Part shown: positions 1-64,000 of the stretch, piece by piece
How positions within the stretch are numbered: position 1 is the first letter of the stretch
Layout of the letters: every line of letters starts with the position of its first letter
Assembly: GCF_044704955.1 (NCBI RefSeq)
Contig: NC_091980.1
Location: forward strand, 25,358,001-25,422,000
Direction: 5' to 3'
From: Pristiophorus japonicus
Lineage: Eukaryota
Length of the DNA stretch: 64,000 nt
Position numbers and translations under genes: made by a program
Notes under the pieces: generated by a model
Told to the model about the DNA's origin: nothing
Database searches by the model: none
The model's input: only the letters and a program-made list of their open reading frames with translations

Positions 1-580
1 ATCGGCTATGTACAGCAGGCACCTCAGAGCACCAGAGAAGTACCACCAATGCTGCCTCTGCAAGATCCTGCAAATTCATTGGCAGGATAGGTGCTCAGGC
101 CAACATCCCCAGCATCGAAGCATTGACCACGTTCGATCAACTCCGATGGACGGGCCACATCGTCTGCACGACTGATACTAGATTCCTAAAACAAGTGCTC
201 TACTCAGAGCTCCAACATGGCAAGTGAGCCCCAGGTGGGCAGAGGAAACACCACAAGGGCACCCTCAAAGCCTCCTTGAAAAAGTGAAACATCCCCACCG
301 ACACCTGGGAATCCCTGGCCCAAGAACGCTCAAAGTGGAGGAGAAGCATCCGGGAAGCCGTGGAACACTTCGAGTCTCTCCGCCGGGAGCACGCCGAAGC
401 CAACGCAAATAGCGGAAGGAGCGCACAACAACCCAAGCACCCACCCATCCGTCCCTCCAACCACCATCTACTCCACCTGTGACAGACAATGTCGGTCCCG
501 CATTGGACTCATCAGTCACCTGAGAACTCATATTAATGTGGAAACAAGACATGCTCGACTCCGAGGCACTGCCGAGAAAG
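1..580 (+). mobile_element. RTE-clade LINE 3' end (copy A)
   Basis: Degenerate RTE C-terminus with a terminal CxxC/H zinc-finger-like segment (SRIGLISHLR type). Matches 19273-19835. Confidence 0.8.
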
Positions 581-584
581 AAGA

Positions 585-1172
585 GGGGCAGTAAATTTTG
601 AACCTGGAAATGGTTTGCCAGCTGAGCCCTGAGTGTGGAGCGGAGCGCTAAGGGAGGCTTTCCATAATTCTTTTCGGGTGCTGGACCGGCTGAGCAAATG
701 AAAATGCCGAGGTAAACAGCCGGCCTCGGAGCGCCCTCAGAGAGGATTCAGTGGGGGAAAAAAATCTGAAAAAACCCACCAAAAACAGTCCCAGTATTTT
801 ACTGATGCCACATCCACATGAATCGCACAAATAGCAAAAATAAAACAATCACACTTACCTCAGGTAGACATTCCTTCCATCACTGCGGCCGCTACAGCTG
901 GTACCGTCAGCTTTCACAGGCGGTCCCACTGGGGGGCACTGTGGGGCGCTACTGATCAGGCAAGGTTCAAATTTAGAGCTGGTGTCGCAACCAGGGGTGT
1001 TGCACACCAGCTTGCCTCTCCTGGGAGGTACTGCTCTGCGCCCCCACAACCACGACACTGAATGTCCCGGCAGGGCGCTGGATGCTGGCCGTCTGCCCGG
1101 AAATGCCTCCTGCTGCCATTACCATCCCTCCGGGGCAAAAACAGAGGTGGCAATGAACCGAAAATATAGCCC
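585..1172. mobile_element. Non-autonomous DNA transposon relic (Harbinger/MITE-like)
   Basis: Right end reads GGGCTATATTTTC on the minus strand, similar to the Harbinger TIR at 49902. Duplicated at ~19840-20423. Confidence 0.4.
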
Positions 1173-1179
1173 AATGAGT

Positions 1180-1185
1180 TTTATT
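1180..1185 (-). promoter_or_regulatory. Candidate polyadenylation signal AATAAA of the receptor gene
   Basis: AATAAA just downstream of both possible stops. The duplicate copy has TATAAA instead. Confidence 0.3.
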
Positions 1186-1193
1186 ATCCAACA

Positions 1194-1207
1194 TTAACAT
1201 TTGTCAC
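1194..1207 (-). CDS. Possible terminal micro-exon (G-D-K-C-stop)
   Basis: Long polypyrimidine tract plus AG at 1209-1208, in-phase GT GAC AAA TGT TAA, then AATAAA at 1185-1180. The preceding intron would be only 58 nt. Confidence 0.35.
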
Positions 1208-1265
1208 CTTGAAGAAGAGAAAAATAAGAGAAAATAAAACAAATAGCAATGTTCGGTTTCACTAC

Positions 1266-1322
1266 CTGGTGAATTTTTCTGAAAAGCAATCGATCCGTAA
1301 TGAATATCTTCTCTTTCTGTGT
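1266..1322 (-). CDS. Cytoplasmic exon 3 (IHYGSI, ITIM-like)
   Basis: 57 nt, phase 1/1, ttccctgcAG acceptor, CAG|GTAGTG donor. DTEREDIHYGSIAFQKNSP. Confidence 0.78.
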
Positions 1323-1477
1323 CTGCAGGGAATAAGATGGAAATAAAGGATGTGTATCTATATATATCGTGGCTGAACATATCCCAAAGCAAGTAATGAA
1401 TTACTTTCGAAGTGGAAGTAATGTTGGCAGATAAACAAACACCATTCAAGGTCCCGAAAGCAGGAAATGAGACAACA

Positions 1478-1780
1478 ACCAGTTAATCTTTTGTGGGGAT
1501 GGTGGTTGAGGGAAGAATTTTGTCAGGATAACACCGTGCTCACCATCAATAGATACAATGATATCTTTAATATTCACCAAAAAGGTCTCAACTAAAAGAC
1601 AGCACTTTCGAAAATACAGTAATCCCCTGAAGTGTCAGTAAAGAGTACAGGCTCGATGGACAGAATGACCTCCTTATGTGCTTTAACCATTCTATGATTC
1701 TATGATTCTATGAAAGTCTGAAGTGGGGCTTGAACCCACAAATGTCTGTTTCCAACATTACAATGCTGCCAAGTTGACTC
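1478..1780 (-). mobile_element. Deu-domain SINE relic with an inserted CR1 tail fragment
   Basis: Reverse complement resembles the Deu-SINE sequence at 23.7-24.3 kb; (ATTCTATG-like)n tail at ~1689-1712. Confidence 0.55.
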
Positions 1781-2379
1781 ATAAATTGGAAAATCAACAA
1801 TTCTGTGGCTGCAGATTTACTCACCAATGTAAATTAAAAACATAGCTCACGAATCATAATGTCTTTTCCAATTTTATTATCTTTACCCCACCTCTCCTGA
1901 TTCTCACTGGGCTCTGGTTCCACAAGTACTGACAGTCCTCCAGTATATAACTCAAATGTTGATTCTTCATGTGTGAGCCTGGATATGAAGTGTTGGGAAG
2001 CGATAGGATCATGTGGAGTCTCAAAGCCGCACGTGATCCTGACATCTGCACTTGTTGTTACTTGTTTACTTTATTTTAATGATTCATATTATTTCTAAAC
2101 AGCCATTCCTGTTGCAAACTTGTGATATACACAATCAGTAAAGTGACTGAATAAATAGATCTGTATTGTGCTTGAAGCCTTTTATACTGGACCAACATCA
2201 CAAAGATCTATTTTACTGAAGGTGGTTAAAGTATTTCAGAGTCTAACATTACATATCTGAAGAGCTTCCAAGCCGAAGTATGAAACTAGAACCAACATTT
2301 TAACTCAATGAACTCTGACAATTTCTATGTTAACAATACCTACACAGAGAGAGCCACATAATATGATTTATCTACTTAC

Positions 2380-2457
2380 CGTCTTCTTTTGCCTTTCTAT
2401 TGACAGTTGCATATTCAGCAAAATGACTTGTCTCAGGCACCGGCATCTCGTTATCTT
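2380..2457 (-). CDS. Cytoplasmic exon 2 (AEYATV, ITIM/ITSM-like)
   Basis: 78 nt, phase 1/1, ttttccAG acceptor, G|GTAAGT donor. EDNEMPVPETSHFAEYATVNRKAKED. Confidence 0.8.
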
Positions 2458-2957
2458 CTGGAAAATATATTTTTCTGATAAGACAGTAGCTTGGCCTGAA
2501 TTTCTGAAAGTTGTATCAGGCATTTCTACAAAACCTGCTCCATTGCGAATAGATTCGAATGATCAGCAAAGTGGGATCAGTCCTTCAGAGAAAACAATAT
2601 TGCCGAGAAAAGATATTCAAGTTGCACTCAATCTTTGGCATTAGTTGTTGCGAGTGGTTTTAGAAACACTAGAGTATTTGTGACGTGTGCTCGAGGCATC
2701 TAAGGGTTGTAGCGTGATAGCTCAGTAAATGTGTGACCACGCTTTTAGAGGGGAAGAGGACTCAAAATAGTTATTAATCCGAATATTAATTGAGATACAC
2801 AGCTAAATATGAGTGAGATTTAAACGAATGCAGGTTGAATTGTGGTATGATATGATTTCTGAATGTTGTTGGTTTGTCCAATGAGAAAGGGTTAATTAAT
2901 AACCATGTAGTAAAAGGGCCCTCAGGGAAGAAGGATCATAATATGCTGGAATTTTAA

Positions 2958-5900
2958 TAGCTGGATATCTAGATAGGAATAGTGCAATCAAGCAGACGCA
3001 GCATGGATTCATGAAGGGGAAATCATGTTTAACTAATTTTCTGGAATTATTTAAGGATATAACGAGCATGGTGAATAGAGGTGTACCGATGGATATGGTG
3101 TATTTAGATTTCCAAAAGGCATTCGATAAGGTGCCACACAAAAGGTTACTGCAGAAGATAGAGGTATGCGGAGTCAGAGGAAATGTATTAGCATGGATAG
3201 AGAATTGGCTGGCGAACAGAAAGCAGAGAGTCGGGATAAATGGGTCCTTTTCGGGTTGGAAATCGGTGGTTAGTTGTGTGCCACAGGGATCGGTGCTGGG
3301 ACCACAACTGTTTACAATATACATTGATGACATGGAAGATGGGACAGAGTGTAGTGTAACAAAATTTGCAGATGACACAAAGATTAGTGGGAAAGCGGGT
3401 TGTGTAGAGGACACAGACAGGCTGCAAAGAGATTTGGATAGGTTAAGCGAATGGGCTAAGGTTTGGCAGATGGAATACAATGTCGGAAAGTGTGAGGTCA
3501 TCCACCTTGGGAAAAAAAAACAGTAAAAGGGAATATTATTTGAATGGGGAGAAATTACAACATGCTCCGGTGCAGAGGGACCTGGGGGTCCTTGTACATG
3601 AAACTCTTTTGAGTTTACCTGCAAAACATAAAAACATTAAACGGTGCCACCCGACCTGGGTGACACTCCAGACATTTACAAGGCCCCTTTTTTTTTCCCC
3701 CCCTTTTTTTTTGTGTTTTTTTTTTGTGTTTTTCTTTTTTTTTTTGTTGTTTTTTTTTGGGCACTAAAATGACAATTTTTCCCCAGTGCCCCCTATAAAA
3801 GGGAAGGGGACACTAAAAGCACCGGAAATTAAAACAAATTAACTTTAAAACGTAAAATCAAATTAAAATTTGGTTGCCGGGCGTGATGATGCACTCCAGT
3901 CCCTCCGGTGCCCACCTCTCGCGGAAGGCCGCGAGCGTACCGGTGGACACCGCGTGCTCCATCTCCAAGGACACCCTGGACCGGATGTAAGAGCGGAAGA
4001 GAGGCAGGCAGTCAGGTTGAACGACCCCCTCGACCGCCCGCTGCCTGGACCGGCTGATGGCACCCTTGGCCGTGCCCAGGAGCAGTCCTACGAGGAGGCC
4101 TTCGGACCTACCCGCTCCCCTCCGCACAGGGTGCCCAAAGATCAGGAGAGTGGGACTGAAGTGCAGCCAGAATTTCAGGAGCAGCCCCTTCAAATAGTGG
4201 AACAGGGGCTGCAACCTCGTGCATTCAATAAAAACATGGAACACGGACTCCTCCAGACCGCAGAAATTGCAGGCGGCCTGGGAGTCCGTGAACCGGCTTA
4301 AAAATTTGTTGCACGGCACTGCTCCGTGCACCACCCTCCAGGCCAAGTCCCCGATGAATAGTGGGAGGACCCCTGCGTAGAGTGCCCTCCATCGGGGACC
4401 CCCGCCTCCTCCGGACGGCAAGATGGTACGCCATGGCGTGTCCGGACGGCCGGCGAGGATGGCAAAGTTGAGGGTGTGCAGGAGCAGCCCGTACAGGAAA
4501 CCCCTCCGCGCGGAACTGAAAGGCACGGAGGGGATTTCCCGGAGGCGGCTCAAGTTGTGAGGCGCCGGCCCCCGAGGGAGGTTCCGGGGTTTGGCGCCGA
4601 TGAGGAATTCCGTCCGGACGGGGGTCAGTTCGGACGGGATCTCCCCACGTGCTTGAGCCTCCTCGATGCACCTAATGGAGTCAGGGCCCAGAGCTGTTTT
4701 TAGCGACTCGATGGCATCGGCCGCGTGGCGGACGTTTGCAGAATTTAGGCGCCGCGCCAGCGTGTCTGGCGCCATCCAGCCCGCTCCTCCGCCATCGAGC
4801 AGGTCCCTGACCCTGGTCACCTCACCAGCCACAGCCCTCTCTTCCGACCGCCACATAAAGCCTCGGCCGTGGAGGTACGGATTCCCGAGCAGCGGTTCCT
4901 GCAGGACGGCCGCCACTCCAGCCGGCGGAGAGCTGCGCTTGGTGGAGACTTTGTTCCAGACCCTGATGAGTTCCCTGTAAAAGACAGGCAGCTCCCGGAG
5001 GGCGGTCCTGGCACCCCCCAAGTTCACAAACAGGAGCTGCGTGTCATAATTGAGGTCGAGCTGCTGGCGGAAGAAATACCTCGCCAGAGCACACCACCTA
5101 GGAGGGGGCTCGACGTAAAGGTATCTCTGCAGGGTCTGAAGACGGAAAGTCGCGAGCTGGGCGCTGACGCACACCAACGACTGACCGCCCTCCTCAAGCG
5201 GGAGACTCAAGACCGCAGCAGAGACCCAGTGCTTCCTGTTGTTCCAGAAGAAGTCCACCAGCTTCTTCTGTATCTTGGCGACAAACGCAGGGGGAGGGGT
5301 CAAAGTGACCAGCCGGTACCACAGCATTGCGGCCACCAGCTGGTTTATGACTAGCGCTCGACCCCTGTAGGACAGCACTCGGAGCAGTCCTGTCCAGCGC
5401 CCTAGGCGAGCGGCGACCTTGGCCTCCAGCTCCTGCCAGTTCGCCGGCCAGGCTCCCTCGTCGGGGCTAAGGTAGACTCCCAGATAGAGGAGATGGGTCG
5501 TGCTCCAGGCAAAAGGCCTGAGCTCCTCCGGCAGGGAGTCCACCCGCCACTGACCCACCAGGAGTCCGGAACATTTCTCCCAGTTGATCCTGGCGGAGGA
5601 CGCGGCCGAGTAAATCTCCTGGCACTCACGCATCCTCCGCAGGTCAGCGGGATCCTCTACCGCAAGGAGCACGTCATCGGCGTAAGCCGAGAGGACGACC
5701 TCCACGCCCGGCCCTTGCAGAGCCAGTCCCGTCAACCTCGTCCGCAAGAGGCGCAGGAAAGGCTCCACGCAAACAGCATATAACTGGCCGGACATGAGGC
5801 ATCCCTGGCGCACCCCTCTCCTAAAGCGAAGGGGCGCCGTCAAGGACCCGTTAACCTTAATCAGACACTCCGCGGCCCCTTGTACATGAATCCCAAAAAG

Positions 5901-6597
5901 TTAGTTTACAGGTGCAGCAGGTAATCAGGAAGGCGAATGGAATGTTGGCCTTCATTGCGAGAGGAATGGAATACAAAAGCAGAGAGGTCCTGCTGCAACT
6001 GCATAGGGTATTGGTAAGGCCGCACCTGGAGTACTGCGTGCAGTTTTGGTCACCTTACTTAAGGAAGGATATATTGGCTTTGGAGGGGCTACAGAGACGA
6101 TTCACTCGGCTGATTCCGGAGATGAGGGGGTTACCTTATGATGATAGATTGAGTAGACTGGGTCTTTACTCGTTGGAGTTCAGAAGGATGAGGGGTGATC
6201 TTAGAGAAACATTTAAAATCATGAACGGGATAGACAAGATAGAGGCAGAGAGGTTGTTTCCACTTGTAGGGGAGACTAGAACTTGGGGGCACAGTCTCAA
6301 AATACGGGGGAGCCAATTTAAAACTGAGTTGAGAAGGAATTTCTTCTCCCAGAAGGTTGTGAATCTGTGGAATTCTCTGCCCAAGGAAGCAGTTGAGACT
6401 AGCTCATTGAATGTATTCAAGTCACAGATAGATAGATTTTTAACCAATAAGGGAATTAAGGGTTACAGGGAGCTGGCGGGTAAGTGGAGCTGAGTCCACG
6501 GCCAGATCAGCCATGATCTTATTGAATGGCGGAGCAGGTTCGAGGGGCAAGATGGCCTACTCCTGTTCCTAATTCTTATGTTCTTATGTTCTTATGT
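2958..6597 (+). mobile_element. 5'-truncated CR1 LINE interrupted by a Tx1
   Basis: RT motifs YLDFQKAFDKVPH, PQGSVLGP, FADD; C-terminal RRMRGDL; (TTCTTATG)3 tail. Confidence 0.95.
3603..5877 (-). mobile_element. 5'-truncated Tx1-clade LINE (ORF2 RT C-half plus zinc finger)
   Basis: Uninterrupted 661-aa ORF 3858-5843 with GVRQGC, AYADD and CNFCGLEESVFHVFIEC; 13-bp TSD CCTTGTACATGAA at 3590-3602 and 5878-5890. Confidence 0.93.
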
Positions 6598-6607
6598 TAA
6601 ATTAAGT

Positions 6608-8912
6608 CCTAATAAAAGATCCTCGAGGAATGAGTGATCACAGTATGGTTGAATTTGTAATACAGATTGAGGGTGAGGAAGTAGTGTCTCAAAATGAGCG
6701 TACTATGCTTAAACAAAGGGGACTACAGTGGGATGAGGGCAGAGTTGGCTAAAGTAGACTGGAAACATAGACTAAATGGTGGCACAACTGAGGAACAGTG
6801 GAGGACTTTTAAGGAGCTCTTCCATAGTGCTCAACAAAAATATATTCCAGTGAAAAAGAAGGGTGGTAAGAGAAGAGATAACCAGCCGTGGATAACCAAG
6901 GAAATAAAGGATAGTATCAAATTAAAAACCAATGCGTAGAAGGTGGCCAAGGTCCGTGGGAAACTAGCAGATTTGGAAAATTTTGAATGACAGCAAAGAA
7001 TGACCACGAAAGCAATAAAGAAAGGAAAGATAGATTACGAAAGTAAACTTGCGCTAAACATAAAAACAGATAGTAAAAGCTTTTACTGATATATAAAACG
7101 GGAAACAGTGACTAAAGTAAATGTTGGTCCCTTAGAAGATGAAAAGGGAGATTTAATAATGGGAAATGTGGAAATGGCTGAGACCTTAAACAATTATTTT
7201 GCTTCGGTCTTCACAGTGGAAGACACAAAAACCATGCCAAAAATTGCTGGTCACGGGAATGTGGGAAGGGAGGACCTTGAGACAATCACTATCACTAGGG
7301 AGGTAGTGCTGGACAGGCTAATGGGACTCAAGGTAGACAAGTTCCCTAGTCCAGATGAAATGCATCCCAGTGTATTAAAAGAGATGGCAGAAGTTATAGC
7401 AGATGCATTCGTTATAATCTACCCAAATTCTCTGGACTCTGGGGAGGTACCAGCGGATTGGAAAGCAACTAATGTAACGCCTCTGTTTAAAAAAGGGGGC
7501 AGACAAAAGGCAAGTTAGTTTAACTTCTGTAGTGGGGAAAATGCTTAAAGCTATCATTAAGGAAGAAATAGCGGGACATCTAGATAGGAATAGTGCAATC
7601 AAGCAGACGCAACATGGATTCATGAAGGGGAAATCATGTTTAACTAATTTACTGGAATTCCTTCAGGATATAACGAGCATGGTGGATAGAGGTGTACCGA
7701 TGGATGTGGTGTATTTAGATTTACAAAAGGCATTCGATAAGGTGCCACACAAAAGGTTACTACAGAAGATAAAGTTACGCGGAGTCAGAGGAAATGTATT
7801 AGCATGGATAGAGAATTGGCTGGCTAACAGAAAGCAGAGAGTTGGGATAAATGGGTCCTTTTCGCGTTGGAAATTGGTGGTTAGTGTTGTGCCACAGTGT
7901 TTGGTGCTGGGACCACAACTGTTTACAATATACATAGATGACCTGGAAGAGGGGAAAGAGTGTAGTGTAACAAAATTTGCAGATGACACAAAGATTAGTG
8001 GGAAAGCGGGTTGTGTAGAGGACACAGAGAGGCTGCAAAGAGATTTAGATAGATTAAGCGAATAGGCTAAGGTTTGGAAGATGGAATACAATGTTGGAAA
8101 ATGTGAGGTCATCCACCTTGGAAAAAAAAACAGTAAAAGGGAATATTATTTGAATGGGAATAATTACAACATGCTGAGGTGCAGAGGGACCTGGGGGTCC
8201 TTGTGCATGAATCCCCAAAAAGTTAGTTTGCAGGTGCAGCAGGTAATCAGGAAGGCGAATGGAATGTTGGCCTTCATTGAGAGAGGGATGGAGTACAAAA
8301 GCAGGGAGGTCCTGCTGCAACTGTATAGGGTATTGGTGAGGCCGTACCTGGAGTACTGAGTGCAATTTTGATCACCTTTCTTAAGGAAGGATATACTACC
8401 TTTGGAGTGGGTACAGAGACGATTCACTAGGCTGATTCCGGAGATGAGGGGGTTATCTTATGATGATAGATTGAGTAGACTGGGTCTTTACTCGTTGGAG
8501 TTCAGAAGGATGGGGGGTGATCTTAGAGAAACATTTAAAATAATGAAAGGGATAGACAAGATAGAGGCAGAGAGGTTGTTTCCACTGGTCGGGGAGACTC
8601 GAACTAGGGGGCACAGCCTCAAAATACGGAGGAGCCAATTTAAAACCGAGTTGAGAAAGAATTTCTTCTCCCAGAGGGTTGTGAATCTGTGGAATTCTCT
8701 GCCCAGGGAAGCAGTTGAGGCTAGCTCATTGAATGTATTGAAGTCACAGATAGATAGATTTTTAACCAATAAGGGAATTAAGGGTTACGGGGAGCGGGCA
8801 GGTAAGTGGAGCTGAGATCAGCCATGATCTTGTTGAATGGCAGAGCAGGCTCGAGGGGCTAGATGGCCTACTACTGTTCCTAATTCTTATGTTTCTTATG
8901 TTTCTTATGTTT
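6608..8912 (+). mobile_element. 5'-truncated CR1 LINE
   Basis: ORF2 fragments from the EN end through RT to a (TTCTTATG)n tail; stops and frameshifts. Confidence 0.93.
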
Positions 8913-8914
8913 CT

Positions 8915-10738
8915 TCTTGTGATTTAGTAAAATCGGAAACTAGGGTTTTCAATCTAAGCAAAGCAAACTACGAAGGGATGAGGGTCGAATTGGTTAACGC
9001 CGAATGGGAAACTACATTAAAAGTTATGAAGGTAGATGAGCAATGGCTAGCCTTTAAAGAATTAATACATAATTTACAACAAATATACATTCCTGTAAGG
9101 CACAAAAACCCCACAGTAAAAGTGATCCAATCGTGGCTAACAAGAGAAGTTAAAGATAGTATTAGATCAAAGAAAGAGCAGTAAACCTGAGGATTGGGAG
9201 GATTTTAGAATTCAGCAAAGGGGGATCAAGAAATTGGTGAAGAAAGGGAAAATCAAATATGAGAGTAAACTAGTGACATACATAAAAACAGACTGTAAAT
9301 GCTTCTATCGGTATACAAAAAGAAAAATGTTAGCAAAAGTAAATATGAATCCCTTACAGGCTAAGGTAGGAGAAATTATAATGGGGAATATGGAAATGGC
9401 AGAGAAATTAAAGAAATACTTTGTGTTCATCCTCACAGAAGAAGCCGCAAAAAACCTCCCTGAACTAGTGGAGAACCAAAAGTCTAGCAAGCATAAGAAA
9501 CATAAAGAAATTAATATTAGTAACAAAATAGTACTGGAGAAATTAATGGGTCTGGAATTCAATATATTCCCTGTGCCTGATGGCCTACATCCGAGGGTTT
9601 TGAAAGAGTTGGCTATAGAGATAGTGGATGCATTGGTTGTCATCTTCCAAAATTCCATAGATTCTAGAATCTATGCAAAGTAACCCAACTTTTTAAGAAA
9701 CGAGGGAAAGAGAAAGCGGGGAACTACAGATCAGTTAACCTGACATCAGTAGTAGGGAAAATTATAGAATCTATTATTAAGGATGTGGTAATAGGGCACT
9801 GAGAAAATATTAATAGGATTGGGGAAAGTCAACTTGGATTTGAAATGGAAATCATATTTGACAAATCTGTTGGAGTTTTTTTGAGGTTGTAACGAGCAGA
9901 ATAGATGAGGGGGAACCAGTGGATGTGGTGTATTTGGATTTTCAAAAGGAATTCAGTAAGTTGCCACACAAGAATTTATTAAAAAGAATTAGTGCTCATG
10001 ATATTGGGGGCAATATACTCGAATGGATTGAGGATTGGTTAACCGTCAGGCAACAGAATAGGAATAAACATGTCATTTTTGGGTAGGCAGACTGTAACTA
10101 GTGGAGTACCACAAAGATCAGTGTTTGGGCCTTAGTTATTCAGAATCAAAATCAATGATTTGAATGAGAAGACCAAATTTTATATATCCAAGTTTGCTGA
10201 AGATACAAAACTAGGTGGGAATGCAAGTTGTGAGGAGGATTCAAAGAGGCTTCAAAGGGATATATAAGGGCTAAGTGAGTGGGCAAGAACATGGCAAATG
10301 GAATATATTGTGGAGAAATGTGATGTTATCCACTTTCGTAGGAAATATAGAAAAGTATTTTTTAAATGGTGAGAAATTGGGAAATGTTGTTTTTCAGAGG
10401 GACCTGGGTGTTCATGTACATGAATCACCAAAAGTTAAAATGCAGGTACAGCAAGAAGTTAAGAAAGCAAATGGTATGTTGACTTTTATTACAAGATGAT
10501 TTGAGTATAAGAGAGAGATGTTTTACTGCAATTATATAGGGCCCTGGTGAGACCATACCTGGAGTATTGTGTAGAGTTTTGATCTCATTACCTAAGGAAG
10601 GATATACTTGCCATAGAGGGAAGGCAATGAAGGTTGACTAGACTGATTCCTGGGATGGGGGGATTGCTCTATAAGAAGAGATTGAGCAGACTATGCCTTC
10701 ATTCTCTATAGATTAGAAAAATGGGAGGTGATCTGATT
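8915..10738 (+). mobile_element. Older CR1 LINE (continuation of 2876-2957 and 6597-6607)
   Basis: Degenerate ORF2; uninterrupted equivalent at 21601-22952. Confidence 0.88.
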
Positions 10739-11042
10739 GTCTTGGTCCAATGACAAGGGGATCCAACACAATTGGAGACCAGGTTCTGCTACATCGGGCT
10801 AGTACACATACAAAGACATACTCCTACTGTGGGTCTGGCATACATTTCTACAGAGCTCCTCCTCAGGTCCTTTCTCTCTGCTTTTCAGAGATCGCAGTGT
10901 AGGTGAGCGCATCTTGGAGAAGCTTGTGAATTTGTCAATAAAATACAGACATTGTGCCCCGGGCCCATCGGCTGCAGCTCCAGCACACTGCTCTCCTGCA
11001 CTTTTCCACTCTCTCCTGCCGCTCACGCTTTGGCCGTTAGTT
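10739..11042 (-). mobile_element. RTE 5' UTR fragment
   Basis: Near-identical to 12378-12682, which runs into the RTE start MKFGTWNIRT. Confidence 0.7.
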
Positions 11043-12212
11043 CTTTGCAGATGACACTAAACTGGGTGGTGGTGTGAGCTGTGAGGAGGACGCTAAGAGG
11101 CTGCAGGGTGATTTGGACAGGTTAGGAGAGTGGGAAAATACATGAAGTATAATGTGGATAAATGTGAGGTTATCCACTTTGGTGGTAAAAACAGAGAGAC
11201 AGACTATTATCTGAATGGTGACAGATTAGGAAAAGGGGAGGTGCAACGAGACCTGGGTGTCATGGTACATCAATCATTGAAGGTTGGCATGCAGGTACAG
11301 CAGGCGGTTAAGAAAGCAAATGGCATGTTGACCTTCATAGCGAGGGGATTTGAGTACAGGGGCAGGGAGATGTTGCTACAGTTGTACAGGGCCTTGGTGA
11401 GGCCACACCTAGAGTATTGTGTACAGTTTTGGTCTCCTAACCTGAGGAAGGACATTCTTGCTATTGAGGGAGTGCAGTGAAGGTTCACCAGACTGATTCC
11501 TGGGATGGCAGGACTGACCTATCAAGAAAGACTGGATCAACTGGCTTGTATTCACTGGAGTTAAGAAGAATGAGAGGGGACCTCATAGAAACGTTTAAAA
11601 TTCTGACGGGTTTAGACAGGTTAGATGCAGGAAGAATGTTCTCAATGTTGGGGAAGTCCAGAATCAGAGGTCACAGTCTAAGGATAAGGGGTAAGCCATT
11701 TAGGACCGAGATGAGGAGAAACTTCTTCACCCAGAGAGTGGTGAACCTGTGGAATTCTCTACCACAGAAAGTTGTTGAGGCCAATTCACTAAATATATTC
11801 AAAAATGAGTTAGATGTAGTCCTTACTACTAGGGGGATCAAGGGGTATGGCGAGAAAGCAGGAATGGGGTACTGAAGTTGCATGTTCAGCCATGAACTCA
11901 TTGAATGGCGGTGCAGGCTAGAAGGGCCGAATGGCATACTCCTGTATCTATTTTCTATGTTTCTATGTTGCTATGTTTCTATGTTTTCGATGAAACACAT
12001 AATATTCTTACAGGGCTTGATAGGGTAGGTGCAGGGAGGATGTTTAACCTGATTGGGGAGTCTAGAACCAGGGGTCACAGTCTCAGAAAAAGGGGTCGGT
12101 CATTTAGGATTGAAATGAGGATCAAATTCTTCCCTCAGAGGGTGGTGAATCTTTGTAATTCTCTATGCCAGAGGGCTGTGGAGGCTCAGTCGTTGAGTAT
12201 ATTCAAGACAGT
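11043..12212 (+). mobile_element. CR1 3' half with tail, plus an adjacent CR1 fragment
   Basis: ORF2 C-terminal ORFs 11130-11875; (TTTCTATG)n tail ~11951-11986. Confidence 0.9.
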
Positions 12213-12682
12213 GACAGTAGTACGACGTTCCGGTTTGTCGCTGTTGGGGTTGTTCATGATGGTCCTGATGTTCCAGGTCCCGAACTTCATTTGAAAGGGT
12301 GAAAGATGCCTGTGCATGAATTCTTTTAGTGTGGGATGGCCGTTGCACACCAGCTCCACACAAACTTGACAGAGCAACGTCTTGGTCCAATGAAAAGGGG
12401 ATCCAACTCAATTGGAGACCAGGTTCTGCTACATCGGGCTAGTACACATACAAAGATATACTCCTACTGTGGGTCTGGCATACATTCCTACAGAGCCCCT
12501 CCTCAGGTCCTCTCTCTCTGCTTTTCAGAGATCGCAGTGTAGGTGAGCGCATCTTGGAGAAGCTTGTGAATTTGTCTATAAAATACAGATATTGTGCCCC
12601 GGGCCCATCGGCTGCAGCTCCAGCACACTGCTCTCCTGCACTTTTCCACTCTCTCCTGCTGCTCACGCTTTGGCCGTTAGTT
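12213..12682 (-). mobile_element. RTE 5' UTR and start of the endonuclease
   Basis: MKFGTWNIRTIMNNPNSDKPERRT is an APE endonuclease N-terminus. Confidence 0.8.
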
Positions 12683-13625
12683 CTTTGCAGATGATACTAA
12701 ACTGGGTGGTGTTGTGAGCTGTGAGGAGGACGCTAAGAGGCTGCAGGGTGATTTGGACAGGTTAGGCGAGTGGGAAAATACATGACAGATGCAGTATAAT
12801 GTGGATAAATGTGACGTTATCCACTTTGGGGGCAAAAACACAAAGGCAGAATATTATCTGAATGGTGGCAGATTAGGAAAAGGGGAAGTGCAGCGGGACC
12901 TGGTTGTCATGATTCATCAGTCATTGAAGGTTGGCATGCAGGTACAGCAGGCGGTGAAGAAGGCAAATGGTATGTTGGCCTTCATAGCTAGTGGATTTGA
13001 GTATAGGAGCAGGGATGTCTTACTGTAGTTGTACAGGGCCTTGGTGAGGCCCCACCTGGAATATTGTGTTCAGTTTTGGTCTCCTAATCTGAGGAAGGAC
13101 GTTCTTGCTATTGAGGGAGTGCAGCGAAGGTTCACCAGACTGATTCCTGGAATGGCAGGACTGACATATGAGGAGAGACTGGATCAACTGGGCCTTTATA
13201 CACTGGAGTTTAGAAGGATGAGAGGGGATCTCATAGAAACATATAAAATTCTGACGGAACTGGACAGGTTAGATGCAGGAAGAATGTTCCCGATGATGGG
13301 GAAGTCCAGAACCAGGGGACACAGTCTTAGAATAAGGCATAAGCCATTTAGGACTGAGATGAGGAGAAACTTCTTCACTCAGAGAGTTGTTAACCTGTGG
13401 AATTCCCTACCGCAGAGAGCTGTTGATGCCGTTTCATTGGATATATTCAAGAGGGAGTTAGATATGGCCCTTGCAGCTAAAGGGATCAAGGGGTGTGGAG
13501 AGAAAGCAGGAACGGGGTACTGAAGGAATGATCAGCCATGATCTTATTGAATGGTGGTGCAGGCTCGAAGGGCCGGATGGCCTACTCCTGCACCTATTTT
13601 CTATGTTTCTATGTTTCTATGTTTC
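12683..13625 (+). mobile_element. CR1 3' half
   Basis: FADD onward, ORFs 12789-13523, (TTTCTATG)3 tail. Confidence 0.92.
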
Positions 13626-13629
13626 TTTA

Positions 13630-13960
13630 CTAGTGACCACGTGTATTCTGACCTCGTGTCCCGACCTCACTGCTGGTCTGTGCTGAGCCTTTCCTGGGTC
13701 CCGCCCTCTCTGCTGGCAAACCTCACCACCCACTGATTCCCGCCGAGCCTTCAATCCTCGCCGTCCACCGCTTCCGGCCAATCCTCCAATCCTTGCCGCC
13801 TGTCGATCCTCACCGATTCTCGAATCCTCGCCGCCCGTCGATTCCTGCCGATCCCCCGCTTCTCGCCATCCACCGATTCCTGCTGATTTGCAATTCCCGC
13901 TACCCACCGATTATCACCGCCTGTGGCACCCCGGCTCCCGGTGCCGCATTTTTTACTGGT
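13630..13960. repeat. Degenerate GC-rich minisatellite
   Basis: gtcccgacctc and ccgattc/atcctcgccg recurring motifs. Confidence 0.5.
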
Positions 13961-14009
13961 TTCCTCGTACATCTCCGCCTGATTTAGTCGAATTGGGGCC
14001 TCCGCCATC

Positions 14010-14740
14010 CATACTCCACGACTTACATCGTACTACTATCATTACCCAGGAACTCAGACACTATGACATCGACATCGCTGTCCTGAGCAAGACACGGAGG
14101 GCAGGAGAAGGTCAGCTCAAGGACCAAGGTGGTAGATACACTTTCTTCTTGAAAGGTAAAGCAGAAGAAGAATGTCATCTCCATGGGGTTGGCTTCACCT
14201 TCGAGAATGAGCTAGTTTGGTGCCTTAGAGATTCCCCCTACAGGATAAACGAACGCCTCATGGTCCTTCGGCTCACCCTAACCCGGAATCAGTATGCTAC
14301 GGTCATCAGTGCGTACGTCCCAACCCTGGAAGCTACAGACTAGGCCAAAGAGAGATTCTACTCCAGCCTTGAACAATCCCTGTCCCGAATCCCAACGGGC
14401 AACAATCTGATTCGCCTTGGCGACTTTAATGCTAGAGTTGGAAAGGACACAGACCAATGGAGAGGGGTGTTTGGCAGGGAAGGGATAGGGAAAATCAACT
14501 CCAATGGTATCTTCCTCCTGACAAAATGCTCAGAACATGGGCTTGTCATAGCTAACACCTTGTTTGGTAAATACAAGGCCTCCTGGCATCTGCTAGACTA
14601 CGTCATCATCTGAGTGAGGGACTGCAAGGCCGTCCGCATCACTCGCGCCATGACAGGATCTGATGACTGCTGGACTGACTACCGGCTAATCCGTTTGGTG
14701 ATCCATCAATGTAGCCTCAAAATGCCGTGGCAACAGAACC
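14010..14740 (+). mobile_element. RTE endonuclease fragment
   Basis: ELRHYDIDIAVLSKTR, VISAYVPT, LGDFNARVG. Confidence 0.85.
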
Positions 14741-14801
14741 ATTCTTGATGTTTTCTGCTAGAGTAACCAAGAGTCTCTTCGCAGATGCTAATTATGTTGG
14801 A

Positions 14802-15080
14802 TGAGGGCAGACCGGGCACTATGAACACTCTGTGGCTCCGGTTCATTGGAGGTCGCCAGATTGTCTATGAGGCATTGGCTGACTATGGCTTTCTTTGCAG
14901 GGTCTTTGAGTGCTTCAGTATTGATCCTTTTGCGGCAGTCTTTGAGTTGCTGCCAGCATTGTGAGGCTACATTGATAGAGATATCAGAGCGGATTAGCCG
15001 GTGGTCAGTCCAGCAGTCGTCAGCTCCTTTCATGGCGCGTGCGATGCTGATGTCCTTGCGGTCCCTCACTCAGATGATGA
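14802..15080 (-). mobile_element. RTE fragment (end of endonuclease)
   Basis: DDCWTDHRLI motif. Confidence 0.8.
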
Positions 15081-15149
15081 AGGAAGGATATACTAGGTTG
15101 CAGAGGGGTGTCAGGTGCAAAGCGGATAGTCCTTGTCACCGAGCAGCCA

Positions 15150-15500
15150 CCCTCGGGTTTGACGTGATAGCTGAAGGATTTCTGACTGCTGCCAGGACAG
15201 CGGGCATTCACCAGCATGATGCCCTGGACATGGTCGCACAACAACTGTACATTAAGTGAGTGGCAGCCTTTGTGGTTACAGAACATCTCAGGATTGGTAT
15301 ACGTGCCGGCAAAGCTATGTGTGTGCAGTCAATGGTGCCCTTGGCCATGGGGAAGTCTGCTATCCTGGTAAGGCCACTTGCAAGCTCCTCCTGCTTCTCT
15401 CTGTTCACAGGGAACACAATGAAGTTCCTTCTCCTGGAGTAGAGAGTCTCTGTGACCTCCCGGATTCAGCGATGGACGGCAAAGTGGAAGCTAATACTTT
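15150..15500 (-). mobile_element. Harbinger transposase relic
   Basis: GTIDCTHIAL, homologous to the GAIHCTHIVI segment at ~52130. Confidence 0.7.
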
Positions 15501-15862
15501 CAGGCTGGTAGTCCAGTACTGTAGTCAGCACAATAATGTTTCTGTTTGTTGAATTACTTTAATATTTGTTGTTTCTAGTTCTGCAGTCTGAAAGCAGTTC
15601 CTACTAGGAACAGACCGACAGCACAATTTCTTCTCTAATTTGACAATAATTGGCAATCTACTTAGAGACGCCAAAAGCTGTATGTGTGTGGCAAATGGAA
15701 AAATGGCTCATGGGGCATCAATGGGTGATCGTCGGAGGTTGGTGATGGCGCACTTTGACATTATGAGGAGCTTTACACGAGGAGTGCCTGAGGCTGACAT
15801 TACATGCCGAAATGTAATGGGCTGGAAATTCGGTCACGCCTCTGTTGCGGCGTTAATCCAGG

Positions 15863-17050
15863 TGAGGGCAGACCAGGCACTGTGGACATGCTACGTCTCC
15901 AGTTGACTGGAAGTCATTAGGTTGGTTGTGAGGCGCTGGCTGAATAGGGCTTTCTTAGCAAGGTCTTTGAGTGCTCCAGCGTTGATTTTCCTACGGCAGC
16001 ATTTCTGTTGCGGCCGCTATTTTGGGGCTACATTGATGGAAATGACAATACGGATTAGGCGGTAGTAAGTCCAGCAGTTGTCAGCTCGTGTCATGGCGTG
16101 GGTGATGTGGACATCCTTGCCGTGCCTCGTTCAGATGATGATGTCGTCTAGCAGATGCCAGTGCTTGGAACGACGGTGTTGCTATGAAGCCTTGCACTTG
16201 TCACTCCAATGGAACAAGGTATTGGATATGACAAGAGCATGTTATAAGCATTTGGTCTGGAGGATGGTAGCATTGGAGTTGGGCTTTCCCTACCCTCTGC
16301 CGATCACACCTCCCCAGAGGTCTGTGTCCTTTCTAACTCTGGCGCTAAAGTCGCCGAGGAGGATCAGCTGTCGCCGGGTGGGACTCGGGTCAGGGATTGT
16401 TCGAGGCTGGTGTCGAATTCTTCTTTGGTCTCGTCTGTAGCTTCCAGTGTTGGGACATACGCACTGATGACTGTAGCGCACTGGTTCCGGGCTAGAGTGT
16501 GCTGAAGGATCAGGAAGCGTCCGTTTATCCTGCAAGGGGATTCTCTGAGATGCCCAATTAGCTCACTTTTCATGGCAAAGCTTATCCCATAGAGGCGGTG
16601 TTCTTTTTCGGGTTTACCTTTCCAGAAGAAGGTGTAACCATCACCTTGTTCCTGGAGCTGGTTTCCCCCTGCCCTCTGAGTCTCGCTTAGGGCAGCAACG
16701 TCTATGTCGAATTGTCTGAGTTCCCGGGCAACGATAGCAGTACGGCATTCCAGTCTGTCGCTGTTGGGGTTATCCATGAGTGTCCTGATGTTCCAGGTCC
16801 CAAACTTCATTTTAAAGTGTGGAAGATGCCTGTGCGTGATTTCCTTTAACGTGGGGTGGCCGTTGCACACCAGCTACCACACGGGCTTGACAGAGCAAGG
16901 TCTTGGTCCAGTGGCAAGGGCATTAAAGATGATTGGAGACTGGGCTCCACTGCATGGGCCTAGTACACACAAACACACATACTCCTTCTGTCGTCCTTCC
17001 TCTTTCCCACAGGTCCTCTCTCCCTGGTTTTCATAGGATGCAGTGTAGGA
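15863..17050 (-). mobile_element. RTE 5' UTR plus endonuclease
   Basis: MKFGTWNIRTLMDNPNSDR...DIDVAALSET...LGDFSARV. Confidence 0.9.
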
Positions 17051-17603
17051 CTCCTGATCTCGCTCTTGGCCCATGCTGCGTCTTCCATGGGCCATGACCC
17101 CACTGCTAGTCCAGGCTGCGCCACTCCTGGGTCTCGACCTCAATGCTCCTGTCGACCTTATTGCTGGGTCCCGACCTCACTCCTGGGTCCCGCCCTCGCT
17201 CCTGGGTCCTGCCCTCGCTCCTGGGTCCCGCCCTCGCTACTGGGTCCCGACCTCGCTCCTGGGTCCCACCCTCGCTCCTGGGTCCCGACCTTGCACCTGA
17301 GTCCCGACCTCGCTCCTGGGTCCCGAACTCACTCCTGGGTCCCGCCCTCGCTCCTGGGTCCCGCCCTCGCTCCTGGGTCCCGACCTCGCTCCTGGGTCCA
17401 GCCCTCACACCTGCGTCCCGACCTCGCTCCTGTAATCGGACCTCGCACCTGGGTCCTGACATCGTTCCTGTGACCGTACCTCGCTCCTGGGTCCCGAACT
17501 CCCTCCTGAATCCTGACCTTGCTCCTGGATCCTGACCTCGCACCTGGGTCCTGACCTTGCTCCTGGGACCAAACCTTGCTGGCCCTCCGAACCTCGCTCC
17601 TGG
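17050..17603. repeat. 19-bp minisatellite (CCTCGCTCCTGGGTCCCGA)n
   Basis: More than 20 tandem degenerate units, directly upstream of the minus-strand RTE 5' UTR. Confidence 0.92.
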
Positions 17604-19835
17604 GTCCAGTGCCTGGTCTGCCCTCAAAGCCTCCGTAATTAGCACCTGTGATGAGACGCTTGGTCATTTCACCAGGAAACATCAAGACTGGCTTGACGAA
17701 AACAACCAAGAGATCCAGGAGCTAATAAGCCGCAAGCGCAAGGCATTCTTGAACTGTAAACAGCCACACAACTTGAGAGCAAGAAAGCAGCTCTATAGAC
17801 ATCTGAAGGCCAAGTTCCAACTTAAAAGTCGCGACCTAAAGAACAGATGGTGGGTGGAAAAAGAGCTGGAGATCCAGCAACAATCTGACAACCACGACGT
17901 GCGTGGATTCTTTATTGTAGTCAAGACCACCTACGGCCCAAGCACCCAACATTCTACCCCATTGAGGGTCAAGAAGGAAGAGGTACTCATCAAGGACAGA
18001 GAGGCAGTCAGTGCCCATGGAAGGAGCATTTCGAAGATATCCGTAAACGAGACTCTGTCTTTGACGCGAGTGGCCTTGACTCCATCCTGCTGCACGCTAC
18101 CCGTCACCACGTCAGCACAACCCCAGCCCGGCATGAGGTTGAAAAGGCCATCTGACAACTGAAGAACAACAAGGTCTCAGGAGCAGATGGAATCCCCGCC
18201 GAAGCACTAAAGCATGGCAGAGAAGCACTATTGGCATGATTCCATGAATTAATTTCTCTTATTTGGAAGGAAGTGAGTAGGCCAGGGGATCTCAGAGAAT
18301 TGTGGCCATCTTCAAGAAAGGTGACAAGTCCAATTGCAGTAAATACAGACGATTTTCTCTGCTGTCTGGCACAGGGAAAGTCTTCACAAGAATCCCCTTC
18401 AATCACCTTCTCCCAGTGGCTGAAGAGCTCCTCACAGAGTCGCAATGCGGATTCCGCCCACTAAGGGGCACAATGGACATGATCTTCACTGTGCACCAAA
18501 TTGAAGAAAAGAGCAGGGAGCAGCACCAGCCTCTGTACATGGCCTTCTTTGGCCTCACAAACTGGGAGGGATTATGGATTGTCCTCCTCAAGCTCGGCTG
18601 GCCTCAAAAGTTCGGCACAATCCTCCAGCTGTTTCACGATGACATGCAAGCCGTGATACTGACTAACGGATCCAACACAGACTCAATACACGAGTGGACC
18701 ATGTCAAGCAAGGCTGTGTCATCGCACCAATGCTCTTCTCAATCTTCCTTGCTGCAATGCTCCATCTCAACCTCAATAAGCTCCCCGCTGGAGTGGAGAT
18801 AATCTACAGAACAAACGGGATACTGTTCAACCATTGTCCCCTCCAGTCCAGGTCAAAGCTCATCCCAGCATCTTTCATTGAATTACGGTATGGAAACGAC
18901 GGTTGCATTTGTGCACTCAGAGGTCGAACTCCAAACCATCGTCAATACTTTCACCGAAGCATAAGAGAGTACACTAAACATCAGTAAGACAAAGGTTCTC
19001 TACCAACCTGTCCCCACCACACAGTACTGCCCCGTGATTATCACGATCCATGACGAGGCCTTGGACAATGTGGACCATTTTCCACACCTTGGCAGCCTAT
19101 TGGCAACAAGGGCAGATTTAGATAACGAAGTCCAACACAACCTTCAGTGTGGCAATGCAGTCTTCGATCATCTGAGGAAGAGAGTGCTTCAAGAGCATAA
19201 CCTCAAACCCAGCACCAAGCTCATGCTCTACAGAGCAGTGGTGTTATCCACCCTCCTAGATGCTACAGAGATATCGGTTATGTACAGCAGGCACCTCAAA
19301 GCACCGGAGAAGTGTCACCAATGCTGCCTCTGCAAGATCCTGCAAATCCATTGGCAGGATAGGTGCTCAGGCCAACATCCCCAGCATCGAAGCATTGACC
19401 TCGCTAGTTCAGCTCTGACGGATAGGCCACATCGTCCGCATGCCCGATACTAGACTCCCAAAACAAGTGCTCTGCTCAGAGCTCCAACACGGCAAGCGAG
19501 CCCCAGGTGGGCAGAGGAAACACCACAAGTGCACCCTCAAAGCCTCCTTGAAAAAGTGAAACATCCCCACCCACACTGGGAATCCCTGGCCCAAGACCAC
19601 TCAAAGTGGAGGAGAAGCATCCGGGAAGTCTTTTCGCAGGCAGCACACCGAAGCCAAGCGCAAACAGTGGAAGGAGCACACGACAATCCAAGCCCCACCC
19701 ATCCGTCCCTCCAGCCACCGTCTACTCCACCTGTGACAGAGAATGTCGGTCCCGTATTGGACTCATCAGTCACCTGAGAGCTCACATTAAGTGGGAACAA
19801 GTCATCCTCGTTTCCGATGGATTGCCTAAGAAGAA
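17604..19835 (+). mobile_element. RTE LINE RT and C-terminal part
   Basis: ESQCGFRPLRGTMDMIF, VKQGCVIAPMLF, C-terminal SRIGLISHLR; frameshifted. Confidence 0.9.
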
Positions 19836-22800
19836 GAGGAGCAGTAAATTTTTGAACTGGGAAATGGTTTGCGTCCCCAGCCGCAAAATTCACCAGCTGA
19901 GCCCTGAGTGTGGAGCGGAGCACTAAGGGAGGCGATCCATCATTCTATTTCAGCTGAGCAAATAAAAATCCCGAGGTAAACAGCTGGCCTCTGCGCACTC
20001 TCAGAGAGGATTCAGTGGGGAAAAAAATCTGAAAAAAAACACTAAAAACAGACCTAGTATTTTACTGACACCACATCTGCATGAATCGCAAAAATAAGAA
20101 AATTAAAACAATCGCATTTATCCCAGGTAGACATTCCTTCCCTCATTGCGGCTGATACAACTGGAACCGCCAGCTTTCACAGGCGATCCCACTAGGGGGC
20201 GCTACAGATCGGGCAAGGTTCAAATTTAGACTTGGTGTTGCAACCAGGGGTGTTGCACACCAGCTCGCCTCTCCCAGGAGGTACTGCTCCGTGCCCCCAC
20301 AACCCAGGCTCCAAATGTCCCGATGGGACACTGGATGATGGCCGTCTGCCCGAAAATGTTCCTGCACCATTACCATCCCTCCGGGGCAAAAACAGAGGTG
20401 GCAATGAACCGAAAATATAGCCCAATGAGTTTTATAATCCAGCATTAACATTTGTCACCTTGAAGAACACAAAAATAAGAAAAACAAATAGCAATATTTG
20501 GCTTCACTAGCTGGTGAATTTTTCTGAAAAGCGATCGATCCGTAATGAATATCTTCTCTTTCTGTGTCTGCAGGGAATAAGATGGAAATAAAGGATGTGT
20601 ATCTATATATATCGTGGCTGAACATATCCCAAAGCAAGTAATGAATTACTTTCAAAGTGGAAGTACTGTTGGCAGATAAACAAACACCATTCAAGGTCCC
20701 GAAAGCAGGAAATGAGACAACAACCAATTAATCTTTTGTGGGGATGGTGGTTGAGGGAAGAATTTTGTCAGGATAACACCGTGCTCATCGTCAATAGATA
20801 CAATGATATCTTTAACATTCACCAAAAAGGTCTCAACTGAAAGACAGCACTTTCGAAAATGCAGTAATCCCCTGAAGTGTCAGTAAAGAGTACAGGCTCG
20901 ATGGACAGAATGGCCTCCTTATGTGCTTTAACCATTCTATGATTCAATGATTCTATGAAAGTCTGAAGTGGGGCTTGAACCCACAAATGTCTGTCTCCAA
21001 AATGACAATGCTGCCAAGTTGACTCATAGATTGGAGAATCAACAATTCTGTGGCTGCAGATTTACTAAACAATGTAAATTAAAAACATAGCTCACGAATC
21101 ATAATGTCTTTTCCAATTTTATTATCTTTACCCCACCTCTCCTGATTCCCACTGGACTCTGGTTCCACAAATACTGACAGCCCTCCAATATATATCTCAA
21201 ATGTTGATTCTTCATGTGTGAGCCTGGATATGAAGTCTTGGGAAGCGATAGGATCATGTGGAGTCTCGAAGCCGCACGTAATCCTGACATCTGCACTTGT
21301 TGCTACTTGTTTACTTTCTTTTAAAGATTCATATTATTTCTAAACAGCCATGCCTATTGCAAACTTGTGGTATACACAATCAGTAAAGTGACTGAATAAA
21401 TAGATCTGTATTGTGCTTGAAGCCTTTTATACTGGACCAACATCACAAAGATCTATTTTACTGAAGATGGTTCAAGTATTTCAGAGTCTAACATCACATA
21501 TCTGAAGAGCTTCCAAGCCAAAGTATTAAACTGGAACCAACATTTCAACTCAATGAACTTTGACAGTTTCTATGTTAACAATACCTACACAGAGATGATA
21601 GACCATAATATGATAGAATTTTAAATTAAGTTTGATTGTGATTTAGTAAAATCCGAAACTAGAGTTTTCAATCTAAACAAAGCAATCTACGTAGGGATGA
21701 GGGTCGAACTGGCTAACATAGATTGGGAAACTAGATTAAAAGGTATGATGGTAGATGAGCAATGGTTAGCCTTGAAAGAATTAATACATAATTTACAACA
21801 AATATACATTCCTGTAAGGCACAAAAACCCCACAGGAAATGTGGTTCAATCGTGGCTAACAAGAGAAGTTAAAAATATATTGGATCAAAAAAGGAGCAGT
21901 AAACGTGAGGATTGGGAGGATTTTAGAATTCAGCAAAGGGGGATCAAGAAATTGGTGAAGAAAGGGAAAATCAAATATGAGAGTAAACTAGCGAGAGACA
22001 TAAAAACAGACTGTAAAAGCTTCTATGGGTATGTAAAAAGGAAAAGATTAGCAAAAGTAAATGTGAGTACCTTACAGGCTAAGGTAGGAAAAATTATAGT
22101 GGGGAATATGGAAATGGCAGAGAAATTAAAGAAATACTTTGTGTCCATCCTCACAGAAGAAGCCGCAAAAAACCTCCCTGAACTAGTGGAGAACCAAAAG
22201 TCTAGCGAGAATAAGGAACGTAAAGAAATTAATATTAGTAACAAAATAGTACTGGAGAAATTAATGGGACTGGAAGCCAATAAATTCCCTGGGCCTGATG
22301 GCCTGCATCCTAGGGTTTTGAAAGAGGTGGCTATAGAGATAGTGGATGCATTGGTTGTCATCTTCCAAGATTCCATAGATTCTAGAATCTATACAAAGTA
22401 ACCCCATTTTTTTCGAAACGAGGGAGAGAGAAAGCGGGGAACTACAGATCAGTTAATCTGACATCAGTAGTAGGGAAAAAGATAGAATCTATTATTAAGG
22501 ATATGGTAACAGGGTTCTGAGAAAATATTAATAGGATTGGGGAAAGTCAACTTGGATTTATGAAATGGAAATCATGTTTGACAAATCTGTTTGAGTTTTT
22601 TTGAGGTTGTATCTAGCAGAATAGATGAGGGGGAACCAGTGGATGTGGTGTATTTGAATTTTCAGAAGGAATTCGATAAGTTGCCACACAAGAGGTTATT
22701 AAACAAAATTAGTGCTCATGGCATTGGGGGTAGTAATATACTCAAATGGATTGAGGATTGGTTAACCATCAGAAAACAGAGAGCAGGAATAACTGTCATT

Positions 22801-22952
22801 TTCGGGTTGGCAGATTGTAATTAGTGGGGTACCACAAGGATCGGTGCGTGGGCTCCAGCTATTCAGAATTGAAATCAATGAATAGAATGTGAAGACTAAA
22901 TGTTATATATCCAAGTTTGCTGAAGATACAATGCTGGTGGGAATGTAAGTTG
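19273..22952. repeat. Intragenic segmental duplication, copy B
   Basis: Collinear with 1-~2350 (RTE 3' end, MITE, exon, SINE, unique intron) and then with the old CR1 at 2935-2957/6597-6607/8915-~10230, including a shared internal CR1 deletion (gattctagaatctat..aagtaacc). Confidence 0.9.
20511..20567 (-). pseudogene. Duplicated IHYGSI exon with mutated splice donor
   Basis: Same 57 nt as 1266-1322 apart from one synonymous change (ATT/ATC). Acceptor intact, donor GTAGTG changed to CTAGTG. Confidence 0.85.
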
Positions 22953-23170
22953 GAAGTTGTAAGCCTGGAACTCACTGCCTGAAAGCATGGTAGAGGAAAA
23001 ACCCTCACCACATTTAAAAAGTATTTGGAAACACACTTGAAGTGCCGTACACTGCAAGGCTAAGGACCAAGAACTGGAAAGTGGGATTCAGCTGGATAGC
23101 TCCTTTTTCGACTGGCGCAGACACGATTGACTGAATGGCCTCGTTGTGTGCCATAAATTTCTATGATTTT
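22953..23170 (+). mobile_element. CR1 3' end fragment
   Basis: WNSLP-coding segment and 3' UTR matching 36440-36650. Confidence 0.75.
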
Positions 23171-23450
23171 ATAATGTTATACCATCCTAGGATCTAAGCT
23201 TATAAAAGTATCTGAACAACAAGAGTTTGCAATGAAGAACTAACAATAAATGGGCAGTGATTATGAAGGATAAGAAAATGCTTTTGCATCCTGCAGGATA
23301 TTTGGATGTAACAGCACAAAAGCACAACATGTTTGTGCCTGTGTGACTTTTTAAGTGTAACTGAAATTTGCAAAGGGGATTCATAAATGCCATGAACAAA
23401 TGGAGCACAGCACTTGTAAAACGACTATATTATTGGTGTTTAAATGTTAC

Positions 23451-23549
23451 CTTGCATTTGCTGTATTTCATTAGCATTTGAATAAAGCTGAGCTGCATCT
23501 TCTATATTATCTCCTGGTTGTAGAGGTTTCTGTCTTTGATTTCCTAAAC
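23451..23549 (-). CDS. Cytoplasmic exon 1 (LYSN motif)
   Basis: 99 nt, phase 1/1, ...atgaacAG acceptor (an in-frame alternative AG lies 6 nt further in), AAG|GTAACA donor. GLGNQRQKPLQPGDNIEDAAQLYSNANEIQQMQ, in non-repeat sequence. Confidence 0.75.
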
Positions 23550-23689
23550 CTGTTCATATAGAAATCACCAATAAAATGCATTCAGCTTTCCTTATAAATA
23601 TCAGACATTCTAATAAATCAACTCCATTTGACCATTAGTACAGATATGAGACATTCTGACAAAACATAATAAATATCTCTGCAGGCACT

Positions 23690-24370
23690 TGACACAGACT
23701 TGGAGCTACTTGACTTGGTTCAAGCCCTACCACAGAACATGAGCACATAATCTAGACTGAAATTTCAGTGCAATACTGAGGGATTGTCAGCTGCATTGTC
23801 AGAGGTGAATAGGATATTAAACCAATACTCTGTCTGCCTGTTCAGTTGCACGTCAATAATCAAAAGAAAGAAAGACTTGTATTTATACAGTGCCTTTCAT
23901 GACCACCGGACGTCTCAAAGTGCTTTTACAGCCAATGAAGTACTTTTGAAGTGTAGTCACTGTTGTACTGTGGGAAACACGTCAGCTAATTTGCACACAG
24001 CAAACACCCACAAACAGCAATGGGATAATGACCAGATGATCAGCTTTTGTTATGTTGATTGAGTGATAAATATTGGCCAGAACACCGGGGAGAACTCCCC
24101 TGCTCTTCTTCAAAATAGTGGAATCTTTTACGTCCACCTGAGGGGGCAGACGAGTGCACAGAATTCTTCCAGTGCCCCGGCCAAAATGTCTTCATCAACC
24201 AACAGCACCAAGAAACAGACTAAGTGATCATTCCTCTCATTTGTTGTTACAGAATCTTCATTAGTTCCATTTAATTGCTATGTTTGCCTCAATAACAACA
24301 GTAAAGAAATAACAAAAGCAATGTATTGGCTGTGAAGTGCTACAGGAAATCTTGAGGAACTGATAGTATC
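23690..24370. mobile_element. Deu-domain SINEs (SacSINE1/AmnSINE1-like), one nested in inverted orientation
   Basis: gagcacataatctag..cagtgcaatactgaggga core on the + strand; minus-strand copy at ~23870-24150. Confidence 0.65.
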
Positions 24371-24469
24371 TTTTGTGATTAGTAATCCAGAAACTTGGAA
24401 TAATAATCCAAAGAACGGTGTTGAAATCCCACCATGGCAGTTTGAGAATTTGAATTCAGTTTAAAAGGT

Positions 24470-25260
24470 TGTGAGGTTATTCATTTAGCACATGCAGAGC
24501 ATTTCGTCCCACCTGCAGGACAATTAGGACACTTTGCTGAGTGTGATTTGTCCCCACAGTTAAAGCAGTGGAAGTTAAGCCCGTGGTCCATAGTGGATGG
24601 CTTATTACTAGCCCAGAGTCTCTGCTGTGATTTCTGCTTTAGATGAACGGCATGCACATGGGCTGCAGCTGAAGTCTGCTGCACAGGGGGAGCAGGGGAT
24701 CTAATTGCTTTTGAATCGGAAGCGCTGATTCGATTTGGATAGCCAAATTAGTTGCTTCGTCCAATGTCAGTTTGTCATCCTCCATTACCAAGTGTTCCCG
24801 AATGTGGGGGATCGTTGTTTTCTCAATAATTTGATCCCTGATCATTTCCTCTGTAAGTGTTCCAAAGATACATGTAGTGGCCAGTTCAGTTAATGAAATG
24901 ATGTACTGTTTGATTGGTTCACCATTTCCTTGACCCCTTTAATGAAAATTGAATTTCTCCATCATGATACTTTTCTTTGGCCCAAAATATTTCTTTAAGG
25001 TGTTTACCGCTTTGTCGTACGACTCCGTGTCTTCGATTTGGCCAAAGATATGTTGGCCTTCGGTGCCGAGGCAGTGGATAAGTATTGCACGGCAGCGAGC
25101 TGGTGTTACATTGTCGCCATCTAACCCACAAGCCATGATGTACGTAGAAAAGCTTTTTATCCATCTCGGCCACAGAATTGGAGCGTCCCCAGGTGTGGAG
25201 GGGAAAGGCGGGGGTATAGGGAGGTTAATTTGGATTCATCTTCGTCGCCAAACTATGTTG
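24470..25260 (-). mobile_element. Gypsy gag relic with PBS
   Basis: PBS TGGCGACGAAGATG at ~25250, MIRDQIIEKT, Cys knuckles CFNCGDKSH...CSAC. Confidence 0.75.
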
Positions 25261-26549
25261 TGTACTTAAATAACAGACTAACTGAAACAGGATTAATGTA
25301 ACTAACTGTGTCCTTTACAGCAACTCCCAAAATGGTGTCCCAAACCAGCATGAACCAGCAGTGAGTGACTATCTCTCGCACGTTCCCAATGCTTGTCTAG
25401 TGAGGGTTCATGTAACAAACAAATAGAGTCTGAACACAACAGCGTAAAACTCACTTGATAGCGTTGCCTGTTAGCACCCGGTGCTAGGCAACTAACAGGT
25501 GGCAAAGGGCTACCTTCGACGGCAAGCGGCGTTGACACCTCGCCCTAAATTCAGTCAGCTCCTTGACAGGGGTGCCAAGAGGCAATGCTGCACCGGCTAA
25601 CGTCACCCGCATAGTGACGTCATCCAGCGTACAATACCTCTTTTTGCCTCTGTTGCGAGAGTTGCTTTGTACAGCTGCCATAACAGGAGGCGGCCGTACA
25701 GCGACGAAAAAGTGGTCATAAAAGAATGGATCTTGGGTAGAAGCTTTATTCATTTCTACATGTTTTTATTAGTTTGAAGAGTGGCAAAGTGCGTGTGGAT
25801 CGCAGAAATGTTCGTGTTTTATTCTTCCTTTTTTCCCAGCACGTCGGCAGCCTCCTGTCGGGAAATTCAGTCGGCCTCCTGAACTGCCACCCAAGGATGA
25901 GTGTGCAACGCCACTTGTTAACGGAACTTTCTCATCCTTCGACGTAAAAACTGAATTTAGAACTTTGAGGCTGCGCCTAACGTCCAGCGCTAAAATCAAC
26001 ACTCAGGCAGTGACACCATCTCAAAAACGGCCATAACCAATTTTGACCCCTGTGTGCTTCCACTTTCTCACCAGGGATCCTGTTCAACTCAGCAACCAGC
26101 CTTCATGTGTGAACCTGGAGAGTCAAGGTTATCAGGGGGCCTCACAGTTGAGCCCAATCTTCTTCTCTACAAACGTGCCCATTCACACATTTCATGAAAA
26201 ACTCTCGGACGTAATCAACATTATTCAAGGCAACATTCTACATCTCATGGATCAACTTCCCACAGTCAGAAAATGAACAGAGCTAGATAGAATATTATAA
26301 TATATAGGTTTATTCCAATGCCATACAAATCTTTTCTTTGCCAGATATAACCAAAATAAGTGCCAAACGTAACATGAGGATCATTCAGCCCATTAAACCC
26401 ATTCCTCCGGTAGACCATGTACAGACGGTTCCAGTGTGAAATCCAGCCAACTAACTAAATATCCCAAATTATGTTCCCCCTAGTTTCAAAGATAACTGAG
26501 AAAATATCCAGAATACCCATCAAATCTTGTAACCTATGCAATGTCCAGT

Positions 26550-26950
26550 CTGGCAATGACTCGATTTTAAAGTTCTCATCCTTGTTTTCAAATCCCTCCA
26601 TGGTCTCGCCCCTCCGACATCGGTAAACTCCACCAGCCCTACAACCCTCCGAGATCTCTGCACTCCTCCAATTCTGGCCGCCTGTGCATCCCCAATTATC
26701 ATCTCTGCATTATGGCGACCATGCCTAGACCTTAAGCATTGGCATTTCCTCCTCAAACCTCTCCACTGTGCCAACTGTCTATCTTCATTTAAGATGTTCC
26801 TTAAAACCTACCTCTTTGACTAAGCTTTTTGTCACCTGTCCCAATATCTCCTTACGTGGCTCGGTATCAAATGTTATTTTATAATACTTTGGTGAAGCGC
26901 TTTCTGAGGTTTTATTACATTAAAGACACTATATTAATATAAGTTGTTGT
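26550..26950 (+). mobile_element. L2 LINE 3' end
   Basis: FKVLILVFKSLHGLAP, homologous to 41600-41900. Confidence 0.7.
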
Positions 26951-27214
26951 TGTTATTTATCTGTGACCAGTTGGATAACCCAGTCTAGAACTCCCATCAT
27001 TCTGGCACTTCAGGAACTATTGCCTCCCAAGAATATTTGACACATAGAAATGCAAACACATTGGTTAATCTAATCCTAATGGATTAAATTGTTTAAGTTC
27101 ACACAAGGATATAATTGTCATTCCTAATTTTTGGAATCACGTACAACATTCACATTTTATTACATATTACATGTATGAAACCTAAAATAGTTTGCAGCAA
27201 TTTCCATATCTTAC

Positions 27215-27316
27215 CTGCAACATTGCGCTTTCTCAGACACAGCACCACTGCCAGGATAATGATAAGGAAAAGACTCCCGAAAATAACAGCATTGATGTGT
27301 TTAAAAGTGTAATCAT
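27215..27316 (-). CDS. Exon of Ig-superfamily receptor: transmembrane segment
   Basis: 102 nt, phase 1/1, ttcttctgacAG acceptor, CAG|GTAAGA donor. DDYTFKHINAVIFGSLFLIIILAVVLCLRKRNVA is an uncharged hydrophobic helix followed by an RKR stop-transfer sequence. Confidence 0.88.
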
Positions 27317-27845
27317 CTGTCAGAAGAATAAGCATAAATTTCACATTTAGTTTATAGATTAACTTCTTAAACAAAAATAAGCTGCCCTGATGACCCAGTG
27401 GATAAACCTACTGCCTGATTTACCATTAAACCATACAGGCCAGAAGATCCCAGGTTTCATTCCTGAATCAAGTTCACTGATCTCACTCAGGACCATTGGA
27501 GCTACGATTGTCCTCAGTGCCCTTCAGTTAGGGACAGGGGGAAAATCATACATTGTTCGAGTTCCTGGTTTCAATCCGGTGATTCCTTTTGGAAAGGAGT
27601 TGTGGGCAGATAACGGGTAAGTAAAGGGTCTGATTCAGCTGTGATGCTTCCCGCTGTACAATAGGTGAATGATACTGATTGTCTAGGTTTTTGTTGAATA
27701 ACGGCTATTTGGATGAGAACTGCACTCAGTGGATAGATCCTGACTCAGTGCGATAGTGTAAAACGGATGGGAATGAAAATGGAGAGAGATGTAAAACAGG
27801 CTGCCGACTCACTATCACCCATTTTACACTGTCGCACAAAGTCAA

Positions 27846-30800
27846 GAGGAGGAGGCAGACATGTGAGGGAGCGTCAGTGGGGCCTGAGAGAAGGCGGAGT
27901 GGCCAGAAAGGAGCGCGGCAGAGGAGGCCCGACACCGGAGGCTGAGAACTTTGCTGATAGCACGTTTCAGGAGATGCTCTCCCTGCAGGTTAAGAGTGTG
28001 AAGGCAGAGAGGGAATGTGTGACTGCCAGACAGAAGAGGAAGAACAGATAGGTAGTGCAGGAGTCCCCTGAATGCATCTCACTCTCCAACCAGTATTCTG
28101 TTCTTAGTACTGGTGGTGGCGATGGTTCCTTTGGGGAGTGTCATGTATTCAACTGTCATTGTAATCCATGTTGTCATGTATTTAACTGTCATTTTAACCC
28201 ATGTATAAACTGACTAGTTGTACACTGTGAGAATATTGACCACTAGGTGGTGAACTTGTGGGAGACACTCCTAACCTGGTCTTTCAGGTATAAAAGGAGG
28301 AGCTCCACTCACCTTCATCACTTCAGTGCTGGAATAAAAGTTGCTGGTCACAGAGTGACCTTCTCTCGAGCACGGGCCTCGTGTGCATTTGTACTGTATA
28401 GTAAGGACATATCACATTTACAAACTAACCTAAGTTGTACACTGTGAGAACATTGACCACTAGGTGGTGAACTTGTGGGAGACACTCCTAACCTGGTCTT
28501 TCAGGTAAAAAGGGGAAGCTCCACCCACCTTCATCACTTCAGTGCTGGCAAATAAAGGTTACTGGTCACAGAGTGACTTTCTCTCTCATTTGGGCCTTGT
28601 GTGCATTTGTACTGTATAGTAAGGACATATTATTGGCGACGAGAAACTGGGATTTAAACTACGCGAGCATGGCCACGAGCAGCACAGATGAGAGGTACTG
28701 TGTTGGTGATGATTGGGATGATTTTATTGAGAGACTGCAGCAAAGTTTCGTCACCAAGGAATGGCTGGGACAGGATTCAGCCGACAAGCGCAGAGCTCAT
28801 CTCCTGACGGTTTGTGGATCCATGACATATTCCCTGATGAAGGACCTTCTAGCGTCAGAGAAGCCCGCGGACAAGACTATTGAAGAGCTCAGTAAGTTGA
28901 TCGGGGAACACTTTAAACTGGCGAGCACAAGGCAAGACACCGGTTTTACACATACCGGCGGCGAGAATGGCAAAGCGTTCCAGACTTCGTGGCAGACCTC
29001 CGACGACTGGCGAGCCTATGGAAGTTCCCAGATGCATGCAGAGCGGAGATGTTGCGAGACGTTTTTATTGAGGGCATCGGGCATGCTGAGGTTTTCAGGA
29101 AACTGATTGAGACCAAAGACTTGACCCTGGAAACGGCAGCTTTGATGGCCCAGACATTTATCTCAGGGGAGGAAGAAAGCAGAATGATGTTTGACAAAAA
29201 TCTTGGTTTAAATGCAGCAAATGCACAGAGAGTCAACATTGTTAACGCGGCACACAGTTCTCTAGGCAGACAGGGACAATCGGACATGCCCGAGCATGTA
29301 GTCAAACCCAAAGGGGGAATACAACAGAGACAATGGCGAGCTGAATGGTGATTCATGCCATCGCAAGGGACAATGCGACCAGTAATGGGGCCATCAACAC
29401 CTGTTAATGGTGCGTTTCAAGACAGTTACAGAGACGGTCAGAGACGATCGACTGGTAATAGATCTTTTGTTTCCAACAACGGCTCATGTTGGAGGTGTGG
29501 AGGCAAATACCCAGCCAGAGCTTGCAGATATCAGCAATATACCTGCAGAAATTGCAACGTCAGCGATCACTTGGCGCGTATGTGCAGGAAGCCTGCAGCC
29601 AGGTTGATGTAGGAGGAGGACGGGCCCGATGTAAGCCCTACGAGGCCAAATGGACACTCGGGGAAATCTCTGGAAGCTGAAGATCAGCGAGTTCATGTGG
29701 AGCACCTATACAGTTCATACACGAGGACGCCACCGATAATGATGAAAGTGCTCCTCAAAGGCATCCCAGTATCAATGGAACTCGACACGGGGGCCAGCCA
29801 GTCCCTGATGAGTATCAAACAGTTCGACACATTGTGGGCGTCCAAGACCAGGAGGCCAAAATTATTGCCGATTGACGCACAGCTACAGACATATACAAAG
29901 GAGATCATTCCGGTGCTAGGCAGCGCCACGGTAGTCGTGACCCACAAAGATTCGGAGAACAGGTTGCCACTCTGGATTGTCCTGGGGGACGGTCCCGCAC
30001 TACTGGCTTGCTGTCATGAACTGGAAATGGGGCGATGTCAATGCAATTTCTTCTGTGGAGCGAGTATCATGCTCACAGGTTCTGGACAAATTTGACTCAG
30101 TATTTCAAGCCGGCATTGGAACTTTAATGGGGACCAAGGTAGTGATTCACATAAACCTGACGCCAGGCCAGTACACCACAAGGCCAGAGCGGTGCCGTAC
30201 GCGATGCGGGAAAAGATAGAAGGCGAATTGGACCGCCTGCTGAGGGGTGGCATCATCTCGCCAGTCGAATTCAGTGACTGGGCGAGCCCGATTGTGCCGG
30301 TGGTCAAGGCGGATGGGTCGGTCAGGAGATGTGGTGATTACAAGGCCACCATCATTCGGGTGTCACTCCAAGACCAGTACCCGCTACCGAGAGCGGAGGA
30401 CCTCTTTGCGACGCTATCCGGTGGCAAACTTTTTTCAAAATTGGACCTGACCTCAGCTTACATGACCCAGGAGCTGGTGAGTGAGTCGAAGAAGCTGACT
30501 ACCATCACGACACACAAGGGGTTGTTTGAGTACAACAGATGTTCGTTCGGGATTCGCTCGGCTGCCGGGATCTTTCAATGAAACATGGAAAGTCTCCTCA
30601 TGGGTTGCGATACTAAAGAACACCTCCACAACCTGGAGGAGGTGCTACTCAGACTGAACTGGGTAGGTCTGCGACTGAAAAAGGTGAAGTGCATCTTCCT
30701 AGCGCCAGAGGTAGAATTCCTGGGGATGAGGGTAGCAGCAGACGGGATCAAACCGGAAGCGATCTAGAGAGCACCCAGATCCCGTAACACGATGGAGCTG

Positions 30801-33800
30801 CGTTCGTTCCTGGGGCTCCTGAACTATTTTTGTAACTTTCTTCCCAAATTGAGCACGCTGTTAGAGCCGCTACACGTGCTCCTACGCAAAGGTCATGAAT
30901 AGGTCTGGGGGCACAGCCAGGAAAGGGCTATTGATAGAGCACGCAATTTGTTATGCTCAAACAATCTGTTAACGCTATATGACCCATGTAAGAAACTTGT
31001 TTTAACATGCAATGCGTCGCCCTATGGGGTCGGGTGTGTGTTGCAGCATGTTAATGCCAAGGGTCAGTTACAGCCAGTAGCTTATGCATCCAGAAATCTG
31101 TCCCAGGCAGAAAGGGGTTATGGGATGGTAGAAAAGGAAGTGCTTGCATGTGTATATGCAGTAAAAAAAAATGCACCAATACCTGTTTGGCAGGAAATTT
31201 GAGCTGGAGACAGATCACAAACCCCTAACGTCCCTTTTGGCCGATAACCAGGCCATAAATGAAAATGCGTCGGCCCGCATACAAAGGTGGGCACTCATGT
31301 TAGCCGCCTATGACTATATAATTCGGCACAGACCGGGCACTGAAAACTGCGCCGATGCACTCAGCAGGCTCCCACTAGCCACCACCGAGGGGGCAACCGA
31401 GCATGATGCTGAGATGGTCATGGCTGTTGAAGCTTTCGAAAGCGAAGGCTCACCCGTGACAGCCCGTCAGATCAAAGTCTGGACAAATAGAGACCCGCTA
31501 CTGTCTTTAGTCAAGAAATGTGTCCTGAATGGGGACTGAGCAGCCACGGGCATGCCTTGAGGAATTTAAACCATTTCACATGCGCAAGGATGAACTCTCG
31601 ATTCGGGCCAATTGCCTACTATGGGGAAACCGAGTAGTCATGCCCCAAATGGGCAGAGAGGCGTTCATCAGAGAACTCCACAATGAGCACCCAGGCATTG
31701 TCATGATGAAGGCAATTGCCAGGTCACACGTTTGGTTGCCAGGGATAGATGCAGACCTGGAACTCTGTGTTCGCAGGTGCAACACATTTGCCCAGCTGGG
31801 CAATGCGCCCAAGGAAGCCCCCCCTTAGCCTCTGGTCCTGGCCTGCCAAGCCATGGTCACGCATCCATGTGGACTACGCAGGTCCATTCATGGGAAAAAT
31901 GTTTTTGGTTGTAGTAGACGCCTACTCCAAATGGATCGAGTGTGACATTCTCAATTCAAGCACATCCTCTGCCACGGTAGAAAGTCTACGGGCAATGTTC
32001 GCCGCCCATGGTCTACCGGACATCTTGATCAGCGACAATAGCCCGTGCTTTACAAGCATTGAGTTCCAGGACTTCATGGCAGGAAATGGTATCAACCATG
32101 TCAGAACGGCACCATTCAAGCCGGCCTCAAACGGGCAGGCGGAATGAGCAGTGCAGATAATCAAACAGGGAATGCTCAGAATCCAAGGGGGTTCCCTACA
32201 AAGCTGCTTATCGCACCTCCTGTTGGCCAATAGATCCCGACCACACTCACTCACAGGGGTTCCACCCACAGAGCTGCTAATGAAAAGGATGCTCAAAACC
32301 AGGTTATCCTTCATACACCCGACCATGATAGAAATTTTTGAGAGCAGGCTCCGGTCACAATGTGACTACCATGACGGGAATGCGAGGGCGCGATGTATTG
32401 ACGTCAATGACCCTGTCTTTGTCCTCAACTACACTGCAGGACCCAAATGGCTCGCAGGCACCATGATTGCCAAAGAGCGGATTAGGATTCTGGTAGTTAA
32501 ACTTACCAATGGACAAATCTGCCGCAAACACGTGGATCAAACAAAAAGGAGGTTCAGCTACCCCTTAGAAGAAGCAGAGGAAGAACATGATGTAGAGTTC
32601 ACTCCACCACAGGTGACCGAACACCGGAACCAAGTGGAGGAGAGCCCAGTCACTGTGAGCAGTCCGGACAGGCCTGAGGCACCGCAAACAGCAGACACTC
32701 AGGTCAGCGCCCAAAAACCGGAGCCCCAACTCAGGCGCTCTGCAAGGGAGCGTAAACCACCAGAGAAATTTAACCTGTGATCCCAATAAGAGTTTTGGGG
32801 GGGAGGTGATGTCATGTATTCAACTGTCATTGTAATCCATGTATAAACTGACCTAAGTTGTACACTGTGAGAACACTGACCACAAGGGGGTGAACTTGTG
32901 GGAGACACTCCTAACCTGGTCTTTCAGGTATAAAAGGGGAAGCTCCACCCACCTTCATTACTTCAGTGCTAGCAAATAAAGGTTACTGGACACAGAGTGA
33001 CCTTCTCTCTTGTATGGGCCTCTTGTGCATTTGTACTGTATCGGAAGGACATATATGGGAGTGCAGCCAAAGTCAAGTCCATGGCACCACGGGTGGCTCA
33101 GCTGCACAGGGGGACAGGAAGAAGAGTGGAAGAGCAATAGTGGTAGGGGATTCAACAGTTAGGGGAGTAGACAGGCGTTTCTGCGGCCGCAGACGTGACC
33201 CCAGATGGTATATTGCCTCCCTGGTGCCAGGGTCAAGGATGTCATTGAGCAGCTACAGGACATTCTGAGGGGGGACGGTGAACAGCCAGAGGTCATGGTC
33301 CATCTCGTCACCAATGACATAGGTATAAGGATGGATGAGGTCCTGCAGGCAGATTTTAGGGAGCTAGGAGAGAGATTAAAAAGCAGTACCTCAAAAGTAG
33401 TAATCTCTGGATTACTCCCGGTGCCATGTGCAAGTGAGTATAGAAATAGGAGTATAGAGCAGATGAATGCATGGCTGGAGAAATAGTGCAGGAAGGAGGG
33501 CTTTAGATTCGTGAGGCATTGGGACCATTTCTGGGGGCGGTGGAACCTATACAAGCCGGACGGGTTATACCTCAACAGAGCCAGGACCAATATCCTTGCG
33601 GGAGGGCAGTGGGTTGCTACTGCTGTTGTGGAGGGTGTAAACTAGCTTGGCAGGAAAATGGGAACCTGAGAGTAGATTCAGAAGGGAGAGAAGGAAAGCT
33701 GGAATTGGAAAACAGAATATAGGAATTGAATTTATAAGGCAGCGGAAATGGAGAGAAAATAGACAAAGGAGTTTGGCAGTGCTAAATGGTATATACTTCA

Positions 33801-36650
33801 TGTAAGGAATATAGGGAATAAGACAGATGAGCTGAGAGCATAGATAGACACTTGGGAGTATGATATTATAGCTATTACTGCGACATAGGTGAAAGAAGGG
33901 CATGTACGGCAACTCAACATTCCTGGTTACAGGGTTTTCAGACGGGATAGAGAGGGGGAGAAAAGGAAAGGTAGCAGTATTGATTAAAGAAACAATTACA
34001 GCGCTGAGGGGGGATGATATGTTAGAATGATCATCAAATGAGGCCATATGTGTTGAATTTAAGAACAAAAAAGGGGTGATCACACTGCTGGGTGTATACT
34101 ATAGATCCCCAAGCAGTCAGAGGAAGATAGAAAAGCTAATATGTAGGCAAATTTCTGAGGTGCAAAAACTATAAGACAGAAATAGAAGTGGATTTCAACT
34201 ACCCTAATATTAGCTGGGATAGATGTAATGTGATTGGTATGGAGGGTGAAAAATTCCTAAAATGCATTCAGGAGAACTTTTTTAGCCAGTATGTAGCAAG
34301 CCCAACAAGGGAGGATTGGTTCTTGACTTAGTGTTATGGAATGAAGCTGGGCAGTTGAAAGAGGTATCAGTGGGAGAGCATTTTGGTGCGATGGATCATA
34401 ATTCAGTGAAATTTAGGGTAGTTATGGGAAAGTACAAAGATAGACGGAATAAAAATTCTCAATTGGAGGAAAGCCAATTTTACAAAGATGAGAGGTGATT
34501 TAGCCACGGTGGACTGGAAACAGCTACTGGAGGTAAATCAGTGAGAGAGCAGAGGGAAGCTTTCAAGGAGGAGATCCTGAGGGTTCAGAGCAAGTATGTT
34601 CCCTTAAGGAAAAACGGTCGGACTATCAAATCTAGAGCCCCATGGATGTCAAGGGGCATAGAGGGTAGGATAAAGAAAAAAAGGGAGGCTAATGACAGAT
34701 ACTAGGGGCTCAATACTGCAGAAACCATAGAGGAGTGTAGAAGGTGTGTGGGTGAAATTAAAAAGGAAATTAGGAAAGCAAAGAGAGAACTTGAAAACAT
34801 TTTGGCAAATAAAATCAAGGAAAACCCAAAGATGTTTTATAAATACATTAAGAGCAAGAGTATATCTAAAGAAAGAATAGGGCCTGTTAGAGACCTTAAA
34901 GGTAATCTGTGTGTGGAGGCGGAAGAAAAGGGTCTGGTTGTTAATGAATGCTTTGATTCTGTTTTCACAAAGGAGAGGGGCAATGCAAACATTGCAATCA
35001 GGGAGAAGGAGTGTGAAATATTAGATGAAATAAACATAGTGAAAGAGGAAGTATTAAGAGTTTTAGCAGCTTTGAAAGTGGATAACTCCCCAGGACTGGA
35101 TGAAATGTATCCCAGGCTGTTAAGAGAAACAAGAAAGGAAATAGCAGAGACTCTGACCATCTTTTTCCAATCCTCTCTGGCTACAGGTGAGGTGCCTGAG
35201 GACTGGAGGACTGCTAAAGTTGCACCCTTGTTTGAAAAGGGATGAAAGAGATTGGCCTGTAATTATTCGGTCTGTCAGCCTAACCTAGGTGGTGGGAAAA
35301 TTATTGGAGAAAATTCTGAGGGACAGGATAAATCTTCATGTAGAAAGACATGGATTAATCGGGGACAGTCAGCGTGGATTTGTTAAGGGAAGGTCATGTC
35401 TGACTAACCTGAATTTGTTGAGGAGGTATCCAGGAGATCGATGAGGTTAGTGCATTTGATGTAGTGTATATGGATTTCAGCAAGGCTTTTGATAAGATCC
35501 CACATGGCAGACTGGTCATGAAAATAAAAGCCCATGGGATTCAAGGCAAAGTGGCAAGTTGGATCCTAAATTGGCTCAGAGGCAGGAAGCAAAGGGTAAT
35601 GATTGATGGGTGGTTTTGTGACTGGAAGGCTATTTCCAGTTGGGTTCCGTAGGGCTCAGTACTAGGTCCCTTGCTTCTTGTGGTTATATATCAATGATTT
35701 CGATGTGAATGTAGGGGATATGATTAAGAAGTTTGCAAAAGATACAAAAATTGGCTATCTGGTTGATAATGAAGAAGAAAGCTGTAGATTGTAGGAAAAT
35801 ATCAATGAACTGGCAAGATGGACAGAACAGAGGTAAATGGAATTCAATCTGGAGAAGTGTGAGGTAATGTATTTGGGGAGGGTTAGCAAGGCAAGAGAAT
35901 ACACATTAAATGGTAGAACACTGAGAAGTGTAGAGGAACAAAGGGACCTTGGAGTGCATGTCCACAGATCCCTGAAGGTAAGCAGGCCAGGTAGCTAAGA
36001 TGGTTAAGAAGGCATACGGAATACTTGTCTTCATTAGCCGAGGCATAGAATACAAGAGCAGGGAGGTTCTGCTTGAACTGTATAAAACATTAGTTAGACC
36101 ACAGCTAGAGTACTGCGTGCATTTCTGGTTACCACATTACAGGAAAGATGTGAATGCACTCGAGAGGGTTCAGAGGAGATTTATGAGGAAGATTCCTGGA
36201 CTGGAGAATGTTAGCAATGATGAAAGATTGGATAAGCTGGGTTTGTTTTGTTTGGAAGAGAGGAGGCTGAGGGGAGACCAGATTGAGGTATATAAAATTA
36301 TGTAAGGCTTAGATAAAGTGCATAGGAAGAATCTATTCCCCTTAGCAGAGGGGTCAAGAACCAGGGGCATAGATTTAAAGTAATTGGTCGGAGATTTAGA
36401 GGGGATTTGGGGAGAATTTTTTCACCCAGAATGTGGTGGGGGTATGGAACTCACTGCCTGAAAGGGTGGTGGAGGCAGGAAGCCTCACCACTTTGAAAAA
36501 GTATTTGGATATGCACTTGAAGTGCCGTAACCTACAGAGCTACGGACCAAGAGCTGGAAAGTTGGATTCGGCTGGATAGTTCTTTGTCGGCCGGCGCCGA
36601 CACAATGGGCCGAATGGCCTTCTTCCGTGCTGTAAATTTATTTGATTTTA
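27846..36650 (+). mobile_element. Near full-length old CR1 (ORF1 SGNH esterase-like plus ORF2), split by a Gypsy
   Basis: ORF1 AIVVGDSTVRG..CLPGARVKDV..VTND at 33130-33600; decayed EN/RT at 33780-36530; ORF1 reading frame rejoins across the Gypsy. Confidence 0.88.
28139..33056 (+). mobile_element. Gypsy LTR retrotransposon (decayed, both LTRs present)
   Basis: LTR sequences at 28139-28632 and 32810-33056; PBS TGGCGACGAG (tRNA-Ser-like); gag CWRCGG knuckle; protease LDTGAS; RT/RNase H; integrase HVDYAGP; PPT gggggggagg; 5-bp TSD GGGAG at 28134-28138 and 33057-33061. Confidence 0.95.
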
Positions 36651-37044
36651 TGAAGAAATACCCTAACATGGGAGGTGAAGAGGAAAGAGGAGAAAACAGA
36701 CAGATAATTTTGACAGAAAATTTGTACAATATCTTCCTGGCTATAATTTTGAGCAATAATTAATGCATGACAGTGCTCCATCAGGAATGGCACCACAATG
36801 CATATTAGAGCAGCAAGACACTACCATGGAATGAGATTGTGACCACGATGAGCCACAATCCAAATATACAATCTCAGTCCAGGTTTGAGAAGGAGGTGGG
36901 AAAAGTGTAGATGAGCATTCCCATGGGACGATGAAAAAATGCAGTGGCAACAACTCACCTCATGTACCTCCCTGTGGCAGGTTGGAGGGTACCTATGGTA
37001 GAGTCCTGGAAATAGGCTACCTATCCACACTGCCTCAGGTAGGA

Positions 37045-38523
37045 CATAAGAACATAAGGACATAAGAATTAGGAGCAGGTGTAGGCTATTCAGACCCTCA
37101 AGAGTCGATCATGCCTGATCTTCTACCTCAACACTTTCCTGCACTGTCCCCATATACCTTGATTCTCTTAATATTCAAAAATCTATCGAGCACTGCCTTG
37201 AATATACTCAAAGACATAGCCTCCACAGCATTCTGGGGTAGAGAATTCCAAAGATTCACCACCCCTTGAGTGATGTTTCTCCACATCTCAGACCTAAATG
37301 GCCGACCCCTTATTCTGAGACTGTGACCCCAGTTCTAGACTCCCAAGCCAGTGTAAACATTCTCCCTGCATCTACCTTGTCAAACCCTGTAAGAATTTTG
37401 GATTTTTCAATTAGATCACCTCTCATTCTTCCAAATGCTGGAGAATATAGGCCTAGTCTGCTCAAGCTCCTCTCATCGGACAATCCTCCCATTCCAGGAA
37501 TCAGTCGAGTGAACCTTTGTTGCACTCCCTCCTTCCATAGGTAAGAAGATCAAAACTGTATACAATACTCCAGGTGTGGTCTCACCAGGGTCCCATATAA
37601 TTGCAATAAGATGTCTTTACTCTTATACTCAAATCCTCATGTAATAAAAGTCAATATATCTTTTGCTTTCTTAATTGCTTGCTGTACCTGCATGTTAACT
37701 TTCAGTAATTTGTGTACAAGAGCACCAACATTTCCCAATCTCACACCATTTAAAAATTATTCTGCTTGTCTATTTTTCCTACCAAAGTGGATAACTTCAC
37801 AGCTATCCACATTATATTCCATTTGCCATGTTCTTGCCCAGCCTGTCCATATCCTCTTGAAGCCTCTTTGTATCCTCCTCACAACTTACATTCCCACCTA
37901 GCTTTGTATCATCAGCAAACTGAGATATATTATAGTTGGTCCCATCATCCAAAGCATTGAAATAGATTGTGAATACCTGTGGCCCAAGCATCGATCCTCG
38001 TGGCACTCCACTAGTTACAGCCTGCCAACCCGAAAATGACCCATTTATTCCTAAACCTTCAACTTCCCCTCCAAGTCACACACCATCCTGACATGGAAGT
38101 GTATCACCATTCCTTCATTGTCAAAAGCCTCCCTTACAGCACTGTGGGATTACCTTCACCACAAGGACTGCAGCGGTTCAAAAAGGTGGCACAATACCAC
38201 CTTCTCTAGGGCAATTAGGGATATGCAATAAATGCTGGCCTTGCCAGTGATGCCTACATCCCTGGAACGACAAAATTTTTTAAAAAATAGTTACCCCCAA
38301 TCCTATGAACCCCAATTTTGTTCAATAACCTCTTGTGTGGCACCTTATCGAATGCCTTCTGAAAATCCAAATATAACATACCCACTGGTCCCCCTTTATC
38401 TATTCTACTAGTTATAACCACAAAGAATTCAAACTGATTTGTCAAACATGTTTTCCCTTTGATAAATCCATATTGAATCTGCCTAATCCTATTATTATTT
38501 TCTAAATGCCCTGTTACCATCCT
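37045..38523 (-). mobile_element. Old CR1 (minus strand) containing a CR1-like 3' fragment; resumes at ~40324-40360
   Basis: (CATAAGAA)n tail; YLDFQKAFDKVPH and FADD on the minus strand. Confidence 0.85.
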
Positions 38524-40323
38524 TCATGAAGACAAATGTAGGTCCCTTGCAGTCGAATTCAGGTAAATTTATAATGGGGAATAAAGAACGGCAGGCCAAT
38601 TGAACAAATACTTTGGTTCTGTCTTCACGAAGGAAGACACAAATAACCTTCCGAAAATACTAGGGGACCGAGCGTCTAGTGAGAAGGAGGAATTGAAGGA
38701 TATCCTTATTAGGCGGGAAATTGTGTTAGGGAAATTGATGGGATTGAAGGCCGATAAATCCCCGGGGCCTGATAGTCTGCATCCCAGAGTACTTAAGGAA
38801 GTGGCCCTAAAAATAGTGGATGCATTGGTGATCATTTTCCAATCGTCTATCGACTCTGGATCAGTTCCTCGGGACTGGAGGGTAGCTAATGTAAAATCAC
38901 TTTTTAAAAAGGGTGGGAGAGAGAAAGCAGGTAATTATAGATCGGTTAGTCTGACATCAATGGTGGGGCAAATGTTGGAATCAATTATTAAGGATAAAAT
39001 AGCAGCGCATTTTGAAAGCAGTGACAGGATCGGTCCAAGTTAGCATGGATTTATGAAGGGGAAACCATGCTTGACAAATCATCTGGAATTTTTTGAGGAT
39101 GTAACTAGTAGAATGGACAAGGGAGAACCAGTGGATGTGTATTTGGATTTTCAAAAGGCTTTTGACAAGGAACCACATCAAAGCACATGGTATTGGGGAT
39201 AATATACTGACGTGGATAGAGAACTGGTTGGCAGACAGGAAGCAGAGAGTCAGGATAAACTGGTCCTTTTCAGAATGGCAGGAAGTGATTAGTCGAGTGC
39301 TGCGGGGCTCAGTGCTGGGACCCCAGCTCTTTACAATATACATCAATGATTTAGATGAAGGAATTGAGTGTAATATCTCCAAGTTTGCAGATGACGCTAA
39401 ACTGGGTGGCGGTGTGAGCTGTGAGGAGGACGTTCAGAGGCTGCAGGGTGACTTGGACAGGTTAGGTGAGTGGGCAAATGCATGGCAGATGCAGTATATT
39501 GTGGATAAATGTGAGGTTATCCACTTTGGGGGCAAAAGCACGAAGACAGAATATTATCTGAATGGCGGCAGATTAGGAAAAGGGGAGTTGCAACGAGACC
39601 TGGATGTCATGGTTCATCAGTCATTGAACGTTGGCATGCAGGTACAGCAGGCAGTGAAGAAGGCAAATTATATGTTGGCCTTCATAGCTAGGGGATTTGA
39701 GTATAGGAGCAGGGAGGTCTTACTGCAGTTGTACAGGGCCTTGGTGAGGCCTCACCTGGAATATTGTGTTCAATTTTGGTCTCCTAATCTGAGGAAGGAT
39801 GTTCTTGCTATTGAGAGAGTGCAGCGAAGGTTCAACAGACTGATTCCCGGGATGGTCGGACTGACATATGAGGAGAGACTGGATGAACTGGGCCTTTATA
39901 CATTGGAGTTTAGAAGGATAATAGGGGATCTCATAGAAACATACAAGATTCTGACGGGACAGGACAGGTTAGATGTAGGTCGATTGTTCCCGATGTTGGG
40001 GAAGTCCAGTACCAGGAGACACAGTCTTAGGATAAGGGGTAGGCCATTTAGGACTGAGATGAGGAGAAACTTCTTCACTCAGAGAGTTGTTAACCTGTGG
40101 AATTCCCGACCGCAGAGAGTTGTTGATGCCAGTTCATTGGATATATTCAAGAGGGAGTTAGATATGGCCCTTATGGCTGAAGGGATCAAGGGGTATGGAG
40201 AGAAAGCAGGAAAGGGGTACTGAAGGAATGATCAGCCATGATCTTATTGAATGGCGGTGCAGGCTCGAAGGGCCGAATGGCCTACTCCTGCATCTATTTT
40301 CTATGTTTCTATGTTTCTATGTT
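38524..40323 (+). mobile_element. CR1 LINE nested in the opposite-strand CR1
   Basis: ORFs 38600-39043 and 39135-40223; (TTTCTATG)3 tail. Confidence 0.93.
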
Positions 40324-40382
40324 TAATAATAGGTTCTAGCATTTTTCCTACGACAAGGTGCAAAAGATGGGATACCAAAAGA

Positions 40383-40560
40383 AGCATAGAAACATAGAAA
40401 ATAGGTGCAGGAGTAGGCCATTCGGCCCTTCGAGCCTGCACCACCATTCAATAAGATCATGGCTGATCATTCCCTCAGTACCCCTTTCCTGCTTTCTCTC
40501 CATATCCCTTGATCCCCTTAGCCGTAAGGGCCATATCTAACTCCCTCTTGATTATATCCA
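40383..40560 (-). mobile_element. CR1 3' end fragment
   Basis: (CATAGAAA)n followed by the reverse complement of the CR1 3' UTR. Confidence 0.85.
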
Positions 40561-41399
40561 AAAATGTTCCAAAACATTTAAGAGGAGAATCGACTGAACT
40601 TAGCATCTAAATAGTACCATAGCAACACTGCATGCAAGGAAAACCACTATGTTACTAGCTTCCTAGCGCCCCCTCTCCTAACCAATCCCCCGATAGAAAT
40701 TCCGGCCTTAGAGAGGGAATTCCAGAGCTCAGGGCATAGGTAGCTGAAGCCACACCCACCAATTGTGAAGTAATGAAAATCAGGCTTGCACAAAATGCCA
40801 ACATTGTCAGAGAGCAGAGATCTCGGAGGGTTTCATCCAACCTTGATATGAAAATTCGGAGATGAGACTCAATATTTAAAAAAATAGTTTTGGAGAATGT
40901 TTTTAAAGGGATGCGGAGAAATGAATAGGCGGAAAGATTGCGTGGTATTTCCAGAATGTGGCTGAAGGCTGAAGATCAAAGATAGTTATGGCAGTCAGGG
41001 GAAATAGTGGAGAGGGAGAGCTGGGTGTCCTCAACATACATATGGCAGTGACCCTGTGCATGATGTCATCAAGGAGCAGCATGTAGATTAGGAAAAGGAA
41101 GAAACATTATGTTTGGAATCAACCAGCTGCCTTTTTCAACCTCATCTATTGTTTTGCTTTTGCACAGGTATCTAGTCTGCCTATGTAGCCAGGGCAGAGA
41201 ACAACTCCAGAGCTTTCAGGGGCTTTCTTAACCCCCATATGGTGGGCAGCACATTCTGGACCATTTCATGGCATCATCCTGTGGCCAAATATCCTGAACA
41301 CTCCAGGGTCAAGCTGGCCACTGCAAACTCTCCTCCTCCACCACATACCTGTACCACCTCTTCAGACCTCCCTTCCCAAAGCCTCCACTGTCATCTATG

Positions 41400-41910
41400 A
41401 TAACCACTGCTGAAGCTCTCATCCATGCTTTTGTTACCTCTAGACTTCACTATTCCAATGCACTCCTGGCTGGTCTCTCACATTCTACCCTACGTAAACT
41501 GGAGGTAATCCAAAACTCAGCTGCCCCTGTCCTAAATCGCACCAAGTCCCACTCACCCATCATCCCTGTGCTCGCTGACCTACATTGACTTCCAGGTTAA
41601 GCAACACCTCCATTTCAAAATTGTCATCCTTATTTTCAAATCCCTCCATGGTCTCGCCACTCCCTATCTCTGTAATCCCTTCCAGCCCCTCCCCCCCCCA
41701 CCCCCCCCCGAGATGTCTGCGCTCCTCTAATTCTGCTCTCTTGAGCAGCCCTGATTATAATCGCTCAACCATTGGTGGCTGAGCCTTCTGTTGCCTGGAC
41801 CCCAAGCTCTGGAACTCTCTGTCTAAACCATTCTGATTCTCTACCTCTCTTTCCTCACTCAAGGCACTCCTTAAAACATAACTCTCTGACCAAGATCCTG
41901 CGTTAATTTC
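41400..41910 (+). mobile_element. L2 LINE C-terminus and 3' end
   Basis: AEALIHAFVTSRLHYSNALLAGL...IQNSAA is a typical L2 ORF2 C-terminus. Confidence 0.85.
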
Positions 41911-42369
41911 TATTTATGCTTTTGATCTCACAATGCACAAGGCCTAAATTAGAAATCATTTTTAGATTTTTGTTTATTTAAGTTTGATTTAAGTTCAACA
42001 GCACCTCCCGAACTTGTGAACTCTACCGCCTAGAAGGACAAGTGCAGCAGATGCATGGAGATGCCACCACCTCCAACCTCCCCTCAAAGTCACACAGCAC
42101 CTTCATCGTCACTGGGCCATAATCCTGGAACTCCCTAGCTAACAGCATAGTGAGAGTACTGCAAAACAGGCTGTTGCTCAACTAGTCTGTGGGACAGGTC
42201 TACCAATTTTGGCACAAGTCCCTGAATGCGAGTGAGGAGGACTTTGCAGGGTCGACTGGGCTCATCCGCTGTCCGTGTCCAAAGCTGGTGGCTAGGTCAC
42301 TGCCTTGGTCCGTCCGGTATTATTCTTGCTGTTGTTTTCTAATATTGGCTCGAATGAACAAAATGTTGA

Positions 42370-45002
42370 ATCATTGTGGGTGGAGATTAGAGATAGTAAG
42401 GGGAAAAAGTCACTGGTGGGCGTAGATTATAGCCTCCCAAATAAAAACTTCATGGTGGGATAGGCAATAATCAAGGGAATAATGGAGGCATGTGAAAAAG
42501 GAACGGCAGTAATCATGGGGGATTTTAACCTACATATCGATTGGTCAACTCAAATCGCACGGGGTAGCCGTGAGGAGGAATTCATAGAATGCATACAGGA
42601 TTATTTCTTAGAACAGTATGTAATAGAACCTACAAGGGAGCAAGCTATCTTAGATCTGGTCCTGTGTAATGAGACAGGAAAAATAAACGATCTCCGAGTA
42701 AAAGATCCTCTCAGAATGAGTGATCACAGTATGGTTGAATTTGTAATACAGATTGAGGGTGAGGAAGTTGTGTCAGAAACGAGCGCACTATGCTTAAACA
42801 AAGGGGACTATAGTGGGATGAGGGCAGAGTTGGCTAAAGTAGACTGGAAACAAAGACTAAACGGTGGCACAATTGAGGGACAGTGGAGGACTTTTAAGGA
42901 GCTCTTTCATAGTGCGCAACAAAAATATATTCCAGTGAAAAAGAAGGCGGTAAGAGAAGGGATAACCAGCCGTGGATAACCAAGGAAATAAAGGAGAGTA
43001 TAAAATCAAAGACCAATGCGTATAAGGTGGCCAAGGTTAGTGGGAAACTAGAGGATTGGGAAAATTTTAAACAACAGCAAAAAATGACTAAAAAAGCAAT
43101 AAAGAAAGGAAAGATAGATTTCGAAGGTAAACTTGCGCAAAACATAAAAACAGATACTAAAAGCTTTTACAGATATATAAAACGGAAAAGAGTGACTAAA
43201 GTAAATGTTGGTCCCTTAGAAGATGAGAAGGGGGATTTAATAATGGGAAATGTGGAAATGGCTGAGACCTTAAACAATTATTTTGCTTCAGTCTTCACAG
43301 TGGAAGACACAAAAACCATGCCAAAAATTGCTGGTCACGGGAATGTGAGAAGGGAGGACCTTGAGACAATCACTATCACTAGGGGGGTAGTGCTGGACAG
43401 GCTAATGGGACTCCAGGTAGATAAGTCCCCTGGTCCGGATGAAATGCATCCCAGGATATTAAAAGAGATGGCGGAAGTTATAGCAGATGCATTCGTTATA
43501 ATCTACCAAAATTCTCTGGACTCTGGGGAGGTACCAGCGGATTGGAAAGCAGCTAATGTAACGCCTCTGTTTAAAAAAGGGGGCAGACAAAAGGCAGGTA
43601 ACTGTAGGCCGGTTAGTTTAACATCTGTAGTGGGGAAAATGCTTAATGAAATTTCTTCATTAAGGAAGAAATAGCGTGACATCTAGATAGGAATAGTGCA
43701 ATCAAGCAAACGCAGCATAGATTCATGAAGGGGAAATCATGTTTAACTAATTTACTGGAATTCTTTAAGGATATAATGAGCATGGTGAATAGAGGTGTAC
43801 AGATGAATGTGGTGTATTTAGATTTCCAAAATGCATTCGACAAGGTGCCACACAAAAGGTTACTGCAGAAGATAGAGGTACGCGGAGTCAGAGGAAATGT
43901 ATTAGCATGGATAGAGAATTGGCTGGCGAACAGAAAGCAGAGAGTCGAGATAAATGGGTCCTTTTCGGGTTGGAACTTGGTGGTTAGTGGTGTGCCACAG
44001 GGATCGGTGCTGGGACCACAACTGTTTACAATATACATAGATGACCTGGAAGAGGGGACAGAGTGTAGTGTAACAAAATTTGCAGATGACACAAAGATTA
44101 GTGGGAAAGCGGGTTGTGTAGAGGACACAGAGAGGCTGCAAAGAGATTTAGATAGGTTAAGCGAATGGGCGAAGGTTTGGCAGATGGAATACAATGTCGG
44201 AAAGTGTGAGGTCATCCACCTTAGAAAAAAAAACAGTAAAAGGGAATATTACTTGAATGGAGAGAAATTACAACATGCTGAGATGCACAGTGACCTGGGG
44301 GTCTCAAAAAGTTAGTTTGCAGGTGCAGCAGGTAATCAGGAAGGCGAATGGAATGTTGGCCTTCATTGTGAGAGGGATGGAGTACAAAAGCAGGGAGGTC
44401 CTGCTGCAACTGTATAGGATATTGGTAAGGCCGCACCTGGAGTACTGCGTGCAGTTTTGGTCACCTTACTTAAGGAAGGATATACTAGCTTTGGAGGTGT
44501 TACAGAGACGATTTACTCGGCTGATTCCGGAGATGAGGGGGTTACCTTATGATGAGAGATTGAGTAGACTGGGTCTTTACTCGTTGGAGTTCAGAAGGAT
44601 GAGGGGTGATCTTATAGAAACATTTAAAATCATGAAAGGGATAAACAAGATAGAGGCAGAGAGGTTGTTTCCACTGGTAGGGGAGGCTAGAACTAGGAGG
44701 CACAGCCTCAAAATATAGGGGAGCCAATTTAAAACCGAGTTGAGAAGGAATTTCTTCTCCCAGAGGGTTGTGAATCTGTGGAATTCTCTGCCCAAGGAAG
44801 CAGTTGAGGCTAGCTCATTGAATGTATTCAAGTCACAGATGGATAGATTTTTAGCCAATAAGGGAATTAAGGGTTATGGGGAGGGGGCGGGTTAGTGGAG
44901 CTGAGTCCACGGCCAGATCAGCCATGATCTTATTGAATAGCGGAACAGGCTCGAGGGGCTAGATGGCCTACTCCTGTTCCTAATTCTTATGTTCTTATGT
45001 TC
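42370..45002 (+). mobile_element. 5'-truncated CR1 LINE
   Basis: IMGDFN endonuclease through RT to a (TTCTTATG)2 tail; same subfamily as 2958 and 6608. Confidence 0.95.
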
Positions 45003-45721
45003 AGCGTTTTTTGTACAACGAAGTGTTTTCTAGGCCTTTTCAGAGGGCAGTTAAGAGTCAACCACATTGCTGTGCATCTGGAGTCACCTGTAGGCCAGAC
45101 CAGGTAAGGATGTCAGAGGTCCTTCCCTAAAGAACATTAGTGAACCAGGTGGGTTTTCAACAACAATGTAATAGTATCAGTCACTTTTACTGATGGTGGC
45201 ATTTTATTCACGACTTCTTTAATAAACTGAATTTAAATTCCCCAGCGGCCATCTCTGGATCATTAGTCCAGGTCTCTGGATTACTACTCCAGTAGCGTAA
45301 CCATTCTGCTACCATACCCACAGAGAAGAAGAGTTTCTCTGTGCCTAAACAGTGGAGTGTTTCAATTGCAATATTTTCAGCTGGGAATTATTTTTTGCTC
45401 TAATTTTTTGCATTCTGATTGATTCTGTGTCAGAAATCCAATAGAAATGACTTCTGTACCATTGAATTGGCAAAATTAAATGCATGCCCTGTCTCAGTGA
45501 GTTTACCAGAGCGTGGTTGAGACACACAGACCAGGAAAGTTCCAAGCTCGATCCCAGGCTGTGCTGAGTTATCTCAGGGTAGATTTCCTGAGGCTCTGCA
45601 TCACTGTAGAGCCTCACACACAGGATATAAAGGAGGGGTTACTCCTGGCAACAAGAACAATAAGTGACAAGAATTTTCTATCGAGATTATAAGATTAAAG
45701 AGCAAACCCTGAGTCACTTAC

Positions 45722-45991
45722 CACTGGGCTCTAGATAGTACGGGACTAAAACCTGGGGCCGATTTTGATCAAACAAAGCACATATCCAGTTCCCTCTGCC
45801 TCTATCAGCTTTCTGAATAATCAGTCGCAATGATTTCTCTTCCCCATTCCGTCCATTTAATATTTTCTCTCCAACAGTTTTGCCATCACTACTGATCCAA
45901 ACCAGTCTCATTGATTCAGTGACATCAGAGACAGAGCAGGTCAGGGTAACGGTGTCTCCCTCAGTCTCTGCATCAGATGGTTCAGCTGTGA
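45722..45991 (-). CDS. Exon of Ig-superfamily receptor: C2-type Ig domain with F-strand WxC
   Basis: 270 nt, phase 1/1, acceptor tttccacAG after a 75-nt intron, donor G|GTAAGT. Translation VTAEPSDAETEGDTVTLTCSVSDVTESMRLVWISSDGKTVGEKILNGRNGEEKSLRLIIQKADRGRGNWICALFDQNRPQVLVPYYLEPS. Confidence 0.92.
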
Positions 45992-46066
45992 CTGTGGAAA
46001 CAGGAAAATCATTTAGATTTTAAACAATGACTTTCTCGAAAACAACTTCAAGTTTCTGTCTCCTAC

Positions 46067-46408
46067 CTTTAACTGTGATTAGGTTAATGGTCACCATTTT
46101 ATTTGGTCCCAGAGAACATGTGTAAACTCCTGCATCTTCAAACAGTACAGGGACAATCCTCACACTGAACTTATCGCCATTAAAATGTCCCATTGTGGGC
46201 ACCAGTCGACTCACAAAGTAGGTCCTGTTTACATCGATAGGCTGAGATTTCGATGCAGTTGCTATTTTTTTCTCCTGATTTTGTAGATGACGTGAGCTCC
46301 AGGTCCAAGCAGCAGCTTTGTAAGTAGCAGAAACAGAATAGCAAATCAGGTCGAGTTCATTGCGATTTGTGCCTGACCGATAAAGTGTGTATCTCGTTTG
46401 ATATAAAT
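46067..46408 (-). CDS. Exon of Ig-superfamily receptor: V-set Ig domain
   Basis: 342 nt, phase 1/1, acceptor ...tctctatcgcAG, donor AAG|GTAGGA. Open translation xLYQTRYTLYRSGTNRNELDLICYSVSATYKAAAWTWSSRHLQNQEKKIATASKSQPIDVNRTYFVSRLVPTMGHFNGDKFSVRIVPVLFEDAGVYTCSLGPNKMVTINLITVK, with B-strand Cys, C-strand Trp and DAGVYTC. Confidence 0.92.
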
Positions 46409-46519
46409 CTGCGATAGAGAGACAGAGAACGAAGTGTTAGAATTTAACAGTTCCTAAGATAGAGAGAAAAGCCAGAATAATTATTGGCTACAATTATATA
46501 AAACTATTTTGTGTTTTGA

Positions 46520-48920
46520 TTATCATAACTAGCCACACTCTCGTCAAGCTGTTCCAGTACAGCTGCAACACTGGCAATTCCACGACAATGTGGATAACTG
46601 CCCCAGGTATGTCCTACAATCAAAAAGTGGACAATTCCAATCCAGCCAATTACCTCCCCTTCACTCTACTCTCAATCTTCAGCAAAATGATGGAAGATGT
46701 CGTCTACAGTGCTATCAAGCAGCCCTTACTCACCAATAACCTGCTCACGATACTCAGTTTGCATTCAGCTCCAGACCTCATTATAGCCTTGAATTCCAGA
46801 GGTGAGGTGAGAGTGACTGCCCTTGACATCAAGACAGCGTTTGGCTGAGTGTGGCTTCAAGGAGCCCCATTAAAATTGAAGTCAATGGGAATCAGGGGCA
46901 AATTCTCCACTGACTGGAGTCATGCATGGCGAAAAGGAAGATGGTTGTGGTTGTTGGAGATTAATGATCTCAACACTACACCATCGCTGCAGGAGTTCCT
47001 CAGGGCAGTGTCCTCGGCCCACCATTATCAGTTGCTTTATCATTGAACTTCCCTCCATCATAAGGTCAGAAGTCGAGATGTTCGCTGATGATTGCAGTGT
47101 TCAGTTCCATCCACAACTCCTCAGATAAGGAAGTAGTAGTCCATGCCCACATGCAGCAAGACCTGGACAACATTCAGGCTTGGGCTGTTAAGTGGCAAGT
47201 AACATTCGCACCAGGCAATCACTATCTCTAACAAGTGAGAATCTAAACACTTTACCTTGACATTCAACAGCATTACCATCGTCGAATACCCCACCATCAA
47301 CAACCTGGGGTCACCATTGACCAGAAACTAAACTGGACTAGCCACATAAATATGGTGGCTACAAGAGTAGGTCAGAGGCTGGAAATTCTGCGGCGAGTGT
47401 CTCACCTCCTGACTCCCAAAGTCTTTCAACCAAATACAAGGCACAAGATAAGGGGATGATGGAATACTCTCCACTTGCCTGGATGGTTGCAGGTCCAACA
47501 ACACTCAAGAAACTAAACACTATCCAGGACAAAGCAACCCGCATGATTGGAACCTCATCCACTACCTTAAACATTCATCCCCTCCACCGCCGGCGCACCG
47601 TAGCTGCACTGTGTACCATCTACAAGATGCGCTGCATCAACTTGCCAAGGCTTCTTCGAAAGCACCTCGCTCCTCCCATCTACCAACTACAAGGACAAGG
47701 ACAGCAGGCGCACGTGACCACCATCAGCTATACGTTCGCCTCCAAGTTACAAACATCCTGACTTGAAAATATATCACTGTTCCTTCCTCGTCACTGGATC
47801 CAAATCTGGGAACCCGCTCCCTAACAGCACTGTGGGAGTACCTTCACCACACGGTCTGTAGCAGTTTAAGAAGGGAGCTCACCACCACCGTCTAAAGGGC
47901 AATTAGGGATGGGCAATAAATGCTGGCCTTGCCAGTGATGCCCATATCCCAGGATTGAAATAAAAACTTCATCTGATCACGTTCCTCGGGGCAGTGTCCT
48001 AGGCCAAACCATCTTCAGCTGCTTCATCAATGAACTTCCCCCCATCATAAGGTCAGAAGTGGGGAGGTTCGCTGATGATTGCACAGTGTTCAGTTCCATC
48101 CGCAACTCCTCAGTTAATGAAGCAGTCTGTGCCCATATGCAGCAAGGCTTAGGCTGATAAGTGGCAAATAACATTCACGCCACACAAGTGACAAACAATG
48201 ACTATCTCCAACAAGAAAGAGTCTAACCACTTCCCTTGACATTCAATGACATTCCCATCATCGAATTCCTACCAGCAACATCTTGAGGGTCACTGTGACC
48301 AGAACCTGGACCAGCCACGTAAATACTGTGGCTACAAAAGCAGATCAGAAGCTGGTTATTCTGCGGCAAGTTACTTACCTAATAGTCTCCCCAAAGCCAA
48401 GGGACAAATCATGAAAGTGATGGAAAATTCTACACTTGCCTGGACGAGTGCAGCTCCAATAACAGTCAGGAAGCTCAACACCATCGAGGACAAAGCATCC
48501 AGCTAGACTGGCACCTCATCCACCATCTTAAACATTCACTCCCTCCCCCACCGGTGCACCGTGACTGCAGTGTATACCATCTACAAGATGCTTTGCTGCA
48601 ACTCGCCAAGGTTTCCTCGACAGCACCTCCCAAACCCACGACCACAACTGCCTAGAAGGGCAAGGGCAGCAGGTGTATATTAATACCACTATCTCAATGT
48701 TCCCTTCCAAGACACACAACATTCTGACTGGAAATATATATGACTGTTCCTGCATTGTCACTGGGTCAAAATCCTGGAACTCCCTCCAAGACACACACAT
48801 CCTGACAGCACTACACAGACTGCGGCATCTCAATAAGTATCCTCACCACCACCTTTTCAAGGACAACTAGGGATGGGCAATAAATGCTGGTCTTGCCAGC
48901 AATGCCTACATCCATGGAAT
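46520..48920 (+). mobile_element. Two tandem decayed CR1-group LINE fragments of a distinct subfamily
   Basis: LDIKTAF, VPQGSVLG, FADD; shared 3' end gggcaataaatgctgg..ttgccag at ~47910 and ~48875. Confidence 0.8.
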
Positions 48921-49901
48921 TAATTTTTAAAATGGTTTTGTCAAAACTACGAATTTAAAAAAAATTGTACTACTTGCGTGTAGTTAATTCATAAATGAAA
49001 ACAGGAATTTATAAACATGAAACCTTTTTAATTTTTAATATGATGAGATTTTTGAGCCATGGCAGACACCATCACAGACCCAACATTCTGAGGCTGGGCC
49101 GGCAACATGGAGTCCTGCTGGTGGTGGCTGCAGGTTGCATAGAATTTTGCAATTTTCCAAATTTGGTTTCCATCAGACAAGTGCAATCCTCATTTACCTG
49201 GAATAATTATTCAAAGACGGTCCCACACAGAATTTTATAAGTTTTTGGCAAATTTCTGTCTCACTGTTCACCTCCTCCGTGTAAAATGGGCACAAGTCTG
49301 CTCCATGGGCCTGGCCCACATTAACATCATCCTTAAAGCAAGGTTGCTGATGTTTGAGTTGGTGGCAGTTGAGTGGTTCATTCACAGTGAACATCTGTCT
49401 CCTTCTGTATTGAACATTCTGCACAGACTTCATACCTGTGCCTTTTCTATTCTTTCTTTGTTATTTTCTCCCGAGCTTTCTTTCAGTATTTCGACTAAAG
49501 CCTTCAAATGTTGTCAGCAAGACTAATCCAGAGTCATTTTAACTGTTTTTGTAATACAACTTGGCAGTTGACAAGATTGGAAAATAGGAAAACCTTTCCT
49601 ATTGTCTCGGGAGCAATCATGATGCTTTCTTACAAAAACATGGGGGTAATTTGGCTTTGTGCGATAGTGTAAAACAGCTGATAGGGAACGTGATATCTTC
49701 CTTACGACATCACAAACACACACATACACAAGATGGCTCTGCAGGAACTGTCAGGTGACATTTTCACATTATGTTTTTATTGAATTTACATGAGAAGTTG
49801 CATTACCACAGTATTACACTTCACCCTTCTTCATGAAAAAGTAATCATAACAAAATAATCATCATACATAATTTGCATGGTTAAACACAACAAAAGATAT
49901 A

Positions 49902-52900
49902 GGGCTAAACTTTCCATTATTTTTGCATGCATACCGTCCACTTAACATCCAGTTTAACACTGAAATGAGGTATAACGCCCATAATTCGCCCTTTTAGCCA
50001 CAAAATGGAAACTAACGCCCATTTCTCGGTCACTTATCGGCGAACGTTAATTTTGGCATGTACTTAACGGCGATAAAAAATAATACCGCCCGCCCGCCTT
50101 TTTTTGGCAGAAAGATCAAAATGGGCAAAACCAACGCCTATAATATCGCCGAGCGTAACTTTCGGCATTTAATTAATGCCGAGATTTAATAATACCGCCT
50201 GCGCACTTTTTTTTGTAGTAAAGATGACATTTGCCGAAACTAATGCCCCAAAAAATCGGCGAGCTTTACTTTCGGCACCTCGCACACATTTCGCCGACAA
50301 TAATGCTTGCCGAAAAAAACGCTGTGATAAAGTTGCTCTCACCTTAACTAATCACAATGGTATGGACGCCATTTTGTAATATGTGTCTTCGTGGGGCAAT
50401 TTATAGTTTGTGAACAATAGGTATAATAATGATAGTTATTGGAATGGCACCTATCATTTCTCAGCCTGACAAGGTGTCACATAAAAGGTAACCGCACAAG
50501 ATAAAGTTCACAGGGTTGGGGGTAATATATTAGCATGGATAGAAGATTGGCTAACTAACAAGACAGAGAGTCAGGATAAATGGTTCATTCTCTGGCTGGT
50601 AACCAGTAACTGGTGGGGTGCCGCAGGGATCAGTGTTGGAACCCCAACTATTTACAATCGATATTAACGACTTGGAAGAAGGGATTGAGTGTAACATAGC
50701 CAGGTTTGCTGACGATACAAAGATGGGAGGAAAAGCAATGTGTGAGGAGGACACAAAAAATCTGCAAAAGGACATAGACAGGCTAAGTGAGTGAGCAAAA
50801 ATTTGGCAGATGGAGTATAATGTTGGAAAGTGTGAGGTCATGCACTTTGGCAGAAAAAATCAAAGAGCAAGTTATTATTTAAGTGGAGAAAGATTGCAAA
50901 GTGCCGCAGTACAGCGGGACCTGGGGGTACTTGTGCATGAAACATAAAAGAATAGGATGCAGGTACAGCAAGTGATCAGGAAGGCCAATGGTATCTTGGC
51001 CTTTATTGCAAAGGGGATGGAGTACAAAAGCAGGGAAGTCTTGCTACAGCTATATAAGATATTGGTGAGGCCACACCTGGAATACTGAGTGCAGTTTTGG
51101 TTTCCATATTTACGAAAGGATATACTCGCTTTGGAAGCAGTTCAGAGAAGGTTCACTAGGTTGATTTCGGGATGAGGGGGTTGACTTATGAGGAAAGGTT
51201 GAGTAGGTTGGGCCGCTACTCATTGGAATCCAGGCGAATGAGAGGTGATCTTATCGAAACGTATAAGATTATGAGGGGGCTTGACAAGATAGATGCAGAG
51301 AGGATGTTTCCAATGATGGGGGAGACTAGAACTAGAGGACACGATCTCAGAATAAGGGGCTGCCCACTTAAAACAGAGATGAGGAGAAATTTCTTCTGTC
51401 AGAGCGTTGTAAATCTGTGGAATTCGCTGCCTCAGAGAGCTGTGGAAGCTGGGACATTGAATAAATTTAAGACATAAATAGACAGCTTGTTAAATGATAA
51501 GGGATTATGGGGAGCGGGCGGAGAAGTGGAGCTGAGTCCATGATCTGATCAGCCATGATCTTATTGAATGGCGGAGCAGGCTCGAGAGATAGTATGGTCT
51601 ACTGCTGTTCCTATTTCTTATGTTCTTATGTTCTTATGTTCTTAATGAGTACGCACATGCTGCATACTCGAGATGGCAGAAGGTATATTTGGCAGCATTA
51701 TGTGCACAATCTAAGACGTGCCAGACTGATGAGGAGGACGCGACCTTACAGCCCCCGCACTGACCAGGAGAAGCAGGCTTACCTCAACTTGTCTGATAAC
51801 ACCTGCCTTAGGAGTCTGCGCTTCCACAAAGAGGTTATCCGTGAGATATACCAGCTCATCAGGGGAGATGTGCAGCAGGCCAGCACCATCAGGACCGCAC
51901 TATCCATCGAGGTCAAGGCCACCTTTCGTTCTACGCGTCGGGTTCCTTTCAGGCCTCAGCTGGCGATATATGCGCTATATCTCAGCATGCCACACATTGC
52001 TGCATTCGTCTGGTCACTGAAGCCCTTTACGCAGGCAGAATCGACTTTATCAGCTTCTCTATGACCACGGAGGCTCAGACTGAGAGGGCTCTCGGATTCA
52101 ACCGAATTGCTAACTTGCCCAAGGTGCAGGGAGCAATACACTGTACGCATATCGTGATTCGGGCACCTTTTCAGGATGCAGAGGTTTTTCGGAACCGAAA
52201 GGGATTCCACTCCCATAATGTGCACCAGCAAATAATTATGGCAGTGAATGCCAAATTTCCGGGCAGCATCCATGATGCTCACATCCTGCGTGAGACCCCT
52301 GTATCTGTACCAGTCAGCCACAAGCTCAATGCTGTATACTTGGTGACAAATGATATGGCCTCGCCACCTGGCTGATGATACCCCTGTGCAACACCCACAC
52401 AGAAGCCAAAAAGCGATACAAAAAGAGTCACAGAGCCACTTGCAATATTATCGAGAAAACTATTGGAGTACTTAAGCAGCACTTTAGATGCCTGGCCCAC
52501 TCAGGAGGCGAGCTCTAATACCACCCTAAGCAGGTAGCTCACTTCGTGATGGTGTGCTCCATGCTGCACAACTTGGCTATCAGGAGGGGACAAGAATTGC
52601 CAGAAGGGACTGACGGTCCACCTCAGGAGAGAGAGGAAGAGGAGGACGAGGAGGTGGACACTGACCTCGGGCCAGACAATCAGGCTGTCGCTGAAACCAT
52701 GCCCCCACCCCCCTCTAGGCTGCAGGAAAGGGCCCTGGTGGCTACATAGCTGCAAGGCCCTTACATCAGCAGATCATAAATGAGCGCTTTGCTTGAAAGA
52801 ACGTTGTTGGTATTTTCAAAGCTGCAACACTGCTGTGTGTGGATCTCATACATCAATGGTGTGCATCACTTTGGTGACAGTTAAAGTTTAAGTTGATTCA

Positions 52901-55441
52901 AGTTAAGTTTAATTATACTCTTTCATGTTAAGGAACCACCAGCATGTAACGGTGCAGCTATCTGAGACAATGCGCAACAAGGTTATGTTAAATAAAAAGC
53001 ATTTAAACTGAACATTCGTGTGAAATCATAATTATAACTGTAAAAAGCACCCCACTCCACCTCCACCCCAGCCCACAACAAATGTATAACTTTTAGATCA
53101 CTCAAATGGTCAACATTTCCAACATAGAACACAAATACAAACCAACAAGGTAGCGCCCTCCCCCTTCCCCCAACCCTCCCAACAAAAGAGCACCAACAAC
53201 ATAAAAATGTGCCCAAGACAACACCAGCGGCCATGCAACTCACTTTCCTTTCCTACCCACTTCTCCTACCCACTCTACCCCTTCCCCTTTCCCTCCTGAC
53301 TCCAAGCCACCTAGCCGAGGATTTCCTCAGGCAATGCTTCATTGGGGGGGATGATGGCAGAACTGCTGCTTGGACGGATATGGGAGAGGACGGTCCCAAG
53401 GTGGGAACGTGCTCCGAGCCAGAAGCAAGATCTTCCTCCTGGCTGTCATGTGTCGTTGGCAATGTGGGTGCGGCACCTTGGGGTGCAGTGCCGCGCTCTG
53501 GGACCACTGGGAGGCCTATCCAGGGCTATCAGCTCCAGGCTCTCCGCCATCCGCGGCACATACTCCGGCATGGTGGCAGACGTGCTGGCCAGCTAGTGGG
53601 ATATGCCCCCTATTGTCTGGAGGATCTGTTGACCTATGTCAACAGTCCTCCTGCACAAGTGCACCATGTCCCCGCTCAGATCTGCCGCTCGTGGAGCAGA
53701 CCTGCTGCGTCGAACCAACCTCCGTGTGGTCACCACCATCCTGGAGACACCTGGGGTGCCCTGTAGCAAGGTGCTTGGGACCGGTACCTCCATGATGGAC
53801 GTGGGAATGGCCACAGGGGCATTAGATGTCGAATGGATTATGGAGCTTGGCGATGCAGGCTCCTCAAAGCCAGCACTGTCATCCGTAGAGAAGGGACTCA
53901 GCAGATCCACGGGTGAGAATCGGGGCTCCTCAGCACTCCGTCCCCACGCCCACAACCTCTGGGCTCGGTGTTCTTGCAATGAGGCTGCGTTGCTGGCTCA
54001 GCTGCAAAACATAACTGAGGTTGTTAGAGGAGAAGCGGGTGCTCGGGTCACAAGGTGATTCCAGCACGACACATATGCACGACAAAAGCACCACTGCTAT
54101 CAAAAACATCATCACAGGCATCACATTTCATGACCCTCACCAAATTCTGCATTGGAATAATTCTCATGAGGCCATCAATATTTATAGAACACTTTTATAA
54201 ATCATCTATCATTTATTATTGGTCGGATATGAGTGGGTGTGGCATCTATTGAATTTACATCACGCAATGGTGTATACTATACTTACGTGGCATCACATCA
54301 GGTTCTGCAGCTGCTTGAGTGGCCACCCGGGGGTGGCTCCCCACTAGTGCCAGCATCCGCTCCTCAATGTCGGTAATGTCGCTGGCAACTGGTGGTCATT
54401 ACCCATTTGCCTCTGCTCGGCCCTATTCCTCGAAACCTTCTTCTGTAAAAGGTAACACCAGCACGACATGGCATGAGATCACTGCGTGAGATCATTGCTA
54501 GGTACTGTCACAGAGACTAATACAACACATAACCGACAGGTGTAATCATGATTATTATGATAATTATCATTCTTTACCTAAAGACGTACACCGTGAACGC
54601 AGGCTTTGAGTAAAGCATTCCCGGTATAAGTGCAAGACATCACATCTGATTTTAATCACTCATTACACTTACAATTCAAATTATATAAATATATAAGTAA
54701 ATGTAAATAAATGTAATACTTACTCTGGCAGATCTTAGAAGGCCGTTCCAGCGTTTGTGGCATTGGTTGCCCTCACGCACCTCATTGGTAGACCTTTGGT
54801 GTGGGCTTCCCACGCCCACCCTGGGTCAATTGACCCCAGTGTGACTCGAGCTCCTGCATGAGGGAGGCATTTGCCTCATCCGAGAATCTCTTCGTTCTTT
54901 GTCGTCCTCCCAATTGTTCCTCTCCCACCTCACTGCTTTCGCCAGCATCAGTCTCCACAACGTGCTGTGTCGCTTCCTCCATCCTTTCCGTTGTGACAAT
55001 AAATTTTCCGCAAACTACTCGGTGGGAACAATGTTATTTGTCCTCTGATTTATTTTAGCTGCTGGAAAATCTCCTGCCTGCCTTCCAGAAGAGCCAAGAA
55101 GGTACACACCACACCCACAGACGCTTTAAGTCCCTCTCTGCACTCTCACTCTCTCTCTCCTCTTCTGCGCATGTAATGATGAACCCTGACCTCCTGAAAT
55201 GCGGGAAACGAACATTGCCATGGCATTCTTATGGACGCCGACACTTTACGGCAGAAGGTCAAAAAAATGTAACGCTGACGTCCATTTCAGATCGCTCGCA
55301 CTAACGGCCATTTTATAAAATGGAATGTTGGGGTTTTGAAAATGGGCGATAATCCGGCGATCTCAAAACCCATATTTACCGCCCGCGCTGGAAATAAGGT
55401 CCATTTTTGACCAATCTGCACAAAAGTGGAAAGTCTAGCCC
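49902..55441. mobile_element. Harbinger (PIF) DNA transposon with both TIRs
   Basis: TIRs GGGCTAAACTTTCCA and TGGAAAGTCTAGCCC, 3-bp TSD ATA; decayed DDE transposase on + (~51645-52800); convergent Myb/SANT-like gene on - (RTKRFSDEAN..., ~53250-54982). Confidence 0.92.
50465..51644 (+). mobile_element. CR1 3' half nested in the Harbinger
   Basis: DKVSHK..PQGSVL..FADD; (TTCTTATG)n tail. Confidence 0.92.
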
Positions 55442-56256
55442 ATAGACTTATTTTGCCATATTTACAAATCAAACTTAACCACTTGTTTTCTGTTTCGAAG
55501 AGGATATCTTCGCTCTCGAACAGAACTTTCAAACATGGTATCGAACTTAGACTCATTCTAGGCTGAGCCTGAGGAGAGTTTTTCACCATGGGCAACCCTT
55601 GATCTACATTTTGACTCTCTATAACACCAAACTATTTGTCTGCCTGACTCGGACTCACACTTAAATTCTGACATTCCCTTGGACTTGTTTCTAGCAAATC
55701 CGATAAATGATTTGATACTGGTACTCTACTTGTAACAAGACTATCTGACTCATTAGAGATAATCAAATCATTTCAACTTTCAACTCCTTCCACATCTGTA
55801 GGTAAAATATGATCAATGTGAATAAACCTAACCTTTCTATGATCAAACATCTTGAACAAATATGTGTGAGGGTCACATATCTTCACCACTCTTCCTGGTA
55901 CCACTTTAACCATTTATGGTGATGGTTCTTCACTCACTTTCGGATTCAATTTCACACTTCTCTTTCTTACTCTACCTCTATCGTGATTCTCTTTCTGTCA
56001 TAGTTGTTTCTCTTCTACTCACTGTGCTAAGTTTGGCTTCAACAACGAGAACCTGGTTCGTGGTTGTTGTTTGAGAAACAACTTTGCTGGTGGTCTACTA
56101 GTAGTTGTATGAGGAGTATTACGATATATAATCAGAAAATTTGCTAGTTTATGATCCAATGACAACTGCCATTTCTTTGGATTTGGATCCAACATTTGAT
56201 TGTTGAGGGCAGGTTTTACAATTTCAAAGGTGCGCTCTGCTGCACAATTTGAATAA

Positions 56257-58475
56257 CATAGAAACATAGAAACATAGAAAATAGGTGCAGGAGTAGGCCA
56301 TTCGGCCCTTCTAGCCTGCACCGCCATTCAATGAGTTCATGGCTGGACATTCAACTTCAGTACCCCATTCCTGCTTTCTCGCCATACCCCTTGATCCCCC
56401 GAGTAGTAAGGACTACATCTAACTCCTTTTTGAATATATTTAGTGAATTGGCCTCAACAACTTTCTGTGGTAGAGAATTCCACAGGTTCACCACTCTCTG
56501 GGTGAAGAAGTTTCTCCGCATCTCGGTCCTAAATGGCTTACCCCTTATCCTTAGACTGTGACCTCTGGTTCTGGACTTCCCCAACATTGGGAACATTCTT
56601 CCTGCATCTAACCTGTCTAACCCCGTCAGAATTTTAAATGTTTCTATGAGGTCCCCTCTCATTCTTCTGAACTCCAGTGAATACAAGCCCAGTTGATCCA
56701 GTCTTTCTTGATAGGTCAGTCTCGCCATCCCGGGAATCAGTCTGGTGAACCTTCGCTGCACTCCCTCAATAGCAAGAATGTCCTTCCTCAGGTTAGGAGA
56801 CCAAAACTGTACACAATACTCCAGGTGTGGTCTCACCAATGCCCTGTACAACTGTAGCAACACCTCCTTGCCCCTGTACCCAAATCCCCTTGCTATGAAG
56901 GCCAACATGCCATTTGCTTTCTTAACCGCCTGCTGCACCTGCATGCCAACCTTCAATGACTGATGTACCACGACACCCAGGTCTCTTTGCACCTCCCCGT
57001 TTCCTAATCTGTCACCATTCAGATAATAGTCTGTCTCTCTGTTTTTACCACCAAAGTGGATAACCTCACATTTATCCACATTATACTTCATCTGCCATGC
57101 ATTTGCCCATTCACCTAACCTATCCAAGTCGCTCTGCAGCCTCACAGCATCCTCCTCGCAGCTCACACTGCCACCCAACTTAGTGTCATCCGCAAATTTG
57201 GAGATACTACATTTAATCCCCTCATCTAAATCATTAATGTACAGTGTAAACAGCTGGGGCCCCAGCACAGAACCTTGCGGTACCCCACTAGTCACTGCCT
57301 GCCATTCTGAAAAGTACCCATTTACTCCTACTCTTTGCTTCCTGTCTGACAACCAGTTCTCAATCCATGTCAGCACACTACCCCCAATCCCATGTGCTCT
57401 AACTTTGCACATCAATCTCTTGTGTGGGACCTTGTCAAACACCTTCTGAAAGTCCAAATATACCACATCAACTGGTTCTCCCTTGTCCACTCTACTGGAA
57501 ACATCCTCAAAAAATTCCAGAAGATTTGTCAAGCATGATTTCCCTTTCACAAATCCATGCTGACTTGGACCTATCATGTCACCTCTTTCCAAATGCACTG
57601 CTATGACATCCTTAATAATTGATTCCATCATTTTACCCACTACCGATGTCAGGCTGACCGGTCTATAATTCCCTGTTTTCTCTCTCCCTCCTTTTTTAAA
57701 AAGTGGGGTTACATTGGCTACCTTCCACTCTATAGGAACTGATCCAGAGTCAATAGAATGTTGGAAAATGACTGTCAATGCATCCACTATTTCCAAGGCC
57801 ACCTCCTTAAGTACTCTGGGATGCAGTCCATCAGGCCCTGGGGATTTATCGGCTTTCAATCCCATCAATTTCCCCAACACAATTTCCCGGCTAATAAGGA
57901 TTTCCCTCAGTTCCTCCTCCTTACTAGACCCCCCGACCCCTTTTATAACCGGAAGGTTGTTTGTGTCCTCCTTCGTGAATACCGAACCAAAGTACTTGTT
58001 CAATTGGTCCGCCATTTCTTTGTTCCCCATTATGACTTCCCCTGATTCTGACTGTAGGGGATCTACGTTTGTCTTTACTAACCTTTTTCTCTTTACATAT
58101 CTGTAGAAAGTTTTGCAATCCGTCTTAATGTTCCCTGCAAGCTTCTTCTCATACTCCATTTTCCCTGCCCTAATCAAACCCTTTGTCCTCCTCTGCTGAG
58201 TTCTAAATTTCTCCCAGTCCCCAGGTTCGCTGCTATTTCTGGCCAATTTGTATGCCACTTCCTTGGCTTTAATACTATCCCTGATTTCCCTTGATAGCCA
58301 CGGTTGAGCCACCTTCCCTTTTTTATTTTTATGCCAGACAGGAATGTACAATTGTTGTAGTTCATCCATGCGGTCTCTAGATGTCTGCCATTGCCCATCC
58401 ACAGTCAACCCCTTAAGTATCATTCGCCAATCCATCCCAGCCAATTCACACCTCATACCTTCAAAGTTAGCCTTC
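56257..58475 (-). mobile_element. Young 5'-truncated CR1 with uninterrupted ORF2 portion
   Basis: ~700-aa open frame within ORF 56357-58555; (CATAGAAA)3 tail; 8-bp TSD TTGAATAA at 56249-56256 and 58476-58483. Confidence 0.95.
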
Positions 58476-59138
58476 TTGAATAAGGGTGGTACAGTTGAAC
58501 TTTGGTATGTTTCAAACTGTTTCTGCTCATGAATTGTGTAAATTCTTCTGAACAAAATTGTGGCCTATTATCAGACACATTTCTTCTGGGAGGCCACATG
58601 AAGAAAACAATCTTTGCAAATTGTCGATTGTTTTACTTGTTGTTATTTTCCCATCGGAAAAACCTCGACCCATTTCGAGTGACTATCAATTACAGTGAAC
58701 AATTGTTGTCCTTCCAGCTCAGCAAAATCTACATGTAACTTTTGCCAAACCCTGGGAGGCCATTTCCATGGCTGTAATGGTACTGATGGTGTTATGTTGC
58801 TTACCGATTGACATCTTGTACACTGATAAACGATGTACTCTATATCTTTATCTAAACCTGGCCACCATAAGTAACTGCATACAAAACTCTTCATCAAGCA
58901 CATTCAAACATGAAGATCTCCTAACAACTTGCACCTTATTTGGGTTACTACTCTTGCACCCCACATGATAAATCTTTATCCACTGACAATTCATTCCTAC
59001 GAATGAAGTATGGATGAATATCTTCCTCTGATATCTGGATTGGCCAGCCATTTGCTATGCAATCATACACCTTTGACATAACTGGGTCATGCTTGGTTGC
59101 TCTACCAAGCTCTTCAGCTGTGACAGGCAGCTCATCAA

Positions 59139-60166
59139 TGTATGAAAAATTGGGTGTCCACCGGTATGCTCGCGGCCTTCCGCGAGAGGTGGGCGCCGGA
59201 GGGACTGGAGTGCATTGTCACCCCCGGCAGCTAAATTTTAATTTGATTTTATATGTTTTAAAGTTTAATTTGTTTTAATTGCTGGGTTTTTAGTGTCCCC
59301 TCCCCTTTTATAGAGGGCACTTGTAAATTATGGTTTTAGAGCCCCAAAAAAACCCCCAAAAACTACAAAAACTCAAAAAAAACAAAAGAAAAACAAAAAA
59401 GGGCCTTGGAAAATGTTTGGAGTGTCCCCCAGATCGGGGGGCACGTGATTTAATGTTTATATTTGCCCCAAAAGAGTTGTATGAAAAATTGGGTGTCCAC
59501 CGGTACGCTCGCGGCCTTCCGCGAGAGGTGGGCGCCGGAGGGACTGGAGTGCATCGTTACCCCCGGCAACCAAATTTTAATTTGATTTTATATGATTTAA
59601 AGTTTAATTTGTTTTAATTGCCGGTTATAGTATCCCCCTTCCCTTTTATAGGGGACACTTGTAAAAATTATGATTTTAGTGTCCCAAAAAAACCCCCCAA
59701 AAAGCTACAAAAAAACCCCCAAAAAAACAAAAAGGGCCTTGAAAAATGTTTGGAGTGTCCCCCAGATTGGGGGGCACTTGACTTAATGTTTATTTTGTCT
59801 CCTATCAAAAGAGTTGTATGAAAAATTGGGTGTCCACTGGTACTCTCGCGGCCTTCCGCGAGAGGTGAGCGCCGGAGGGACTGGAGTGCATCGTTATCCC
59901 CGGCAACCAAATTTTAATTTGATTTTATATGTTTTAAAGTTTAATTTGTTTTAATTGCCGGTTTTACAGTCCTCCTCCCCTTTTATAGGAGGCACTTGTA
60001 AAAATTATGAGTTTAGTGCCCAAAAAAAAAAACTACAAAAAATACAAAAAACTCCAAAAAAAACAAAAAAAAGGGCCTGGAAAAATGTTTGAAGTGTCCC
60101 CCAGATCGTGGGGCACTTGATTTACTGTTTATTTTGTCTCCTAAAAAGAGTTGTATGAAAAATTGG
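59139..60166 (+). repeat. Three tandem Tx1 3' ends separated by the target-site sequence
   Basis: TGTATGAAAAATTGG at 59139, 59478, 59815 and 60152; each unit homologous to the reverse complement of ~3603-3950. Confidence 0.93.
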
Positions 60167-61204
60167 ATTGCACTGCCTATTTCATGGAACACCTTTGGAT
60201 ACTGTTTGATGATATCATCCTTCGATGCAAATCTCGTTTCAACTAGAAAAAATCTCATTCCAATCCAGCTTCAATGATCCAAACCCATTTCTACCTATTA
60301 AGGCAGGCTTGTCTCCTGTCACTAATAAGAGAGGTAAGCTCTGAAACTGATCCTTGTATTTTACCGGTACGGAGATACATCCTACCACAGGGATTTGCTC
60401 TCCTGAGTAGCCTCACAGCTCTAGGTTTGATTTTTCCAGTGGAAAATCACTCAACTTGTTGAGATATAACAATTCTAATACTACGCTCATGGATGCACCT
60501 GTGTCGATTTCCATGGGTATCCTGTTTCCTGCAAAATCTACTTGGATGATGGTACTTCAAGAATGTTGTTAGGTACCGTTGTGCTCCTGATTACATGTAT
60601 CTCCAGAACCACCTCATCCTGTTGCTTCTGCTCAATGCTACGTAGTCTGTAGTGATTTAAACTTATAGCATCGAACATCGGTTTATTCTTCAGTTGGCAC
60701 GCCTTCACAAGATGCCCAGTTATCTTGCAGAAGATACACTCTGCCTTCACATATGGACAATTTTGAGTGAGCTATTGTCCCACACACCAATAGCATGACT
60801 TCAATGTGCTGTTACCTTGGCCAGTTGCGGAGGCATTGGGGCCCAACTGCCTTTTACTTCTAGCCTGAAGCCGATTTACCTTGCTTGTCTGAAGACTGGA
60901 AATAGCGTGAAATTCTCAGGAATATTGTTCTGCCATACCCAATGACATAACTGTCTTACAAGCTAAATCAAAAGTCAAGTTAGGGGTTGTCAACAACTTT
61001 CTTTTGATTGCTTCAATTTTCATCCCACAAAGCAGTCACGCAATGCTCGATCCTGAAAGTTTCGGAAATGATAGTGAATGGATGGATTTTTAAAAGCTAT
61101 AATGTACTAAGTGATACCTTCGTCAATGAATTGATCTCATATTCTAAAACATTTACTTTCAGCTGTTTCCAGGGGCTCAGGACTATAGTGCTTAGAATCT
61201 CCGT

Positions 61205-63005
61205 CAGTGGCGGTCAGAATCAGGTGAATTTATAATGGGGAACAAAGAAATGGCAGACTAATTGAACAAATACTTTGGTTCTGTCTTCACGAAAGAAGAC
61301 ACAAATAACCTTCCGGAAATACTGGGGGACCGAGGGTCTAGCGAGAAGGAGGAACTGAAGGAAATCCTTATTAGTTAGCAAATTGTTTTAGGGAAATTGA
61401 TGGGATTGAAGGCCGATAAAATCCCCAGGGCCTGATAGTCTGTATCCCAGAGTATTTAAGGAAGTGGCCCTAGAAATAGTAGATGCATTGGTGGTCATTT
61501 TCCAACATCTATAGATTCTGGATCAGTTCCTATGGATTGGAGGGTAGCTAATGTAACCCCACTTTTTAAAAAAGGAGGGAGAGAGAAATCAGGGAATTAT
61601 AGACCAGTTCGCCTGACATCAGTAGTGGGGAAAATGTTGGAATCAATTATTAAAGATGTAATAGCAGCGCATTTGGAAAGCAGTGACAGGATTGGTCAAA
61701 GTCAGCATGAAAGGGAAATCATGATTGACAAATCTTCTAGAATTTTTTGAGGATGTAACTAGTAGAGTGGACAAGGGAGAACCAGTGGATGTAGTGTATT
61801 TGGACTTTCAAAAGGCTTTTGACAAGATCCCACACAAGAGATTAGTGTGCCAAATTGAAGCACATGGTATTGGGGGTAATGTATTGACATGGATAGAGAA
61901 CTGGATTGCAGACAGGAAGCAAAGTGTAGGAATAAACGGGTTCTTTTCAGAAAGGCAGGCAGTGAATAGTGGAGTACCGCAAGGATCAGTGCTGGGAACC
62001 CAACTATTTACAATATACATTAATGATTTAGACGAAGGAATTGAATGTAATATCTCCAAGTTTGCAGATAACACTAAGCTGGGTGGCGGTGTGAGCCATG
62101 AAGAAGATGCTAAGAGGCTGCAGGGTGACTTGGACAGATTAGGTGAGTGGGCAAATGCATGGCAGATGCAGTATAATGTACATAAATGTGAGGTTATACA
62201 CTTTTGGTGGCAAAACAGGAAGGCAGAATATTATCTGAATGGTGACAGATTAGGAAAAGGGAAGATGCAACGAGATCTGGGTGTCATGGTACATCAGTCA
62301 TTGAAAGTTGGCATGAAGGTACAGCAGGCAGTGAAGGAGGCAAATGGCATGTTGGCCTTCATAGCAAGAGGATTTGAGTATAGGTGCAGGGAGGTCTTAC
62401 TGCAGTTGTACAGGGCCTTGGTGAGGCCACACCTTGAATATTGTGTGCAGTTTTGGTCTCCTAATCTGAGGAACGACATTCTTGCTATTGGCGGACTGCA
62501 GCGAAGGTTCACCAGACTGATTCCCGGGATGGCAGGACTGACATATGAGAAGAGACTGGATCGACTGAGCTGATATTCACTGGAATTTAGAAGAATGAGC
62601 GGGGATCTCATAGAAACATATAACATTCTGACAGGATTGGATAGGTTAGATGCAGGCAGAATGTTCCCGATGTTGGGGAAGTCGAGAACCAGGGGTCACA
62701 GTCTAAGGATAAGGGGTAAGCCATTTATTACCGAGATGAGGAGAAACATATTCACTCAGAGAATTGTGAACCTGTGGAATTCTCTACCACAGCAATTTGT
62801 TGACGCCAGTTCATTCGATACATTCAAAAGGGAATTCGATGTGACCCTTACGGCTAAAGGGATCAAGGGGTATGGAGAGAAAGCAGGAATGGGGTACTGA
62901 AGTTGCATGATCTGCCATGATCATGTTGAATGGTGGTGCAGGCTCGAAGGGCCGAATAGCCTACTCCTGCACCTATTTTCTTTGTTTTTAAATTTCTATG
63001 TTTGT
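61205..63005 (+). mobile_element. CR1 LINE nested in the Gypsy gag
   Basis: ORFs 61725-62573 and 62595-62900; degenerate tail. Confidence 0.92.
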
Positions 63006-64000
63006 AGGAACAAGCACATTTTTCAGGGTTTCATACAACTCAGGGCCTGATTAAGTCAGGAAAATAGCCCGTTTTCTTTCTAACTCCACCCGGTTACGGT
63101 TTTCATCATCGGGAATTTTGATGATACTATTCATGGTTAAAAAACATTTCTAGCCACTCAAAATATGCTCCTGAAGTCTCTTGGTCACGATGGAACTCAC
63201 TCAAGCACCCTATTATTCCCATAGGCGCGGCCATCTGGACTCTGCCAATGTCAACAGTGCGCTTGAAATGTACCTTGGATTTTTAGCTGTGCTGCAAAAC
63301 AAAGAACATCTCAAAGTCTCTTTGTTGGTTGGCTGGAACATCCAGCAACAAAAATTTCAGGTAGGGAATCCAGAAATCCCATCCTACATCGCAAATGTGA
63401 TATCTTCTATTTGACATCACAAATACACACATACACAAGATGGCTCTACAGAAACTTGTCAGGTGACCTTGTCACATGATGCTTTGATTGTATTTACATG
63501 TGTAGTTGCATTACTACAGTAGTCCACTAGGTGGAGCAGTAGTCCACTAGGTGGAGCTCTATTATGTGATAGTGTAAACAGCTGGTAGTGAATTGGAAGT
63601 ACATTTTACCTCTCACAAAGATGACTTACGATTGCACAGTCAAAGTTACCCATCCACATTCTCTCCCACACTAAAACCTCATACTTTGTCTACACAAACA
63701 CTGAAAACCTATCTCTTTGACCAAGCTTTCAGTCACCTCTCTTTTTCACTAATACTGACGTTAACTTCATTCTTCCTCAGTGAGGCATTGTTGTATTTCT
63801 TTCTTCAAGATGCTGTTATTGAAAGCATTTTCTGTTTTATTTTATGTCCGGTATCATTTATGAAAAAACATTCTGCAATTCAGATTTTCTACCTTCCGAT
63901 GTTGAACTGCTTCACTTACTTTGACAATTCTAGACAAGTAAAACAAATATTGGCTGCAGCCTTGTCCCTCTCCCCCACTTGCCTCTCGACAGCTGGTGAA

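What the first reader, a model, noticed from the sequence alone, without database searches (positions are those of the whole stretch)
1194..46408. Hidden multi-exon V-C2-TM immune-type receptor with tyrosine signalling motifs, spread across ~45 kb of TEs
Seen: six minus-strand exons, all phase 1/1 with GT-AG sites and lengths divisible by 3 (342, 270, 102, 99, 78, 57 nt), join into one stop-free type I membrane protein: V-Ig, C2-Ig, uncharged TM, and a ~85-aa tail. The exons lie in the few non-TE islands. Established: one-domain-per-exon phase-1 structure is typical of IgSF receptors. Inference: this is a functional, probably poorly annotated cartilaginous-fish leukocyte receptor whose leader and possibly further N-terminal domains lie beyond 64000.
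Basis: partly seen in the sequence, partly recalled or inferred. Interest (0 to 1): 0.9.

Follow-up and report, generated by a model that had tools for sequence, protein, structure and literature searches.

The report
Shark CD4-like inhibitory receptor gene
The six exons are real and form the rear two-thirds of a shark membrane receptor gene whose outer part folds like CD4/LAG-3 and whose tail carries inhibitory tyrosine motifs; it is one copy of a large, unnamed shark and ray gene family that databases list only as "uncharacterized protein".

Summary
Observation confirmed. The six minus-strand exons (342, 270, 102, 99, 78, 57 nt) sit where the lengths imply. All are phase 1/1, AG/GT-bounded and open.

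Predicted proteins from over 20 shark, ray and chimaera species match them in the same order: V, C2, TM, then three tail exons. Assembled contigs from four public runs skip exactly the 75-nt V-C2 intron. One contig joins the C2 exon to a TM-exon homologue.

The gene is incomplete in the window at both ends:
- Homologues are V-C2-V-C2, so these Ig exons are D3 and D4. D1, D2 and the leader are not in the 17.6 kb upstream.
- The last exon, which carries a second ITIM (VIYAQI) in homologues, is also absent. The end implied at 1194 is unsupported.
- A 2.3-kb segmental duplicate places a second ITIM exon at 20511-20567, but its donor is dead (GT to CT).

The family has ITIM-tailed and Lys-TM members, so it looks like paired receptors. 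Its V-C2 module is closest in fold to CD4 D3-D4/D1-D2 and LAG-3, with the WxC motif in D4. It lacks the defining tail motifs of CD4 and LAG-3, so it is neither.

Verdict: a new member of a known kind, in an unnamed family. This copy's expression and ligand are untested.

The parts
46067..46408 (-). V-set Ig exon (342 nt, phase 1/1); corresponds to domain D3 of the V-C2-V-C2 homologues
   Evidence: Pfam V-set 29.4 bits. 82% identical to P0004 residues 235-347. Contig depth is bounded by the exon, and upstream loose ends encode a D2-like end.
45992..46066 (-). 75-nt intron between the V and C2 exons (GT..AG)
   Evidence: The joint 45991->46067 'skips 75', with ends CT..AC on the + strand, is seen in contigs of all four runs laid.
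45722..45991 (-). C2-type Ig exon (270 nt, phase 1/1), domain D4, with the WxC motif (GNWICALF) in strand F
   Evidence: Pfam ig 23.9 bits. 92% identical to P0120 residues 1-64. In the family profile this WxC aligns with the WxC of LAG-3 D2 and D4.
27215..27316 (-). Stalk, transmembrane and stop-transfer exon (102 nt, phase 1/1): DYTFKHINAVIFGSLFLIIILAVVLCLRKRNVA, no charged residue in the membrane span
   Evidence: tblastn 71-79% identity to homologues at the position right after D4. A contig of run X7 runs from the C2 exon end (45722) straight into DGYTFKHTNV, the homologue of this exon. Splice sites read.
23451..23549 (-). Cytoplasmic exon 1 (99 nt, phase 1/1): LGNQRQKPLQPGDNIEDAAQLYSNANEIQQMQ, carrying a YxN (Grb2-type) motif
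   Evidence: 82-83% identical to P0006 and P0109. Splice sites read.
20511..20567 (-). Duplicate (copy B) of the ITIM exon. Acceptor and reading frame are intact, with one synonymous change, but the donor is CT instead of GT: a likely pseudo-exon
   Evidence: Alignment of the two copies and the sequence itself.
2380..2457 (-). Cytoplasmic exon 2 (78 nt, phase 1/1): DNEMPVPETSHFAEYATVNRKAKED, carrying an ITIM/ITSM-like EYATV
   Evidence: 96% identical to P0121 and P0140 of P. japonicus; also matches Chiloscyllium and Scyliorhinus proteins. Splice sites read.
1266..1322 (-). Cytoplasmic exon 3 (57 nt, phase 1/1): TEREDIHYGSIAFQKNSP, a canonical ITIM (IxYxxI); copy A
   Evidence: 100% identical to P0121 residues 535-554. 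Splice sites read.
1..2367 (.). Segmental duplication, copy A (partner 19273-21614). It begins 13 nt downstream of the donor of cytoplasmic exon 2 and runs off the window
   Evidence: Self-blastn 89.5% identity over 2392 columns; repeats D8, D10, D14 and D15; alignment.
19273..21614 (.). Segmental duplication, copy B, lying in the intron between cytoplasmic exons 1 and 2
1194..1207 (-). The 14-nt 'GDKC-stop' piece implied by the finding's lower limit; not supported as an exon
   Evidence: In all ITIM-tailed homologues the 57-nt exon is followed by a last exon of about 37 codons (GSRH...SSVIYAQI...). That exon has no match anywhere in the window. The 14 nt are no better conserved between the two duplicate copies than the flanking intron.

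Best explanation
The window holds the rear part of one gene on the minus strand: Ig domains D3 (V) and D4 (C2), the transmembrane exon and three of four tail exons. The gene is an inhibitory-type member of a large, unnamed chondrichthyan IgSF receptor family.

The family's ectodomain is V-C2-V-C2, and in some members eight domains. Its V-C2 module is a CD4/LAG-3-type rigid rod.

Likely mechanism, inferred from motifs:
- The ectodomain binds an unknown ligand.
- Src-family kinases phosphorylate the tail tyrosines.
- The ITIMs recruit SHP-1/SHP-2-type phosphatases and damp activating signals. One ITIM (IHYGSI) is in the window; a second (VIYAQI) lies in the missing last exon.
- The membrane-proximal YSN can dock Grb2.
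- Paralogues with near-identical ectodomains but a lysine in the TM and a short tail would pair with DAP12/FcRgamma-type adaptors, giving an inhibitory/activating paired-receptor system.

Shown: the exons, their order, splicing of V-C2 and C2-TM in relatives' transcripts, the family's two tail types and the CD4-like fold. Inferred: signalling partners, ligand, cell type, and expression of this particular copy.
For: - Exon anatomy and splice sites.
- Pfam V-set and ig above cut-off.
- 57 homologues found with the V exon alone: 28 at E<=1e-10, best 82% identity. All named ones are elasmobranch 'uncharacterized protein'.
- Collinear tblastn matches of full-length homologues to all six exons.
- Contigs from four runs are confined to the exons and skip the 75-nt intron. 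One continues from C2 into the TM-exon homologue, and others run from a D2-like end into the V exon.
- Family census: 63 ITIM-tailed and 18 Lys-TM among about 134 chondrichthyan representatives (alignment).
- The profile search of solved structures aligns D3end-D4(-TM) with LAG-3 D1end-D2 and D3end-D4-TM, including WxC.
- The AlphaFold model of the D3-D4 homologue P0010 has pLDDT 83.5 and a continuous strand across the two domains.
- Its best matches are human CD4 D1D2 (Foldseek E 2.3e-10, TM 0.72-0.75), rat CD4 D3D4 (Z 15.9, rmsd 2.5 A, 169 of 177 residues) and LAG-3 D3D4 (Z 12.2).
Against: - No read or contig evidence was obtained for this exact copy. Most laid contigs are 90-99% alike, so they come from paralogues or relatives, and the runs are only guessed to be RNA.
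- The leader, D1, D2 and the last exon are not in the window, so integrity of the whole gene is unknown.
- The tail junctions TM-cyt1, cyt1-cyt2 and cyt2-cyt3 rest on homologues' gene models only.
- The EYATV tyrosine is His or Asn in two sawshark paralogues, so not every motif is constrained.
- Binding of SHP, Grb2 or an adaptor is pure inference.
Confidence: 0.75

Rival explanations
1. It is a dead partial copy (pseudogene fragment) of the family. A D3-D4-TM-tail piece was left by duplication in a TE-rich region, without a leader, D1-D2 or a last exon.
For: - No D1/D2/leader match in the 17.6 kb upstream and no last exon in the 1.3 kb downstream.
- 53.5% of the window is repeat.
- The tail region has been rearranged by a segmental duplication with a dead exon copy.
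- No run holds more than a tenth of the stretch's words.
Against: - All six exons are open, with canonical and mostly strong splice sites and all Ig core residues in place.
- Introns of 18-21 kb occur inside the part that is visible, so missing end exons beyond a 64-kb window are expected.
- A few laid contigs are 99% or more alike.
Confidence: 0.15
2. The exons belong to two transcription units. V-C2-TM-cyt1 would be one gene ending near copy B at about 20.5 kb, and the exons at 2.4 kb and 1.3 kb would be the tail of another.
For: - A second ITIM exon copy lies between cyt1 and cyt2.
- 21 kb separates cyt1 from cyt2.
Against: - Copy B has no usable donor, and no last-exon homologue follows it anywhere in the window.
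- No Ig, leader or TM exon lies between 23.4 kb and 2.5 kb to start a second gene.
- Homologues have cyt1-cyt2-ITIM in one protein.
Confidence: 0.06
3. The family is better filed with CEACAM-like receptors than with the CD4/LAG-3/G6F group. CEACAMs have an N domain without a disulphide, C2 domains, an ITIM plus a C-terminal xIYxxV tail, paired activating forms and rapid expansion.
For: - CEA is the top profile hit among solved structures (1.3e-14), and the family's D1 F-G region aligns with the CEA N domain.
- D1 has no conserved cysteines.
- NCBI auto-names a few members 'CEACAM-like'.
- CEACAM1-like clusters are among the nearest in the ESM Atlas.
Against: - The CEA score is a sum over six weak repeats.
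- D3 is a V domain with a normal disulphide, which CEACAMs lack in that place.
- D4 has WxC.
- The two-domain fold match is to CD4 and LAG-3. No CEACAM chain is among the best 50 structural rows.
- The nearest named Atlas clusters are 'g6f-like'.
Confidence: 0.12

Closest known systems
CD4 / LAG-3 family (MHC class II co-receptor and checkpoint receptor)
   Same: - V-C2-V-C2 ectodomain in the homologues.
- One Ig domain per phase-1 exon.
- WxC in strand F of D4, aligned with the WxC of LAG-3.
- The V-C2 module is a rigid rod with a continuous strand. Its best structural matches are CD4 D3D4, CD4 D1D2 and LAG-3 D3D4.
   Different: - No Cx(C/H) LCK motif, so it is not CD4.
- No (F/Y)xxL(D/E) motif, and the tail is multi-exon rather than single-exon, so it is not LAG-3. 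The criteria are from PMC10768021.
- D2 has YxC, not WxC, and D1 lacks the disulphide.
- It is a multigene family with Lys-TM partners, whereas bona fide shark CD4 and LAG-3 are separate, auto-named genes (PMC10768021).
G6F / teleost G6f-like (thrombocyte collagen receptor)
   Same: - Four Ig domains, a single TM and a YxN motif as the first tail tyrosine.
- Later tyrosine motifs are split over consecutive exons (PMC3528668).
- 'g6f-like' clusters are the nearest named neighbours of the sawshark paralogue in the ESM Atlas (score 0.96; a lead only).
   Different: - There is no canonical ITAM. YATV and YGSI are 15 residues apart, the first ends in V, and the motifs fit ITIMs instead.
- The tail is longer.
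- No G6F sequence was available for a direct comparison.
- The bony-fish relatives I retrieved, such as salmonid P0200, also lack an ITAM.
Paired ITIM / charged-TM IgSF receptor families (CEACAM1/3, Siglec-CD33, SIRP, LILR/KIR, teleost NITR/LITR)
   Same: - ITIM xHYxSIxF followed by a C-terminal VIYAQI, the same layout as CEACAM1, Siglecs, PECAM-1 and PD-1.
- Sister genes with a basic TM residue and a short tail.
- Lineage-specific expansion, and tail exons that duplicate as in-phase cassettes.
   Different: The ectodomain is of the CD4/LAG-3 type rather than the domain types of those families. There is no sequence-level membership in any of them.

Membership tests
CD4 | Cx(C/H) LCK-binding motif in the cytoplasmic tail (PMC10768021) | tested here: not met
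   None of the window's tail exons, nor the TM-exon tail, contains CxC or CxH. The paralogues' last exons have a single Cys in 'QCNK'.
CD4 / LAG-3 family | V-C2-V-C2 ectodomain | tested here: met
   Full-length homologues align as V-C2-V-C2, and the window's two Ig exons are D3 and D4. D1 and D2 of this copy are not in the window.
CD4 / LAG-3 family | WxC motif in strand F of both D2 and D4 | tested here: inconclusive
   D4 has WxC: NWICALF in the window, nearly invariant in the family, and aligned to the WxC of LAG-3. D2 of the homologues has YxC.
CD4 / LAG-3 family | Rod-like V-C2 module with a continuous G/A strand, as in the CD4 crystal structures | tested here: met
   The AF2 model of homologue P0010 has a strand at 109-124 spanning D3/D4. 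Best matches: 1cid_A Z 15.9, CD4 D1D2 Z 14.7, LAG-3 D3D4 Z 12.2. This was tested on a homologue, not on the window's joined product.
CD4 / LAG-3 family | Genomic location in the conserved CD4-LAG-3 region | not testable with these tools
   The window holds only this gene and transposons; no flanking genes are available.
LAG-3 | (F/Y)xxL(D/E) motif in a tail encoded by a single exon (PMC10768021) | tested here: not met
   The tail is spread over at least four exons. Its tyrosine motifs are YSNA, YATV and YGSI, plus YAQI in homologues.
G6F-like | Four Ig domains plus a YxN motif in the tail (PMC3528668) | tested here: met
   YSN is in the 99-nt exon. YxN is conserved across the family and its bony-fish relatives. 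The four Ig domains are seen in homologues.
G6F-like | Canonical ITAM Yxx(L/I)x6-12Yxx(L/I), split over two exons (PMC3528668) | tested here: not met
   YATV and YGSI lie in consecutive exons but are separated by 15 residues, and the first ends in V.
G6F-like | Direct sequence homology to G6F/G6fL and expression on thrombocytes | not testable with these tools
   No G6F or G6fL sequence could be fetched. The only pointer is the ESM Atlas neighbour 'g6f-like' at 0.96.
ITIM-bearing inhibitory receptors | (S/I/V/L)xYxx(I/V/L) in the tail of a receptor with an uncharged TM | tested here: met
   IHYGSI is in the 57-nt exon and the TM has no charged residue. A second ITIM, VIYAQI, is in the homologues' last exon. 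Phosphatase binding was not tested.
CEACAM | N-terminal V-like domain without a disulphide, followed only by C2 (A/B) domains | tested here: inconclusive
   D1 of the homologues lacks conserved cysteines and aligns weakly to the CEA N domain. D3 is a disulphide-bonded V domain, and the fold matches favour CD4 and LAG-3.

The most novel reading that the evidence does not exclude
The family could be an undescribed third branch of the CD4/LAG-3(/G6F) lineage. In cartilaginous fish it would have expanded into dozens of paired inhibitory (ITIM) and activating (Lys-TM) receptors with four or eight Ig domains. Thinner relatives occur in coelacanth, bichir, sturgeon, eels and salmonids. If so, the CD4/LAG-3 rod module was first, or also, used by a germline-diversified innate-type receptor system, and these genes are the natural outgroup for asking how MHC class II co-receptors arose.
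Probability: 0.35. Interest if true: 0.65.

Novelty: new member of a known kind. Interest (0 to 1): 0.45.

Why it matters
For this locus the result is a correct gene model. It covers part of a TE-swamped gene longer than 64 kb, notes a dead duplicate exon, and shows that both gene ends lie outside the window.

For the family, the point of interest is the combination of features. A CD4/LAG-3-type ectodomain is joined to classical ITIM tails, there are Lys-TM partner genes, and the family is greatly expanded in sharks and rays. I found no paper that describes it; databases call the members 'uncharacterized', 'obscurin-like', 'VCAM1-like' or 'CEACAM-like'.

It could inform the origin of CD4 and LAG-3, and the repertoire of shark innate-type paired receptors. 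It does not overturn anything known.

Tried and rejected
1. My first scan used the wrong codon offset for phase 1 and missed the Ig exons. I corrected this.

2. I first took two other open AG..GT intervals in the duplicated block as the 78- and 99-nt tail exons: 1887-1964 and 1593-1691, with twins at 21132-21209 and 20838-20936. No homologue matches them and one lies in SINE-like sequence. I rejected them in favour of 2380-2457 and 23451-23549.

3. I first read the donor of copy B as GC. The sequence shows CT.

4. Single-exon searches of solved structures gave only generic Ig hits.

5. A word-based search with the bichir relative found nothing but itself.

6. The bony-fish profile search returned only unnamed proteins, with no G6F name.

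7. I searched for a Lys-TM exon, D1/D2 exons, a leader and the last exon in the window. None was found. Two leader-like ORFs at 54121 and 49932 have no homologue support.

8. The search for sequencing runs found no run holding more than 10% of the words and none on record as RNA.

9. Literature searches for the family turned up no description. The terms covered obscurin-like nurse shark, WxC, G6F, cartilaginous, V-C2-V-C2 and paired receptors in sharks.

10. All searches were exon by exon or used natural homologues, and junction codons were read by eye.

Full report
**1. What is there**

The window is TE-rich shark-type DNA. By self-blastn 53.5% of it is repeated within itself. It carries LINE reverse transcriptases, an LTR-element pol and a DDE transposase fragment.

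| Exon | Coordinates | Length |
|---|---|---|
| V | 46067-46408 | 342 nt |
| C2 | 45722-45991 | 270 nt |
| TM | 27215-27316 | 102 nt |
| cyt1 | 23451-23549 | 99 nt |
| cyt2 | 2380-2457 | 78 nt |
| cyt3 | 1266-1322 | 57 nt |

The splice sites, read directly, are good to strong. Pfam places the first exon in V-set (29.4 bits, cut-off 26) and the second in ig (23.9 bits, cut-off 21.8). The third encodes an uncharged membrane span followed by RKR.

All searches were per exon or used natural homologues, and junction codons were read by eye. The split codons give V, D, G, E and D at the five junctions, and three of the five (V, D, G) are the residues of the paralogue P0121 at those joints.

**2. Is it one gene?**

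A full HMMER scan with the V exon alone found 57 relatives, 28 of them at E<=1e-10 and the best 82% identical. Those looked up are predicted 'uncharacterized proteins' of sharks, rays and the elephant fish, plus weaker ones in coelacanth, bichir, sturgeon and some teleosts.

In proteins of about 500 aa, the V exon aligns at residues of about 225-345. That makes it the third domain of a V-C2-V-C2 ectodomain.

tblastn of the full-length homologues back onto the window hits exactly the six intervals, in order. P0062 from Chiloscyllium and P0078 and P0121 from Pristiophorus cover V, C2, TM, the 99-nt, the 78-nt and the 57-nt exon.

**3. Transcript evidence**

No run holds the stretch well, and none is on record as RNA. 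Even so, contigs from four runs of four different organisms were laid on 45600-46500.

- Their depth is confined to the two exons.
- All four runs contain a joint 45991->46067 that skips the 75-nt intron (GT..AG on the minus strand).
- One X7 contig runs from the C2 exon's last base into sequence encoding DGYTFKHTNV. This is the homologue of the window's TM exon (DDYTFKHINA) and identical to Heptranchias P0059.
- Upstream loose ends at 46409 encode TGKADFYVDQ and TGSTNVDVDQ, the end of D2 in homologues.
- One X6 contig runs from D4 into a D1-like start, which is the eight-domain form.

Most contigs are 90-99% alike. They therefore show that the family is transcribed and spliced at these sites in relatives or paralogues. 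They do not show that this copy is expressed.

**4.

*(a) The gene is cut at both ends of the window.*
- No D1, D2 or leader match exists in 46409-64000.
- The last coding exon of all ITIM-tailed homologues has no match anywhere in the window. It has about 37 codons, GSRH...SSVIYAQI..., and carries a second ITIM.
- The finding's lower limit of 1194 can only be a 14-nt 'GDKC-stop' piece, which nothing supports.

*(b) The block 1-2367 is duplicated at 19273-21614.* Identity is about 90-95%.
- The duplication starts 13 nt past the donor of the 78-nt exon.
- It puts a second copy of the ITIM exon at 20511-20567, inside the intron between the 99-nt and 78-nt exons.
- That copy keeps its acceptor and frame, with one synonymous change. 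Its donor is CT instead of GT, so it is most likely a dead exon.
- In-phase duplication of tail exons is a habit of the family. Heptranchias P0059 has the ITIM exon twice, and sawshark P0121 has the YSN exon twice.

**5. The family**

A profile search returned 147 relatives at E<=1e-5. The 120 best are all chondrichthyan, with four-Ig forms (about 430-600 aa) and eight-Ig forms (about 850-1030 aa).

Among about 134 chondrichthyan representatives:
- 63 have the ITIM-type tail. Its layout is YxN, then EYATV-like, then xIHYxSIxF, then VIYAQI.
- 18 instead have a TM with a lysine (YLLVKLGIAVGL) and a short tail.

This is the signature of paired inhibitory and activating receptors.

The closest matches are P. 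japonicus proteins: the 57-nt exon at 100%, the 78-nt exon at 96%, C2 at up to 92% and V at 82%. None is identical. My data fit the window being a further paralogue in that species or a close relative, but I did not verify the species.

**6. Which known family?**

Evidence pointing to CD4/LAG-3:
- The profile of 13 full-length members hits LAG-3 (8.7e-14) and CD4 (3.5e-10) among solved structures.
- The LAG-3 alignment pairs the family's D3end-D4(-TM) with LAG-3 D1end-D2 and D3end-D4-TM, with WxC on WxC.
- An AlphaFold model of the natural D3-D4-TM homologue P0010 (pLDDT 83.5) shows a continuous strand through both domains.
- Foldseek's top rows are human CD4 D1D2 (E 2.3e-10, TM 0.72-0.75), LAG-3 and rat CD4 D3D4. 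Fabs and TCRs score a TM of about 0.3.
- An independent all-against-all structural search puts rat CD4 D3D4 first (Z 15.9, rmsd 2.5 A, 169 of 177 residues), human CD4 D1D2 second (Z 14.7) and LAG-3 D3D4 at Z 12.2. Rows in between match one domain only, or both domains at a much higher rmsd.

So the module is of the CD4/LAG-3 type.

Membership in CD4 or LAG-3 proper fails on the defining tail features given in PMC10768021. There is no Cx(C/H) motif, no (F/Y)xxL(D/E) motif, and the tail is multi-exon. In addition, D2 has YxC and D1 has no disulphide.

Teleost G6f-like has four Ig domains, a YxN motif and an ITAM split over two exons (PMC3528668). It shares the YxN and the exon-split tyrosines with this family. 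Here, however, the two tyrosines are 15 residues apart and read as ITIM-like, so there is no canonical ITAM. The ESM Atlas puts 'g6f-like' clusters nearest to the paralogue P0121 (0.96). That is a lead and not a test, and I could not fetch a G6F sequence.

A CEACAM affinity is the main rival classification. It rests on the cysteine-free D1, the top summed hit to CEA and some automatic names. The fold results do not favour it.

**7. How it most likely works**

The gene most likely encodes an inhibitory type I receptor.
- Ligand binding through the membrane-distal domains is inferred, and the ligand is unknown. CD4 and LAG-3 bind MHC class II; G6fL responds to collagen.
- Tail tyrosines are phosphorylated.
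- IHYGSI and the downstream VIYAQI recruit tandem-SH2 phosphatases.
- YSN may recruit Grb2.
- The Lys-TM paralogues signal through acidic-TM adaptors.

Only the motifs and the existence of the two tail types are shown. The rest is inference from the established behaviour of ITIM and charged-TM receptor pairs.

**8. Verdict**

- The Ig exons are D3-D4 of a larger receptor.
- The 3' end is also missing from the window.
- One ITIM exon copy is dead.

The gene is a new member of a known kind: an ITIM-bearing IgSF receptor with a CD4/LAG-3-type ectodomain. It sits in a large family that is present in public annotation but apparently undescribed in the literature I could search. Interest is moderate.

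Noticed in passing
window 17164-17567: A 19-nt tandem repeat (CTGGGTCCCGACCTCGCTC, about 21 copies, 81% matches). It creates long spurious ORFs on both strands (PGARSGPRSE-type repeats) and many false 'exon' candidates in the AG..GT scan.
   Followed up: partly
window 28573-32780 (+): A decayed LTR-retrotransposon pol region: a gag-like ORF, a protease-like ORF, an RT fragment and an integrase core (rve, 48 bits), spread over several frames.
   Followed up: partly
window 56357-58555 (-): An uninterrupted 732-aa LINE ORF with a reverse transcriptase domain (RVT_1, 112.7 bits). It is the longest open TE reading frame in the window. Many decayed copies of the same element occur elsewhere, for example at 7108-8815, 38600-40223, 43027-44718 and 61725-62900.
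   Followed up: partly
window 3858-5843 (-): A GC-rich stretch (62% GC) with a 661-aa ORF carrying RVT_1 and zf-RVT. It is a different LINE type, inserted close to the 78-nt tail exon.
   Followed up: no
window 59139-60166: A 337-nt tandem repeat, 3 copies, 88% matches, unexplained. Its units resemble the 3' end of the 3858-5843 element (the ORF end ...RERWAPEGLECIITPGNQILI).
   Followed up: no
window 52061-52375 (+): A fragment of a Harbinger/PIF-type DDE transposase (DDE_Tnp_4, 27.7 bits).
   Followed up: no
window 8917-10015 and 21636-22735: The TE that abuts the upper end of duplication copy B (21636 onward) is about 91-93% identical to a copy at 8917-10015. A TE-mediated event may have made the 2.3-kb duplication.
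   Followed up: no
homologues P0059 (Heptranchias), P0121 and P0140 (Pristiophorus): Tail exons of this family duplicate as in-phase cassettes: the ITIM exon occurs twice in P0059 and the YSN exon twice in P0121. Isoform P0140 skips D2. The EYATV tyrosine is His in P0121 and Asn in P0118.
   Followed up: partly
run X6 contig ending at window 45729: In one organism a transcript contig continues from the D4 exon into a D1-like sequence (EFPNYIYF) instead of a TM exon. This matches the eight-Ig members of about 900-1000 aa seen in many species.
   Followed up: partly
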